DNA of 64,000 nt from an uncultured Pseudomonadota bacterium (GTDB lineage: Bacteria > Oederibacteriota > Muellerivitia > Muellerivitales > Muellerivitaceae): the NCBI GenBank assembly GCA_963843375.1, contig CAWJKT010000011.1, positions 288,001 through 352,000 on the forward strand, written 5' to 3'. This document shows, one piece after another, positions 1-64,000 of this stretch. Positions within the stretch are counted from its first letter, which is position 1; the number at the start of each line of letters is the position of its first letter. The position numbers and the translations under genes were made by a program. The notes beneath the pieces were generated by a model. That model was given only the letters and a program-made list of their open reading frames with translations. It ran no database searches and had not been told where the DNA came from.

Positions 1-2
1 TC

Positions 3-2855
3 AGTTTCGCTTCCGTCAGTAACACTCCCGTAGCCACGCCAGAGTTAGCGACTGTCTCAGGTGCCGCCTCTATCATTGACGGAGTTGATGGGGGAGCTGA
101 CGGCGATATCTATGCCGCTCGGGCTATTGGTGCTTTCGATATCAACGGTGGAACTACTCAAGTAGTTTATCCGCCCACGGGAACCACCAGCGCCTCTGAA
201 ACCGTGTATGCCGGTTTTGCCCTCGGAACGGAACTCTCACCCGCGGGGGTGACCAGTGGTTACAATAATTTGGAAGATTTGGATGAAATTACTTTCTGGT
301 GCAAGTCTTCCATTGGGGGGATGGTGGTTAATCCAAATGGAACGGCTCCCGCGACGGATATTTGGATGCGGATGAATTTTGTTAACCCGTATATCACAAC
401 CGCCACTGGTGCAGGTTTAGTTGACTATTATGGATTTAATTTCGCAGTCACGGCGGCAAACACCTGGCAGCAATTCACCGTTCCCTTAAGCAGTATTACT
501 AACCAAAACTGGGGAACTGGATCCCAACCGCCGGTCAGCGGAGGAGTCAGTTACGTTATGCCGACGGCACCCGGCGCGACGGTTGCGGCGCCTGCGGCGA
601 ACGCCTTAAGCCAAATTTCCTCTATCGAATGGCAAACCGAAAGTAATACTGGCGCCACTTATCCCGTTTCTTTTACCTTTTGGATAGATCAAGTGTGCTT
701 GACTTTTGAAAACGATAGTCCGACTCCCACCGTGGTTATTGTGAATACCGCCACTCCGCTTCCCACCGCCACGCCCGTGAGCCAACCCACGGGAACCCCG
801 ACTGGAACGCCTACCATAACCGGGACTCCCACAAAGACGGTTACAAGTAGTCCAACAAATTCATCCACCTTCACTCTCACATCTACTGAAACCAATAGCC
901 CTACGGCCACTCTGACAAACACTTTGACTAAGACCGCTACTGCGACGCCGACCTCTACCTTGACCTCCACGCCGACATTAACCGTTACCAACAGCCTGAC
1001 GGCGACTTCCACGAGCACTTCAGCCAGCACTTCGACCAATACGGTAACCACTACCGCGACGGGGACCACGACTAATACCGCTACCCGTACCGCCACCGCT
1101 TCACCCTCCTATACCCCGACAGCTACCCCCACTAATACCCTGACGAATACTTCGACCAATACGGCCACTTCCACCACTACCCGTACCACCACTGCCACAG
1201 CTACCAACACCGCCACTTCCACCATCACGCTGACGGCGACCAATACGGCTACCGGTACCGCCACCTCAACGACGACCAATACCGCCACTCCCACTATCAG
1301 CGATACGCCGACCTTGAGCCCCACGGGAACCATCTTGACCTCGACGCCTACCTCGACTCCCACCAAGACGGCCACGAGTACGGCAACCTTCACGTCCACG
1401 AATACCGGCACCAACACCGCCACGGATACGACGACCATGACGGCGACCAATACCCCGACCAACACGACGACCCAAACCCCGACCAAGACCGCCACGAATA
1501 CGGCCACCGGTACCACGACGAATACGGCGACTCAAACGACCACCTTGACGCCCACCAGCACCTTGGCGAACACCGCGACCAATACGGCTACTTCAACACC
1601 TTCAAGTACGGCGACGCTCACCACGACTTTCACGGCCACCACTACACCAACGAATACGGCTTCTTCAACTACGACGTTGACACCTTCAAGCACTTTCGCC
1701 AATACCGCCACGAATACGGCTTCATCCACGCCCACCAGTACCTTTGCCGAGACCGCCACCAACACCGCCTCCCTGACGCCCACGGCAAGTCTTCCCAACA
1801 CACCCATAAACACCCCAACCAGTACCCCAACCAACACGGCAACCGAAACCAGGACTTCCACACCCACCAACACCTTGACGAATACGGTTACCAATACCAC
1901 CACTTCCACATTCACCAATACCTTTGCCACTACGGCCACTCAAACCCCTACAGCCACACCTACCAATACCTTGGCGAATACCGCGACCAATACGACAACC
2001 GCTACGGCTGTTTACACCGCTACCTTCACCATCACCGTAACCGGAACACCCACTCAAGTGACGGTCCAGGCTTCGCAGGGAACGAGTCCTCCTTCGAATT
2101 CCACCCAAGTGGCGGGAGCTTCCAGCGTGACGATACAGCAGATCCAACTGACCAATCCGGGTACCAATGTGGTGACTTTAAGCAGTTTGACCCTGAGCGA
2201 ATCAGGGGTTCCGCCCACGGGGATCACTTCCATATCGCTTGTGGACGACGGAACGGTGATCTCCACCGCCAGTTTCAGTGGAACGACGGCGACCTTTAGC
2301 TTAACGTCGAGCAATACCATTCCCGCCAGCAGCGGGGCGGTGACTTATGAAGTGGTGGTGAACTTCTCCAGCAGCGCGGCGGCAGGGAACTACGCCTTCA
2401 GTATCACCAGCGGTGCGGGGAGCAACGGCGAGCCGGTTCTATTCGCCAATATGCCGGTTGGCGGGGCGACAATCACGATCGGTTCGGGGAGTACCACGGC
2501 GTCCGCGACACCCACTTCCACGCTTCAACCGGGTTCAACGCCCGTTGTATACCCGAATCCGGCGACAGGCACAGAACCGGTCACGGTGGCGGCGACAACG
2601 AGTCAGGCGTCAGATTCGATGACGGTGCAGGTCTTCACGGTGGCCTTCCGGGAAGTGCAGAACAACGAGTACTCCACTTCGTCGCCGGGCGTGACGGCTT
2701 CCGTAAGCAGCGGAAGTACCACCGCCAAGACATGGCGTATACCTTTGATCCTCAGTGACAAGTGGGGCACGCCCCTGGCCAGCGGCCTTTATTACGTGGT
2801 GATCTCCAACCATATCGGCTACCACGCGGTGACCAAACTCCTCCTTTTGCGCTGA
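3..2855 (+). CDS. 5'-truncated secreted protein: CBM11/CIA30-like carbohydrate-binding domain, Thr-rich stalk, shared beta domain, T9SS-like CTD
   Basis: Frame is open from position 3, so the true start lies outside the window. ITFWCKS...WQQFTVPLSS...ISSIEWQ...FWIDQV pattern; ~450-aa TxTx region; C-terminal YPNP...LASGLYYVVI...KLLLLR. Confidence 0.75.
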   Translation, partial: SFASVSNTPVATPELATVSGAASIIDGVDGGADGDIYAARAIGAFDINGGTTQVVYPPTGTTSASETVYAGFALGTELSPAGVTSGYNNLEDLDEITFWCKSSIGGMVVNPNGTAPATDIWMRMNFVNPYITTATGAGLVDYYGFNFAVTAANTWQQFTVPLSSITNQNWGTGSQPPVSGGVSYVMPTAPGATVAAPAANALSQISSIEWQTESNTGATYPVSFTFWIDQVCLTFENDSPTPTVVIVNTATPLPTATPVSQPTGTPTGTPTITGTPTKTVTSSPTNSSTFTLTSTETNSPTATLTNTLTKTATATPTSTLTSTPTLTVTNSLTATSTSTSASTSTNTVTTTATGTTTNTATRTATASPSYTPTATPTNTLTNTSTNTATSTTTRTTTATATNTATSTITLTATNTATGTATSTTTNTATPTISDTPTLSPTGTILTSTPTSTPTKTATSTATFTSTNTGTNTATDTTTMTATNTPTNTTTQTPTKTATNTATGTTTNTATQTTTLTPTSTLANTATNTATSTPSSTATLTTTFTATTTPTNTASSTTTLTPSSTFANTATNTASSTPTSTFAETATNTASLTPTASLPNTPINTPTSTPTNTATETRTSTPTNTLTNTVTNTTTSTFTNTFATTATQTPTATPTNTLANTATNTTTATAVYTATFTITVTGTPTQVTVQASQGTSPPSNSTQVAGASSVTIQQIQLTNPGTNVVTLSSLTLSESGVPPTGITSISLVDDGTVISTASFSGTTATFSLTSSNTIPASSGAVTYEVVVNFSSSAAAGNYAFSITSGAGSNGEPVLFANMPVGGATITIGSGSTTASATPTSTLQPGSTPVVYPNPATGTEPVTVAATTSQASDSMTVQVFTVAFREVQNNEYSTSSPGVTASVSSGSTTAKTWRIPLILSDKWGTPLASGLYYVVISNHIGYHAVTKLLLLR

Positions 2856-2986
2856 TTCCAAACGTCTGTTAACCCAATTATTTCAATATAAATCTGTTAT
2901 AAACTTGTTCAATTTTCAAAGTACATGAAGATTGTTCTCCAACCTTTAGATGCTCTCTTTTCTAATTTATAATCCCTCGAAGTTTT

Positions 2987-3002
2987 GTGAAACCGGTTTC
3001 AC
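2987..3002. promoter_or_regulatory. LacI-type operator-like palindrome GTGAAACCGGTTTCAC
   Basis: Perfect 16-bp palindrome with central CG upstream of the ECF sigma gene; variants at 16897 and 22478. Confidence 0.65.
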
Positions 3003-3139
3003 TCCTTTGAATTGGGCTTTAAGATTAGCCGGCGGTTGGCTTTTGAGGTCGGAAATAAAGAATTTCTTGTCATTTCATTTTCTAGGGTCCGAAATGGAAT
3101 ATTTCGGGTTGAAATGGCACTAAGTCATTAGGAGATCCT

Positions 3140-3709
3140 TTGGACGAGCGGGAACTGGTTGAACGGATCCTAAAGGGTGACGAAAAGGCCAAAACGGAGT
3201 TTTATCGGGCTTACCAGCAAAAGCTCTATGGCTTTTGCGTGTACTTCATGGGGTCCAACGACCCGGAAATTGAGGACATCCTTCAGGAAGCTTTTCTGGC
3301 TGCTTTCCAAAAATTAGGCCAGTTTGAGTTTCGTTCCAGCCTGGATACCTGGTTGACCCAAATCTGTATTCACCAATGTTACCGGCATTTCCGAAAGCGC
3401 GGCCGAATGGTGACCCAGGCTGAAGAGGATTTGGAGGAAAGGCTAAAGCCCCTTGCTTTGGAGACCGCCCAACAGGCGGACCGAGATTTGGAAAGGAAGA
3501 CGAGGATGGAAACCGTCGACCGGGCCCTGGGAAGCATGGGGGAACCTTGTAAAAAGATGCTCCAACTAAGAATGAAGGAAAGCGCAAGTTACATTGAGAT
3601 TGCCCGGGCGTTGAAAGTTCCCATAGGAACGGTTATGTCTCGCTTGGCCCGTTGCACGGCAGGGCTGAAAGAAAGGGTAGAGAAGATGTTGGAAGAGGGG
3701 AAGCAATGA
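3140..3709 (+). CDS. ECF RNA polymerase sigma factor
   Basis: EDILQEAFL...FEFRSSLDTWL region 2 and SYIEIARALKVPIGTVMSRLAR region 4; GGAG RBS. Confidence 0.93.
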   Translation: MDERELVERILKGDEKAKTEFYRAYQQKLYGFCVYFMGSNDPEIEDILQEAFLAAFQKLGQFEFRSSLDTWLTQICIHQCYRHFRKRGRMVTQAEEDLEERLKPLALETAQQADRDLERKTRMETVDRALGSMGEPCKKMLQLRMKESASYIEIARALKVPIGTVMSRLARCTAGLKERVEKMLEEGKQ

Positions 3710-4362
3710 CAAACTTGGTGAATGAATTTTTCAACCGGAATTTGACCGAGGCCGAAGCTCAGAGTCTAGAAGAGCTTTTGGGTAATTCCCCCGAGGAAGC
3801 CATTCGGTTCGGGGAAAAAATGAAGCAAGAATATCTAGCCATGGGTCTGCCGATTCCCACGATTCCGAAAGATTTCGGACTCTCTCATCAGGTTCTTTCA
3901 CTGACCAAGTTGGCTTTGTTAGCAACCACCTTGTCACCAGTTATTCTCGTTTGGTCCCTGTGGCCTAAAACAACGTCCTGGAGATATCGCAAACTACAAC
4001 TTCGCCGCGCCAATGGAGAAAGTTGTGGTTCCCGCCGCCCTTTCCAGGCCAAAAACAATATTGCCGCCTCCGCCCCTATTAGATTCCCCAACGTCTGACG
4101 GGATCCTCGGTCTGAGGGAACCCGTTTGAGTGTCGTCGTTGAATTGGATAAACCTGCGCCGGTGGCAGTTTGCATCCTCGACCCCAAAGAGCAAACTGTG
4201 CGAACCCTTTACCAAGGAAATCTTTCTCCGGGGAAATGGTCAATCCATTGGGATGGGCTTCTATCCAACGGATCTCAGGCTCCTACAGGGGATTATCGTA
4301 TCTGGGTTAAGTCCGGAACGACCGAGATGTCCAAAAACGTGAGTATTGAAACGGGAAAATAG
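3706..4362 (+). CDS. Putative membrane anti-sigma factor with C-terminal FlgD-Ig-like domain (disrupted near 3980-4100)
   Basis: ATGA overlap with the sigma stop; N-terminal helical part, one TM segment, then VRTLYQG...WDG...APTGDYRI in the same frame after an in-frame stop at 4096-4098. Confidence 0.6.
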
Positions 4363-4415
4363 GTTATCATTTCCACGCTGTAGGTTATGAATAGGAAGAG
4401 CCTTCCGGGAATGTT

Positions 4416-5825
4416 ATGATTTTGCCGGGGGCATCCATGCGGCCGTCCGGCTTATCAAAATTCATAATTCCTTTTGTCTTCTTAAACCGATACAAGACCT
4501 ATCCTCGAAGAGGATTTTGGGCTTTATTTTGGTTTTTTTTCTTGGGCTTCGCCGAGTTTTTAGGGGTTTTCTTGCCGATGTCTTTTTCTGCCACGACTTC
4601 TTTCGCGCAAACGGTGACGGGAACAGCGAGCCTGGCGGCACCTTTAGAAAATCTCGAGGGCTCAGCCCGGGATTTGGCCCTGGGGTCAGCCTTTGTGGGC
4701 GTGGCCGACGATACCTCCGCCCTTTTCTTCAACCCTGCGGGACTTTCGGGTTTAATAAACCCGGACATTGCCATTCATCATAACAGTTATCTGGCGGGAA
4801 CTTTTCAAGAAACACTTACAGCGGGTTTCCCAGCCGGGAATCTGGGAGGATTGGCTTTTGCTTTGGATTATGTGGGTTGGGGGAGCCTTGATCTCCGGGA
4901 CGCCTTTGGTGTGTCCGAGGGAAGCTTCAACGATAGCGACGTGGGTTTTACTGCGGGCTGGGGTATGGAATGGTTCCCCGGTTTTTCGGTTGGCTTTGCC
5001 TTGAGAGGACTCCAACAGAAAGTTGTGAACGATCTTTACACCAGCTTGGCGGGGGACGCAGGACTCCTTTGGTTGGCGCAAAAAAATTTCCGCCTGGGCA
5101 TCTCTTATCTTAATTTTGGCACCCCGGTGGCAGGCAGCCCGCTTGCGGGTGAATTAAATGGCGGTGGATCAATTCTTTTCAACCTAACTCCTCATTCCAC
5201 CCTTATGTCGGCTTTGGAGGGATCTTGGACCCCAGGAGGAGTTGGTTCTGCCCAAGCAGGATTGGAAGGGGTTCTGGATCGTCAATGGGCATTGAGGTTG
5301 GGATACCAGCTGCCATTTTATGACAACCAAATCGATGGTCTAACCGGGTTTACCGCTGGCGCCGGTCTTAAAATTTCAGCTTTTGCTATAGATTATGCCT
5401 ATCTTCCCTTTGGCAGTTTGGGGACATCCAACCGCATTAGTTTAGCTTACCAATTTGACCTGCCTAAGGAAGTGGTAAAGGTAACCGTACCCGTTCAAGT
5501 GCCCGTGACGGTAGTTCAACCGGCTCCCGAACTCCCGGGCAAAGATGTTGAAGTTCATTTCAAAATCTCTACCGATCCCCTTGCCAAAGGACAGGAATTG
5601 GAAAAAGAAGGTAAACTGAAAGAAGCTATTGGGATTTACGTAGAAGGTCTCAAGGCAAATCCAGCCGATGATCTTCTTTGGCAGGCACTCGCCAATGACT
5701 ATTACGTCCTGAATGAAAAAGCCTATGCCATTGAGTGTTTTGAAAAAGTTCTCCAATTGAAGCCGGATAATCAGGCTCTAAAGGATTGGCTGGAGAAGTA
5801 CAAAGGATCAACGGTTTCGAATTGA
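4416..5825 (+). CDS. PorV/PorQ-family outer-membrane beta-barrel with C-terminal TPR
   Basis: GSARDLALGSAFVGVADDTSALFFNPAGL start, LRLGY, IDYAYLPFGSLG.SNRISLAY end of barrel; TPR-like tail. The start may be further downstream. Confidence 0.85.
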   Translation: MILPGASMRPSGLSKFIIPFVFLNRYKTYPRRGFWALFWFFFLGFAEFLGVFLPMSFSATTSFAQTVTGTASLAAPLENLEGSARDLALGSAFVGVADDTSALFFNPAGLSGLINPDIAIHHNSYLAGTFQETLTAGFPAGNLGGLAFALDYVGWGSLDLRDAFGVSEGSFNDSDVGFTAGWGMEWFPGFSVGFALRGLQQKVVNDLYTSLAGDAGLLWLAQKNFRLGISYLNFGTPVAGSPLAGELNGGGSILFNLTPHSTLMSALEGSWTPGGVGSAQAGLEGVLDRQWALRLGYQLPFYDNQIDGLTGFTAGAGLKISAFAIDYAYLPFGSLGTSNRISLAYQFDLPKEVVKVTVPVQVPVTVVQPAPELPGKDVEVHFKISTDPLAKGQELEKEGKLKEAIGIYVEGLKANPADDLLWQALANDYYVLNEKAYAIECFEKVLQLKPDNQALKDWLEKYKGSTVSN

Positions 5826-5847
5826 AGGCGGCACAAAGAGGTTTTTA

Positions 5848-7227
5848 ATGTTTTGGACGAAAACAATTCTGTCTTTTTCGTTTTTGGTTTTTTTGTGTTT
5901 GAGCTTTAGGACAGATCAAGCGCAGGGCCAAACTGCCACGCCCTCACCTACGGCCACTTCCGTGGTCTTGTCCTCTGCATTCCTGAACCAATCTTCCCCT
6001 TCCACGGTGGTGACGGGAGGACAAGTGGTCATCTATAACCTGGCCTATGGAAACACGGGGATTCCCGTGACCACATTGGACACCTTTGAGACCGATACAG
6101 TTGGAGGAATGCCAGCCAGTTGGGTTACCTATGGTGGCGCATCAGGAACGACCATTACCGAAACGGTTATCAGTGGAGCCGAATTCAATGGTCCAACCGC
6201 CCCGGGAAATCAATCTGTGTCGGTAGTTTATCCTTATGGTTGTACGAGTTTTTGCGGCCGTTTGGATTACACGGGTGCCGGACCAGTGACCGATGGTTCG
6301 ATCCAGGCGGATTTTTATTTTCCCAATTCGGGAAACGCGGCGGCCTTAATGTGGCGAAACGATGCCGTGGATGATCAATATCAGGTGACGGTTTCCCAGG
6401 GAACCAGCAACAATATAAATTTGGTGGTCCAGAAATCGGGCAGTTTTCAAATCCTCACCACCGCCAGCGCTAACATCAACACCAGCTCATGGATCACTGT
6501 CAAATTAGCAGTGTCGGGCGTGAACCCTGCTCTATTGACGGCTTATGTAAATGGAGTTCCAGTTGCAACGGCAAGCACCACAGTCCAATTAGCGCCCGGA
6601 TTTTCCGGAATCCAGGTACAAGGATTGTCGACAGTGATTTTTGACAACGTCCAGGTCGTCCAATCGCCGGATTTTGATAACGTGAATCTGCTGGATACTT
6701 TGCCAGCCGGATTGAGCTATGTTACGGCCACTGGAAGCCCGTCGGTCACAGAGCAAATCGTCAATTGGAACTTGGGAAGTTTAGTGGCGGGTTCAGCCGG
6801 GACCGTCCAAGTCGCCGCGACGGCCAATAACTGCGATAAGACTTTCACTAACTCAGCCCAATTGGATTTGGGTGCCCCCCCGGGATCGGTTACTTCCAAT
6901 CCGGTGACCACTTTGGGGGTCTGCAGCCCAACCCCCACTCCCCCGGCACCCGGCAATCAACCTTATGTATACTCCAACCCGTCCAGCGGCCCTACGGTTA
7001 GTTTCGTCTATAACATGGGGGAAAGTGGAAAGGCCGATATCCGAGTGTGGAACGCTTCGGGAGTTCTGGCGGCCAGCCTGGAGGACACGAAACCTGCCGG
7101 AGTCCAACAAAGTGTCCTCAATATACAAACCTTTGCGCCCGGGCATTATTTTTACCAGATAGACTTAAAGTACGATTCGGGTCAGGAGGATCGTTTTAAA
7201 CCCTCCGTATTGGCAATCCAGAAATAA
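5848..7227 (+). CDS. Secreted protein: DUF11-like domain with inserted lectin/LamG-like domain and divergent T9SS-like CTD
   Basis: Signal peptide; YNLAYGNTG and LLDTLPAGLSYV...WNLGSL...FTNSAQ motifs; YVYSNP...APGHYFY tail. Confidence 0.65.
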   Translation: MFWTKTILSFSFLVFLCLSFRTDQAQGQTATPSPTATSVVLSSAFLNQSSPSTVVTGGQVVIYNLAYGNTGIPVTTLDTFETDTVGGMPASWVTYGGASGTTITETVISGAEFNGPTAPGNQSVSVVYPYGCTSFCGRLDYTGAGPVTDGSIQADFYFPNSGNAAALMWRNDAVDDQYQVTVSQGTSNNINLVVQKSGSFQILTTASANINTSSWITVKLAVSGVNPALLTAYVNGVPVATASTTVQLAPGFSGIQVQGLSTVIFDNVQVVQSPDFDNVNLLDTLPAGLSYVTATGSPSVTEQIVNWNLGSLVAGSAGTVQVAATANNCDKTFTNSAQLDLGAPPGSVTSNPVTTLGVCSPTPTPPAPGNQPYVYSNPSSGPTVSFVYNMGESGKADIRVWNASGVLAASLEDTKPAGVQQSVLNIQTFAPGHYFYQIDLKYDSGQEDRFKPSVLAIQK

Positions 7228-7430
7228 GCTATTTAATTCTAGTTTTTAAGCTGAAAACTCCATAAATGAATACTTTCTTCGATTTTTTCTTAGGGATTGA
7301 GTGATAAATCAAAAAAAAATCGGAAAAGAGGGAATAAAACCATCTAGTTTTGGATCAAAGATACGGGAGACTCTATCCCGTCCAGCTTTGACGAGCGGGA
7401 ATTCCAAAAAATAACGGATGGCGGCGGAAA

Positions 7431-10400
7431 TTGAAATTTTCTGTTTGTGCCCTTAAAAACGGTTTAAACCATTTATCCTCGAAATTAACAGGATACGCCC
7501 GATTTCTTGGATTCCTATTCCTTCTCTTATTACCCTCGCATTCCCAAGCTAATGTTCCCGGTGGCGGCACTGGCACCGGGGCTAATGTCACGGTTACGAC
7601 CAACGGCACGAACGTTACCCTGGCCAACGGCATTGTCTCTTTTGTCATCGACACGACCAATGGGAATATCACTAGTTTCATTTACAACGGCGTAGACCTT
7701 TTGACCGGAGGCGATGGCGGAGCCGGGGGATATTTTTACTACGACAACTCCGGCGGACCTGTTCTGACGAATCCGGTTTATACGCTGACCGTGAACCCCG
7801 CGAACAACGGAGGCGACCAGGCGGAAGTATGGCTACAGTCGACGGAAAGCCCCATGGACATGGCCGTCTATTACGACATGTTGCGTGGACAACAGGGTAT
7901 CTATGATACGGTGATCTTCACTCATGAGGCCAGCTACCCCGACTATCCGGGAGCTGAACTGCGTTCCGATATGTACGTGGGCTCCATTTTTGACTGGCTG
8001 GTCGTGGATCCCTATCGTTTTCGCCAGATGGCGTCGCCGACTGACACAACGGTGGCCGTGCCAGGCGCGCCCCGGAAGTAATGCAGTGGACCAGCGGAAT
8101 CTATAACGGATTCACGAATTGCAAGTATTCCTACAGCGCTCCTTTGGGAGAACTCAACACCTGGGGCTGGGCTTCCTCAACTACCAATTACGGGATCTGG
8201 CAGACGGTCCCCAGCCACGAATATAACGACGGTGGACCTCTTCACCGGGAGCTCACCGAGCATATCGGTAACACGCTGCTGAACATGTTCGGGGGCGATC
8301 ACTACGGTTTCGGTTCCACTCAGGATCAGCCCGCCGGCACTTTCTCAACCAAGACCTTCGGTCCGGCTTTTATTTACCCCAATCAGTACACAGGTTCCTC
8401 CAGCGATCCGGTTTCCTTGAAGGCCCAGGTTCTTTGGGCCGACGCACAGGCGCAAGCTGCCGCCGAACAAGGCGCCTGGCCCTACACTTGGTTCAATCCC
8501 CAGCCGGTGGCCGGAGCGGCTTCTAGCGTTGTTTATACCCAGGCATCCGGCCGCGGTACAGTGAGCGGCAACCTAGCCATAAGCGACCCCTATAACCCGG
8601 GTATCTCGCCTGTGAGCATCTGGGTTGGATTGGCCCCGCTTGACGGTGGGGTGGATTTCCAGCAGCAATACCTGACCTACCAGTTCTGGGTTCAGACGGG
8701 ATCGGGTGGCAGTTTCACCATCCCCAACGTGCTGCCGGGCACCTATAACCTCTGGGCCTTCGGCTCCGGTGTTGTTGGAACCTACGAAGACGCGAATATC
8801 ACAGTGACCGCAGGCCAGTCTCTGAACCTGGGGACTCTCACTTGGTCGCCTCTGCGTCTGGGACCCACGGTGTGGGATATTGGAATTCCGGATAGGGATT
8901 CGAATGAATTCAACGGCGGGAACCATGACGTGACTCCCTATAGCGGTGTTCTTCCGCCCTTTGCGGGTGGAGCGCCTTACGACGTTCCGGCGACTTGGGG
9001 GGCCTTCATGGCCTATCCGGCCTTGTACCCCAACGGGGTCAGTTTTGTTGTGGGGACAAGCAACTATGCCACGGACTGGAACTATTGCCAACCGACCACA
9101 GCCGTCGTCAATGCAGGCGTTACAACCTACAACGGGTCGAGCTCCAGCATTTATTTCAACATGGCTACTGCGCCAACGGCGGCGCAAACGGCCCGACTTT
9201 ATATCGCCTTCGCCTCTGCCTTTAGTTCGGCCTGTATTCTCACGATCAACGGGACAATCCAAACCGGCACGGTCATGGGCTCCACAGACGGTACCTACAC
9301 TGCAATCACCAACCCGGCTACGGGCTTCTATCCGCCCAACTATGGCTTTGCCTGCATAGTTCGCCTGGGTTCCCAGGGCGCCTGGGGGGACGCCTACCTG
9401 GACTTTCCCGGAAACGACCTGAAGGCGGGTATGAACGAGATCAACATCGGCATGCGTCCCACCGGCACGGCCGCCAACGGCGATGGCTTTGAATATGATT
9501 ATGTACGGTTGGAATTAACGGGCTTCCAGACGCCCACCCCCACACCTTCAGGTTCCACTCCCACGAATAGTCCCACATCCACCATCACGGTCACGAGAAC
9601 TAATACGCCTACGAACAGTCCTACGTCCACGTCCACAATGACTGCGACCAATACCGCCTCTTCAACCGCCACGGCGAGCCGAACTAATACCGGCACTAAT
9701 ACTGCCACCAATACGGCGACTTACACCCCTACCCCCACGGCCTCGAATACAACCACCAAATCAGCAACTTCAACACCCACCAGTACTTTAACGAATACTA
9801 TGACCAACACAGTCACCGCATCCGCCACCAGTACCTTGACGAATACTTCCACCAAAAGCCCTACCCCAACCATCTCTAATACCGCCACCCCCACGTCTTC
9901 TTCGACGCCTATTAACACAACTACTAACACTGCCACTATGACTGCTTCGGAAACAACCACCGAGACCGCCACTAGTACCTTGACGAATACCACCACCAAA
10001 AGCCCTACCGCCACCGCCTCCAACACGGCCACCCCCACGTCTTCTTCAACGCCGACTAACACACTGGCGAATACGGCGACTCAAACAGCAACGGCCACGC
10101 CTACCAATAGCTTTGTTAATAGTGCCACTAACACTGCTACTTCTACTTTTTCCTCTTCCACTACGAACACACCCACAGAAACCGCTACTAGTACATTCAC
10201 GAACACAACTACCAACAGCGCCACCGCAACCGTCTCAAACACTGCCACCCCAACCACTTCTTCCACGCCTACCAATACCTTAGCCTTTACTGCTACCAAT
10301 ACAGCTACTGCCACTCCAACGAGTACTTTGACCGATACCGCCACAAACAGCGCTACCGCCACTGCCTCGAATACGGTGACTAAAACGACAACTTCGACCA

Positions 10401-11332
10401 CGACTAATACATTAGCCAATACCGCCACTCAAACCGCTACGGCAACAGCGACCCATTCCGTAACGAATACCCCCACCTTTACGACAACCCCTACGGCGAC
10501 TTATACGCTGACCTCCACCTTTACGTTAACCACGACCCCCACGGAGGTGACGGTCCAAAGCTCCCAGGGCTCCAATCCTCCCATTAACTCCACCCAGGTC
10601 CCGGGTGCGGCGGGAGTCACGGTCCAGCAAATCCAGTTAACCAATCCGGGAGGGAATACGGTCACTTTGACCAGTTTAACTCTGACGGAGACGGGGGCGT
10701 CCCCTTCAGGGATCACTTCGGTGTCACTGGTGGACGATGGAACGGTTGTGTCTTCCGCCCCATTCACTGGTTCAACGGTGATCTTTAGTATTAACAATAC
10801 GATTCCCCCGAGTAATGGGGCGGTGACTTACGAAGTGGTGGTGAACTACTCGAGTAGTGCGCCAACTGGAAGCTATCAGTTCAGCGTAACAGCAGGGACC
10901 GGAACGAACGGCGAACCGGTGCTTTTCAGTGGTTTACCGGTGAGTGGAGCGACGATCACAATTGGTCTTGCCACTCTGACGCCTACCTCCACCGTGATGG
11001 CAACCTCCTCGGCTACTTCGACAGCGACCCTATCGGTTACCCCGACTCCGCAGGCCACTGTGATTGTGTATCCAAATCCAGCGACGGGTCCAGGACCGGT
11101 GACGCTTCAAATTTCTTTGGGAGCGCCCGCATCGAAAGTGACGATTGAGGTCTTTACTTTGGCCTTCAGGAAGGTGAATGAGATTAACTTGTCGAATATC
11201 CCAGCGGGCACCTTGGATGTGACCTTGCCTTTAACCGATAGGGGCGGGATCCCCCTGGCTAACGGGCTCTATTACGTCGTGATCCAGACACCCCAAGGCA
11301 GGTTTATCACAAAGCTCCTAATTATTAGATGA
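7431..11332 (+). CDS. Rhamnogalacturonan lyase (PL4-like) with Thr stalk, shared beta domain and CTD; one frameshift near 8075
   Basis: ORFs 7431-8081 and 8081-11332 abut; VTLANGIV, KY.YS, GGP..RELT.H, YQFW.....G.FTI.NV.PGTY.L.AF, WDIGIPDR...EF, DWNY, YDYVRLE motifs. Confidence 0.85.
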
Positions 11333-11356
11333 TCCTAGTTTCAAGTGGGTTAACGG

Positions 11357-13588
11357 ATGAAAAAATACTTTTTTTCGATTTTATCGGTTTTGAGCATTCT
11401 GGCACAGGTTTCCTGCACTCGACCTATTAACGTATTGCCAACTCATCCTTATTTAAGGCCAACCGAAACCCCCACGCCTTCTGAAACACCTACAGCTTCT
11501 TCCACTGAAAGTCCATCCATCACAACAACCCTAAGTACCACGACGACCTCTTCTTCGACCAACACCCCGACTTTTTCTTCCACGATGACACCGACATCAA
11601 CTGCCACCAACACTAAAACTTCCACATCATTGCCTTCCCCCACGGATAGTTTTACAGAAACCCTTTCCCCTACGCTTTCTGTTACGCCTTCTGCGACCAC
11701 TTCCTCCACACAAACTCCCACCCACACATCTTCGCTGACCTCCACGAATACACTGGTCGCCAGCCCTACGCCCACCCCAACGCTGGTGAATACGACGACA
11801 ATGACACCGACCTCTTCCACGACGGAAACCCCTCAAAGCACTGCGACTTCATCCTTTACAGAAACGCCAATAACATCGGTTTCTTCGACATCGACTCTCT
11901 CTGCCACATCTACTCCAACGATGATTCCTACGAATACTCCTCTTCCTTCTGAAACGTTCTCACCATCATCTACTGCAACGCTTTCACCCACCGGAACCTA
12001 CACAATGTCTTCCACTCCCACTTTTTCGCCAACTGGAACTTCCACTAACACTCCAAAAGACACTTCTACCTTTACCACCACAATTACGTCTACCTCTAGT
12101 CAAACACCTTCCTCAACCACTTCATTAACAGAAACCTCTACAAGGACTGCGACTTCCACAATCACTTCCACCAATACCACACAATACACGATGACCTTTA
12201 CCTCAACGATTACATCCACTTCCAGTCGAACGTCTACCTCAACTGTAACACTGACCGCGAGTAAAACTCCTACTTTCACCCCTTCCAATACTCCGCAAAA
12301 TACTCAAACCCCTTCTTTCACGAGTTCGGGAACCCCAACCCAATCGCCTACGGGGACATCGACAGGCACAGCCACTTGGACAACTTCGCGGACGCCGTCG
12401 GAGACGATGACGAATTCGGCTACGGCCACCCCCACCTCGTCGTCTACTCCCACAGCAAGCCAAACAACCACCAATAGCCCGACTTCGACGACTTCCAGTA
12501 CGCTAACCGCCACTCCTACGGCAACCGCCACCTGCACAGCCGTCCCCGTTCCGACTCCCACGCTAGGGGTTTCTCCGGATGGTCTTCTGAACGGCTGGGA
12601 CATCTCTCTGTGGCCCACCATGCTAAGTCAGGGTGTTGTTTATAAAAATCCGGCTGCTGAAAACTTGCTTTCCATTGCCACGGACCACGGCTATAGCATC
12701 ATGCGAGTCAGACTTTGGGTGAATCCTAACGGCACCCAGGTTTATGTCAACAACCTAGCTTACGACACGGCCCTGGGAGCGCAGATCAAAGCCGCCGGGT
12801 TGAAGTTCTACCTTGATCTTCACTACTCCGATACTTGGGCCGATCCGGGAGACCAAAATATGCCCGCCGCCTGGACGGGTATTACGACGCAGGCGGCGCT
12901 GGCTCAGCAGGTGCATGATTACACCGAAAACGTCATCACGACCCTCGCTGCGGGTGGTGCCATGCCCGATTATGTGGCGGTGGGCAATGAGATCACCAAT
13001 GGCCTTTTGTTTCCCGCCACCACAGGCGGGCCGGGTGGGGAAATATCCGTTAATGGCTGGGCCAATTATGCCACCCTGATGAAAGCGGGTATCCAGGGAG
13101 TGGATGATGGAGCGGCTTCGGCTTCCGAACCGACTCCCAAGATCATCATCCATATTGACCGGGGCGGTGATTGGGCCACAACCCAGTGGTACTTTACCAA
13201 TGTTAATTCACAGGGCATCAGCTTCGATATCATCGGTGAGAGCTATTATCCCCAATACCACGGGCCCCTTTCCAACGCCCAAACCTGTCTCCCCAACGCG
13301 GCCAATATGTTTGGAAAGCCGGTTTACGTCGCGGAGACGGGATATCCCAATTCGGCGGGGGTCACGGGGACGGGCATCACCTATCCTGAAACCCCGGCGG
13401 GTCAGGCCCAGTTCCTGTCGGACTTGGTAACGACGGTTCAGGGAATTCCAAACGGCCTGGGCATGGGGATCAATTATTGGGAGCCGGAATGGCTTGAGTC
13501 GGTTGGCGGTTATCCGGCTTGGGGAGAACCTCTTTTCGACAGCGGGGGAGTTACCCTTGCCGGTGTGGCAGCCTTGGGCGGGAAATAA
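11357..13588 (+). CDS. Lipoprotein endo-1,4-beta-galactanase (GH53) on an N-terminal Thr/Ser stalk
   Basis: Lipobox-like QVSC; RVRLWVNP, LDLHYSDTWADPG.Q, VGNEI, SYYP..HG, AETGYP, YWEP motifs. Confidence 0.92.
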   Translation: MKKYFFSILSVLSILAQVSCTRPINVLPTHPYLRPTETPTPSETPTASSTESPSITTTLSTTTTSSSTNTPTFSSTMTPTSTATNTKTSTSLPSPTDSFTETLSPTLSVTPSATTSSTQTPTHTSSLTSTNTLVASPTPTPTLVNTTTMTPTSSTTETPQSTATSSFTETPITSVSSTSTLSATSTPTMIPTNTPLPSETFSPSSTATLSPTGTYTMSSTPTFSPTGTSTNTPKDTSTFTTTITSTSSQTPSSTTSLTETSTRTATSTITSTNTTQYTMTFTSTITSTSSRTSTSTVTLTASKTPTFTPSNTPQNTQTPSFTSSGTPTQSPTGTSTGTATWTTSRTPSETMTNSATATPTSSSTPTASQTTTNSPTSTTSSTLTATPTATATCTAVPVPTPTLGVSPDGLLNGWDISLWPTMLSQGVVYKNPAAENLLSIATDHGYSIMRVRLWVNPNGTQVYVNNLAYDTALGAQIKAAGLKFYLDLHYSDTWADPGDQNMPAAWTGITTQAALAQQVHDYTENVITTLAAGGAMPDYVAVGNEITNGLLFPATTGGPGGEISVNGWANYATLMKAGIQGVDDGAASASEPTPKIIIHIDRGGDWATTQWYFTNVNSQGISFDIIGESYYPQYHGPLSNAQTCLPNAANMFGKPVYVAETGYPNSAGVTGTGITYPETPAGQAQFLSDLVTTVQGIPNGLGMGINYWEPEWLESVGGYPAWGEPLFDSGGVTLAGVAALGGK

Positions 13589-13841
13589 CCGTCGCTGATA
13601 TTCCAAAAATCCCACTCCGTTTATTTTCATGTCTTTCTCTTCCTCATCGCAATCCGGAACCTCGATTTGGTTTCACCTAACAACAGACTGTAAACTCAAC
13701 GAAACAACCCTGAAATAGTTTCGTTCTTTCTGCATTGAAATCATCTGAATTGTGGAATAAAACTCACCTCATCTTGCTCTAAGTTATGGGTGCTCCCGCA
13801 TAGTTCCGTTTTGAAGAACGGAATCCATTCGAGGCGAAAAA

Positions 13842-16649
13842 TTGAAAAAAAATCAAAACGTTTTCGGATCGATCCGGATTTACCGAGCACTTGGTTTCTC
13901 ATTATTTTTTTACGCCGCCGCCGCTTCGAGCCAAACGATCACGATCACTTCCGCACCCTATAACGCCACAACAGGAATCGCCGATAACGCTGCTGCCATC
14001 CAGGCCGCCATCAATGCGCTGGGAACCGGTGGGACGGTTGTTGTGCCAAGCGGAACTTTCCTGAGCGGACCGCTTACCCTCAAAAGCAATATGACCTTTC
14101 AGCTTTCCGCCGGCGCGACCCTGCAGATGACAGCCATGGGCACATTTCCAACGAACACTGATTTTCTTTATGCTTCCAAGCTCACGAATATCACCATTAA
14201 CGGTAGCGGGGTTATGGACGGGCAAGGCGCCGCTTGGTGGACTGCTTTTAACGCAAGCAGTTCAGTTGAAAGGCCACCCGCTATGATCGAAGTTACCGAC
14301 TGTACGGGAGTAACTGTGACGGGGATTACTGTTCAAAATTCTCCGGAATTCCACATCCAATTTCTGGGTACGTCCTCTAATGTGCTGGCTTCGGCCTTGA
14401 GTATCACAGCGGCTTGGCCCTCGCCCAACACGGATGGAATCGATTTGCGAGGCACCAATATTAATATTGAAAACTGTTTTATCAGTGATGGTGACGATCT
14501 TGTCCAAATCGGAGGTTCGCAGTTGTCCTCCGGAGTGACGGTTCAAGGCTGTACTTTCGGAACTGGCCATGGGCTTTCCATCGGCAGTATTACTTCGGGC
14601 GGGGTAAGTAATGTAATGGTTACTAACTGCACCTTCAACGGAACCCAATACGGTATCCGTCTGAAATCGGACCGAACCAACGGCGGAGTGGTATCTAACA
14701 TCACCTATTCCAACATCACGATGAGCAATATCATGGTGAATCCCATCTTGTTCTACAGTTATTATCCCACCATTCCTTCTAGCCCGGCTACGGATACAGG
14801 TTCAACCGTTACCAGCACGACTCCTTTTTGGAACGATGTCAATTTTGAAAACATTACGGCCAGTGAAGCCACTACCTCCACCGCTAATACGGGAATCATC
14901 TGGGGTGTGCCGGAAGCCCCTGTTTCTAATGTGTTGTTTGACGCCTGTACGCTGACCGGCTCGAAAATTTTCGAAGTTTACAATACACAAGGAGTGACAT
15001 TTGATTGTAACTGCCTGATTAACGGGTTGGCTCCTTCAAACACCGCGGCGGTCACTACCTATAACGAAACTTTGGCGGGACCGGATGATGTCCAGTTTCC
15101 TGCCTGCAGTTCGAACCCGACGCCGACTTTTACCAGAACGTCCACCCCCGTTCCGGCGACAAACACTCCCACCCACACCTTTACGTCTACTCCCACGGAT
15201 ACCCCTACCGAAACTCGTACCAATACTTTGATGCCACCTACGGCCACTAGAACCAACACCCCCATCAATTCGACCAGTTTCACCCCTAGTGCCAGCGCCA
15301 CTTCAACGCCTACTCCTACGTTTACGGGTACCGCCACTCGCACGAGTACAACCACGCCGACGGCTTCGGCCACATTCTCTTCAACGGATTCCACAACACC
15401 TACTAAAACTGCCACCTATACCCCTTCCAGCACGGCTACCTTCTCAGCAACACCGACGGGAACCTCTTCCCCGACCTCTACGGCCTCTTCAACAGTTACA
15501 TCCACGGAGACTCCTACCCGTACCATTACACCCATGAATACCCCGACGTCTTCTTTAACCCCTTCCACCACAATGACCCCTTCAAACACCGAAACTCTGT
15601 CGTCCACTGTTACCCCTTCCATAACGGCGACGCCGACTTTAACTTTTACGTCTACCGCCTCCAAAACACCATCCCCGACGATCACTTCAACGGTTACCGC
15701 AGTTTCTACCGCCACCTTCATTTTCACGGCCTCTTCCACGGCCAGCAGTTCTGCCACGGACAGCCCATCGCTCACGGCGACCCGCACGGATACGCCGACA
15801 AGTACATCCACATCCATCTTCACACCAACTTTTACGGCTACTCCGACGGTTACGAATTCGATAACCGCTACTGTTACTTCCAACTTTTCCTCCACGGAAA
15901 CGCTGACATCAACCGTAACTTCGACTCCTTTCGTGACAATGTCAGTGACCTCTAGCCCAACTTATACTTCCACCGGTACGGCCACTTCCAGCCCGACTCC
16001 TTCTGGAACACCAACTATGACTCCCACGGTAACCCTAGTGCCGCCGAATACGTCCACCGAAACGGAAACCCCAACACTTACCGTGAACCCAACTTCAACG
16101 GCAACCTCCAGTCATACCACCACAGCCAGTCCGACAGCTTCGATGACATCCTCCCCTACGAATACGGGAACTGCGTCAGCCTCCTCAACTCATACAGCCA
16201 CCCTGACATCGACTTTCACAAACACCCCCACGCCTTCCTTCACGCAAACATCCACTTCGACGGCTTCGACGACACCGACCTTTACTTTTAGCGCGACCGT
16301 TACTATCACAGTCGTGGAAACAAGTACGCCAGCCACCACGATCACCTCCACGCATTCACCTACACCGCCGGCCACGGTGATTGTCTATCCCAATCCGGCG
16401 ACAGGGGCCTGCGAGGTGACTCTCCAGGTTTTCCTGGGTTCGCCCGCTTCGAAGGTTACCATTGAAGTTTTTACCGTGGCTTTCCGAAAAGTGAATGAAA
16501 TGGTTTTGTTCAATGTCCAAGCGGGAATCAGTGATATCGCCCTGCCCCTGATGGACAAACAGGGAACACCTCTCGCCAATGGACTTTACTATGTCCTTAT
16601 TCAAACGCCCCAGGTGCGGGAAATAGTTAAACTACTAGTTACTCATTAA
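13842..16649 (+). CDS. Polygalacturonase (GH28) with Thr stalk and CTD
   Basis: NTDGID, GDD, GHGLSIGS and GIRLKS catalytic motifs; CTD YPNP...LANGLYY; lacks the shared beta domain. Confidence 0.93.
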   Translation: MKKNQNVFGSIRIYRALGFSLFFYAAAASSQTITITSAPYNATTGIADNAAAIQAAINALGTGGTVVVPSGTFLSGPLTLKSNMTFQLSAGATLQMTAMGTFPTNTDFLYASKLTNITINGSGVMDGQGAAWWTAFNASSSVERPPAMIEVTDCTGVTVTGITVQNSPEFHIQFLGTSSNVLASALSITAAWPSPNTDGIDLRGTNINIENCFISDGDDLVQIGGSQLSSGVTVQGCTFGTGHGLSIGSITSGGVSNVMVTNCTFNGTQYGIRLKSDRTNGGVVSNITYSNITMSNIMVNPILFYSYYPTIPSSPATDTGSTVTSTTPFWNDVNFENITASEATTSTANTGIIWGVPEAPVSNVLFDACTLTGSKIFEVYNTQGVTFDCNCLINGLAPSNTAAVTTYNETLAGPDDVQFPACSSNPTPTFTRTSTPVPATNTPTHTFTSTPTDTPTETRTNTLMPPTATRTNTPINSTSFTPSASATSTPTPTFTGTATRTSTTTPTASATFSSTDSTTPTKTATYTPSSTATFSATPTGTSSPTSTASSTVTSTETPTRTITPMNTPTSSLTPSTTMTPSNTETLSSTVTPSITATPTLTFTSTASKTPSPTITSTVTAVSTATFIFTASSTASSSATDSPSLTATRTDTPTSTSTSIFTPTFTATPTVTNSITATVTSNFSSTETLTSTVTSTPFVTMSVTSSPTYTSTGTATSSPTPSGTPTMTPTVTLVPPNTSTETETPTLTVNPTSTATSSHTTTASPTASMTSSPTNTGTASASSTHTATLTSTFTNTPTPSFTQTSTSTASTTPTFTFSATVTITVVETSTPATTITSTHSPTPPATVIVYPNPATGACEVTLQVFLGSPASKVTIEVFTVAFRKVNEMVLFNVQAGISDIALPLMDKQGTPLANGLYYVLIQTPQVREIVKLLVTH

Positions 16650-16896
16650 TGCCAAACTGAAATTTGGATTAAAGCTTGAGCTTTTATCTTCGAAGGCGTG
16701 CTGGGTTGGAAGCAAATAAAGAAGATGCGTTGCCAAACCTTTTGCAAAAAGATTTCCATCGATAGAAAGCTTTGGAAAATTTGAAAAGTTGACCGTGAAA
16801 CAGAAATTGCCATCGCTATCTTTTGAAAGGATTATCCGGTAAACTTGAACCGTTATCAGCGCTTTATTCATATTTAAATGGCTTTTAACAGGCTCA

Positions 16897-16914
16897 AATG
16901 AAACCGGTTACATT
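16897..16914. promoter_or_regulatory. LacI-type operator-like site AATGAAACCGGTTACATT
   Basis: Near-perfect palindrome ~100 bp upstream of the GH51-like gene. Confidence 0.65.
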
Positions 16915-17009
16915 GAATTTGGGTTTTATTGCTTTTCGACTCATAACGTTTTAGATAAGCGAATTATTTGAAAATAATTCGTTTTAAGTGTCCTTGGTCT
17001 TGAAGAGGA

Positions 17010-20000
17010 TTGGAAAAAATGCGGATCTTAAAAGTAATATTTTCAGCCCTCATTATTTTGTTTATTTTGGCAAACCTTTCTTACTTATATGCTCAGGCGA
17101 CCATTGCCGTGAACGCTGGTACAACCATTGTCACCATTCCAAACACCATTTATGGCAACAACGCACAGTATTACAACGCAGCCAACAATGGGACGAATGC
17201 CACTTACAATACCGCCATGCAAGTTTCCGGTTGCCATAACATCCGTTGGCCGGGTGGGTCCGAGGCCGATATCGTGAATTGGAATAATCTTGTTTGCGAG
17301 GATACCGGCGCCGCCACGACTCCCCAGTTCATAACTTTCCTTCAAACTATCGGTGGAACCATGCAGCCCATCGTGAATTTCAGCGGTTATTGGTGCAGCG
17401 GCGGGGCAGGGTCTGGCACCAGCACTCAATACACCTCAGCTGAAGCTGTCAGCTTAGCTGAAGCGTGGGTCACCTGGAACATGAGCAATACCGGTTCGGC
17501 CAAAGCGACCTATTGGGAAGTCGGCAACGAGACTTACGGTACTTGGGAACAGGGAGGGGGTATCAGTGGCACGGACTACGGAGTGACTTTTGCCACTTAT
17601 TACACCGGTATGAAAGCGATCGATCCCACCATCCAGATCGGGGCGGTAGCGTCGCCCGGTGCAACGGATTATAACGACTGGACATCGGAAATGCTCACCG
17701 CCGCCAAGGCCGGGGGTGTCGTTCCCGACTTCCTGATCATCCACAATTATCCTGTTACCGCCGGTGCTCCGGCGGGCCAAGCCACGGATTCTTACATCCT
17801 CAGTTATCCCGCCACTGTCGCAACCCAAACCGCCAGCTTGAACTCTATAGTTTCCTCTGCTTTAGGTAGTTCCTACGTTGGCCAAGTGAAATACTTCATG
17901 ACCGAATACAACTCCACTCTTGGACCCGACGCCCAAACCGATGAATATGTGAATGCCATGTTCGTGTCCGAATGGATACTGAATTGTGCCGAAAATGGCT
18001 GGATTGGGGCGAATCTTTGGGCCTCTTTAAACGGAGGTTCTCCTGATTATGGTTTTCTCAACGCTACCACCTATGCTCCTTACCCGGATTATTACGTTTT
18101 CCCGATGCTGACCGAAAAATTTGGAAACAGTATGGTTACCTGCTCGAGTAGTGTTACCACTGTAAATGCCCACGCAGCAATAAACACGGCGGGAGATCTC
18201 ACTCTTTATTTGGTCAATAATAGCCCGACGGCAACAATGGCCACTACGATTACCGTGGCAGGGTTTACACCCTCTTCATCGGGCCAAGCCTGGGTTATGC
18301 TGCCTTCGGGTACCAGTTCCTCGGGGGCGCCGCAAGAAGTTCCTAGTATCTCAATCAACGGCACGGTGAATCCCGCCCCCTCCAATATCGCATCCATTGC
18401 CGGAGTTGCACAAACTACCGGGTCTACTTTTACGGTAAGTCTTCAACCCAGTGAAATGGACATGATCGTTATTCCGGGTACCAGTTCAACGGGATCGACC
18501 AGTACACCCACCGAAACCCCGACCGTCACCCCCACCAACACGCCGACGAAAACAGCGACGGCTACAGCGACGAACAGTCCGACAGCCACTCGCACGAACA
18601 CCGCCACGAATACGGCCACCTCCAGCGCCACGAAGACGGCTACACCCACAATGACTAACACTGTGACCAATACAACCACCGTTACGGCCAGTTCGACTCC
18701 GACTTCCAGCCCTACCGCCACTCGCACGAACACCGCCACGAATACGGCCACCTCCAGCGCCACGAAGACGGCTACACCCACAATGACTAACACTGTGACC
18801 AATACAACCACCGTTACGGCCAGTTCGACTCCGACTTCCAGCCCTACCGCCACACGAACGAATACCGTGACGAACACGACTACTTCCAGTCCAACAAGGA
18901 CCCCCACGACGACCGCGACCAATACGGTGGTCAACACTTTGACGTCAACGCCGTCCAGTACAGCTACAGGCACGGCGACTACCACAAGGACAAATACCGT
19001 GACGAATACGACTACTTTCAGCCCAACGGACACCACTACGGCTACCGCGACCAACACGACGGCGAATACGGCGACTCAAACTCCCACGGCGACGCCTACG
19101 AATACCCTGGCTAATACCGCAACCGATACTCCGACTACGACTGCTTCAAACACCGTCACTAAAACGACGACCTCCACCCCTACGAACACCTTGGCGAATA
19201 CGGCGACTCAAACCGCTACGGCGACGCCCACCAATACTTTGGCTAATACCACAACCGACACTCCAACTACGACCGCTTCAAATACCGTGACTAAAACAAC
19301 GACGTCCACCCCCACGAACACCTTGGCGAATACGGCGACTCAAACCGTCACATCAACGCCCAGCAATACCGTGGTTAATACCCCTTCGAACACCACCACC
19401 CAAACGACGACCTTTACCCCCACGAACACCTTGGCGGATACAGCGACTCAAACTCCCACGGCGACGCCTACGAATACCTTAGCTGATAGCGCAACCAATA
19501 CACCAACCGCAACCGCTTCGAATACCGTCACTAAAACGACGACCTCCACCCCCACGAACACTTTGGCGAATACGGCGACTCAAACCGTCACATCAACGCC
19601 CAGCAATACCGTGGTTAATACCTCAACCTCCACTCCAACCGCTACCGCTTCGAACACCGCCACCAAAACAACGACTTCAACCACTACGTTAACTCCCACT
19701 GAAACATTGACGAATACCCTGACTCATACGACAACCTCCACGGCTACCACTACCGTTACTTTCACGATCACGCCGACCGCCACTCCAACGGCGGTGACAG
19801 TACAGGCTTCACAAGGATCGAACCCTCCCTCGAATTCCACTCAAGTGGCGGGAGCTTCCGGCGTGACCATACAGCAGATTCAGTTAACCAATCCGGGCAA
19901 TAATCCAGTTACCTTGAGCAGTTTGACTCTTACGGAAGCAGGGACTTCGCCCACGGGAATCACTTCCGTATCGCTTGTGGACGATGGGACGATTATTTCC

Positions 20001-20570
20001 ACCACCAGTTTCATCGGATCAACCGCCACCATTAATTTCAGCAATATCATTCCTCCCAGTAACGGGGCGGTCACTTACCAGGTAGTGGTGAATTTCTCGA
20101 ATAGCGCGGCGACAGGGAACTACACATTCAGCGTGACAGGCGGGGCAGGGACCAATGGCCAGGCAGTCCTTTTTGCCAATATGCCCGTACCCGGATCGGT
20201 CGTTACTATCGTGATGGCGACACCTTCGAATACTCCCGCGGCAGCCACATCCACCATCACTTCAACCGCCACCCCTACGGCTACCTCCACGGGTCACCTG
20301 GGCGTCGTGGTTTATCCCAACCCGGTAACGGGGTCGACGGTAAGTGTGCTTCCGCCGGCATATTCAGGAGTTTCGGATGTTCAGGTGGAGATTTTCACCA
20401 TAGCCTTCCGGGAAGTTCAGGAGGAGTTCTTCCGGAACGTGCCGTCGGGTAAGGCGGTAACGCTGGAGTTAACCGATAAATCGGGAACTCCTTTGGCGGA
20501 TGGGATCTATTACATCGTCGTCATCGTCGATGGACACCGCTCCATCGGAAAAATGCTCATCATCCGTTGA
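17010..20570 (+). CDS. Clan GH-A glycoside hydrolase (GH51/GH44-like, arabinofuranosidase-like) with Thr stalk, shared beta domain and CTD
   Basis: IRWPGGS, YWEVGNE.YG.WE, MKAIDPTIQIG, H.YP, MTEYN motifs; likely start is ATG 17019. Confidence 0.8.
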   Translation: MEKMRILKVIFSALIILFILANLSYLYAQATIAVNAGTTIVTIPNTIYGNNAQYYNAANNGTNATYNTAMQVSGCHNIRWPGGSEADIVNWNNLVCEDTGAATTPQFITFLQTIGGTMQPIVNFSGYWCSGGAGSGTSTQYTSAEAVSLAEAWVTWNMSNTGSAKATYWEVGNETYGTWEQGGGISGTDYGVTFATYYTGMKAIDPTIQIGAVASPGATDYNDWTSEMLTAAKAGGVVPDFLIIHNYPVTAGAPAGQATDSYILSYPATVATQTASLNSIVSSALGSSYVGQVKYFMTEYNSTLGPDAQTDEYVNAMFVSEWILNCAENGWIGANLWASLNGGSPDYGFLNATTYAPYPDYYVFPMLTEKFGNSMVTCSSSVTTVNAHAAINTAGDLTLYLVNNSPTATMATTITVAGFTPSSSGQAWVMLPSGTSSSGAPQEVPSISINGTVNPAPSNIASIAGVAQTTGSTFTVSLQPSEMDMIVIPGTSSTGSTSTPTETPTVTPTNTPTKTATATATNSPTATRTNTATNTATSSATKTATPTMTNTVTNTTTVTASSTPTSSPTATRTNTATNTATSSATKTATPTMTNTVTNTTTVTASSTPTSSPTATRTNTVTNTTTSSPTRTPTTTATNTVVNTLTSTPSSTATGTATTTRTNTVTNTTTFSPTDTTTATATNTTANTATQTPTATPTNTLANTATDTPTTTASNTVTKTTTSTPTNTLANTATQTATATPTNTLANTTTDTPTTTASNTVTKTTTSTPTNTLANTATQTVTSTPSNTVVNTPSNTTTQTTTFTPTNTLADTATQTPTATPTNTLADSATNTPTATASNTVTKTTTSTPTNTLANTATQTVTSTPSNTVVNTSTSTPTATASNTATKTTTSTTTLTPTETLTNTLTHTTTSTATTTVTFTITPTATPTAVTVQASQGSNPPSNSTQVAGASGVTIQQIQLTNPGNNPVTLSSLTLTEAGTSPTGITSVSLVDDGTIISTTSFIGSTATINFSNIIPPSNGAVTYQVVVNFSNSAATGNYTFSVTGGAGTNGQAVLFANMPVPGSVVTIVMATPSNTPAAATSTITSTATPTATSTGHLGVVVYPNPVTGSTVSVLPPAYSGVSDVQVEIFTIAFREVQEEFFRNVPSGKAVTLELTDKSGTPLADGIYYIVVIVDGHRSIGKMLIIR

Positions 20571-20572
20571 GG
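18936..20572 (+). repeat. Direct repeat copy 1 (~1.64 kb), matching 24539-26175
   Basis: Constant offset of 5603; translations identical; no nucleotide difference seen by eye. Confidence 0.93.
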
Positions 20573-20653
20573 TTTTTATACTGCATTATTTGATTTAGAT
20601 GGCTAGGACGTTTTTAAGTTCATGGTTCGACCGAAGCGTGTTAATTTGATTTT

Positions 20654-22460
20654 ATGCCGCTTCGAACTTCGGAAATTAAAGCCCACTTTGAAGGCCTTTT
20701 AGAATACGAGGCCTTTCTTTCCATCTTAAAATATTATGTTGACCTGAACTGTTTCGTCGTGCCCCCTACGGATTCGAAGGATATATGGGCGGCGGTATAC
20801 CATCATCAACGATTAGAATCTCTTTTCGATTTCGAAAAAAAATATAACTTTGTCCGTAACTGGGACCTTTTGACGGATAACGTTTTTGAAAACAAAAACA
20901 AGGGTAAACCCCTTCTTGTAGAGAATCTGGGATTTTATGATATTTTCACGCCGATTCGTAAAAAGGGAAAGCGGCTGGGAACCCTATTGTCTGGGGCATT
21001 CGCCGATAAAGAATTGACCTATCCTCACTTGCGGGAAAGTTGGAACCGGTTGACCGGTCAAACCGCTTCTCCCGAAAATACGGAGTTTCGTGAATTCGTC
21101 AGGGTGATGCTGGAAATTCCAGTTCTCGAGGGAGGGGTTCTATTAGCCTATCAGGAAGCCCTTGAAATCTTCGCCAACATTTTAACCCACGAAGAAAACA
21201 GGCAAGCCCAAAAGCGGATTCGGGAATTAATCGTAAATGTTTTTTCCAAGAACATTCCCCACAGTTTTTGGATGAGCTGGGTATTGGGGCTTCCCACGCG
21301 CCAGACCACACCGACTTGGAACATAAAGGTTCAGAACCTTGACTGGGTACGGTCTGAAATCGGTATTACTCGAGTTCCAACCACCGTCATTACGGCCATT
21401 CCAGTGAAACCCACGGAACGCAAAACCGATTCTATTGAAGAGATGATCCGTATTTACCGGTTCCAACGCCGAAGTTTTTCTTTCGCCCGAAACCTTCCCC
21501 AAACGGTTGGGGGAAAGCTTGAAAACTACGGGGCGGTTTTCGTCGATTTCCCCGGACCCCGAAAAGAGCCGGCCTCAGCGCCGTCAACAAGTCCTGGAAG
21601 CGGCGGAACGCATTCATCAATTCTCCGAAGATATATTGGGCGGTCCAGCCTTGGTTGGAATCGGAGAAACGGTCGCGCCCGGGGAACTCTTAAAGGAATC
21701 TCACCGCCAGGCGGTACTGGCCCTCCACCTCGGGCGTCTATCCGGAAAGAAACTGGTTTTTTTTAGCCTTTCCCGGGATGAAAAAACAGAAGGTCTGTTG
21801 AAATTGAGGAAGCTCTTACTGGGGTTGAGGCGGCAAATTGAGACGGCTTCATTTTCGGGAGTGGAATCAGTCCTTGATGAGTATCTCCACGAAGTACTAA
21901 CCCTTTCCTTTCAAAATCCCGAGGAAATACGCTGGCATTTGCAATATGGGATTATTCATTTGGTGGAAGCCATGAAAAATCTAACCGACCTAGGCGAAAA
22001 AGAAACGCGTGTTTTTTATGAAAGTCTTGCGCTTTCGCTGGATGGAACTGGAACCACTCAAGAAATGGTTTTGGCTTTCAAGGAAGCGATGGAAAAATTT
22101 TTGAAGTTGACGCATGGCAAAGGCTCGCTGGCGGAAAACTATTCTATCGAGAAGATAAAGGATTATGTCGACAGGCATTTTGAGGAGCACTTGCGGATAT
22201 CAAGGCTTGCTGGGATGGCGAAGATTTCTATTTCTACCCTCAGCCGCCGTTTTAAAAAAAGTACGGGAATGGGATTGGAAATCTATCTCCAAAATCTGCG
22301 ACTGGAGAAAGCGCGCCGGTTGTTAAAAACCGGAGGTCTTCCCGTGTCCCAAATCGCGAAAGCTTGCGGGTTTGGGTCGAGTTCCTATTTCATCCGTTTG
22401 TTCCGTAGAAAAACAGGAATTTCACCCCAAAAATTCCGTCAAAACCCTAAAAAGGTTTGA
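20654..22460 (+). CDS. AraC-family transcriptional regulator with large N-terminal sensor region; frameshift near 21545
   Basis: Overlapping ORFs 20654-21766 and 21507-22460; C-terminal LSRRFKK..G...YL...RLEKARRLL...IAKACGFGSSSYF..LF...TG.SP..FR. Confidence 0.88.
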
Positions 22461-22477
22461 ACGAAAAACTTTTTCGC

Positions 22478-22493
22478 TTAAACCGGTTACATT
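22478..22493. promoter_or_regulatory. LacI-type operator-like site TTAAACCGGTTACATT
   Basis: Same AAACCGGTT(A/T)CA core upstream of the GH30 gene. Confidence 0.55.
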
Positions 22494-22696
22494 GGGTATG
22501 TGAAATAAAAGTCAATTTTTTTGACCTTATGGTACTATTGATTTCGGTCTCTTTCCTTGTGAAGACCTACTTTTAGCGGTATGTTTTTGTCACAAAGATA
22601 AACGACCCTTCGGCTTTCGAAAAAAGCGCTTTTTATACGCGGAGTAAAGTTTTTCCTTAACCTGATTTAAATCGTTATAGGTGAGTTTTTGGAGGG

Positions 22697-25600
22697 ATGG
22701 GCGGGCATAATTGTCGTTTGGCCCGATTGAGGAATAAATTGATGTGCTTTTTAAGAAAAATTAAAATTTGGTTTTTCATTGCGAGCTTATTCGGTCTTGC
22801 TTTTTCAGCTTCAGCCCAAACCGCAACCATCAATGCCAACACCACAAACCAATTCATCCGTGGTTTTGGGGCTTCCAGCGCTTGGCATACCGGCGCCTAC
22901 ACCGCCGCTCAAGCTACGATTTTTTGGGACGATACCACCATGAATGGAAACAACCCCGCAGGAATCGGGTTGTCCATGCTGCGTTGCCGAATCCCGCCCG
23001 ATAATCCCACCACTGGCAATTCGACCAGTGGAAGTGACATCACCGATACAGGGGAAATAGCCGTTATGAACCAGGCCAAAGGCATGGGCCTTAGCCAGAT
23101 TTGGGCCACTGAATGGTCTGTCCCCGCTGTTTGGAAAAGTAATGACAGTTTGGATAACGGCGGAACCATTGAAGCGGCTGATTATCCCAATTACGCCAAG
23201 TACCTTCTTGATTATGTTAATTATTGTCAGAGTCAAGGCGTCACATTAATGTGCGTTTCGGCACAAAACGAACCTGATCAGAATGTCACCTATGAATCCG
23301 GAATCTGGACAGGGCAGGTTTTTCACGATTTCATTTCGGAAGATGAAGGAGCGGAATTTAAGGGCAATGCCACTAAAATCATGATGCCGGAGCCTTCCAA
23401 AAACGATCTTTTGACTGGGGGTTGCACCGGGGATGGAGACGCAACTTGTTCCTTAAGTGATGCCGCTGCCGCCACCTATATTTCTTTTATTGGCACTCAC
23501 CTTTATGGTTCAGGACCTTTGGCCTTCGCTGACACCCAAGAAAATGCCCCAACAGGCGTAACAAGAGAATATTGGGAAACCGAGATGATGGACTACAACG
23601 GAGGGGCGGCTTCCGATGATTCGATGACGGATGGTCTCGCTACGGCGACTTTAATCCAAAACTCCATGAGTGTCAGCATGAATGCTTATCATTACTGGTG
23701 GCTGGAATGTGAAAACAGCAATACGAACCAAGGACTAATCGATTACGATGGAACGACCGTTCCCCAAAGAACTTGGTGCATGGGCAATTTCAGTCGGTTT
23801 ATCCGTCCGGGCTATTACCGGATGGGCGGCACCATTACTTCTTTAGCGAACGTTTCAATTACAGCTTATAAGGATAATGTCGGGACGCCTGTGACCTTCG
23901 TTATCGTGGCAATCAACTCGGGAAATTCTGCCGCCAACCAAACCTTTACATTAAGTGGGATTACTACCACCTCAGTAACGCCCTGGCTGACCGATTCCAG
24001 TAACAACCTTACTCAACAAACCGCGGTAGCTGTTTCGGGAGGAAGTTTCACCTATTCCATGCCGGTTTCCAGTGTCGTGAGTTTTGTAGGGGTTAACAGC
24101 GCTACCGGCTCAACCAACACCTTCACCCCGACCCCCACCAACACGCCGACGAAAACAGCGACGGCTACAGCGACGAACAGTCCGACAGCCACTCGCACGA
24201 ACACCGCCACGAATACGGCCACCTCCAGCGCCACGAAGACGGCTACACCCACAATGACTAACACTGTGACCAATACAACCACCGTTACGGCCAGTTCGAC
24301 TCCGACTTCCAGCCCTACCGCCACACGAACGAATACCGTGACGAACACGACTACTTCCAGTCCAACAAGGACCCCCACGACGACCGCGACCAATACGGTG
24401 GTCAACACTTTGACGTCAACGCCGTCCAGTACGGCTACAAGCACGGCGACTACCACAAGGACAAATACCGTGACGAACACGACTACTTTCAGTCCAACGA
24501 GCACCCCCACTCCCACCGCAACCAATACAGTGGTAAATACTTTGACGTCAACGCCGTCCAGTACAGCTACAGGCACGGCGACTACCACAAGGACAAATAC
24601 CGTGACGAATACGACTACTTTCAGCCCAACGGACACCACTACGGCTACCGCGACCAACACGACGGCGAATACGGCGACTCAAACTCCCACGGCGACGCCT
24701 ACGAATACCCTGGCTAATACCGCAACCGATACTCCGACTACGACTGCTTCAAACACCGTCACTAAAACGACGACCTCCACCCCTACGAACACCTTGGCGA
24801 ATACGGCGACTCAAACCGCTACGGCGACGCCCACCAATACTTTGGCTAATACCACAACCGACACTCCAACTACGACCGCTTCAAATACCGTGACTAAAAC
24901 AACGACGTCCACCCCCACGAACACCTTGGCGAATACGGCGACTCAAACCGTCACATCAACGCCCAGCAATACCGTGGTTAATACCCCTTCGAACACCACC
25001 ACCCAAACGACGACCTTTACCCCCACGAACACCTTGGCGGATACAGCGACTCAAACTCCCACGGCGACGCCTACGAATACCTTAGCTGATAGCGCAACCA
25101 ATACACCAACCGCAACCGCTTCGAATACCGTCACTAAAACGACGACCTCCACCCCCACGAACACTTTGGCGAATACGGCGACTCAAACCGTCACATCAAC
25201 GCCCAGCAATACCGTGGTTAATACCTCAACCTCCACTCCAACCGCTACCGCTTCGAACACCGCCACCAAAACAACGACTTCAACCACTACGTTAACTCCC
25301 ACTGAAACATTGACGAATACCCTGACTCATACGACAACCTCCACGGCTACCACTACCGTTACTTTCACGATCACGCCGACCGCCACTCCAACGGCGGTGA
25401 CAGTACAGGCTTCACAAGGATCGAACCCTCCCTCGAATTCCACTCAAGTGGCGGGAGCTTCCGGCGTGACCATACAGCAGATTCAGTTAACCAATCCGGG
25501 CAATAATCCAGTTACCTTGAGCAGTTTGACTCTTACGGAAGCAGGGACTTCGCCCACGGGAATCACTTCCGTATCGCTTGTGGACGATGGGACGATTATT

Positions 25601-26173
25601 TCCACCACCAGTTTCATCGGATCAACCGCCACCATTAATTTCAGCAATATCATTCCTCCCAGTAACGGGGCGGTCACTTACCAGGTAGTGGTGAATTTCT
25701 CGAATAGCGCGGCGACAGGGAACTACACATTCAGCGTGACAGGCGGGGCAGGGACCAATGGCCAGGCAGTCCTTTTTGCCAATATGCCCGTACCCGGATC
25801 GGTCGTTACTATCGTGATGGCGACACCTTCGAATACTCCCGCGGCAGCCACATCCACCATCACTTCAACCGCCACCCCTACGGCTACCTCCACGGGTCAC
25901 CTGGGCGTCGTGGTTTATCCCAACCCGGTAACGGGGTCGACGGTAAGTGTGCTTCCGCCGGCATATTCAGGAGTTTCGGATGTTCAGGTGGAGATTTTCA
26001 CCATAGCCTTCCGGGAAGTTCAGGAGGAGTTCTTCCGGAACGTGCCGTCGGGTAAGGCGGTAACGCTGGAGTTAACCGATAAATCGGGAACTCCTTTGGC
26101 GGATGGGATCTATTACATCGTCGTCATCGTCGATGGACACCGCTCCATCGGAAAAATGCTCATCATCCGTTGA
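22697..26173 (+). CDS. GH30 glycoside hydrolase (glucuronoxylanase-like) with Thr stalk, shared beta domain and CTD
   Basis: IRGFGAS, GLSMLR.RI, WS.PA.WK, S.QNEPD...YES..W, H.YG, WETE, NAY.YWW, NFSRFIRPGY.R; start probably near 22742. Confidence 0.88.
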   Translation: MGGHNCRLARLRNKLMCFLRKIKIWFFIASLFGLAFSASAQTATINANTTNQFIRGFGASSAWHTGAYTAAQATIFWDDTTMNGNNPAGIGLSMLRCRIPPDNPTTGNSTSGSDITDTGEIAVMNQAKGMGLSQIWATEWSVPAVWKSNDSLDNGGTIEAADYPNYAKYLLDYVNYCQSQGVTLMCVSAQNEPDQNVTYESGIWTGQVFHDFISEDEGAEFKGNATKIMMPEPSKNDLLTGGCTGDGDATCSLSDAAAATYISFIGTHLYGSGPLAFADTQENAPTGVTREYWETEMMDYNGGAASDDSMTDGLATATLIQNSMSVSMNAYHYWWLECENSNTNQGLIDYDGTTVPQRTWCMGNFSRFIRPGYYRMGGTITSLANVSITAYKDNVGTPVTFVIVAINSGNSAANQTFTLSGITTTSVTPWLTDSSNNLTQQTAVAVSGGSFTYSMPVSSVVSFVGVNSATGSTNTFTPTPTNTPTKTATATATNSPTATRTNTATNTATSSATKTATPTMTNTVTNTTTVTASSTPTSSPTATRTNTVTNTTTSSPTRTPTTTATNTVVNTLTSTPSSTATSTATTTRTNTVTNTTTFSPTSTPTPTATNTVVNTLTSTPSSTATGTATTTRTNTVTNTTTFSPTDTTTATATNTTANTATQTPTATPTNTLANTATDTPTTTASNTVTKTTTSTPTNTLANTATQTATATPTNTLANTTTDTPTTTASNTVTKTTTSTPTNTLANTATQTVTSTPSNTVVNTPSNTTTQTTTFTPTNTLADTATQTPTATPTNTLADSATNTPTATASNTVTKTTTSTPTNTLANTATQTVTSTPSNTVVNTSTSTPTATASNTATKTTTSTTTLTPTETLTNTLTHTTTSTATTTVTFTITPTATPTAVTVQASQGSNPPSNSTQVAGASGVTIQQIQLTNPGNNPVTLSSLTLTEAGTSPTGITSVSLVDDGTIISTTSFIGSTATINFSNIIPPSNGAVTYQVVVNFSNSAATGNYTFSVTGGAGTNGQAVLFANMPVPGSVVTIVMATPSNTPAAATSTITSTATPTATSTGHLGVVVYPNPVTGSTVSVLPPAYSGVSDVQVEIFTIAFREVQEEFFRNVPSGKAVTLELTDKSGTPLADGIYYIVVIVDGHRSIGKMLIIR

Positions 26174-26175
26174 GG
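24539..26175 (+). repeat. Direct repeat copy 2 (~1.64 kb), matching 18936-20572
   Basis: See copy 1. Confidence 0.93.
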
Positions 26176-26628
26176 GAAATTCCTTTAAGCCCGATATTCG
26201 AAAAAACAGTCAATTGAGTTTAAGAAAAATCCCTCATTTTGTGGTCTTTTCATTTCCCGGGTCATTTCCGAAGGTTTTACACAATGGATATTTTTGATAT
26301 TTGTTTCCATTTCTCTTAAAAACTTTCATTCAACTCTAACCGCTAGAAAGTTTGAATTGTCGTCTACAATTCGAAAACCTTAAATTAATTTTGTCATCTA
26401 TGAAATCAATATAGTTTTTTCATTAGCAAAAAACTAACGTGAAACTGTTTGAAAAAGAGTCTAATTAGGACACCGCCCATGCCTTCTATCTCCTTGACAC
26501 TCCAAAAACTCCTCGTCTAAAATACGGCTTGTTTTTCAAGCTTTGCCGCCTTTCCACCGCATCAACCGGGTGGAATTTTTTTTGTAAGAGTTCCAATCCT
26601 CCTTAAGAAGAATTACCGGAGTTTTTGA

Positions 26629-27670
26629 ATGACTTCTAGCTGGTTCCATCGATATCGTTTTCTTCTCTCTTCCTCAACTTATTTATTTTTCGGATTCTCC
26701 GTAAAACCTGTCTTCGCCGATGAAGCCTCTTTCGGGGCCTGCGTCCGCCAGTTCGACGATTATCTCCGTCGGGTTGGGTTTGGTTATCCTCCTTTTTGCC
26801 TATGTGGCTTTTCTGACGGTTGGATTCCTACTTAAAACTTTCAAGCAATACCGTCAGGCCAAAAAAGAAGACAAGGCCCATGGCCATGCCGAGTCAAAAC
26901 CCGAAGGCCAAATGGCTTTTTCCCTTGCCGTTATTATTGGAACCTTCTTTGCCGCCACGGCCATAGCCATTTTGTTCTTCGCTTATTTGTTCGCGAATGT
27001 AGGCATGGATATGTCCTCGTCGAAAACGATTGGGGCAATGGTCATCACTTCGGCACTTTTCGCCTTTATCCTTGTTTTTCTTTACCTTATATATTTAACC
27101 GTCGCGGGGTTATTCCGGCATAAGACCGATCTTTCCCATGGGCAGGTTCTCGAGGCTCCCGGAGGAGTGCCCCTCAACCCGGAATTTACCCGTCGTTCTT
27201 TTCTATCCTTATTAGGTTGGGCTTGGGTGGCCTTTACGGCGGCCAGCTTGGGGGCCCTGAGCACCATGTTACGATTCGCTTTTCCCAATGTTACTTTCGA
27301 GCCGCCCCTTAAATTTAAAGCGGGTTTCCCCGTTACTTACAATCCGGGCGTGGATGAACGCTTCAAAGACGCCCACCGAGTTTGGATCGTGCGCAATGAC
27401 CTGGGTTTTTATGCCCTTTCCACCATTTGCACCCATTTGGGCTGCACCCCCAACTGGCTTCAGGCGGAACAAAAATTCAAATGTCCCTGCCACGGGAGCG
27501 GTTATTACATTACGGGGATCAACTTCGAGGGGCCCGCGCCGCGTCCTTTGGAACGGTTCCAAATCACTTTGGCGGATGACGGGCAAATTGAAATAGATGA
27601 AAGTGTCAAATTCCAACAGGAATTAGGCCAATGGGGCCTGCCGGGTTCCTTTTTGGATTATAAAGCCTAG
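26629..27670 (+). CDS. Rieske 2Fe-2S subunit with multi-TM N-terminal extension; probable frameshift near 26728
   Basis: CTHLGC and CPCHGSGY boxes, GPAPRPL; internal TRRSFL twin-Arg motif; upstream ORF 26629 has a GGAG RBS and a signal-like start. Confidence 0.88.
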
Positions 27671-27702
27671 TTTTTGCCGTTGAATAAAAGGGGGACAGAC
27701 GA

Positions 27703-28533
27703 ATGCTGGATGATTTGAAAAAAACAATCAAGCAATCGATGGAAAACCGGCCCTCGCCGGAAGCCGTTAAGAAGGCCATCGCCGAAGGGCAGATTTGGAA
27801 ATCGATATTCCGCCACGGCTATCCCGATACGCCCCGCAATCGGATTATGGCCGTCCTTTCCAACGTCTTCCTGCACTTGCATCCCGTCAAGGCACGCCAT
27901 TCGGGGGTCAAAATGAGCTATACCTGGTGCATGGGCGGCTTATCTTTCTTCCTGTTCCTGAACCTGACAGTGACCGGTGTATTGCTCATGTTTTATTACC
28001 GCCCAACGGCCGAATACGCCTATTACGATATCGTCGCCTTGCGGGAGCATGTCCCGTTGGGCATCATGCGCGAGCTTCACCGGTGGGCGGCCCACGCCAT
28101 GGTGATCGCAGTCTGGCTGCATATGTTCCGGGTCTTTATGACCGGTTCCTATAAGCCTCCCCGCGAGTTCAATTGGGTCATCGGAGTGGTTCTCCTTCTT
28201 CTGACCCTGCTTCTTTCTTTCACGGGTTATCTTTTGCCTTGGGACCAGTTGGCCATGTGGGCTATTACGGTTGGTACCAACATGGCCCGCGCCACCCCCT
28301 TCATGGGTTATGAAGGACCCGGAGCTTCCCTTATTCAAATTGGGGGGGTCAAACTGGTCCATGGCGGTTCGGATATCCACTTCGCTCTTTTGGGCGGCCA
28401 CTTCGTCGGGGAACCGACCCTGCTAAGGTTTTACGTGCTTCATTGTGTGTTTATCCCCATTGTCGCTGCGACCCTGATGGCGATCCATTTTTGGCGGGTT
28501 CGCAAAGACGGTGGAATTTCCGGCCCTCTTTGA
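27703..28533 (+). CDS. Cytochrome b6-like N-terminal subunit
   Basis: [64 protein letters not shown]. Confidence 0.93.
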
Positions 28534-28619
28534 GGACCAAGCTGTAAGTTCTTGTTTTTGAGTTTCAATTTTAAGCTCAAAATAAGAACTAAAAACTTAA
28601 AATTTCATTTCGAGGAACC

Positions 28620-29715
28620 ATGCAATTTATCGTTCATTTCATCAACGCCCTTTTCAGCCCGGTTACTTATTTTTTTGGTTCCGTCATCGGCTTCGGGGCC
28701 ATGATTTATTTCCGGGAGAAATGGACTGAACCCAAGTTTGCCTTGAAGACTGCTGGTGGGGGTGATCGCGGCACTGTTGCTGGCCATGTTCAACGATCAT
28801 TTCCGCGATATTTCCACCAAGCCGGACAACGTCCCCATCTTCATCATGGTGTTCTCGGTTGGTTTCTTCACTTGGCTTTCCTTCCGGCAGGCAGTCGTCA
28901 ACGACCGGCGAATCGCTCAGGGCCAACCCCCCAAGGAAAAGGAAACTTCAGATAAAAAAGTTTATGTCTGGCCCGACTTGGTATTTATCGAGTTCATCGC
29001 CACGATCGTCGCGGGCGTGGCCCTGTTGGTATGGTCCTTGTGCCTGCACGCTCCCCTGGAGGAGGCGGCCACCCCGGCTTGGACGCCCAACCCCTCCAAA
29101 GCACCCTGGTACTTTTTGGGCTTGCAGGAAATGCTGGTTTACTACGATCCCTGGTTGGCGGGTGTGGTATTTCCGACCCTTATTATCGTGGGGCTCATGG
29201 CCATTCCCTATATCGACAAAAACCCCAAGGGCGCGGGTTATTACACCTTCAACGAGCGGAAGTTCGCGATTATCCCCTTCCTGTTCGGATTCCTTATTTT
29301 ATGGGTGACTTTGATTTTCTTGGGCACCTTCCTACGGGGCCCGGGCTGGAACTTTTTCGGCCCCTTCGAGGATTGGGATCCCCACAAGGTCTTGGTGTTG
29401 AACAACGTGAACCTGTCCGAGTATTTCTGGGTCAAGTGGCTGGGTTTCACGGGGATAGGTCTTCCCAAAATAATCCTGATTCGGGAAATGCCCGGCTTTT
29501 TGATCCTCGGCTTTTATTTTATCGTTCTGCCGCCGCTCTTGACCAAAAAGATCCCCTATCTGCAAATGTTGTTGGAGAAACTGGGTATTGTGCGTTACGG
29601 CGTCCTGATCAACCTCATCATTTTGATGGCGGCACTTCCCATCAAGATGCTCTTGCGTTGGGCTTTCAACCTGAAGTACATCGTCGGGATACCTGAATTT
29701 TTCTTCAATATTTAA
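28620..29715 (+). CDS. Cytochrome b6 subunit IV-like membrane subunit; frameshift near 28755
   Basis: VWPDLV...APLEE.A.P..TPNPSKAPWYFLGLQE; GAGG RBS before ATG 28620. Confidence 0.82.
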
Positions 29716-29730
29716 TGTAAGGAATACACC

Positions 29731-32566
29731 TTGGCGGATTTTAAAGACGAGAGAGCTTACGACAGCAAAACCCTGACCCAATGGTTCCTGGGGTCCAGCT
29801 TGGTCCTGCTGGTCTGCGTCATCCTAATGGCTTATTTCGATTACCACCGTCCCTGGAAAGACTACCAGCGCCGGTTCATGCGCTTCCAAAGGCACTATGA
29901 CATCCAGGAAAGAAATCAGGTGGCTTCGGAAGTCGACGTGGCCCAGTACAAGCAGTTGAAGAGCGATCTCAAGGAAGCCGACGAGGAACTGAAATCCCAC
30001 AAGGGCCAGATTGACAAACTTACTTCCCTAGAGGCCACGCTGGACGCGAAGATCTACAGCAAAAAGTCACAATACCAGATGTTGAAAGCCAACATCGACG
30101 CCGATAAATACGCTTATTCGGAAGGGCTTAAGAACGGCAACAACGAAGATAACTTCAAAAAACACCTGGATGATGAAATCGACCGGGCTGCCATACTCAC
30201 CCAAGAGCAATTCGACCTGCAACAAGAACGGGACCAAGCCGCCAAGAGCATTACGGATATGACTGCCCAAAGGGACGCGGTCCAGGCCAAGATCACGAAA
30301 ATGAGGGCGAGTTATGATGCCCTGGAGAAAAAAATCCGCAACCTTTCCTTCAATTTCTTCTTTTACTTCCGCAACGCCATGCTGTTGGATTTCATGTCTC
30401 CGACCATCCAGATCCAGCAAGTGGTCCTGAAGAACCTGCCGGAAGACCTTTATTTCGCCAAGACCATGCGGGTGGACCGCTGTATGACCTGCCACTTGGG
30501 GATCGACAAGAAGGATTTTGACGAGGACCATTACCCCGGAATCCCCAAAGTTTTCAAGTCCCACCCCACTTGGATCTTTACGTAGGCTCCACCAGCCCCC
30601 ATCCGATGGACAAAGTCGGCTGCACGATCTGCCACGGCGGCATGGGACCTTCCCTTACATTCAATACTTGCGCCCACGTGCCCAATGACGAGGAAGAAGC
30701 CAAGCTATGGAAGAAAAAATACGGCTGGAAAGAGCCGGAAGCCGTCCAAAGCACGATGCTGCCCCTGAAATTCACCGAAGGCTCCTGCTTGAAGTGCCAT
30801 GGCACCCAGGAACAGGTCAACTTCGCCCCCAAACTCAACCGGGGAAGGGAATTGATGGTAGTCCGGGGTTGCGTGGGCTGCCACAAGGTTAAGAATCTGG
30901 AAGGCCTAACCAAGGCCGGACCCATGCTTTATAAAGTCAAGGGCAAGCTCAAGAAGGATTTCGTCCTCAAATGGGTCTGGGATCCAAAGGCTTACAATCC
31001 CGCAGCCAAGATGCCCAGCTTCTTCCACCAAACCAACAATTCCGATCCCGACATCATGGCCAAGAACAAGGCCGAGTTGAACGCGGTGGTGGATTATATC
31101 TACGAAAAGTCCGAAGACTATACCCCCAACATGGTTCCGGGCCACGGAAGTGTTGCGGAGGGCAAGAAACTTTTCAAAGAAGTCGGCTGCCTGGCCTGTC
31201 ACGGCATCGACGACGTCACCAGCCACCACGCGGACTTCGCGCCGGACCTTTCTTCCGTGGGCAGCAAGCTTTCCGCGGCATTCGTTTATTCCTGGATTAA
31301 GAACCCGCAGCATTTCAACCCTGATACCCGCATGCCTTCCCTGCGCCTGTCTGATCAGGAGGCATCGAACATCACGGCCTACCTCATGTCCAAACGCAAC
31401 AAGGATTTCGAAGACGCAGCTCCGCCGAGTTTTGATCCCGCCGTCCGGGACTGGCTGATCGTGGATTACTTGACGCCCCAAGTCGGCCTTGAGGCTGCCA
31501 ACGCCCAATTGACGACGATGGACGAACATGCCAAGCAATTGTTCCTGGGCGAGAAGACCCTTAACAAGTACGCCTGTTTCGCCTGCCACATGATCAAGGG
31601 TTTCGAGACCACCCCCGGCATAGGGACTGAATTGACAACATGGGGCACCAAGCGTGTCAGCCAACTGGATTTCGGGTTTACCGACCCAGCGGAAATTCCC
31701 CACACCCACGAGGGTTTCCTGGCCGCCAAACTGAAGAATCCCCGCGTTTTTGACAAGGACAAGGTCCCGGTCCAGGCCTTTCAAGACCTGCTGAAGATGC
31801 CCAATTTCTACCTGAATGACGACGACCGGGAAGCCATCATGACGGCTGTCCTGGGTCTTACCCAAACCTATATTCCTGACGACATGATGGCCGGCATCGA
31901 GGGCAACGGTCCCATTCTCGAAAAGGGAAGGCGCGTCATCGCGGATTTCAACTGCCGCGGCTGTCACTTGATCGAGGACCAGGGCGGAAAAATCCGCGAA
32001 ATGTACAAGAAGGAAGGGATCGACCTGTCCCTGGCCCCGCCTAACCTGCGTAAGGAAGGCGCCAAAATCCAGATCGACTGGTTCCATAATTTCTTCTGGG
32101 CGTTCACCCCATTCGGCCCTGGCTGCATATCCGCATGCCCAGCTTCCCCTGGACGGACGAGAAGGTCAGCGACGTCATCACCTATTTCAACTTGAAGGAA
32201 GACCAGGTATTTCCCTTCCCCAGCGTTGCAGACGCATAAATTAAAAGGGGAGGACCTGACACAGGCCCACAACCTCTTCGCCAAGCTCCAGTGCCAGAAG
32301 TGCCACGTATCTGGGCACCAAGATGCCCGCTGGACCTTAATTCGGCCGCGCCTGACCTGTTACAAGTTCACGCGCGCTTGAAGCCGGACTGGGTGGTGGA
32401 ATGGCTGAAAAATCCCGACGCGCTTCAGCCGGGAACCCATATGCCTGGCTTCTGGCCCGAGCGACCAACCCGCCCCCGACGCCAAGGCTTTTGGCGGGGA
32501 CGGTTTGAAGCAGCGGAAGCCCTGAGGGATTATCTCTTTATGCTGGGAAAAGGAGAGACCAACTAA
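29731..32566 (+). CDS. Membrane-anchored octaheme cytochrome c with coiled-coil region; several frameshifts
   Basis: CxxCH motifs CMTCH, CTICH, CLKCH, CVGCH, CLACH, CFACH, CRGCH, plus CQKCH read by hand at ~32292; fragments 29731-30585, 30570-32195 and 32291-32566. Confidence 0.85.
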
Positions 32567-32704
32567 TCCAGGCGGCCTTGATTTCGTGGGTCGTGACCCG
32601 AATAAGGTAAGTGACTAGGTAGTTAAGGATGAGGTAAACAAAGGAAACCTGCGAGGGCGACCTATTAAAAACCACTTTTTAAATTAAAACGAAGGAGTCG
32701 AGCG

Positions 32705-33496
32705 ATGGATTTGAGAAAAGTACTTGGCCTTCTTGGTGCTAGCGGGTTTGTTGATCACCACGGGCTGCGGAAACAGCGACGATCAGGATGATTTCGGTAA
32801 GGCAGCGGCAGGCGGAGGGGCTGGCACGGCTTCCTCGGCTTCCGCCGGGGCCATGGGAACGGCCAGCATCGCTGGCAAGGTGACCTTGACCGGCAAGGCT
32901 CCTATCGCCGCCATCATCGCCTACGACGCGGACCCGGTCTGCAAGGCCCAGCACGCCACCTCGGGCAAGGATGAGACGGTCATAGCCGATGCGAACGGTG
33001 ATCTGGCTAACGTGTTCGTCTACGTCAAGGACGGCGCCGGAAGTTATTCGGCACCAACTACGCCGGTTACCCTGCTCCAGAAGGGCTGTATGTACAATCC
33101 CCACGTGTTCGGCATCCAGGTCAATCAGCCCCTGGACATCGTGAACGGCGACCCCACCCTCCACAACGTGCATTGCATGGCTGTCATCAATGACGCCTTT
33201 CAACGTGGGCCAGCCTTCCCAGAACATGATGTCCGAAAAGAAATTCTACCAAGCCCGAGGTTTTGGTGAAGTTCAAGTGTGATGTTCACGGCTGGATGCA
33301 TTGCGTGGCGGGCGTAGTCACCAATCCTTTCTATAGTATTTCGGGCACCGACGGGACCTTTAAGATTGCCCAACTGCCCGCCGGGACCTACACCGTTGTT
33401 GCCGTCCATGAGAAATATGGTGAATCCCAGCCGCAGCAAATTACGGTCAAAGACGGGGAAGCCGCCAGCGCGAACTTCACTTTCGCCGCCCAATAA
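32705..33496 (+). CDS. Lipoprotein with cupredoxin-like and carboxypeptidase-regulatory-like domains; frameshifted
   Basis: AAGGAG RBS; TGC lipobox; QKGCMYNPHV, N.DPTLHNVH, KCDVHGWM, DGTFKI..LPAGTY...HE.YG. Confidence 0.75.
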
Positions 33497-33525
33497 GACC
33501 TGAAGTTTAAAAGATTATTCATCCG

Positions 33526-33559
33526 GGCCCCGGGACCATTCCCGGGGCCTTTATTTTTT
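33526..33559 (+). terminator. Intrinsic terminator
   Basis: GGCCCCGGGA-CCAT-TCCCGGGGCC hairpin followed by a T-rich tract. Confidence 0.75.
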
Positions 33560-33568
33560 GAGGTAGAC

Positions 33569-34507
33569 ATGAACCCCAACGAAATGAAACCTACTTACCA
33601 TCAGGGCCTTCATCGTTTCGCTCTGGCAACGGCTGGCTGCACTTTTGTCCTGCTTTTGGCCGGGGCCCTAGTGACCAGCACGGGTTCCAGTCTGGCGGTG
33701 CCGGATTGGCCCCTTTCCTTTGGTACCTTGTTCCCCCACATGACCGGCGGGGTCCTCTTTGAGCATGGTCACCGGCTGGTGGCGGGCACAGTGTCCTGCA
33801 TGATGCTGGGCCTGGCCGTTACGGTTCAAAAGATCGAGACGCGTTCCTGGGTCAAGCGCTTGGCCTGGGGCGCCATGGGCGCCATTCTCCTGCAGGCGAT
33901 CCTGGGTGGAGTGACGGTGCTTCTTCACCTGCCGACCCAAATATCGGTGGCCCATGCGGGGTTGGCCCAGATTTTCTTTTGCCTCATCGTCACCTTAGCC
34001 TTGGTCACCTCGAAGGGGTGGATCGAGGAACAGCCCCACCGCCTTTTCGACAGGCCTTCCCCGATCCGGAACTGGGCCGCCTGGACGACCGCGTTGGTTT
34101 ACTTGCAAATCGTTGTGGGGGCGGTAACGCGTCATAGCGGGTCGGGCTTAGCCATCCCGGATTGGCCCCTGTCTTTCGGCCAACTCCTTCCCCCGGACTG
34201 GCCTGTCAGGGTTGCCCTCCAATTCAGTCACACTCGGGTCGGTGCCTTCCTCGTTCTGCTATTCGTAAGTCATACGGCTTTCCGTGCTTGTTTCCATTTT
34301 CCAGAGGAAAAGGGATTGTTTCTTCCGGCGGCGGCGGCGGGATTCCTAGTCTGGCTCCAATGTTTCCTGGGGGTGGCGGTTATCGTTACGCAAAAGTCAA
34401 TCGTGCCCACCTCGGTACATGTTATTGTGGGCGCGGCAACCCTGGCTTCCATGCTGGTTTTAACCCTCAACAGTTATCATTTATTTAAAAAGGAAATCTC
34501 CGCTTGA
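33569..34507 (+). CDS. ctaA: Heme A synthase (COX15/CtaA family)
   Basis: GALVTSTGSSLAVPDWP, FEHGHR, Q.ILGG.TV, conserved His residues in TM helices. Confidence 0.88.
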   Translation: MNPNEMKPTYHQGLHRFALATAGCTFVLLLAGALVTSTGSSLAVPDWPLSFGTLFPHMTGGVLFEHGHRLVAGTVSCMMLGLAVTVQKIETRSWVKRLAWGAMGAILLQAILGGVTVLLHLPTQISVAHAGLAQIFFCLIVTLALVTSKGWIEEQPHRLFDRPSPIRNWAAWTTALVYLQIVVGAVTRHSGSGLAIPDWPLSFGQLLPPDWPVRVALQFSHTRVGAFLVLLFVSHTAFRACFHFPEEKGLFLPAAAAGFLVWLQCFLGVAVIVTQKSIVPTSVHVIVGAATLASMLVLTLNSYHLFKKEISA

Positions 34508-35358
34508 AGAATCTCCGGGATTACATCTCCCTCACCAAGCCCCGTCTGAATTCCCTTGCACTTTTGACCAGTTTGGCGGGCTTTTATATGGGAAGCGGCA
34601 GGCCGTTCCATTTGGGACTAATGGCGCTTTCGCTCATGGGTACCACTGCTGTGGCCGCCGGGTGCGGCACCTTGAACCAGTGGTTCGAGGTAGAACAGGA
34701 CCGCAAAATGACGCGCACTCGAAAGCGGCCCATTCCTGCCGGCCGGGTAAAAAGTTCCCACGCCTTTTGGTACGGGATGGGGCTCTCCACCGCAGGGGTT
34801 CTCATCCTTCTTTTCACTGTTAACGAGCTGACGGCTTTCCTAGGGCTGGCAGCCCTTTTCAGCTATCTTGTTCTCTATACACCATTGAAAAGAATCACCT
34901 CGCTTTGCACGGTAGTGGGCGCCATACCGGGGGCTATTCCACCCATGATGGGCTGGACCTCGGCCCAAAACCACGTGGGTCCGGAAGGCTGGGTGCTTTT
35001 TTCCATCCTCTTCCTTTGGCAGATGCCCCATGCCCTCACCCTTGGGTGGATGTACCGCGAAGATTACGCGCGGGGCGGTTTTCCCATGCTTTCGGTCATC
35101 GACCCAAAAGGTGGCTCCACAGGGCTTATGGCAGTGCTTTATTCCGCCGCTCTCCTGCCCACGTCCCTTTTGCCCGCCACCCTTCATATGACCGGGACGG
35201 TTTATTTTTGGGTGGCCCTTGTGTTAAGTTCTGTCTTCCTTTTTTACAGCGGGTTGCTGGCTTGGCACAAAAGTCTTTACTATGCCCGGGGGCTTTTTTG
35301 GCTGTCGATCACTTATCTGCCCCTTCTTTTCATCGTGATGGTGCTGGATAGAACTTAA
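34504..35358 (+). CDS. ctaB: Protoheme IX farnesyltransferase (heme O synthase)
   Basis: LTKPR, D..M.RT..RP.P.GR, YTPLKR, GAIPGAIPP..GW, FLWQMPH, DYARGGFPML. Confidence 0.93.
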   Translation: MKNLRDYISLTKPRLNSLALLTSLAGFYMGSGRPFHLGLMALSLMGTTAVAAGCGTLNQWFEVEQDRKMTRTRKRPIPAGRVKSSHAFWYGMGLSTAGVLILLFTVNELTAFLGLAALFSYLVLYTPLKRITSLCTVVGAIPGAIPPMMGWTSAQNHVGPEGWVLFSILFLWQMPHALTLGWMYREDYARGGFPMLSVIDPKGGSTGLMAVLYSAALLPTSLLPATLHMTGTVYFWVALVLSSVFLFYSGLLAWHKSLYYARGLFWLSITYLPLLFIVMVLDRT

Positions 35359-35392
35359 GTCTTGGATTTTTTATTAAAAGAGAAAGCTGCCC

Positions 35393-36322
35393 TTGGAAAA
35401 TGTCCTGGAAGTAAACAACCTCACCTACCAGTACGGTTCGAAAACCGCGCTGGAGAACTTGAGTTTTTCCGTGGGAAAGGGCGAAATCTTCGGCTTCCTT
35501 GGACCCAACGGCGGGGGGAAGACCACGACCTTCAAGGTTCTTTCCACGCTCTTCGCCTGCCGGCCCGGCCAGGTGAAAATGTTTGGGCTGGATTTGGCCC
35601 AGGACCTTATGGCCATTCGCCGCAAGATGGGGATTGTCTTTCAGTTGCCGGCCCTGGATAAAATGCTCAAGGTGAGGGAAAATCTGGCGCACCAGGGGCA
35701 CCTTTACGGCCTTTCGGGCAAAGAATTAGAAAGGCGCATCGACCGGGACCTGGAACGGCTCGGCCTCATGGACCGCGCCAAGGACAGGGTCAAAACCCTT
35801 TCCGGGGGCTTGCAACGGCGGGTGGAACTGGCCAAGGCGCTGATCAACGACCCCGAACTGATGATTCTGGACGAGCCCTCCACCGGGTTGGATCCGGCGG
35901 CCCGGAAAGATTTTTGGGGCCACCTGGAAACCCTTCGCCAAAGGCAGAATATGACGGTTTTGGTGACCACCCATTACCTGGAAGAAGCGGACCGCTGCGA
36001 CAGGCTCTTGATCCTCGATCAGGGCAAGAAAGTGGCCTTGGGAAAACCTGAGGAACTCAAGGCTGAAATCGGCGGGGAAGTACTTCGCATACGGGCGAAA
36101 AATCCCGAGGTCCTTATGGCCACTCTTGCTGAAAAACTCAAAGTCACCGGTCTTATGGTGGGAGGTTTGGTTCAGGTAGAACATCCTAAGGCCTACTTGC
36201 TGGTGGCACCCTTATTGGAAGCATTGCCCGAACAGGTTTTGTCCCTCACCCTGGGCCTTCCCACTCTGGAAGACGTATTTATACATAAAACCGGGCGGCG
36301 TTTCTCGGAGGAAAAAGAATGA
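35393..36322 (+). CDS. ABC transporter ATP-binding protein
   Basis: GPNGGGKTT, LSGG, ILDEP, TTH. Confidence 0.95.
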   Translation: MENVLEVNNLTYQYGSKTALENLSFSVGKGEIFGFLGPNGGGKTTTFKVLSTLFACRPGQVKMFGLDLAQDLMAIRRKMGIVFQLPALDKMLKVRENLAHQGHLYGLSGKELERRIDRDLERLGLMDRAKDRVKTLSGGLQRRVELAKALINDPELMILDEPSTGLDPAARKDFWGHLETLRQRQNMTVLVTTHYLEEADRCDRLLILDQGKKVALGKPEELKAEIGGEVLRIRAKNPEVLMATLAEKLKVTGLMVGGLVQVEHPKAYLLVAPLLEALPEQVLSLTLGLPTLEDVFIHKTGRRFSEEKE

Positions 36323-37068
36323 ATTTCTGGCTGGCGGTTTATACCTTGTGGCAGCGAGAGATCGTTCGCTTTTACCGGCAGCCCAGCCGGGTGGTGGGGG
36401 CGGTAGGAACCGCCTTGCTTTTCTGGGCGGTCCTGGGGACGGGAATCCCCATGGCCAATTACCGGGCCTATTTTCTGCCGGGTACGCTGGTGATGAGCAT
36501 CCTTTTCACTTGTATCTTCTCCAACGCCTCCGTCATCGAGGACCGCCATGCGGGCTTCCTGCAGTCGGTCATGGTGGCGCCAGTCAGCCGGGGGGCCATC
36601 GTGATGGGAAAAATTTTGGGCGGAGCGACCCTTTCCACCCTGCAGGGCTTGATTCTTCTTCCGGTGGCGCTGACCGTGGGGGCCACCTTCCAGTTCCTGC
36701 CCCTCTCGGGGCTGGTCCTCTCACTTTTTTGGCTGTCCTTCGTCCTCAACGCTTTCGGGTTCTGGCTGGCTTGGAAAATCGAGTCCACGCCCGGGTTCCA
36801 CACCATCATGAACATGGTACTCCTGCCCATGTGGATGGCGTCGGGCGCGGTTTTTGTCGGGGGCCAGGGCTGGATGAAGGCCTTCATGAAGGTCAATCCC
36901 TTCACCTATGGTGTTGCCGGCGTGAGGCGTGGTCTTTTCCCGGGACAGGACCTGGGAAATATTCCTAGCCTTTCCCTTTCCATATTAGTGTTGGTGGGCA
37001 TGGGGTTCTTTTTTTATCTCCTTTCGTCCTGGGTGGTCGAAAAGACCAATGAGGGAAAATCCAAATGA
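36319..37068 (+). CDS. ABC-2 type permease
   Basis: Six TM segments; EDR..GFLQ....P..R..I..GK; NP.TY.V...R. Confidence 0.9.
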   Translation: MNFWLAVYTLWQREIVRFYRQPSRVVGAVGTALLFWAVLGTGIPMANYRAYFLPGTLVMSILFTCIFSNASVIEDRHAGFLQSVMVAPVSRGAIVMGKILGGATLSTLQGLILLPVALTVGATFQFLPLSGLVLSLFWLSFVLNAFGFWLAWKIESTPGFHTIMNMVLLPMWMASGAVFVGGQGWMKAFMKVNPFTYGVAGVRRGLFPGQDLGNIPSLSLSILVLVGMGFFFYLLSSWVVEKTNEGKSK

Positions 37069-37688
37069 AAAAATTCGACTGGCGAATAGGGCTTTTGATC
37101 CTTCTCACCGGGGGCGGCCTTGTGGTTTTGGGTTACCGGGTCTTTGTTTCCAGGCCCTCCAACCTATTCTCCAAGCCGCTCTATGCTGCTCCGGTTTTTA
37201 CCTTCGAGGATCGAAGCGGCCGGATGTTTTCCAGCGCCGAACTGAAGGGCAAGGTTTGGGCGGTGGATTTTATTTTCGCCCATTGCGCTGGTTCCTGCCC
37301 CATGATCAGTTCCCAGATGAGCCGCCTCCAACAGGAATGGCGGGGAAACCAGGATTTCAGGATGGTCACTTTTACGGTGGATCCGGAGCGGGACACGGCG
37401 GAGGCGCTCAAAGCCTATGCTGAGGATTACAAGGCCGAGGATAACCAATGGTTTTTTCTAACAGGCAAGAAGGCGGACATTTACAATGCCATCGGTAACG
37501 GATTCCATTTGACCGCCTATCCCAATCCGGACAAAATTCCCGGGTATGAATTCATCCACACAACCCGAATTCTTCTGGTGGACGCTGACAACATGGTGCG
37601 GGGTATGTACGATGGCGAGGACGATGAGAATATGAAAAAACTTCATCAGGACGTACGATACCTGATGAGCTCTTGGAGCCACACATGA
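37065..37688 (+). CDS. SCO1/SenC copper chaperone
   Basis: FAHCAGSCP (CxxxC), TVDPERDT, WFFLTG, conserved His. Confidence 0.92.
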   Translation: MKKFDWRIGLLILLTGGGLVVLGYRVFVSRPSNLFSKPLYAAPVFTFEDRSGRMFSSAELKGKVWAVDFIFAHCAGSCPMISSQMSRLQQEWRGNQDFRMVTFTVDPERDTAEALKAYAEDYKAEDNQWFFLTGKKADIYNAIGNGFHLTAYPNPDKIPGYEFIHTTRILLVDADNMVRGMYDGEDDENMKKLHQDVRYLMSSWSHT

Positions 37689-38107
37689 ACCTGAATACAC
37701 TGCCAATGATCAACGCCTGCCTGAACGGCTTGAGCACCATCCTTTTGCTGACGGGTTATGTCTTCATCCGCCGGGGAAATCAAAAGGCCCATCAGGTCTG
37801 CATGGGAACGGCTTTTTTGATCTCCATCGTTTTTCTCATTTCCTACCTGGTGCACCATGCCTTGGCGGGGATCGTTTATTACCAAGGCCATGGGGCCTCA
37901 AGGATCTTCTATTTGATTATTCTTTTTACCCACACCCCATTGGCCATAGTGGTTCCCGTCCTTGCCATCATCACCATTCTTCGCGCCCGGAAGGGGAATT
38001 TCGCGGGCCACAAGAAAATCGCCCGCATTACCCTTCCTATCTGGCTCTACGTTTCGGTTACGGGCGTTCTCGTCTATTTCATGCTCTACCAGGGTTTCCT
38101 GGAATAA
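37685..38107 (+). CDS. DUF420 membrane protein
   Basis: LP.INA.LN, H...M, FL.SY..HH, HKKIAR.T.PIWLYVSVTGV.VY. Confidence 0.9.
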   Translation: MNLNTLPMINACLNGLSTILLLTGYVFIRRGNQKAHQVCMGTAFLISIVFLISYLVHHALAGIVYYQGHGASRIFYLIILFTHTPLAIVVPVLAIITILRARKGNFAGHKKIARITLPIWLYVSVTGVLVYFMLYQGFLE

Positions 38108-38348
38108 ATTCTGCTTCCCACCTAAAGTCCCGAAGGGTCAGCTCTTTTCCAGCATTCGCCCGCGTCTCTTAAGGCACAAAAGCTCAAGTTTAGCGCTGTC
38201 GCTCAATTTGATAGCGCGAAAAAAAGCTTGCGTCCCGCTTATTTTGTATCTATTAAGTCTTTGAGCCCTCATACTCACCTCACACAAAAACCCTTTACCC
38301 AAATGGTTCGTTTGGCCAAGCGTTTTAAATTTCGGGAAAGGCCAAACC

Positions 38349-40286
38349 ATGAAACTTCGCATCTTAGGAGTGTTTTCACTTTTAATCGGAGTCGCCTTTT
38401 TAACCCTCGGCTGCCCTTCCAAGAGCAGTACCCCTTCCAGCCCCGCAGCGCCCGCAGCCACCAACACCTTTACAGTTACCAACACGCCCTGTACCGACAG
38501 TTCGGGCCACACTTGCACTTTTACTTTCACTTCAACCGCCAGCAACACGGCCACGGTTACGCCCACCAGTACGCCCAGCAACACCGCCACCTCCACGGAT
38601 ACCTACACGGTTACCAACACGCCGACCAATAGCGCAACTTCGACCAATTCCGCGACTCCCACTAACAGCCCCACCAGTACGGCCACCTTCACGATCACGA
38701 ACACGCCGACCATCACCGCTACATTCACGATTACGGAAACACCGACGAACAGCGGGACTCCCACCCAGACCGGCACGCCGACCAATACCTTCACCACTCC
38801 CACCAGCACTCCCACCAACACCCAACAAAACACGTCGACCAAGACCGCGACTATGACTGTTACTTCTACCCCGCAACCTTACATTATTACCGGAACAGTT
38901 CAATACACCGGAGGCAACAGCCCGACGGGAAAAAACCTCTTGGTATACGCGAGCACTAACATCAGCAACGGCAATGGCGTCAATTGGTCTGTCCCAGCGC
39001 AAACCGGCGCCGTTACCTATACCCTCAATCTACCTGTAACAGGTTCTTACACTCTCCTGGCTTTCTGGACGGCGGATACTTCACTCAATAATTCATCGCC
39101 CTCGGAGGGTGATCCCTATTGTTACTATACCACTGGGGGCACTCCTGTTTGCTTGGGCGGGTCTCCCACGACCATCACCATCAGCGGGGCCGTGACGGTC
39201 ACCGCGAATATGAGCTTTGGAAATGGCTGTGAGTTGGAGGGTGTTTCGGGCCCCATCACCTACACTGGCGCGGGAGCTGTCAACGGTAATACGAATTTGA
39301 GTGTTCAAGGGTACGCGGACTCGAATTACCTAACCCCGGTGGCTTACGGGACTGGGGTTTCGGTAAATGGCGGCACCTACTCTTTGATTGATACGAACAA
39401 CGCCTCCTCGGTCTATATCCAGGCTTGGTTGAACAGCAACAGCAACGGCAACGGTAACGGTCCAGTGACGGGGGATCCGGTGACGAACTTGGGCTCCTTT
39501 TCGCCTTTCAACTCGAATACCTCCAATCATGCGATCACCCTCTCCGACGCGAATCTTTTTGGCACCACAAACAGCCTGTCGGGCACTGTCAATTGGACGG
39601 GGAGCGGCTCAGTCAACTCGACCAACCCGATCATTGTCTCGGCGTCTGTGGATAACGGGGGCAATACCGAAAATTACTCCAGTTGTATCGTGACCACAAA
39701 CGGAGGCACTTACTTTATGGGAGTGACCGCAGGCAGTTATTACGTCACCGAGCAATATGTGACCGATCCTACGACTTATTCGGTGAGTGGCGGGGGTGGA
39801 AATATTGTAGTGGGAAGTTATGCGAAAAATTCCGACGGGACATGTATAGGCAGCGGCTCCGGGCCCAACGGGTTTGGTGCAGCCATTAACGTGAGTGGAG
39901 CCGCCGTGTCCAACCTAAGTTTCAGCGGTTCTTGCGGCGAGTTTTATGGTTACCTTGGCACCATTAATTATTCGGGCTCTCAGGGCACGCCGAGTTGCAA
40001 CGGTAACAGTTACGGCACCCAAATTTATGTCGAACCCGTTGCCGGTACTTCCGAAGGTTCAGGGACCTATTGTTGCACCCAAAATGTTTGCAGCAACGGC
40101 CAGACTTTCACCTTGGAAACGGGATCTTCCAGCCAAAGCTATTACTTGAGAGCTTGGTTTGACTCACAAGGCACAGGTCCATCCGGACCTGCCTCTGGTG
40201 AGCCTTGGACCGTGGTGGGGCCATATGCTAATAGTACGGACCCGTCTTCTATAAATATTACCTTTGGTGATACCAGTACTTGGTAA
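38349..40286 (+). CDS. Surface lipoprotein with Thr stalk and four tandem beta-rich repeats
   Basis: LTLGC lipobox; TxT region; repeated G.(V/I).(Y/W).G ... Y...A(W) ... G(D/E)P pattern. Confidence 0.75.
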   Translation: MKLRILGVFSLLIGVAFLTLGCPSKSSTPSSPAAPAATNTFTVTNTPCTDSSGHTCTFTFTSTASNTATVTPTSTPSNTATSTDTYTVTNTPTNSATSTNSATPTNSPTSTATFTITNTPTITATFTITETPTNSGTPTQTGTPTNTFTTPTSTPTNTQQNTSTKTATMTVTSTPQPYIITGTVQYTGGNSPTGKNLLVYASTNISNGNGVNWSVPAQTGAVTYTLNLPVTGSYTLLAFWTADTSLNNSSPSEGDPYCYYTTGGTPVCLGGSPTTITISGAVTVTANMSFGNGCELEGVSGPITYTGAGAVNGNTNLSVQGYADSNYLTPVAYGTGVSVNGGTYSLIDTNNASSVYIQAWLNSNSNGNGNGPVTGDPVTNLGSFSPFNSNTSNHAITLSDANLFGTTNSLSGTVNWTGSGSVNSTNPIIVSASVDNGGNTENYSSCIVTTNGGTYFMGVTAGSYYVTEQYVTDPTTYSVSGGGGNIVVGSYAKNSDGTCIGSGSGPNGFGAAINVSGAAVSNLSFSGSCGEFYGYLGTINYSGSQGTPSCNGNSYGTQIYVEPVAGTSEGSGTYCCTQNVCSNGQTFTLETGSSSQSYYLRAWFDSQGTGPSGPASGEPWTVVGPYANSTDPSSINITFGDTSTW

Positions 40287-40350
40287 GAAGGGCTTGGCTC
40301 CAAAGTTGGGTCCGATTAACTTTTTCCCGTGTCTTTAAAGTTTTAAGACC

Positions 40351-40385
40351 AAAAGCCCGAGCCGAAAACGGCTCGGGCTTTTTTA
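40351..40385 (+). terminator. Intrinsic terminator
   Basis: AAAAGCCCGAGCCG-AAAA-CGGCTCGGGCTTTTTT. Confidence 0.9.
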
Positions 40386-40576
40386 TTTGAATCGGTTGAT
40401 TTCCCCTTTAGAAAGCAGCCTGTCCCAGGTTTATTCAATATGGTCGCCCATTTCTGTTTTTAACAGCCCTTGAAAGTTCTCTCTTTTTAACCTGGGGGCT
40501 GTTGATTTTTGGCGACTTGTCCCTTTAATCTCGGCGAGTCACGAATGGAAATTTATCGAAATCGAGGAGGAAAAAT

Positions 40577-41134
40577 ATGAAAGCGAGCTTTAGAACCTTT
40601 CGAGGAATCCTGCTGGGGGCAGTGATTGCTGGCATGACAGCCTGCGCCGTTTCGGCCTTCGAGTTGAAGAGCTCCGACATCAAAGAGGGAGCCACTATGT
40701 CCGACGAACAGGTGTTCAACAGCTTTGGGTGCCAGGGGGGCAACCTGTCACCGGAATTGAAATGGACCAAGGGGCCGGATGGGACCCAAAGTTACGCCCT
40801 GACCGTCTATGACCCGGATGCCCCCACGGGAAGCGGCTGGTGGCACTGGGTGGTATTCAATATCCCCTCCAAAATCCACAGCCTGCCCAAGGGCTTCCCG
40901 GCCGACAGCACCGCCATCGCGGGGCTTATCCAATCCCGAACCGACTTTGGCAAGCCTGGCTACGGCGGGCCTTGCCCCCCTCCCGGGTCTCCCCATCACT
41001 ATATTTTCACGGTCTACGCTCTCAAGGTGAAGTCCCTGGACTTAGACGCCAACGCCTCAGGCGCCATGGTGGGCTATTACCTCAACGCCAATAAACTGGC
41101 GGAATCCAAAATTACGGCACTTTACAGTCGTTAA
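40577..41134 (+). CDS. YbhB/YbcL family (PEBP/Raf kinase inhibitor-like) periplasmic protein
   Basis: GGN.SPEL.W, YDPDAPTGSGWWHW, YGGPCPPPG..H.Y.FTVYAL. Confidence 0.93.
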   Translation: MKASFRTFRGILLGAVIAGMTACAVSAFELKSSDIKEGATMSDEQVFNSFGCQGGNLSPELKWTKGPDGTQSYALTVYDPDAPTGSGWWHWVVFNIPSKIHSLPKGFPADSTAIAGLIQSRTDFGKPGYGGPCPPPGSPHHYIFTVYALKVKSLDLDANASGAMVGYYLNANKLAESKITALYSR

Positions 41135-41173
41135 ATCTGATTTAGCTTTAAGGAAAGAAACCGAGCGGAAACC

Positions 41174-41572
41174 ATGATCAACGGCGCGCATGTTATTGTT
41201 TATTCCGAAAAACCCGGAGAAGATCGGGCTTTTTTCCGGGACGTGTTGAGATTTCCCCATGTGGATGCCGGCCATGGTTGGTTGATCTTCGGATTGCCGT
41301 CCTCCGAAGCTGCTTTTCATCCTGGTAAGAATGGGGTACATGAGTTCTATCTCATGTGCGATGACGTGAAGGTTTTTATCGGAGAAATGAAAGCGAAGGG
41401 AACTGTTTGTTCCGATATACATGAGGAAAGATGGGGTTCGATAACAACCATCATCCTGCCCGGCGGTGGTAAAATCGGAGTCTACCAACCCAAACATGAA
41501 CGGCTGCCCTCCCATAATCTCCAAGCACCCGCCCGAAAGAAAAAGCGGAAAAAGGCCAAACGGAGTCATTGA
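41174..41572 (+). CDS. VOC/glyoxalase family protein
   Basis: GAHVIVYS...DRAFFRDVL...VDAG.GWLIF.LP..E.A.HP, YLMCDD, WG. Confidence 0.85.
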   Translation: MINGAHVIVYSEKPGEDRAFFRDVLRFPHVDAGHGWLIFGLPSSEAAFHPGKNGVHEFYLMCDDVKVFIGEMKAKGTVCSDIHEERWGSITTIILPGGGKIGVYQPKHERLPSHNLQAPARKKKRKKAKRSH

Positions 41573-41621
41573 ATCGTTGGCCATGACGGGAACCCGCAAT
41601 GGAGGAGTGAAGGATGATTTT

Positions 41622-42104
41622 ATGAATCCGAAATCGACCAAGAAAAAGATAAAATCCGGTCCGGCCAAAGCTAAAAAGCCCTCCACTGGACCAAATCCGA
41701 ACCTCCAAAGCCTGGATCGATTGGTTGGCGCTTGGAATTTATCGGGCGAGGCGCAGGGCCGGATCAGGTACGAGTGGATGGAAGGCGGTTTTTTCCTTGT
41801 TCAGTATGTTGATCATCTTTTATACCGTGGAAGAACAATCAAGGGATTTGAGGTCATTGGTCGCCAACACCGAATGGGAGAGGAACCCAGCAAGGAAATC
41901 AGGTCGCGCTTTTATAAATTCGATGACGGCCTTACCCTGGATTACGTCTACGAAATGGTTAACAATGAACTCACAATCTGGTTTGGACCCAAGGGCTCCA
42001 ATAACCGATTCAAGGGCGTTTTTAGTCCTGATGGCAACCGTCTTTCCGGTGGATGGAAGTGGCCGGGGGGCGGTTACGAAGTCACCTGGACTAGAATAAA
42101 GTAA
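41622..42104 (+). CDS. Hypothetical beta-barrel protein (DUF1579-like)
   Basis: L..LDRLVG.W...YEWMEGGFFL.Q...F.G.FS.DG....G.W; start moved downstream of the VOC gene. Confidence 0.65.
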   Translation: MNPKSTKKKIKSGPAKAKKPSTGPNPNLQSLDRLVGAWNLSGEAQGRIRYEWMEGGFFLVQYVDHLLYRGRTIKGFEVIGRQHRMGEEPSKEIRSRFYKFDDGLTLDYVYEMVNNELTIWFGPKGSNNRFKGVFSPDGNRLSGGWKWPGGGYEVTWTRIK

Positions 42105-42241
42105 AGGTCCAATCGGCCCGTTTCCCGAACGGGAATGAATCCTTCGGTTTTGTTTCGACTGAATAACAAAACCAGCGAGTAGTTGTCTCCCGCGGGGACC
42201 TGTCGTTTGCAGGGGAAAAGGGATGAGAGAGCTAAGCCGCC

Positions 42242-43018
42242 ATGAAATCCCAAAAAAAGCTCCTTTCCAACCTGCTCCTTTTCATGGGATTTTTATTTTG
42301 TTATCCCTCGTTCCTCCAAGCCCAAACCGGTTCCCCATCCGCGGCGTTGGACCGAGGAGTAAAAGCCTTCAAGGCCGGGAATTACGCCCAGGCCCTGAAG
42401 TGGTATCAAACGGCCGCTGCCCAGGGAAGTGCGCAGGGAGAATTCAATATCGGCGTCCTCTATACCTATGGAAGTAGCGTGACCCAAGATTATCCGGAGG
42501 CCCTGAAGTGGTTTCAAAAGGCCGCCACCCAAGGGGATCCGGGCGCTGAAACCAGTATCGGTGTCTTCTGCGCCAATGGAAACGGAGTGCCTCAAGATTA
42601 TTCGAAAGCCATGAAGTGGTATCAAAAAGCCGCTGCCCAGGGGAACGCCCACGCCGAATTCAATATCGGCGTCCTCTATGAAAATGGTCGTGGCGTTCCC
42701 CAAGATTATTCAAAAGCCCTGGGGTGGTATCAAAAGGCTGCCGCTCATGGAAGCGCGCAGGCTGAATTCAATTTGGGTGTCCTCTACGCCAACGGAAACG
42801 GAGCGCCCCAGGATTATCAGCAAGCCGTGGCGCTCTTTCAAAAATCGGCCTCCCAGGGGAACGCCCAGGCCGAGCTTGATATTGGGGTTCTGTATGATCA
42901 TGGGCTTGGAGTGCCGCGAAACGAACAGGAAGCCTTGAAGTGGTACCGGCAAGCCTTGAAAGATGGATATGCTCCCGCCAAGGAGGCCATCGATGATCTC
43001 AAAAAACGAATGATGTAA
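42242..43018 (+). CDS. Secreted Sel1-like repeat protein
   Basis: 36-aa repeats A..N(I/L)GVLY..G.GVPQDY..A..WY.KAA.QG. Confidence 0.95.
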   Translation: MKSQKKLLSNLLLFMGFLFCYPSFLQAQTGSPSAALDRGVKAFKAGNYAQALKWYQTAAAQGSAQGEFNIGVLYTYGSSVTQDYPEALKWFQKAATQGDPGAETSIGVFCANGNGVPQDYSKAMKWYQKAAAQGNAHAEFNIGVLYENGRGVPQDYSKALGWYQKAAAHGSAQAEFNLGVLYANGNGAPQDYQQAVALFQKSASQGNAQAELDIGVLYDHGLGVPRNEQEALKWYRQALKDGYAPAKEAIDDLKKRMM

Positions 43019-43214
43019 AGACACGCTTGAAATTCCAGATACGACAAGCCAGACAACAAGCTGGCTCTTACTCCCGAAGACAGATGCGTGACCTTGAATG
43101 GGCAAACCCGTAAACCTTTTCGTTTGGTTGTAAGGGTGGTAAATTAATTTCCTACTCGATGTTTGGACCAAGAATGCGGGGATGAGTTTTCAGAGAATTT
43201 AAGAGGGACGGGCC

Positions 43215-43673
43215 ATGAAAAAAATAACCTGGAGGCATTTCAGGGCGATTCTTATTTTAACCGGGCTTTTGGTTTGGAACACCCCCGCCCTTCGCGCCCA
43301 AAACGATAATGGCCCCATCACTTGGAGGCCGCCCGCCGAGGGCTTGGCCGAAGCCCTGCGAATCCGCAAGCCCATCCTGTACGACTTGACGGCCGCTTGG
43401 TGCGGTTACTGCCATTTAATGGAACAGCAGGTATTTGAGGACCCGAAATGTGCCACCCGCATCAACCATCTTTTTGTTCCGGTGAGGGTCATGGACCGAA
43501 GTCAGGAAACCGGGTCGAATTGGAAGGAGGTTCAGGATTTGGAAAACAAGTACCAACTCAAGGGCTTTCCCACCCTGGTGGTTCAGTACCCGGGAGAAAG
43601 AAGTTTCAAGAAGTTCGCGGGCTATGGGGGAAAGGCCAGAATTATGAAATTCCTGAATCAGGCCGTCCATTAG
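43215..43673 (+). CDS. Periplasmic thioredoxin-family protein
   Basis: AAWCGYC, GFPTLV; signal peptide. Confidence 0.88.
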   Translation: MKKITWRHFRAILILTGLLVWNTPALRAQNDNGPITWRPPAEGLAEALRIRKPILYDLTAAWCGYCHLMEQQVFEDPKCATRINHLFVPVRVMDRSQETGSNWKEVQDLENKYQLKGFPTLVVQYPGERSFKKFAGYGGKARIMKFLNQAVH

Positions 43674-43728
43674 GAAAATTAAGATGAAAGCCTGGTCCGG
43701 TGATTTCCTTGGGAACCCGTATTTAACT

Positions 43729-45501
43729 TCAGACTAAAGCCTTCATGGACCAATTGAATTTCTTTTTCGCTTCCGTCATGCACTGGTCGAACACCGCCCG
43801 GGTGCGCAGGAAGCCGTAACGTTCATCTTCAGTTTTAGCAGCGTAGGGCTCCCTTTCCACCACGGCGGCGATAAGAAACCGGGCCTTTGCCGAGGCCAGT
43901 TTGGCCAGCCAGTCGACATATTCATTTTCCACGGCCAGATTTCTGCCGAAGCGGCCCGCGAATTCTATCAAGTGCTCGTCATTCAGGATGGCCTGGCAGA
44001 GCAGGGCCCATAGCAGGTTGCGGGCCCGGCGCATATAGGAGTATTTCTTTTCGCCCTTTTCCATGATTTCCCGGATCAGCCGGGTCAGTCGGTAATGGAC
44101 CTTGTAGCAAAGGATGATCTTCTTGGAGTCGGCTTGGAGCCGCTCCGCGCTGAAAACCTTTCCATAGTCCTTCGCCTCTTCGAAAACCTCCCGGAGGCGG
44201 GACATTTTGTCCAGTTCGCCGTCGGAGGCCTGGAAGGTCTGGGCCAGCTTCAGCATCTCGACCGCCTTTCCTTCCTTGATTTCCATTTCCTCTAAGTCTT
44301 CGGGGGAGAGATTGGAGAAGGCTTTTTCCTGTCGCTCGTAATAAAGGCCAAGATCCTCCCGCAGTTTGTCTTGAAGTTCCAGTTGGATCATGTCGTTGGC
44401 GTGCAGGTTCCAGGGCTTGACAGGGTTTTGCCGGTTGTTGTTAATGGCTACCTCCAGCACGAATTCGTTGCGGGCATCCGTGATGATCTTGCACATGACC
44501 CAGAGTTCCCTTAAGGATCCCTCGCGCTCTTTCAGCGCCGGGTTACCGGCGTAATTGGTCAGGAAGCGGTCGAGGGTGGTGATTGTTTGGGCGCCGTTCA
44601 AAAGGCGTGGCTCTGTGAGGAGGAAACGACCCTTTTCCCGGTCGATCTTCTCAGCGAAAAGCGTGACGCCGTTGTGGTGGAAGGCGAAAACCGCCGGATC
44701 AGATTCCCCCTGGATCACCAAGCGTTCCAGGGCTTCGTAAAGGGATCGGTTGGTGGCGGCATCCTCCGAAAGGCTGGCCCGGATGTTTCGCTCGAAAAAT
44801 CGGTAGTTCATTTCCTTGAACATGGCGTGAAGGTCCATCAGGGGGACGAAGCCCATCCCCATGATCTCGCCAGAGGGGCCGCTGCGTTCCAGGGTTTCGG
44901 CCACATGGACGGGATAACGGTGGGTAACCCGCTGGTGGGCGATGGCCCCCACCTTTTGGGATTGGGCCGAGAGGAACTGGAAGACCATGGTGACGGGGCG
45001 GCCGAAGAATTGGTCGATCAGAAATTTCCGGCTTTCCAAGTCTTCCCGCAGTTTCTCGTAGACCATGCTGTGCTCGGCCTCCTGGGGATCGCCGTTGAAG
45101 ACCAAGTGGATAAATACCCGATCGATGGCACCTTGGTAGTGAAGCATCTGGCTTTTCAACTGCAGGAGAAATTGATCCTCCTGGATGCCGGGAGGGGCCT
45201 GCCCGAAAACCCTGTCCATGCCGACATCTACCAGGCGTTGGAAGGGGACGCGAAACAAGATTTGAGCCTTGGACCAGCGGAACTGGAATAGATAGAGGTT
45301 CTTCAACTGGGGGTCAACGTGGAAGGCGTCCAGGCCAAATTCACTTTTGCCCCAGGCGATCTGTTGGAGGGCTTGTTCCTTGGGAACCTTGTATTCTCGC
45401 TCCAAATAGAGAAGCGCGAAAACATTATCGGGAACGATGCCGGGAGTTTCCTGCAAGGAAAGAAGGGTATTATCCAATTCGGGTTGGTTGATGGTAACCA
45501 T
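43729..45501 (-). CDS. AIPR family protein
   Basis: FERNIR..L, P..F...HNGVT, LLNGAQT, NN.QN.V....L.AND..Q. Confidence 0.85.
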   Translation of the reverse strand: MVTINQPELDNTLLSLQETPGIVPDNVFALLYLEREYKVPKEQALQQIAWGKSEFGLDAFHVDPQLKNLYLFQFRWSKAQILFRVPFQRLVDVGMDRVFGQAPPGIQEDQFLLQLKSQMLHYQGAIDRVFIHLVFNGDPQEAEHSMVYEKLREDLESRKFLIDQFFGRPVTMVFQFLSAQSQKVGAIAHQRVTHRYPVHVAETLERSGPSGEIMGMGFVPLMDLHAMFKEMNYRFFERNIRASLSEDAATNRSLYEALERLVIQGESDPAVFAFHHNGVTLFAEKIDREKGRFLLTEPRLLNGAQTITTLDRFLTNYAGNPALKEREGSLRELWVMCKIITDARNEFVLEVAINNNRQNPVKPWNLHANDMIQLELQDKLREDLGLYYERQEKAFSNLSPEDLEEMEIKEGKAVEMLKLAQTFQASDGELDKMSRLREVFEEAKDYGKVFSAERLQADSKKIILCYKVHYRLTRLIREIMEKGEKKYSYMRRARNLLWALLCQAILNDEHLIEFAGRFGRNLAVENEYVDWLAKLASAKARFLIAAVVEREPYAAKTEDERYGFLRTRAVFDQCMTEAKKKFNWSMKALV

Positions 45502-45879
45502 CTCATCTCCTACTTATCCACATTATAACAGTGGAAGCTTAAAACTATCTAAAGAGAGAAAAAAGCCAATGCGCCCAGACCCTCTCCCTTGAGGTTTGCG
45601 ATTTCCTAAAGGGGTGTTTTAAAACTGGTCCTTTGAAATATTGCACAAAGTATTATTTCAATTCTAGGATGTTGGGTATGAAACTGTCCAAATTGGCTTT
45701 ATCCAACAGCCCTTTCAAATGGCCGGTCCTGATGATAACTGTTGCAGCTTTTACTTATATGACTTATTGGTTTATTTGTTATTCAATCAACTTGTTTTCA
45801 CACTTTTTTTAAAAACTCCGAAGGTTAAAAGCTCGTGGTTCGGGCAACTCCGGGCAAAGCCAATTGAGGGGAGGCTGAA

Positions 45880-47118
45880 AATGGGAGAAGGCCAATACAG
45901 ATGCCCCACTTGTGCCAAACTCTTAACGCGGATACAGGGTTCGCAGGGGCTTTCTTGGACCTGCGAAAACTGTTCCCATTCGATGATCAGCCTTTCGGTC
46001 CTCAAAAAAACAACTGACTCTTCTTTTGTTAATCACCTCTACCAGGAAGCGAAAACGGCCCCCCCGGGGGAAGGGGGCGCCTGTCCTATTTGCACGAAAA
46101 CAATGGTGGCTTTATCGTGGGAAGACAATTCGCTTTCATTCCAAGTATGCGTGTTCTGCGAAATGATTTGGATGGGAATGGCGGAAAAAGCGGCCTTGCC
46201 TCCGGTCTAGGCCCCTGCCGTCACGAGGGGCCTTTCCGAGCTTCCGCCGAAAGCCGCCGAAATGATCGCGCGACTTGATGCCCGAACCTCAAAAGAAAGG
46301 GAGCAGTCCGTTCCTTCCGAATGGGACTGGCTATTTTGGCTGTTTGGACTGCCGACTAAACCCGGCGGGGAAGACTGGGCCCGGTTTCCGCAGATGACGG
46401 TCATGCTGATTGTGGCGACGGTCGTGTTGAGTATTATCTTTCCACTTTCGATTGACGGCCTCATCCTGACTGCTGGAGGAAATCCCTTTACCACTTGGGT
46501 CACTCGTTATGGCTGGTACAACATCCTTTATTTAATCAGCTTCCCATTGAGCAATTTGGTGATCAATTTATATTTTTCGATTTTCTTCGGGGCCAGCGTG
46601 GAAAACAAGGTGGGACCTTATCACTTGTTGACGCTCTTCCTGTTTCCCACGCTGGTGGGCTTGGTGTTCTCCCTTTCGACGGGTTTTCACATGCCGTCGC
46701 TCATCCAGGCCAGCGGGGGTGTGGCGGCCATTATGGTGTTTTTCGCTTTCGCCTTTCCCAAAAGAAAAATTTTTGGCGTTTCGGCAGTTGCCGGGCGGTT
46801 TACCTGGTGGCCTTTTGGTTGTTTTTTGAAATCGTTTTTACGGCGCTACCGATGATAGGCCGATTTGGAATCGGTTACGCGGGTCATTTAATCGGCGCCT
46901 TTTGCGGCTGGGCCTATTGGTTTTTCATGGCAAAAAATGGGGCCTGGGCTGGAACCAGGTTGATCCTTTGCTGGATGAATAAAAAGGGGACTGGCCCAAG
47001 CGTTATATTTTCGGTTTTTTTCAAGCAGGTTATTTTTATGACCAAAAAACCGATCCGTTATAACCCTGCGGAAGTCCGGCTAAAGAAGCTTAAGCGGCTT
47101 TTCAACCCGCCCGGTTGA
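45880..47118 (+). pseudogene. Zn-ribbon + rhomboid-family protease, interrupted (in-frame TAG at 46208-46210, frameshift near 46790)
   Basis: CPTC, CENC, CPIC and CVFC pairs; N.YF..FFG.SVE; ASGG..A.M and AGHL.G; the breaks may be assembly errors. Confidence 0.65.
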
Positions 47119-47695
47119 GATTCTTCGGGACGGCTAGTAGGGTGAAGTTTTTCACTTTGCCCCAAACCTTCTTGAAGTTCACTAGCGGCATGGCGACCTC
47201 GCCCCGAACCGGGTCCAGCAGAACAATGGCATTCGTGCCTTCGTCATAACCCACCGCCAAAACATAATGGTTCTTGCCCGCTCCGTCGCCTTCGATCATG
47301 ACGATCAAAGGCCGCCTCAGATCCAAATGGCGGTAAAGCCCCGAAACTTTACGGTCCAATGTGCCCGAAAAGACCGCCACGAAATAGCCCTGTTCCTCCA
47401 AGACCTTCTTCAAAGTCGATCCGGGAATGCCCTCTTCTTGTTTCGCTTCCTTCTTTAACTGTGTTTCCTGCTGGGCTGTCAGGAGGACATTGTAATAGCG
47501 AGTCAGCATTTCCAAAGCCACTTCGCCACAAAGGTTGGGAGTGGTTTGGCGAACAACGGGAAGATCCAACAGAACGGCTTGGTCGGAAAGCGTCTTCATG
47601 CCGGAGTTGGTAGCGCAGCCCAGTGAAATTAAAACGAGAGCTAAGGACAAAGCGGCCCAGGTAAATTTTTTGCGAAGAAAAATCGTAAAGTTCAA
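47102..47695 (-). CDS. C39-like cysteine peptidase lipoprotein
   Basis: ISLGC lipobox; Q.TPNLCG, RPLIV, HYV..VGYD, DP..G. Confidence 0.85.
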   Translation of the reverse strand: MNFTIFLRKKFTWAALSLALVLISLGCATNSGMKTLSDQAVLLDLPVVRQTTPNLCGEVALEMLTRYYNVLLTAQQETQLKKEAKQEEGIPGSTLKKVLEEQGYFVAVFSGTLDRKVSGLYRHLDLRRPLIVMIEGDGAGKNHYVLAVGYDEGTNAIVLLDPVRGEVAMPLVNFKKVWGKVKNFTLLAVPKNLNRAG

Positions 47696-47955
47696 AGTTT
47701 TCCACTTTCGTCCCTCGAGATCAATTTGAGAGGAGTCTTAAGTGTAACGGGGCGGAGGTTAAATAAAAAGAGCGCGAAATATTTTTTGAAAAACGAATCG
47801 ATCAAAATGATAGCGGTGAAAATAAAAACGTCGGTCGTATATGTATTTCCATCCAAAGCTCGTACAGTCAATGAAAGGCAGCAAGCCAAAGCGCGGGAGA
47901 TGCGGGTTAAAAACGCGCGGAGTAAAAGATTTTAGTTCAAGAGAAGGAGGACGCG

Positions 47956-48294
47956 ATGAAAAACATGATTGTTTTTATGGCGGCTTTTTGTTTTGGGTTG
48001 ATGGGTTTTTCGGAAAAAGTAATGGCGGGTCCCGTGCCGGTATCGGCGCAGGAAATTTCCCAATTGAACGCCTTGGCCGGTCACGACGCTCTTTTGCCCC
48101 TGAAGGCAGGAGGCTCTTTTCCCAACGCGCCGATCGCCTTAGAGGCGACAGAAGAATCTTCCCTGAGAAACCTGGAAGCGGGATCTCCCCACTTGAGTTC
48201 GTTAAAAGCCGGGGATGGAGCGGGACAGGTGCTGGTCTGGGTCATCGTGATCTGCGTTTGCGTGGTTTTATTACGGTTCGTGGGCATTCTTTAA
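47956..48294 (+). CDS. Small exported protein with hydrophobic C-terminal tail (PA2779-like architecture)
   Basis: AGGAGG RBS; signal peptide; LKAGG and LKAGD motifs; C-terminal TM segment. Confidence 0.7.
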   Translation: MKNMIVFMAAFCFGLMGFSEKVMAGPVPVSAQEISQLNALAGHDALLPLKAGGSFPNAPIALEATEESSLRNLEAGSPHLSSLKAGDGAGQVLVWVIVICVCVVLLRFVGIL

Positions 48295-48445
48295 AAGGCT
48301 CGTCGCGTGAGAAAGGGACAATCCCATGCGAAAATTTTCCAATGAGAACCCCTTGCTCATTTTTATCCGGGCCAAAACAAGATTCTTGGAGGATGAGGCG
48401 GGTTGAAGGGCCGGACCCATATAACTGGTTGCCCGTGGAATGAAA

Positions 48446-49591
48446 TCAGTCGCCCTCGGATATCGAGGCATTATAAGCATTTCCCTGGGCATCGAACAGG
48501 TCGTAAGACCCGTCGTTTAAAGTCAGGATGATCTCCAGGGGCCTGCCGTTGTTAGCGTCGGAATACTCGATATTTTGGACGCCCGAAGCCAGGTAAATGG
48601 GGCCAAAGGCAGGCGGTTTCGTCAAATCGTACAAAAAGGCGTCGCCGTTGTCCTTCGTGATTTTGACCCTTCTCTTGCCGTCCAAGCTGTTAAATACCAT
48701 GTCACTGGGCATTTCGGAAGCGGCGACGATAATTTCATCGTCTGCGGAATTAACGGGAATGAAACCGTCGCCATCGTAACAATAAAGATCGCCCACGTGA
48801 TAGGGATCCTGCCACCACCAATAGTTATCGTTATAGAAACACCAGCGGTTAAAACGGGTGTCATACCACCACCAACGGCCGTCGTAATTGCGGGCCCAGA
48901 AATACTGGCCGCCCATGTACCAGCCGTACCATTGGTATCCCGAGTTGTCGATATAGTGGGTATAGTCGAAGCCGGTGACCCCGTGCCAATAAACATAGTC
49001 TTTTTGGGTTTCGAGGGAACTTTCCCGTGCGATGAGATCCAGAAATTCCGGGCGGGTCACAGCCTCCATCTGATTTCGAACGACACTGCTGTTGAAATCA
49101 AGGGGAGAAACCAAGGACGCCTTGATCGTTTCGCCTTTGGGGCCGGTCCTGGGATAAGAAATGGTGGAATGGGCACGGTCCGTGGAAACGATCTCCGAAC
49201 GATTGGTAATGATGCTGGGTTCGGTTCTCACGCCGATTTTGGACAACTGTTTTCGGATGTAACGCTGATGGGCGGCGGGAGGATGGACCAGAAAAGCATC
49301 CTGCCCTCCGGTGCCAAGAACATCCTCCAAAGGTTGAACTGCCAGGACTTTTTGATCTGGCATCTTTCCGTACTTGGGGTGGGGAACCAGTAACCAGTTC
49401 AAGAACAGTTTACTGTAAGACGGCTTTTTCCCGATCCGAAAGGGGCCGGGCTGGTCTGGATAATTCATGTAAATCACCAGGGGCTTGCGGGCGGACTCTT
49501 TTCCCTCTTTTTCACCCGGGTTTTGGGCGGCACAGAGGGACCATCCGAGAAAAAAAAACGGAATCCACGGTAAAGTTTTTATTTTTTTCAT
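48446..49591 (-). CDS. Hypothetical secreted protein with Trp/Tyr-rich segment
   Basis: Signal peptide; WYGWY...WWWYD...WWWQDP. Confidence 0.65.
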   Translation of the reverse strand: MKKIKTLPWIPFFFLGWSLCAAQNPGEKEGKESARKPLVIYMNYPDQPGPFRIGKKPSYSKLFLNWLLVPHPKYGKMPDQKVLAVQPLEDVLGTGGQDAFLVHPPAAHQRYIRKQLSKIGVRTEPSIITNRSEIVSTDRAHSTISYPRTGPKGETIKASLVSPLDFNSSVVRNQMEAVTRPEFLDLIARESSLETQKDYVYWHGVTGFDYTHYIDNSGYQWYGWYMGGQYFWARNYDGRWWWYDTRFNRWCFYNDNYWWWQDPYHVGDLYCYDGDGFIPVNSADDEIIVAASEMPSDMVFNSLDGKRRVKITKDNGDAFLYDLTKPPAFGPIYLASGVQNIEYSDANNGRPLEIILTLNDGSYDLFDAQGNAYNASISEGD

Positions 49592-49974
49592 GTCATGCTC
49601 AAGGGGCCGGAACCGAAATAGGCGATCAAAAGAGCCGCCCCCAAAAGGGCCAGATTCTTTTCAAAATTCGCCATTTCAGTCATTTTCGTGTGGGGGTCTT
49701 TTTGGGTCCAAAAATTGTGGATGGTGAAGGTCACCGGAACCAAAAAGAGGACGATCAACCAGGCACCGAACCGGGAGTGAAATCCAAAGACGATCAAGAC
49801 TCCTCCAATGAGTTCCATCAGGCCCGACGCCATGACCAGCCATTCGGGCACCGGAAGGCCTTTCGATTTAACGTAAGAGGCGAGTAACTTCTTTTGAAAA
49901 GTGATGTGTCCGAACCCGCTCGTGATGAAAAGAAAACCGAAAAAAACCCGTCCCAACAATACGACGAAATCCAT
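49588..49974 (-). CDS. DoxX family membrane protein
   Basis: LLGR..F...F..SG..H, E..GG, H.FW, F.KNLAL.G. Confidence 0.9.
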   Translation of the reverse strand: MDFVVLLGRVFFGFLFITSGFGHITFQKKLLASYVKSKGLPVPEWLVMASGLMELIGGVLIVFGFHSRFGAWLIVLFLVPVTFTIHNFWTQKDPHTKMTEMANFEKNLALLGAALLIAYFGSGPLSMT

Positions 49975-50013
49975 ATTACCCCCTTGTTTTGTCTCTCGTA
50001 ACCCGGTGAATAC

Positions 50014-50166
50014 TTAACTCTTCATTTTTCTTTTGGCCGCCGCGTAGGCGATCGCGATGATCTGGTCGCGCCCGCGTTTTTGACCCATGGGCTTAGAATC
50101 GTTGGCGTGGTACAACTCGGCAATGTTGGCTTGAACCGCCTTTTTCCCGCCCTTTTTCAGCGGCAA
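50014..50166 (-). CDS. Small basic protein (50 aa), absent from the ORF track
   Basis: Hand translation MPLKKGGKKAVQANIAELYHANDSKPMGQKRGRDQIIAIAYAAAKRKMKS; TTG start with GAGG RBS; overlaps the SOD stop. Confidence 0.7.
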   Translation of the reverse strand: MPLKKGGKKAVQANIAELYHANDSKPMGQKRGRDQIIAIAYAAAKRKMKS

Positions 50167-50774
50167 TTTAAAACCTCGGGGATGAACTTCCCTTCAAAAT
50201 TCATTTCCGCGAAATGCCAGTTAAGGACCTTCCAGAAAGCATCAACGTATTTGGCTCGGGCGTTGCGGTAATCGATGTAGTAGGCGTGCTCCCAGACGTC
50301 GCAGGTGAAAAGAGGTTTGTGGGCGCCGGTCAAAGGAGTGGAGGCGTTCGTGGTAATCTCGATTACCAGTTTTTTGTTGGCTGGGTTCAGCGAAAGCCAG
50401 GCCCAGCCGGAGCCGAATTCACCAAGAGCGGCCTCGTTGAATTTTTTCTCGAATTCGACGCGGGATCCGAAGCTTTTGTTGATGGCCTGGGCCAAGGGTC
50501 CCGAGGGAGACTGGTTTTTCTCGGGAGAAACGCTGTTCCAGTAAAAAGTATGGTTCCAATGCTGAGCCGCGTTGTTGAAAAGGGGTCCGGTGGCCTTTTT
50601 CACCAGGGCCTCCAGTTCCAAACCCTCGTTTTTGGTGCCCGCCACTAGCTTATTCAGGTTGTCCACGTAACCCTGGTGGTGCTTCCCGTAGTGATACTCA
50701 AAAGTCTCGGCGCTGATGTGCGGCGCCAAGGCATCCTTGGCGTAAGGCAATGGGGGCAACTCGAACTTTGACAT
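50157..50774 (-). CDS. sodB: Fe/Mn superoxide dismutase (Fe-type features)
   Basis: H.GKHH..YV, FNNAAQ.WNH.FYW, FGSGWAW, DVWEHAYY.DY.N.R. Confidence 0.93.
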   Translation of the reverse strand: MSKFELPPLPYAKDALAPHISAETFEYHYGKHHQGYVDNLNKLVAGTKNEGLELEALVKKATGPLFNNAAQHWNHTFYWNSVSPEKNQSPSGPLAQAINKSFGSRVEFEKKFNEAALGEFGSGWAWLSLNPANKKLVIEITTNASTPLTGAHKPLFTCDVWEHAYYIDYRNARAKYVDAFWKVLNWHFAEMNFEGKFIPEVLNCR

Positions 50775-50805
50775 GAAGTCTCCTTTGAATGACGTTGTTA
50801 AATTT

Positions 50806-51021
50806 TTACTGCAGATTTTCCTTCACCGCTTTTTCCGCTTCGAACCAATCGTTCAACTGATAATCCGAATTGGAATCACGCCCGCGGTTCAACCCGATGA
50901 AATAAGCGGCTTCTTCGATCTGTTGTTGCGTCTCATCCTCATCTTCGGCGGCCAGTTTGGGTGCCTTCTCTTCGATGGGGATTTGTTCTGCCGGATTGGT
51001 TTTATGCCTGCTCATGTCCAC
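50806..51021 (-). CDS. DUF2934-like small protein
   Basis: I...AY.....RG......DW..AE motif. Confidence 0.8.
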   Translation of the reverse strand: MDMSRHKTNPAEQIPIEEKAPKLAAEDEDETQQQIEEAAYFIGLNRGRDSNSDYQLNDWFEAEKAVKENLQ

Positions 51022-51074
51022 ATCCTTAACCTTGATTTTGGTCCAAGCGGGCTTGGATCACCCTTTAACAGAAG

Positions 51075-51089
51075 GCAAGAAACAAGCCG
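51075..51089 (-). promoter_or_regulatory. Sigma54 -24/-12 promoter-like site CGGCTTGTTTCTTGC
   Basis: GG-N10-GC with TTGC, upstream of the DUF2934/SOD genes. Confidence 0.6.
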
Positions 51090-51141
51090 CATATCTCTAC
51101 CTGAAAAAACATTAAATCCTTTTAAAATTTTCGGCATATCT

Positions 51142-51174
51142 ATCAAAACGATAGTTCTTAATTCCCGTTTTGAT
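51142..51174. promoter_or_regulatory. Inverted repeat ATCAAAACG-N15-CGTTTTGAT (putative enhancer)
   Basis: Same motif and spacing at 60826 and 62649. Confidence 0.7.
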
Positions 51175-51365
51175 TTTCCTAAATCGATTTTTGGGCGGTT
51201 CCGGCGCGGTTCAAAAAATGAAAATAAAAATCCTCTGGGGTTGGATTTCAAAAGGATTCGGAGGGTAAGATGCAGAATCGAACAAATTCGGCCAAGGAAT
51301 CATCCTGAGAAATAAGAAAAGGGAAAAAGGCCTTTTCGCCCTTATTCCCCCCGGCACACCACCCA

Positions 51366-52301
51366 ATGAATGAAGCTCTCGATTCCGTTTTTCATTCCGA
51401 GTCGGTCCAGGCGGCGGCAATTTCCAATCTGTTCATCCTGGTTCTGATAGTCTGCGCGGTTATCCTTTTAATCGTCACCGCGATGGTGGGTTCCAGCCTG
51501 ATCCGCTTCCGGCATAAGCCGGGATATCCAAACCCCCAGCCCCGACATGGAAATTGGAAACTGGAAACCACTTGGACGGTTCTGCCGTTTCTTCTGCTCC
51601 TCTGGCTTCTCACCCTCACCGCCAAGGGTATGAAAGAGTCCGATCCTTTTTCAGACCAGAAACCCGATCTTTTCATCGTCAGCCACCAATGGTGGTGGGA
51701 GGCGCGGTATCCCCGAAGAGGAGTGGTGACGGCTAATGAGATCCATATCCCAGTCGGGGTCCGGTGGCTGGTCGATCTGGAATCAGCAGATGTCATCCAC
51801 GATTTTTGGGTGCCCCGGTTGGCGCCTAAAATGGACGTTGTGCCGGGCCATCCGAACCGCCTCTGGCTGGAAGCGGACATGCCGGGTAGTTACCTAGGTA
51901 CCTGTTCGGAATTTTGCGGGGCCCAGCACGCCCAAATGCACTTTCTGGTCATCGCCCAGAGCGCTCCCGAATTTGAGGCTTGGCAGGAGATGCAGGTAAA
52001 GCCGGCCTCCCCCAAGCTGGCCGAACCGGCCCAGGAAGGTTCGCGAATCTTCCAGCAAATGACCTGCGTCAACTGCCACACCATCAACGGCACCCAAGCG
52101 AAGGGCCAAACAGCTCCCGACCTTACCCACTTCGGGAGCCGACAAACCTTAGGCGCGGTACTTCTCCCGAACACACCCGAAAACCTTTCGCGGTGGCTTA
52201 AGAATCCACAGGAAGTAAAACCCGCCGTACTGATGCCCGACTTGAAGCTTACTGACGTCCAAGTCAGCGGCTTGACGGCCTATTTGGAGGCGCTCCAATG
52301 A
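51366..52301 (+). CDS. coxB: Cytochrome c oxidase subunit II with fused cytochrome c (caa3-type)
   Basis: HQWWW, DVIHDFW, CSEFCG.QH..M CuA site; CVNCH heme motif. Confidence 0.95.
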
Positions 52302-54535
52302 CCGAAACCCCTTCCAGCCCGCCCTTGGTGGAAATTTTCCACGCCTCCAAAACGGGGAACGGTTTTTTCAGCTGGGTCGCCACGGTGGACCATAAACGCA
52401 TCGGCATCCTTTACCTGCTGACCGCCTTCTTTTTTTTCGGCGTGGGCGGGTTGGAAGCGCTAGTGATGCGCCTGCAATTGGCCAGGCCCAACAACCGGCT
52501 GCTTTCCCCGGACGCCTATGACCAGCTTTTCACCATGCATGGAACCACCATGATCTTTTTGGTGGTGATGCCCACCCTTATCGGCCTGGCCAACTATTTT
52601 GTGCCCCTGATGATCGGGGCCCGCGAAATGGCGTTTCCCCGGTTGAATGCTATGGGATACTGGTTTCTTCCTTTCGGCGGCCTGCTTTTGCACTTCAGCC
52701 TTTTGGCGGGGGGAGCCCCCTCGGTGGGATGGTTCAGCTATGCGCCCTTAAGCGAGACACCCTTCGCCTCCAGTCCCGGGGTGGACTACTGGATTTTGGC
52801 CCTCTTCGCGCTCGGGATCGGCTCTATCTCCGCCTCCATCAACCTGATCGCTACCATACTGGCCTTTCGGGCTCCCGGAATGTCCATCCGGCGCCTGCCC
52901 TTGTTCGTGTGGATGGTATTCGTCAATTCCTTCCTACTTATATTGGCCATTCCGGCCTTGAATGCCGCCATTATCATGTTGTTCATCGATCGCCAACTGG
53001 ACGCCCATTATTTCCTTCCATCACACGGCGGCTCGGCCCTGCTCTGGCAGCATTTTTTCTGGACCTTCGGCCATCCCGAGGTCTACATCATGGTCCTGCC
53101 CGCTTTCGGGATCATCTCGGAGGTTATTCCGGTCTTTCGCCCGTAAACCCATCTTCGGCTACGAGTTCGTGGCCGCCTCCACCGTGGCCATCGCCCTGCT
53201 GAGCTTCGGGGTCTGGGCCCACCATATGTTCGCGGTGGGGCTGGGGCAGCCCATGGACATCTTCTTCGCGGCCTCCAGCATGATGATCGCAGTTCCCACG
53301 GGGGTAAAGGTATTCAACTGGAGCGCGACCCTTTGGGGCGGGTCGATCCACCTGACCACCTCCATGCTCTTCGCGGTGGCTTTCCTTTTGCAGTTCACCC
53401 TCGGGGGATTAAGCGGCATCACCTTCGCGGTGGTGCCGATCGATTGGCAGGTCACCGACACCTATTACGTGGTCGCCCATTTCCATTACGTCCTTTTCGG
53501 CGGCTCGCTCTTTCGGCGTGTTTGCGGGCATTTATTATTGGTTTCCCAAGATGACCGGGCGGCTGCTGTCCGAAAGGGTAGGGCAGCTTCATTTCTGGCT
53601 GACGGTCATCGGTTTCAATATGGCTTTTTTCGTCCAGCATTTCCTGGGGCTTATGGGCATGACAAGGCGGGTCTACACTTATCCGAATCTACCAGGTTGG
53701 GGGCTTTTAAACCTCATCTCCACGGTAGGGGCCTTCATCCTGGGCTTATCGGTTTTGGTTTTGGTCTGGAATATAGCGCTCAGCCTGCGACAGGGCGCCC
53801 CGGCGGGGGATAATCCCTGGAATGCCTGGACCCTGGAATGGGCCGCCTCCTCGCCGCCGCTGGAACAAAATTTCGACCAACTGCCTCCCATTCATGGCCG
53901 TCGGCCCCTTTGGGACCTGGTCCATCCCGAAAACCCGGATGAACCCGATGCGTTTCCGGTGAAAAGACCGGAAAGGGACAGAAAAGGGAAAAAAATAAAG
54001 CCGGGCATGATGTGCTTTATCGCTTCCGAGGCGTTTTTTTTCGTCATGCTTTTGATCGCTTATATCTTTTACAATTTTTCCCAACATCCAAACTTGGGCG
54101 CCCAATGGTTGAATCCCTTGAAAACCGGGCATCTTTACCTTTTGTCTTTTGGCCAGCAGTTTAACTTACTGGCGGGCTGAAAAAAGATTTATGTCCCGGT
54201 GACCAAGAGGCTTTATCGCCTGGCTGGCCGCCACCCTGGCGCTTGGTTGCGTCTTCCTGACGGGCCAGGGCCTGGAGTATTTCGAACTTTTCCAGAAAGG
54301 TTTGAGGGCTGGAACCGATCTCTTCAGTGCTTCTTTTTTCATGGTGACGGGTTTACATGGCCTCCATGTTCTGATCGGACTGATCGGTCTTTTGATCATC
54401 TTGGCGTTTGCCCTGGCGGGTGATTTTAAAAAGGGCAAAACCGAAATGGTCAAGACGATGGGCCTCTATTGGCATTTCGTGGACGCGGTTTGGATCGCCG
54501 TCTTTACGACCATTTATCTGGTAGGGGTCACGAAC
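52298..54535 (+). CDS. coxA: Cytochrome c oxidase subunit I (A1-type), apparently continuing into subunit III; multiple frameshifts
   Basis: DHKRIG, HGT.M, FGHPEVY, WAHHMF, VAHFHY; then [23 protein letters not shown]. Confidence 0.88.
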
Positions 54536-55328
54536 ATGACGACCCGAGAATTCCTTTTATCCGCCTGGGATTGGAATCCTTTACTGACAGCGGCCATTGT
54601 GCCACGGCCCTTCTTCTTTATGGATTGATCTGCCGATGGAAGTTCTCCCGAAAATCAATTTTTTTCCTCGCTGGGTCTGGTTCTTGCTTTTTTTAGCCCT
54701 GGCTTCCCCTATCAACCTTTCCCAAGGGTTATCTTTTCAGCGCCCACATGCTCCAGCATTTTTTACTGGTGTTGATCGTGCCGCCTCTTTTGTTACTGGG
54801 CCTGCCCGTGGCGGGGACCATATCCAGATTCCGGGTGGGCTTTTGCCTTTGGGCAGCCATCCACTGGTTGCCTGGTTTTCGGGGGTGGGCGCCATGTGGT
54901 TTTGGCACGTACCGGCTTTCTGTGATGCGGCGGCTTCGAATGGATCTGTTCATGCCCTCCAGACTTTTTCACTTTTATTCATGGGCGCGATTTTTTGGCG
55001 GCCACTCGTGGGGCCCCGGGTGGAAGAATGGATTCCCCCTCTCCTTGGGATTGTTTATCTTTTTACGGCCTGTATCGCCTGTTCGCTTTTGGGGATATGG
55101 ATCAGCTTCGCTCCCGTGAGTGTTTGCCCGGTTTTTATGAACCCTGTGGACAAGTTGGGCCTTCTGCCGATGATCCGCGGTTGGGGAGTGACCCCCGCTG
55201 CCGACCAGCAAATCGGCGGTCTCTTGATGTGGGTTCCCGCCTGCCTGGTTTACTTGGGCGCCATTCTGGTTCTTTTGCGCCGTTTCTACCGCCCCCGGAA
55301 AAATGAAAAGGAGAAAAATTATGGCTGA
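54536..55328 (+). CDS. ctaG: caa3-type CtaG assembly factor; frameshifted
   Basis: HMLQH..L....PPLLLLG (ORF 54748), WFWH.P, DQQIGGLLMWVP. Confidence 0.82.
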
Positions 55329-55542
55329 AACAAACGATTTCGAGAGGCCCCCCTTGCGGCCCGGATGGACCTTTATTCCTTGCGAAAAATGTCCCGGGCC
55401 AACCATTTGGCCCGCGGCACTGGCTTTGGGAACTGTTCTTCTGCTTTGGGGCTTGGTGACTTCATTCATTATGACGGCCGTGGGTTCGACTCTTTTGGTC
55501 GTCTCCATTGCCGGTTGGTTGGGGGAAATGCGCCATGAATGA
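55321..55542 (+). CDS. Small two-TM protein, possible oxidase accessory subunit
   Basis: PTIWP..LALG...WGL...GW.GE; GGAG RBS; position within the operon. Confidence 0.65.
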   Translation: MAETNDFERPPLRPGWTFIPCEKCPGPTIWPAALALGTVLLLWGLVTSFIMTAVGSTLLVVSIAGWLGEMRHE

Positions 55543-56041
55543 GAAAAATCTTCACCAAGTTGTCCGGGAACCGGAGAAGACTTCCCGGCGGACCTTTTTG
55601 GAAAGACTAATTTTAATCCTCGGGGGTTTAATCTCGTTGATGGTGGGCGTGCCTTTGGTGGGGTTTATTTTTAAGCCTCTTTTCAAGGCCTTGCCCCCGG
55701 TTTGGCGCCCTGTCGGCCAAGTGGATACATTCAACATCGGGGAAACCGTGGCCGTAACATTCCTTCAAGCCTCACCCCTGCCCTGGGCGGGGGTCACGGC
55801 TAAGACCGCCGCCTGGTTGAGGCGGGAAAGTGCCGAGGGCTTCACCGCTTTTTCTATCAGTTGCACTCATTTGGGTTGTCCTGTCCGCTGGCGGCCCGAT
55901 GCAGGGTTGTTCATGTGCCCCTGTCACGGCGGGGTCTACTACAAGGACGGAACGGTGGCCGCCGGACCGCCGCCCCATCCATTGCCGCGTTATCCGGCGC
56001 GAGTCAGGGATGACCAGGTTGAGATTTTAGTTAGTCTTTAA
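55535..56041 (+). CDS. Rieske 2Fe-2S subunit (QcrA-like)
   Basis: SRRTFL Tat motif; CTHLGC, CPCHGGVY, GPPP.PL. Confidence 0.93.
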   Translation: MNEKNLHQVVREPEKTSRRTFLERLILILGGLISLMVGVPLVGFIFKPLFKALPPVWRPVGQVDTFNIGETVAVTFLQASPLPWAGVTAKTAAWLRRESAEGFTAFSISCTHLGCPVRWRPDAGLFMCPCHGGVYYKDGTVAAGPPPHPLPRYPARVRDDQVEILVSL

Positions 56042-56051
56042 AGAGAGAACT

Positions 56052-57473
56052 TTGTTCAAAAAAATATTTGATAAAACTTATCAATGGCTGGAGGACCGCA
56101 CCGGTCTTTTCAGCATGATCGGCCGGATGGCCCGCCATCCCGTGCCCTCCGGTGCCCGCTGGTGGTACGTTTTCGGCAGCGCGACCTTGTGCGCCTTCCT
56201 GATCCAGGTGGCCAGCGGGATCGCCCTGGCCTTGTACTATATCCCTTCCGCGGATGAAGCCTACGTTACCCTTCAAACCATTACCCACGATACGGCCTTC
56301 GGAGGATTCGTCCGCGCTCTTCATTACTACGGTGCTTCCGCGATGGTGCTGATGGTGGGAGCCCACATGGCCCAGGTGTTTCTGCAAGGTTCTTATAAAT
56401 TTCCAAGGGAAATGAACTGGTTGACCGGCATCCTGCTTTTGGGGTTCACTTTGGTGATGGGCTTCACGGGACAAATTCTTCGTTGGGACCAGAACGCGGT
56501 CTGGACGGCGGTAGTTGCCGCCAAACAAGCCGCCCGCGCGCCCCTGGTCGGCAGTTGGCTGTCCATGCTGATACTCGGTGGCCCGACCGTGGGCGGCTCG
56601 ACCTTGAGCCGGATTTTTGTGGTCCATGTCTTCCTCATTCCGGCCCTGGTTTTTGCCTTCGTCGGGCTTCATTTGATGCTGGTCCTGCGCCACGGCATTT
56701 CCGAGCCCCCCCAACCGGGCCGAAAGGTGGACCCGAAAACCTATCGTCATGAATATGAGGACTCACTCAAGAAAGACGGGGTCCCCTTTTGGCCCGATGC
56801 GGCCTGGCGGGACATGGTTTTTGCGGCGGCCATGGTGGTTGGCATCATCCTCTTGGCCCTGGTCTTTGGACCTCCTGAATTGGGACACCCTCCGGATCCC
56901 AGCCTTATCGACGCCAACCCCCGGCCCGACTGGTATTTGATGTGGTATTTCGCGGTGCTGGCCCTTTTGCCTCACGGCATCGAAAGTTTTTTCATGGTTT
57001 TCGCGCCCCTCTTGGCGGGGGTTCTTTTGATTTTACTTCCCTTTATTTCCAACCACGGGGAACGTAGTCCCAGCCGCCGTCCCTGGGCAGCGGGGGCGGT
57101 CCTGATGGTGGTCGTGATGATCGGAGCTTTCTGGTGGGCCGGCGTGAAATCCAACTGGTCGCCCAATTTCAACGTGGAACCCTTACAGGTCAAAGTGGTG
57201 GGCGCAACCAGCGGGCCTATTTTCGAGGGAGCACGTCTTTTTGAGTTGAAGGGTTGTCTCAATTGCCACTTAATCCAGGGATATGGAGGCCGCAGGGGCC
57301 CGGACTTATCAGAAATCGGGGAGAAGCTTTCGGCGGGCCAGATGATTTTGCGCATTTCCAATGGAGCGTCCAATATGCCCGCTTACGCTTCGAGCCTCAC
57401 CCCGGCAGAAATGGACGATCTGGTTGCTTTTTTGCAATCGCGAAAATCAAATTGGAAGGCATCCAAATCATGA
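56052..57473 (+). CDS. Full-length cytochrome b fused to C-terminal cytochrome c
   Basis: RALHYYGAS, AHM, YKFPRE.NW, WDQ, PDWY, CLNCH. Confidence 0.92.
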   Translation: MFKKIFDKTYQWLEDRTGLFSMIGRMARHPVPSGARWWYVFGSATLCAFLIQVASGIALALYYIPSADEAYVTLQTITHDTAFGGFVRALHYYGASAMVLMVGAHMAQVFLQGSYKFPREMNWLTGILLLGFTLVMGFTGQILRWDQNAVWTAVVAAKQAARAPLVGSWLSMLILGGPTVGGSTLSRIFVVHVFLIPALVFAFVGLHLMLVLRHGISEPPQPGRKVDPKTYRHEYEDSLKKDGVPFWPDAAWRDMVFAAAMVVGIILLALVFGPPELGHPPDPSLIDANPRPDWYLMWYFAVLALLPHGIESFFMVFAPLLAGVLLILLPFISNHGERSPSRRPWAAGAVLMVVVMIGAFWWAGVKSNWSPNFNVEPLQVKVVGATSGPIFEGARLFELKGCLNCHLIQGYGGRRGPDLSEIGEKLSAGQMILRISNGASNMPAYASSLTPAEMDDLVAFLQSRKSNWKASKS

Positions 57474-57559
57474 ATGCCTTCATCTCCTTAAATACGTCTA
57501 CCGATTGAACCGTCCACGGAGCACTTTCCCCCACCTTTGGTGGCGATAAGGAGAAACAA
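57309..57559 (+). repeat. Direct repeat copy 1 (251 bp), matching 59390-59640
   Basis: Offset 2081; about 18 substitutions by hand alignment. Confidence 0.92.
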
Positions 57560-57742
57560 GAAGCTTAAAACTTATTTGACGGCAAGTTTAGAAGGAAACG
57601 GATTCTTGAAAGAGTTTTCTAGGCTGGCGGTTTCCGGGCGGGGGCTTTGAAGCGGGCTAATCCGAGTTAAGTAAAAACAGGCCGGGAGATTGTCCTGACC
57701 TGATCTTACTTAATCAATCCTTCAACGGTTGGGCCCAAGCCC

Positions 57743-58933
57743 TTAGGGTTGGGTGATAGAATTGGACGATAAGGCGACTTGGCCTGACTCCGCCAAAGCA
57801 CGGCCGGTCAGCTCAGCACTGGCGCCCAATGCGATGGAGCTGGCGTCCATGATTGTTCCTACGAATGAGACCGACGCTCCTAGATTGCTGACACCTGCCA
57901 CCTGCCAATAAACGTTGGCGGCTTGTGCTCCCCCGGTCAGGATGACCTGGACCTTGGCGGTGGAGGCAGTAAGGCCCCCCGCGACCTGGAAGATAAAGAA
58001 GGCGCAAGGGTTTCCCTCGGCATCAAGGGTGACATTAGAACCGATATTCAAGACTCCGCTGTCCGCATAAACGCCTGGGAAAAGTGTTTGGCCTCCAATA
58101 TCCGAACCGGCGGTGATGGTGTTAGTGCTGGTCAGATCCGCGGCTTGGGTATAGGCGTTGCTTAAATCCGTTTTCGCTGTGACGGCGGCTGGATCATCCA
58201 CATCCGTAGCCCCCGTACAGGCCACCACGGGCGCTCCTGTAACGGAAGACCCCGGGGACAACCCTAGGCCTCCACAAAGAGTGGTGGTTCCGGTATTGGT
58301 GATGGTGGAGCCGGCCAGGACCACATAATTCGCGGCTGTTCCAAGAGTAATCGGCGAGACACAGGTGCTCGTTGGGGTAGCCGTGGATGTCGCTGACAAG
58401 GACGCTCCAGTGGATGTGGGCGTTGCGGTAGCTGTGGATGAGGCTGACAAGGACGCTTCAGTTGACGTGGGAGTCGAGGTAGTCATAGTTGTCGAACAGG
58501 TTTCGGTCGCCGTGGGTGTTGAGGTCGAGGTGGGTATCGCGGTAATCGTAGATATCACGCACGTTCCGGTTGAGGTGGGTGTTGCCGTCGCTGTGAATGC
58601 GGCCAATGCTACGGTCGACGTGGGTGTTAAAGTCGCCAAGGGCATCGTACAGGTTTCGGTTGCCGTGGGGGTTGCGGTGGCCGTGTACATCACACAGGTT
58701 CCGGTTGCCGTGGAGGTTGCCGTTGCCGTGTACATCACACAGACTCCCGTTGCCGTGGGCGTTGAGGTAGCGGTGGGTGTCACGGACGTTCCGGTTGAGG
58801 TGGGCGTTGCAGTTATACTGGATGCCGGTGGGCCCACTGGACTTGAGGGACCCATGTTTTTAGCGCCGCATCCGACCATCAAAGCGGCTGCAAGCAATGT
58901 GATCAAAACCAAAAAGCCTTTAACTTTTTTCAA
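57743..58933 (-). CDS. DUF3494 ice-binding-family lipoprotein with Thr stalk
   Basis: MVGC lipobox; LGTAANY.VLAGSTITNTG, GGQTL.PGVY, TLDA.GN....FIFQ, GAQAANVYWQV, GRALA. Confidence 0.92.
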   Translation of the reverse strand: MKKVKGFLVLITLLAAALMVGCGAKNMGPSSPVGPPASSITATPTSTGTSVTPTATSTPTATGVCVMYTATATSTATGTCVMYTATATPTATETCTMPLATLTPTSTVALAAFTATATPTSTGTCVISTITAIPTSTSTPTATETCSTTMTTSTPTSTEASLSASSTATATPTSTGASLSATSTATPTSTCVSPITLGTAANYVVLAGSTITNTGTTTLCGGLGLSPGSSVTGAPVVACTGATDVDDPAAVTAKTDLSNAYTQAADLTSTNTITAGSDIGGQTLFPGVYADSGVLNIGSNVTLDAEGNPCAFFIFQVAGGLTASTAKVQVILTGGAQAANVYWQVAGVSNLGASVSFVGTIMDASSIALGASAELTGRALAESGQVALSSNSITQP

Positions 58934-58997
58934 TTTTTTTCTCCAAAAATATTTTTTTGAATTCCAAGGTTATTCACGAATCCAGGACAGGAGCTAG

Positions 58998-59013
58998 AGC
59001 AAGTAATGTGCCC
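58998..59013 (-). promoter_or_regulatory. Sigma54 promoter-like site GGGCACATTACTTGCT
   Basis: GGCAC-N5-TTGC 65 bp upstream of the DUF3494 gene start. Confidence 0.72.
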
Positions 59014-59389
59014 CGAAAATGCAAGGCTTAGGACAAATAGGGGATCCCTCTGGATAAACGGAAACACACGTTTAAGCCGATTCTGGTTTTCCATCGCGTC
59101 CTAGGATTGGAGCTGCCCAATCGGAATGATTTGGGTTCATGCAAGCCAAACGGCAAGATGCGCGAAAGTCCAACCCTGGATGAAGAGTAACGTTTTTAAT
59201 GGGATCGTTTGGGAAAGAATCAAAATGAGTTGTGAATTCTAACTTTGATTTCGTTTAAGGCGAAAGGTGGTCTAGGCAAACCGGATTAAAGGCCGTTTGT
59301 ATCCAAATGGAACAACGAGTACCAGTCTGGACTCCTCAGCGAAACTTTAAAAGAATGGAAAATCCATTCTCGTTCTTTTTTAAGGTTCT

Positions 59390-59640
59390 TCAGAAATCGG
59401 GGAGAAGCTTTCGGCGGGCCGGATGATTTTGCGCGGTTCCAATGGAGCGTCCAATATGTCCGCTTACGCTTCAAGCCTCACCCCGGCAGAAATGGGCGAT
59501 CTGGTGGCATTTTTACAATCGCGAAAATCAAATTGGAAGGCACCCAAGTCATGAATGCCTTCATCTCGTTAAATCCGTCTCTCGATAGAACCGTCCACGG
59601 AGCACTTTCCCCCACCTTTAGTGGCGATAAAGAGAAACAA
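59390..59640 (+). repeat. Direct repeat copy 2; contains an orphan copy of the cytochrome c 3' end
   Basis: See copy 1. Confidence 0.92.
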
Positions 59641-59991
59641 AAAACAGTAAAGCACCGCCATTTCGCCGTGATTGATGATCGGGAAAAAGTTGTTATCGGA
59701 GGCGAACTTCCAATGAAATTGGAAATAGGCCACCGCCATTTCACCGCTGGCCAGAAACGCGGCCATGGGGGTGAAAAACCCCGCCATAATCAACAGTCCG
59801 CAAAACAACTCAATGAGGCCGCCGAACCAAAGCTCGGAGCCTATCCGGGGCATCATGCTGGGGTCGGTCAACAACCCGAATATCTTCTGGGCTCCATGGA
59901 AGGAAAAAAGGAATCCGGCCACGATTCTCATTAAACTGTAGGCTATCTCCGAATACTTAGAAAATGGATGTATGATTTTTATCATTTGCAC
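59569..59991 (-). CDS. DoxX family membrane protein
   Basis: RIVAGFLF..HGAQK, G.IEL..G, AF.ASGEMAVAYF..H; AAGGAGG RBS. Confidence 0.92.
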   Translation of the reverse strand: MQMIKIIHPFSKYSEIAYSLMRIVAGFLFSFHGAQKIFGLLTDPSMMPRIGSELWFGGLIELFCGLLIMAGFFTPMAAFLASGEMAVAYFQFHWKFASDNNFFPIINHGEMAVLYCFLFLFIATKGGGKCSVDGSIERRI

Positions 59992-60106
59992 TACCTCCTT
60001 GAATTTTGGTGATTTTTAATTTTTACATAAGATCGTCATGAATCGCCTAAGGTGTGCAAATTGTTTTCAATTTGCATAACCTCCACGGGTGCCTTAAGAG
60101 CACAAG

Positions 60107-60361
60107 CTAGGTGTAATTCTCAAATTCTCCGTCGCTGACACGGGCTACGCGAATATTGTTGACGACTTCGTGCACGCCACCGATTCCCTGAACCAGGGTC
60201 ATGATTTCCCGCTTGCCTTCGAATTCGTTGGTGGTGCCGGACAGGTGAACCACGCCGCCTTTTGCCTGGACATGGATATGCTCCCCCATTTGGCGGATTC
60301 GGTTGTTGATCACGGATTCCAGTTCTACATCGCTTGAGTTCGAATGGGTTTCGTGGGCCAT
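60107..60361 (-). CDS. BON domain protein
   Basis: SD.EL...I...I.V....GVV.LSG...GV..VVN.I.V; GGAGG RBS. Confidence 0.85.
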   Translation of the reverse strand: MAHETHSNSSDVELESVINNRIRQMGEHIHVQAKGGVVHLSGTTNEFEGKREIMTLVQGIGGVHEVVNNIRVARVSDGEFENYT

Positions 60362-60517
60362 TTTTAACCTCCCGGAATTTTCCAGCTTGCTAGATTGGGA
60401 CAACTGATGAAGTTACAAGGTGGAGTTCAAACAAAAGGGCGAAAGCTTTTCGGCCCCGCCCTCCATGAAAACTTCAAAGAACCATTTCCTTAATTGCCCG
60501 GTTCCTTGTGGTTGATT

Positions 60518-60709
60518 TTAATGAATGCCGACCCCAACTCCCAGACTCACGCCACCATGGTTGTGATAATGGCGGTGGTGACGATGGTGATGATGGTACG
60601 GATGCGCCGGAACAACGATGACCGCCCCACCGCGGATATCATCGGCCATTGCGACCCCGGTAACGGTTACAAACAACACGGTCAACAAAACCTTGAATAA
60701 ACTTTTCAT
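60518..60709 (-). CDS. Small exported His-rich protein
   Basis: AAGGAG RBS; signal peptide; HPYHHHHRHHRHYHNH. Confidence 0.75.
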   Translation of the reverse strand: MKSLFKVLLTVLFVTVTGVAMADDIRGGAVIVVPAHPYHHHHRHHRHYHNHGGVSLGVGVGIH

Positions 60710-60747
60710 AATTTCTCCTTGCTTCTTAAACTTCTGGGTTGAGTAAG

Positions 60748-60764
60748 AGCAAGAAACGAGCCGT
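60748..60764 (-). promoter_or_regulatory. Sigma54 promoter-like site ACGGCTCGTTTCTTGCT
   Basis: GG-N10-GC; identical 17-mer at 62571. Confidence 0.7.
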
Positions 60765-60825
60765 CCTTTTGTGGGTTATTCAACGGTCTTGGGGAACCTT
60801 GGAAGGATGAATCCCGGTGAAAGGC

Positions 60826-60858
60826 ATCAAAATGAGAGCAGGAGATAACCATTTTGAT
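60826..60858. promoter_or_regulatory. Inverted repeat ATCAAAATG-N15-CATTTTGAT (putative enhancer)
   Basis: Perfect 9-bp arms. Confidence 0.7.
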
Positions 60859-60923
60859 TGGTTTTGGCGTTTGGAATGGGTTTAGGGTTGATCCTGAATG
60901 ATGAAATAACTTGTGGACTCCGA

Positions 60924-61580
60924 TTAAAGCGCCAAGAAGCTCAAGCCCAACTCCAAGGGGATGAAAATCGAAGGGTTGCCCAGGGGAATGCCTAATCCTT
61001 TGGGGGAAGTAAAATCCAGGTCGACCCTTGACTGAAGAAAAATCGCCATGTCACTTGAAAAACGGTAAAGGATTCCCATGCCTGGTGCCAAATAAAAGTC
61101 GGCCTCGGCTTCGCTGATTTTCGGCGCGAGACTTCCGGGGGGGCTGTTTTGGATGTAGGTGTTCAAGGCGATTCCCGCCCCTCCAAAAACATAGGGGCGA
61201 AAAAGACCGTCTCCAAAGGTCAAGCGCAAAATGCCCACCAGGGGAATATAGGCCAAGATGGCGCTGGTAGCGCCCGTGGAGGGAGGGATGTTGTATTGGT
61301 AGTAACCTGTTCCGATAAAAAAACAAATGGTCCTGTCGAGGCGGTAGCCGATGTTGATGTCCCCCCCGAATCCTAAGTTGGGTTCAAGGTTGCCAGTGAA
61401 GGAGGGAATGGAAAAACTGCCGTCGATTTGTTCCACCCATCTTTTATCCTGAGGCAGGCTGGATTGACTTTGGTCCGGACCCGAGACGCTCTGGCTTGGG
61501 TTCGAGTCCAAATCGTTCTGGCCCCTAACGGTGGAAAAGTTCAGAGTCCAAAGGAAAATCACAATGATTAAAAGTTTCAT
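60924..61580 (-). CDS. Outer-membrane beta-barrel protein (8-stranded type)
   Basis: Signal peptide; GFGG..NIGYR, YIPL, RPYVFGGAG, G.GILYRF. Confidence 0.75.
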   Translation of the reverse strand: MKLLIIVIFLWTLNFSTVRGQNDLDSNPSQSVSGPDQSQSSLPQDKRWVEQIDGSFSIPSFTGNLEPNLGFGGDINIGYRLDRTICFFIGTGYYQYNIPPSTGATSAILAYIPLVGILRLTFGDGLFRPYVFGGAGIALNTYIQNSPPGSLAPKISEAEADFYLAPGMGILYRFSSDMAIFLQSRVDLDFTSPKGLGIPLGNPSIFIPLELGLSFLAL

Positions 61581-61629
61581 TACCTACTCCCGAAAGTATT
61601 CAATGTACCGGAAAAGTAAGCGGCTTCGC

Positions 61630-62301
61630 CTAAGAGGCCGACGGAACGGGTTCTTTGGCCGGCAACATCACTTCTTGAAAGTAATTGCAGACGGGGCATC
61701 GAAAAACCTTCATTTCAAGGGGTTGGTGAACCTGGTAGGCTGCGGTGCATAAGGGACAGGTTGTTTTGAACCCCATTGGGCGGGAAGTGGAATAATCGAA
61801 AAGGGCAATGCCGGTTAAATCGTCAAAAAAAGAGCCGATCTGGAGGGGTGTCAAAAGCGCCAGCGCGGCGTCCGGCAAGGGGGTTGCCGCAGCATTGGAA
61901 TCCGCCAATTTTTCAGCAATTTTTACGACATAATCGGTCCAAGCGTTGGTGATGTAAAAGGTGACGTAGTTCTTGACGGCGGGCAGGTGAATGGAAATCC
62001 GTCTTAAATCCTCGCAATGCTCAAAAACCCAAACGTCCTTGCCCCCGGCAAAATTTGATTCCCCGAAAAACCAGTCGGGGGTCTTGGACAAGGTTGGAAC
62101 ATCGCTGTTTAAAATTAGAAAGACCGCATGGGAGGACGCTATCTCTTTTGGAAAGTCCTTCATCAGCGGTTTCCCGTCAATGATGTCCTCGTAATTTCTC
62201 CAAAGAGTCCCGATCTTAACCGTAGAGAAAATTTTTTCGAAAAACGGTTTGAACCTCTGGTCCGCGAAGCTGTCCACAATGAGGATCTGGCGCATGGTCA
62301 A
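61630..62301 (-). CDS. Hypothetical protein: TIR-like domain with C-terminal Zn ribbon
   Basis: EIASSHAVFLILNS...WFFGE...A..K.VWVF; CPLC...CPVC. Confidence 0.55.
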   Translation of the reverse strand: MTMRQILIVDSFADQRFKPFFEKIFSTVKIGTLWRNYEDIIDGKPLMKDFPKEIASSHAVFLILNSDVPTLSKTPDWFFGESNFAGGKDVWVFEHCEDLRRISIHLPAVKNYVTFYITNAWTDYVVKIAEKLADSNAAATPLPDAALALLTPLQIGSFFDDLTGIALFDYSTSRPMGFKTTCPLCTAAYQVHQPLEMKVFRCPVCNYFQEVMLPAKEPVPSAS

Positions 62302-62552
62302 TTTTTCTTTTTTGGGGCAGGCATTTTAGGTGGAAGAAGTTTCGGCGAGGTTGAAAGCGTCTTGAGGCTGTTCTGCAATTCTTTTTCCGCCAAGAGCCAA
62401 TCCTCCAACTCATTTCCCGGCTGGGCGTAACGCCCCCGATTCAACCAACTGTAATAAGCGGCTTCTTCAACTTTTTTTGTCGTCTCTTCCGCGGTTGGGA
62501 GGGGAGCGGTCTGGATCATGGTCAAATGGGTCATATCGGGTTCCTTTGTCAT
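62298..62552 (-). CDS. DUF2934-like small protein
   Basis: V...AYY.W..RG...G...EDWL.AE..L. Confidence 0.85.
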   Translation of the reverse strand: MTKEPDMTHLTMIQTAPLPTAEETTKKVEEAAYYSWLNRGRYAQPGNELEDWLLAEKELQNSLKTLSTSPKLLPPKMPAPKKKN

Positions 62553-62570
62553 ATCTCTTTACATGATAAA

Positions 62571-62587
62571 AGCAAGAAACGAGCCGT
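62571..62587 (-). promoter_or_regulatory. Sigma54 promoter-like site ACGGCTCGTTTCTTGCT
   Basis: GG-N10-GC just upstream of the DUF2934 gene. Confidence 0.7.
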
Positions 62588-62648
62588 ATTTCCGGAGTTT
62601 TAAACTGCTTTTATTGGCCTTCTTTGACGAATGCTTCCATCGAAAGGA

Positions 62649-62681
62649 ATCAAAATGAGTAATTGGAACCATCATTTTGAT
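62649..62681. promoter_or_regulatory. Inverted repeat ATCAAAATG-N15-CATTTTGAT (putative enhancer shared by divergent promoters)
   Basis: Perfect arms, lying between two divergent sigma54-like sites. Confidence 0.72.
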
Positions 62682-62790
62682 CTGGATCATCACGATTTTT
62701 GTGTGAAGTGGGGAGGCCTCAAAAAAACCCTCAGCCGGTGTTTTCTTTCCGGGGCAGGGGTTTCGGGGATTTGGAATCATTGAACCTTTG

Positions 62791-62806
62791 GGGCACGTTC
62801 CTTGCT
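62791..62806 (+). promoter_or_regulatory. Sigma54 promoter-like site GGGCACGTTCCTTGCT
   Basis: GGCAC-N5-TTGC upstream of the second DUF3494 gene. Confidence 0.75.
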
Positions 62807-62872
62807 CTAACACCTCTTCTGGATTTCATGATCGGCTTTGAGATTCAAATAAATATTTTGGGAAATAAAAAA

Positions 62873-63847
62873 GTGAAAAATCTTTTCGTCAATTTAATTG
62901 TGATAGTTTCTCTTCCAATCGCTTTTATGGCCGGATGCGGCAACAAGAGCACATCCCCGTCCAGCCCCGGGGCTCCCACTGAAACCCCGACCATAACTTC
63001 CACTCCAACTATCACCGGAACGCCCACGTTAACCGGTACTCCAACCATCACCCGAACGCCCACGGAGACCACAACCATAACTCCGACGCCGACGATAACC
63101 TCAACTCCCACTGTAACTCAAACGCCGACATCGACCGGAACACCGACAGAAACCGGAATCGCGACAAGGACCGCTACTCCGGCGGGCTACAGCTTACCTC
63201 AACCGTTTCCACCCGCCATGGTTAACCTTGGGTCAGCGGCCAATTACGTGATCTTGTCTTATACTGGGATCACCAACAGCGGACCCAGTACGACTTGCGG
63301 CGGTTATGGGGTATACCCGGATGGAGAGACTTCCATTACCGGGTCGCCTGCAATCGTGGAAATATGTGGTGGGGCCATTAATGTAGGTGATAGCGCGGCG
63401 GACACAGCTAAGTTGGACTTAGGCACCGCCTATACCCATGCCATGGGGCTTCCCATGGGGGCCACTTTACCTCCCGGCGCCGATATCGGGGGCCAAACCC
63501 TTTATCCGGGCGTCTATTCCGAAAGCGGCGATCTCAATATTTCCTCGGCTGATCTTACTCTCGATGCTCAAGGAAACTCGAGCGCTGTCTTTGTTTTCCA
63601 GGTTAAGAGCGGTGGCGATCTTATCGTCGGACCCGGACGGAATGTCATACTGACCGGAGACGCCCAAGCCGCCAACGTTTTTTGGGCCGTGTCCGGTTAC
63701 TGCTCTCTTAATACGACCGTCTCCTTCGTGGGCAATATCATGGCCTATACCTCAGTCACCCTTAATACGGGCGCCGTACTAAAAGGCCGCGCTTTAGCCT
63801 CCAACGGCGATGTTACTTTATTATCCAATACCATCACCCATCCCTAA
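62873..63847 (+). CDS. DUF3494 ice-binding-family lipoprotein with TPT stalk
   Basis: GTG start chosen to give the MAGC lipobox; VNLGSAANY, GGQTLYPGVY, LTLDAQGN, AQAANVFW, GRALA. Confidence 0.92.
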   Translation: MKNLFVNLIVIVSLPIAFMAGCGNKSTSPSSPGAPTETPTITSTPTITGTPTLTGTPTITRTPTETTTITPTPTITSTPTVTQTPTSTGTPTETGIATRTATPAGYSLPQPFPPAMVNLGSAANYVILSYTGITNSGPSTTCGGYGVYPDGETSITGSPAIVEICGGAINVGDSAADTAKLDLGTAYTHAMGLPMGATLPPGADIGGQTLYPGVYSESGDLNISSADLTLDAQGNSSAVFVFQVKSGGDLIVGPGRNVILTGDAQAANVFWAVSGYCSLNTTVSFVGNIMAYTSVTLNTGAVLKGRALASNGDVTLLSNTITHP

Positions 63848-63871
63848 GGATTCACCTTAGGGGTTAAATGG

Positions 63872-63907
63872 AAAAAAAGGCCAGGACAAATTCCTGGCCT
63901 TTTTTTT
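63872..63907 (+). terminator. Intrinsic (possibly bidirectional) terminator
   Basis: A7-GGCCAGG-loop-CCTGGCC-T8. Confidence 0.9.
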
Positions 63908-64000
63908 AAAATTCGGAAAGTCAAAGACGTGAAAAAAAACCGAGAAAGACTTGGATTCTTTCCATTGGCTTCACTCATGCATACCTCTCTGACCATTCGG

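Follow-up and report, generated by a model that had tools for sequence, protein, structure and literature searches.

Introduction

According to the passages of PMC10994853 cited here, the conserved motifs of a T9SS CTD specify its fold and not contacts with the translocon, PorV as a rule passes its type A cargo on or lets it go, with affinity considered to drop after exit from SprA, and release from the translocon of F. johnsoniae requires energy. The CTDs of PorU and PorZ are described as retained uncut (PMC10202324), and the tails of Fibrobacter as apparently cleaved (PMC6851124). Partial gene sets are reported in the cited part of PMC7323717, where Bacteroidetes 'Incertae sedis' have Sov, PorV, PorQ, PorU and PorZ but no PorK/L/M/N, and the Sphingobacteriia have no PorU/Q/Z. 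The section of PMC11285876 on which we draw states that T9SS genes do not occur outside the FCB group. Here we analyzed a locus of stalked enzymes in a 64,000-nucleotide stretch of DNA (the window) from an uncultured soil bacterium, for which the initial annotation had proposed a lineage-specific, T9SS-like display pathway.

Results

Stalked enzymes of the locus

Five large open reading frames on the + strand each carry a Thr-rich stalk followed by a C-terminal tail of ~90 aa with the consensus YPNP...(I/V)FT.AFR.V...D..G.PLA.G.YY...K(L/M)L; the plan proposed for them, a functional domain, a Thr stalk and a tail, was found in all five as located. The stalks, annotated as 400-500 aa, are indeed long but measure 349-450 aa. 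The first frame (3..2855, +) had been called CBM-like. That region has no Pfam match, but the frame is the C-terminal two thirds of a 1416-codon GH8 protein (PF01270, 94.9 bits) that starts ~1.4 kb left of the window; within the window the CBM-like region is followed by the stalk (~738-2057), an Ig-like spacer (from 2055) and the FTxAFR tail (2541-2852). Just upstream of it lies a GH5 gene with a stalk and tail of the same kind. The families given for the next two and for the last frame were borne out: a PL4 rhamnogalacturonan lyase-like protein (7431..11332, +; PF06045 and PF14686) with a 349-aa stalk, a spacer (10544-10966) and the tail (11060-11329); a GH28 polygalacturonase-like protein (13842..16649, +; PF00295) with a 432-aa stalk and the tail; and a GH30, XynC-like xylanase (22697..26173, +; PF14587/PF02055; XynC-like 181 bits) with a 447-aa stalk, spacer and tail. 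The PL4 protein is encoded by a single gene, the frame break at 8069 being a base missing from the assembly and present in four of four runs. The remaining protein (17010..20570, +), with a 450-aa stalk, spacer and tail, is a clan-A-type hydrolase, here called GH39/GH51-like: GH51 matches at E 6e-5 and GH39 slightly better (E 9e-7).

The spacer, an Ig-like beta-sandwich of ~140 aa between stalk and tail, is present in four of the five proteins, GH28 being the exception, and in 11 proteins genome-wide. Its model is closest to N-terminal domains found in sialidases of Bacteroidota (Z 11.7 and 10.2), with cohesins lower (Z 8.1-8.8), and an Atlas lead gave PF14873 in 15% of one cluster. The tails of the GH30 and 17010 proteins are identical. 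The stalk-spacer-tail block 18528..20572 (+) is 96.8% identical over 2048 nt with 24131-26175, and, judging from the sequences, is a recent duplication beneath a different catalytic head. Blocks that are 97-98% identical show that new enzymes arise by head swaps on a common stalk-spacer-tail block.

The locus has a sixth stalked enzyme, a GH53 galactanase-like protein (11357..13588, +; PF07745 263.6 bits), in which the plan is reversed: a lipoprotein-type signal is followed by a 376-aa N-terminal Thr/Ser stalk, the enzyme stands at the C terminus and there is no tail.

The tail and its genome-wide set

A profile of the tail core matched 87 open reading frames in the host genome (80% complete) and none in reversed decoys, so the pattern is not chance. 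The FTxAFR variant accounts for 35 of the 87, and 16 of these 35 are GH/PL enzymes, against 0 of the 34 other tail proteins scanned (18 more non-FTxAFR frames lie outside that scan). The class is broader than the pectin/hemicellulose set first supposed, as it also includes GH5, GH8, GH9, GH12, GH44, GH62, peptidases and beta-propellers; three members have CBM3 beside the tail. All 35 FTxAFR tails end flush with the stop codon, a hydrophobic signal-type stretch is recognizable by sequence in 31 of the 35 proteins, and the median tail length is 91 aa.

TIGR04183, which with PF18962 stands for the type A CTD, was matched at E<=0.1 by all 29 tails scanned. Set against TIGR04183, the isolated PL4 tail scored 23.2 (cut-off 23) and the whole proteins 16.7-21.4, while FlgD_ig scored equally or better. 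The tail profile also matched the CTD of PorU (E 1.5e-5), the translocon-bound CTD 8GLK_D, FlgD and PorZ, with FTxAFR aligned to YDxxGR in PorU; PNP, G.YY and K are invariant. At the very end of the protein the tail, which bears YPNP, GxY and a terminal Lys, is predicted to fold as an Ig-like sandwich of seven strands, its model giving FlgD Z 9.5, PorU CTD Z 9.3 (rmsd 3.0, 93 aligned) and PorZ Z 8.7, and the CTDs of PorU, PorZ, mirolase and 8GLK together Z 7.8-9.3. By these profile matches the tails fall at the border of the type A T9SS CTDs, nearest the uncleaved CTD of PorU, and are thus no new signal. The FTxAFR variant itself gives strong matches in several copies per genome within the family and order of the host, and weak ones in the rest of the phylum.

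An SprA-like pore and PorV-family barrels

An SprA-like gene (G000:C15:110180 onward, G000 being the host genome) matches TIGR04189 in three stretches (E 7.5e-35), below cut-off. When its profile was searched against the PDB, only SprA (6H3I/6H3J; 6H3I_A at E 3.3e-18, over three collinear segments) and a single Fn3 protein were obtained; a single-sequence search missed SprA. The gene is frameshifted in the host assembly, and an intact 2029-codon frame is found in a relative (locus L007). The relatives of the SprA-like protein are labelled FCPU426 (4/9 loci), 'bacterium' (4/9) and 'uncultured proteobacterium' (1/9), followed by FCPU426 and Elusimicrobia. The host, which has flagellar genes, is therefore other than an ordinary Bacteroidota, and is apparently close to candidate phylum FCPU426; its assembly contains no 16S gene. 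The pore occurs in 77/81 phylum genomes, and PorV-family barrels score over cut-off in 61/61; the two make up the T9SS-like outer-membrane core that the tails had suggested.

The host has 19 PorV-family loci (24 matches merged), many of them with periplasmic-type extensions (TPR, Fn3, OmpA-like). One housekeeping paralog (G000:C3:37658-38532) has no extension and a single cysteine in its whole open frame. It was the best match in 13 of the 14 family loci fetched (54-78% identity), adjoins uvrA in 12 and a CRP-like gene in 13 of them, and its profile matches PorV 6H3I_F at E 2.7e-28. Judged by synteny and sequence, it is the best candidate for the carrier of the five enzymes, better than the barrel of the locus.

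The top structural match of the tail, FlgD, is not a secretion signal, which is a point against our favored reading. The same fold recurs in some barrel extensions and in anti-sigma proteins, where its position is presumably periplasmic, and the tail could accordingly have no part in outer-membrane export and act as a FlgD-like interaction domain, either periplasmic or attached to an S-layer. We consider this highly improbable: the heads act on polymers that are unable to enter the periplasm, nearly every genome sampled in the phylum has SprA-like and PorV-like genes, and a tail-bearing Fn3 protein stands 3' of sprA in all eight loci listed.

Motor, sortase and other components

Among 61 genomes, profile searches returned no GldM, no GldN and one weak GldL, with no positive control matched, so that divergent motor proteins could escape, as SprA itself falls below its cut-off in 74/81 genomes. 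GldK was over cut-off in 0/18 genomes, with FGE-type matches below cut-off in 9/18 and in controls; PorP/SprF was over cut-off in 0/18, with one weak match and no control matched. Peptidase C25 (the PorU sortase) was found in 0/17 family genomes and not in G000, and in 8/61 genomes of the phylum. The search for PorL/PorM/PorN, PorK and PorU thus detected none in 61, 18 and 17 genomes respectively apart from the one weak GldL, remote motor homologs being possible. The lack of SusC/SusD noted in the initial annotation was confirmed and extends beyond the locus, with 0/5 genomes over cut-off (for SusC, only ordinary TonB receptors) and a positive B. thetaiotaomicron control; dockerin and cohesin were likewise over cut-off in 0/5 genomes each, with positive controls. 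A motor-less T9SS of the host's kind was not found in the literature.

Because release from the F. johnsoniae translocon requires energy, a truly motor-less pore needs explaining. The T9SS might be complete, with a motor and ring too divergent for profiles, or might borrow an ExbBD/TonB- or TolQR-type stator; the sub-cut-off scores of SprA and the uncontrolled GldL/M/N searches are consistent with this, as are the 5-6 MotA/ExbB/TolQ genes per genome in 5/5 genomes and the periplasmic-type barrel extensions, which could be pulled on. Yet the method that found SprA, PorV and the CTD had no match to GldM/N in any of 61 genomes, all six MotA/ExbB loci of G000 lie beside TonB receptors or flagellar genes and none with SprA or a barrel, and the housekeeping barrel, with its one cysteine, offers no extension. 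A hidden or borrowed motor therefore seems unlikely, although it deserves serious weight.

The sigma factor cassette and its barrel

The barrel of the locus belongs to a cassette. Its first gene encodes an ECF sigma factor (3140..3709, +; TIGR02937 87.7 bits, cut-off 42.9), and is preceded by a perfect 14-bp palindrome (2988..3001, no strand), the sole perfect copy in the genome, which we take to be a LacI-type operator; related sites lie at 16899 and 22478. The second (3706..4362, +) encodes an anti-sigma-like protein with an N-terminal region, one transmembrane stretch, a Pro-rich linker and a C-terminal FlgD_ig domain (PF13860 49.2 bits); it is broken by assembly indels (three of four runs) and intact in a same-genus genome. 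The third (4416..5825, +) is the PorV/PorQ-family barrel (barrel part ~4641-5456) with a C-terminal TPR extension, recognized earlier as PorV-like, which NF033709 confirms (111.5 bits, cut-off 90); the strict PorV equivalog profile gives 37.4 (cut-off 250). The cargo (5848..7227, +), correctly singled out as a sixth protein with a divergent tail, has a signal peptide, a lectin-like region, DUF11 and a tail without FTxAFR (TIGR04183 21.4 bits) that clusters with the tails of other cassette cargoes (98/92 support). A further regulator, a PocR-sensor AraC-family protein (20654..22460, +), is encoded by a single gene, the extra base at 21543 being absent in three of four runs, the fourth having no coverage there.

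It had been proposed that the barrel, located amid the five enzymes, is their dedicated shuttle. In several relatives FTxAFR genes come after cassette-type barrels, directly 3' in L128, for example, and a cassette barrel is thus a possible carrier of FTxAFR enzymes. As the shuttle of these five, however, the barrel is improbable. None of the 35 FTxAFR genes lies within 500 bp of a barrel, against 10/48 other cargo genes (p 0.004), and only one within 1.5 kb, against 10/48 (p 0.02), both p values overstating the significance as paralogs are not independent; that leaves 34/35 with no barrel within 1.5 kb. The closest paralogs of the barrel are the three other cassette barrels, the abutting cargo has a tail of a different class, and the cassette (ECF sigma, anti-sigma, barrel, sensor-cargo) is repeated, its genes being kept together while the cargo can be exchanged. 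Because FTxAFR genes are rarely near barrels, and because both the paralogs and the cargo tail are of cassette type, the barrel more likely partners the 5848 protein. The cassette would likely be a surface-sensing switch for the adjacent pectin genes.

The FecA-FecR-FecI system likewise combines a surface protein or receptor, an envelope relay and an ECF sigma factor. PorA-PorV-PorXY-SigP does so too in the account of PMC7712824 used here. Compared with these, the cassette has a PorV-family barrel with a TPR tail and a FlgD-like domain in the anti-sigma protein, and no TonB receptor or two-component pair. An ECF cassette with a PorV-family barrel was not found in the literature.

Discussion

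On balance we lean toward the reading that the stalked CAZymes are exported via a motor-less, sortase-less T9SS variant and probably retained through the uncut tail, which would display them on the surface. Each protein consists of a signal peptide, a catalytic head, a Thr stalk of 350-450 residues, an optional Ig-like spacer and the type A-like tail. It would leave by Sec through its N-terminal signal; the tail, predicted to fold into the seven-stranded CTD/FlgD sandwich, would then, by homology to 6H3I/8GLK, dock within the SprA-like pore on a barrel of the PorV family. The carrier would be the general, extension-less paralog rather than the barrel of the locus, and release from the pore would use some other energy source or none. 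Because no PorU was detected, the tail may stay uncut and hold the enzyme on its barrel, like PorU, PorZ and type B cargoes, with the stalk keeping the head clear of LPS. Points against this reading are that type A cargo does not normally stay on PorV (PMC10994853), that the Fibrobacter tails are apparently cleaved (PMC6851124), and that a single general carrier would need to hold 35 cargo types.

The enzymes could instead be released to the medium after SprA/PorV-like export, or be cut by another protease, a non-C25 one being possible; in that case the stalk would serve as a linker, flexible and probably glycosylated, and the spacer would bind the substrate or the cell and would not be part of a display arm. 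Release is frequent for type A cargo according to parts of PMC10994853 and PMC10202324. The sialidase-like fold of the spacer and its PF14873 lead are consistent with a binding module, as is CBM3 beside three tails. Still, a simple inter-domain linker needs far less than 350-450 aa, C25 is lacking in 17/17 family genomes, and in the lipoprotein-type GH53 the same kind of stalk separates the enzyme from its anchor, as would suit a spacer from the surface. We regard release as unlikely, if worth keeping in mind.

We put forward, as a tentative possibility, that an entire flagellated phylum outside FCB runs an SprA and PorV-family core without the GldKLMN energy chain or sortase, its expanded carrier family serving as an address code, in an ancestral or independent type IX state. 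If so, one general carrier would serve a family-specific class of stalked CAZymes that make up a surface 'enzyme brush' and dedicated carriers would serve sensors wired to ECF sigma factors, giving a third mode of plant-wall enzyme display beside PULs and cellulosomes. Those two also place clustered, regulated plant-wall enzymes close to the cell surface, whereas the host has no SusCD, dockerin or cohesin over cut-off and gives each enzyme its own stalk and tail.

The Bacteroidota type A T9SS (SprA/Sov, PorV, type A CTD; PDB 6H3I, 8GLK; TIGR04183, TIGR04189, NF033709) has a homologous pore, carrier and seven-stranded tail, the same plan of signal peptide, cargo and CTD, and CAZyme and peptidase cargo. 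The host differs in having no detected GldL/M/N, GldK, PorU or SprF, ~19 PorV-family loci, many of them extended, and a longer FlgD-like tail, and apparently in standing outside the FCB group. In uncleaved CTD anchoring (PorU on PorV, PorZ on PorQ, type B on PorP/SprF), as far as described in the cited parts of PMC10202324 and PMC12618676, an intact tail also keeps cargo on a barrel, with gene-paired cognate carriers and orphan cargo on one common carrier; in the host the paired carriers are PorV-family, the tails are type A-like, and retention is putative. Fibrobacter succinogenes, with its BTD/T9SS-signal cellulases, is likewise a non-Bacteroidota plant-wall degrader whose enzymes bear T9SS-like tails, but it is an FCB member, its tails are proposed to be cleaved, and the portion of PMC6851124 cited reports no stalk. 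Motor-less sets, sortase-less sets and uncut cargo bound to PorV are already mentioned in PMC7323717, but there the organisms are FCB and the two losses are separate, and the passages concerned describe neither carrier expansion nor a stalked-enzyme class for them. In the host, as read from its genes, both losses are apparently combined, together with the expansion of carriers and the stalked-enzyme class, in an organism apparently outside FCB.

Architecture of the stalked enzymes

The five large open reading frames described in the initial annotation are all present, and each carries a threonine-rich stalk and a C-terminal tail of ~90 residues. The stalks, which had been estimated at roughly 400-500 residues, measured 349-450 residues, and 67-81% of their threonines are followed by another threonine two residues on. 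A search for protein O-mannosyltransferase gave weak matches in 18/18 genomes, and likewise in E. coli and other controls, which speaks neither for nor against glycosylation of the stalk. Three of the enzymes belong to families PL4, GH28 and GH30. The first frame, previously read as CBM-like, is actually a GH8 truncated by the window edge, with a GH5 sharing the same back half upstream; the gene at 17010, proposed to be GH51-like, gave weak matches to beta-xylosidases of GH39 (E = 9e-7) and to arabinofuranosidases of GH51 (E = 6e-5). A beta-sandwich of ~140 residues (the spacer) lies between stalk and tail in four of the five window enzymes and in 11 proteins across the source assembly (GCA_963843375.1, 4.05 Mb, 80% complete). 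The window covers C11:288001-352000 of this assembly.

The GH53 at 11357 shows the reversed plan, with a lipoprotein-type start and without the tail. Further stalked lipoprotein-type proteins are encoded at 57743-58933 (-) and 62699-63847 (+), both with an ice-binding-like DUF3494 (PF11999), and at 38349-40286, without a Pfam match; these look like a second, lipid-anchored stalk route, as for the GH53.

The PL4, anti-sigma and AraC genes are interrupted in the assembly. Because contigs of public runs, one of which possibly underlies this assembly, carry compensating indels (PL4 in 4/4 runs, anti-sigma and AraC in 3/4 each) and all three genes are unbroken in a same-genus genome, these breaks are assembly errors. 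The public datasets that best match the GH28 gene bear the label metagenome or soil metagenome, with no RNA dataset among the matches listed. A 14-bp palindrome and its variants, which resemble a LacI-type operator, lie at 2988, 16899 and 22478, preceding the genes for the sigma factor, the GH39/51-like enzyme and the GH30, respectively; sites with at most two mismatches occur at 6 of 87 tail genes versus a background of 0.008 per region. In a comparison locus (L006:6343-10631, minus strand), three paralogous membrane proteins are encoded directly upstream of the enzyme cluster, adjoining a GH44; they had no informative Pfam match and look glycosyltransferase-like by eye only.

Family and fold of the tail and spacer

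A tail profile seeded from the five window tails and run to convergence on the assembly recovered 87 open reading frames and none in reversed decoys. An earlier profile that took in the threonine stalk had given 50 decoy matches, and it was dropped and rebuilt on the tail core. The motif [FY][TS]x(1-2)[FY]R is found in 35 of the 87 (the FTxAFR class). When the tails were compared with TIGR04183, as had been proposed, all 29 aligned tails matched at E<=0.1, and the isolated PL4 tail scored 23.2 against a cut-off of 23. In the PDB, the profile matched the PorU CTD (E = 1.5e-5), the translocon-bound CTD 8GLK_D, FlgD and PorZ, and FTxAFR was aligned with YDFTGR of PorU. We also modelled spacer plus tail (mean pLDDT 69, linker disordered) and compared the folds by VIA wide search; the tail matched FlgD (Z 9.5), the PorU CTD (Z 9.3, rmsd 3.0, 93 aligned), PorZ (8.7) and the mirolase CTD (8.6). 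Judging from the TIGR04183 scores, the profile matches and the model matches, we class the tail as a borderline type A CTD that is long and FlgD-like, and predict that it has this known fold rather than a new one. CTD motifs are reported to specify the fold, not translocon contacts (Lauber et al., PMC10994853, available text).

For the modelled spacer, two sialidases from Bacteroidota gave matches in their N-terminal domains (Z 11.7 and 10.2) and cohesins gave weaker ones (8.1-8.8); the ESM Atlas returned no named family. A cellulosome reading of the spacer was ruled out because dockerin was not found: cohesin and dockerin were each detected in 0/5 genomes by searches whose controls gave signal. 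SusC/SusD, noted earlier as lacking, were likewise found in 0/5 genomes, and the controls gave signal.

Cargo and exchange of catalytic heads

A GH or PL catalytic domain is present in 16 of the 35 FTxAFR proteins (GH5 and GH30, four each; GH12, two; GH8, GH9, GH28, GH44, GH62 and PL4, one each). Further members carry malectin, F5/8 or BNR domains, three are peptidases and two are beta-propellers. No GH or PL domain was found in the 34 scanned tail frames outside the class, 18 more such frames lying outside the scan. A hydrophobic signal-type stretch occurs near the frame start in 31/35; the four proteins without it include the frameshifted PL4 and the borderline GH28. Many predicted mature N termini of the class start with Gln, resembling what is said to be the Bacteroidetes Q-rule.

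The segments 18528-20572 and 24131-26175 are 96.8% identical across 2048 nt, and positions 890-2851, in the GH8 gene, share 98% identity with the back half of a GH5 gene located on contig C32. Catalytic heads have been swapped on a common back half consisting of stalk, spacer and tail.

Other tail proteins encoded in the assembly are non-enzymatic and very large, their stalks spanning 380-2190 residues (C18:7239-17330, C14:108602-115399, C7:106187-114769). They look adhesin-like, and some have tandem FlgD-like domains ahead of the tail.

Pore, carrier and undetected parts

A search for SprA, as suggested initially, found a SprA-like gene on contig C15 and in 77/81 phylum genomes, over the cut-off in seven. 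It is unbroken in relatives, with frames of 1973-2029 codons, and the only PDB entries matched by a six-sequence profile were SprA and a single Fn3 protein. Single-sequence PDB queries with the SprA-like protein and with the window barrel, and a four-sequence profile of cassette barrels, gave no match; deeper profiles were needed. Directly 3' of sprA, a tail-bearing Fn3 protein is encoded in 8/8 loci listed, and this protein may be a core component, not ordinary cargo. The Fn3-type repeat protein has ~1550 residues at L007:16167-20837, in another comparison locus, and at C15:~116200-121036. PorV-family barrels occur in 61/61 genomes, with 19 loci in the assembly. We consider export through a SprA-like pore with a PorV-like carrier likely.

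GldM and GldN were each detected in 0/61 genomes and GldL as one weak match in 61, by searches run without a positive control; GldK and PorP/SprF were over the cut-off in 0/18. Two FGE-type GldK matches in the assembly have no gldKLMN-like context, and ExbB/TolQ genes have no genetic link to sprA or the barrels. We consider a GldLM-type motor probably absent. One of the FGE-type matches lies in C4:~505000-519000, which reads like an unrelated high-G+C organism, possibly contamination. Peptidase C25 was found in 0/17 family genomes. This PorU/gingipain family is present in 8/61 phylum genomes (loci L016-L018), all outside the host's family, and those lineages may cut their tails.

Which barrel carries which cargo

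The co-located PorV-like barrel is present, at 4416, but its assignment as the shuttle of the five enzymes fits less well: a barrel lies within 500 bp of 0/35 FTxAFR genes versus 10/48 other cargo genes (p = 0.004, anti-sigma genes left out). The window barrel carries a TPR extension, and its three closest paralogs are in similar cassettes of ECF sigma and FlgD-domain anti-sigma genes. The tail of the cassette cargo at 5848 clusters with two other cassette cargo tails (support 98/92), and the cassette is kept in relatives with exchangeable cargo (lectin-like, PA14+CBM9, lyase-like). Two relatives have PL4, GH53 and GH28 genes after the cassette, and another has GH28 there. Since an FTxAFR gene lies directly 3' of the cassette barrel in some relatives, the window barrel may also carry FTxAFR proteins.

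The top-scoring PorV-family paralog, at C3:37658-38532, has no extension. It is the best match in 13 of the 14 family loci fetched (17 family genomes). The housekeeping genes beside it are conserved, and its profile matches PorV 6H3I_F (E = 2.7e-28). By sequence, this paralog is the better candidate general carrier than the window barrel. Other PorV-family barrels have long C-terminal extensions (C25:10995-13154, C3:152908-155304, C4:270172-272118, C28:13434-15272) that look FlgD-like, OmpA-like or Fn3-like by eye; two are located within or close to operons of flagellar or housekeeping genes.

Spread and descent of the FTxAFR form

The FTxAFR form, for which a lineage-specific pathway had been suggested, shows a lineage bias: strong matches number at least 14-44 per genome in 17/17 family genomes and at least 10 in the single same-order genome, while the 42 remaining genomes have at least 0-8 each, much weaker, all counts being lower bounds since no more than 86 candidates were scored. 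Among the best 150 representatives from a 1.84-billion library, a query-biased set, the motif is found in 143 and the stalk in 38/40 long ones. In a tree of 83 tails (4/87 rows omitted, three identical and one short), the FTxAFR class forms essentially one clade of 30 members plus one (support 99/92), with three more adjoining; the clade is partly circular because the motif columns were included. The motif may thus reflect descent from one expanded tail, not a separate pathway.

Host

Two window regions, 26720-38107 (Rieske, cytochrome b/c, and heme and copper oxidase assembly genes) and 51366-57473 (cytochrome oxidase and Rieske/cytochrome b), are presumably respiratory clusters; several of their genes are split, probably by assembly frameshifts. 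Of nine loci with the closest SprA-like relatives, four bear the title candidate division FCPU426 and the others generic titles. SprA-like proteins to which the sources give a name are called 'hypothetical protein', from 'bacterium', FCPU426 and Elusimicrobia. The four FCPU426-titled genomes have at least 21-44 strong FTxAFR tails each. No 16S gene was found in the 80% complete assembly, and by the labels of its nearest relatives the host is placed near FCPU426. Doud et al. (PMC7031533, available text) group the FCPU426 16S cluster with Goldbacteria and put it beside Firestonebacteria and Elusimicrobia.

Proposed mechanism and comparison with known systems

Alongside the domain plan, tail family, gene linkage and swapped heads observed here, we propose that the stalked enzymes would be exported by Sec and that the tail would dock on a PorV-like carrier in the SprA-like pore. 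The uncut tail would then retain the enzyme, with the stalk acting as a spacer, and the sigma cassette may have a signalling role. By analogy with PorU/PorZ and type B cargo, whose uncut tails serve retention (PMC10202324 and PMC12618676, in part), we lean towards surface retention of the enzymes.

In the available text of PMC10994853, GldLM supplies the energy for release in F. johnsoniae, and in Bacteroidota the motor is required to pull the carrier-cargo complex from SprA; the T9SS is proposed to have arisen within the gliding machinery (PMC12635249, available text). The portions available describe the T9SS as FCB-limited (PMC11285876, PMC11205867), the former stating that its genes are absent outside these phyla. 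Excerpts of other reports mention motor-less and sortase-less gene sets with uncut binding to PorV in Bacteroidetes subgroups (PMC7323717), enzymes with T9SS-like tails in Fibrobacter (PMC6851124) and Cloacimonadota (PMC8542988), and a lone PorV/PorQ-family barrel in a spirochaete (10.1101/2025.01.03.631275). FCPU426/Goldbacteria-type plant-polymer degraders have many GH5/8/9/44, the export route not being discussed in section 7 of PMC7031533. T9SS components of FCPU426, Goldbacteria or Elusimicrobiota were not described anywhere in the literature that we searched, subscription journals and supplements being outside coverage.

With a SprA and PorV core present in another phylum (77/81 and 61/61 sampled genomes) and the motor undetected, both the source of energy and the evolutionary order can be put to the test, and the two-part core is open to reconstitution. 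This core also offers a mechanism by which FCPU426/Goldbacteria-type degraders could bring enzymes to their substrate, as well as a compact display scaffold with swappable heads. The system would differ from the canonical T9SS in motor, ring and sortase, none of which was detected, and would work like the type A T9SS route. The window adds to this picture a CAZyme-rich, carrier-unlinked FTxAFR class that is distinct from the carrier-paired ones, together with a candidate for the general carrier and a swappable block of stalk, spacer and tail.
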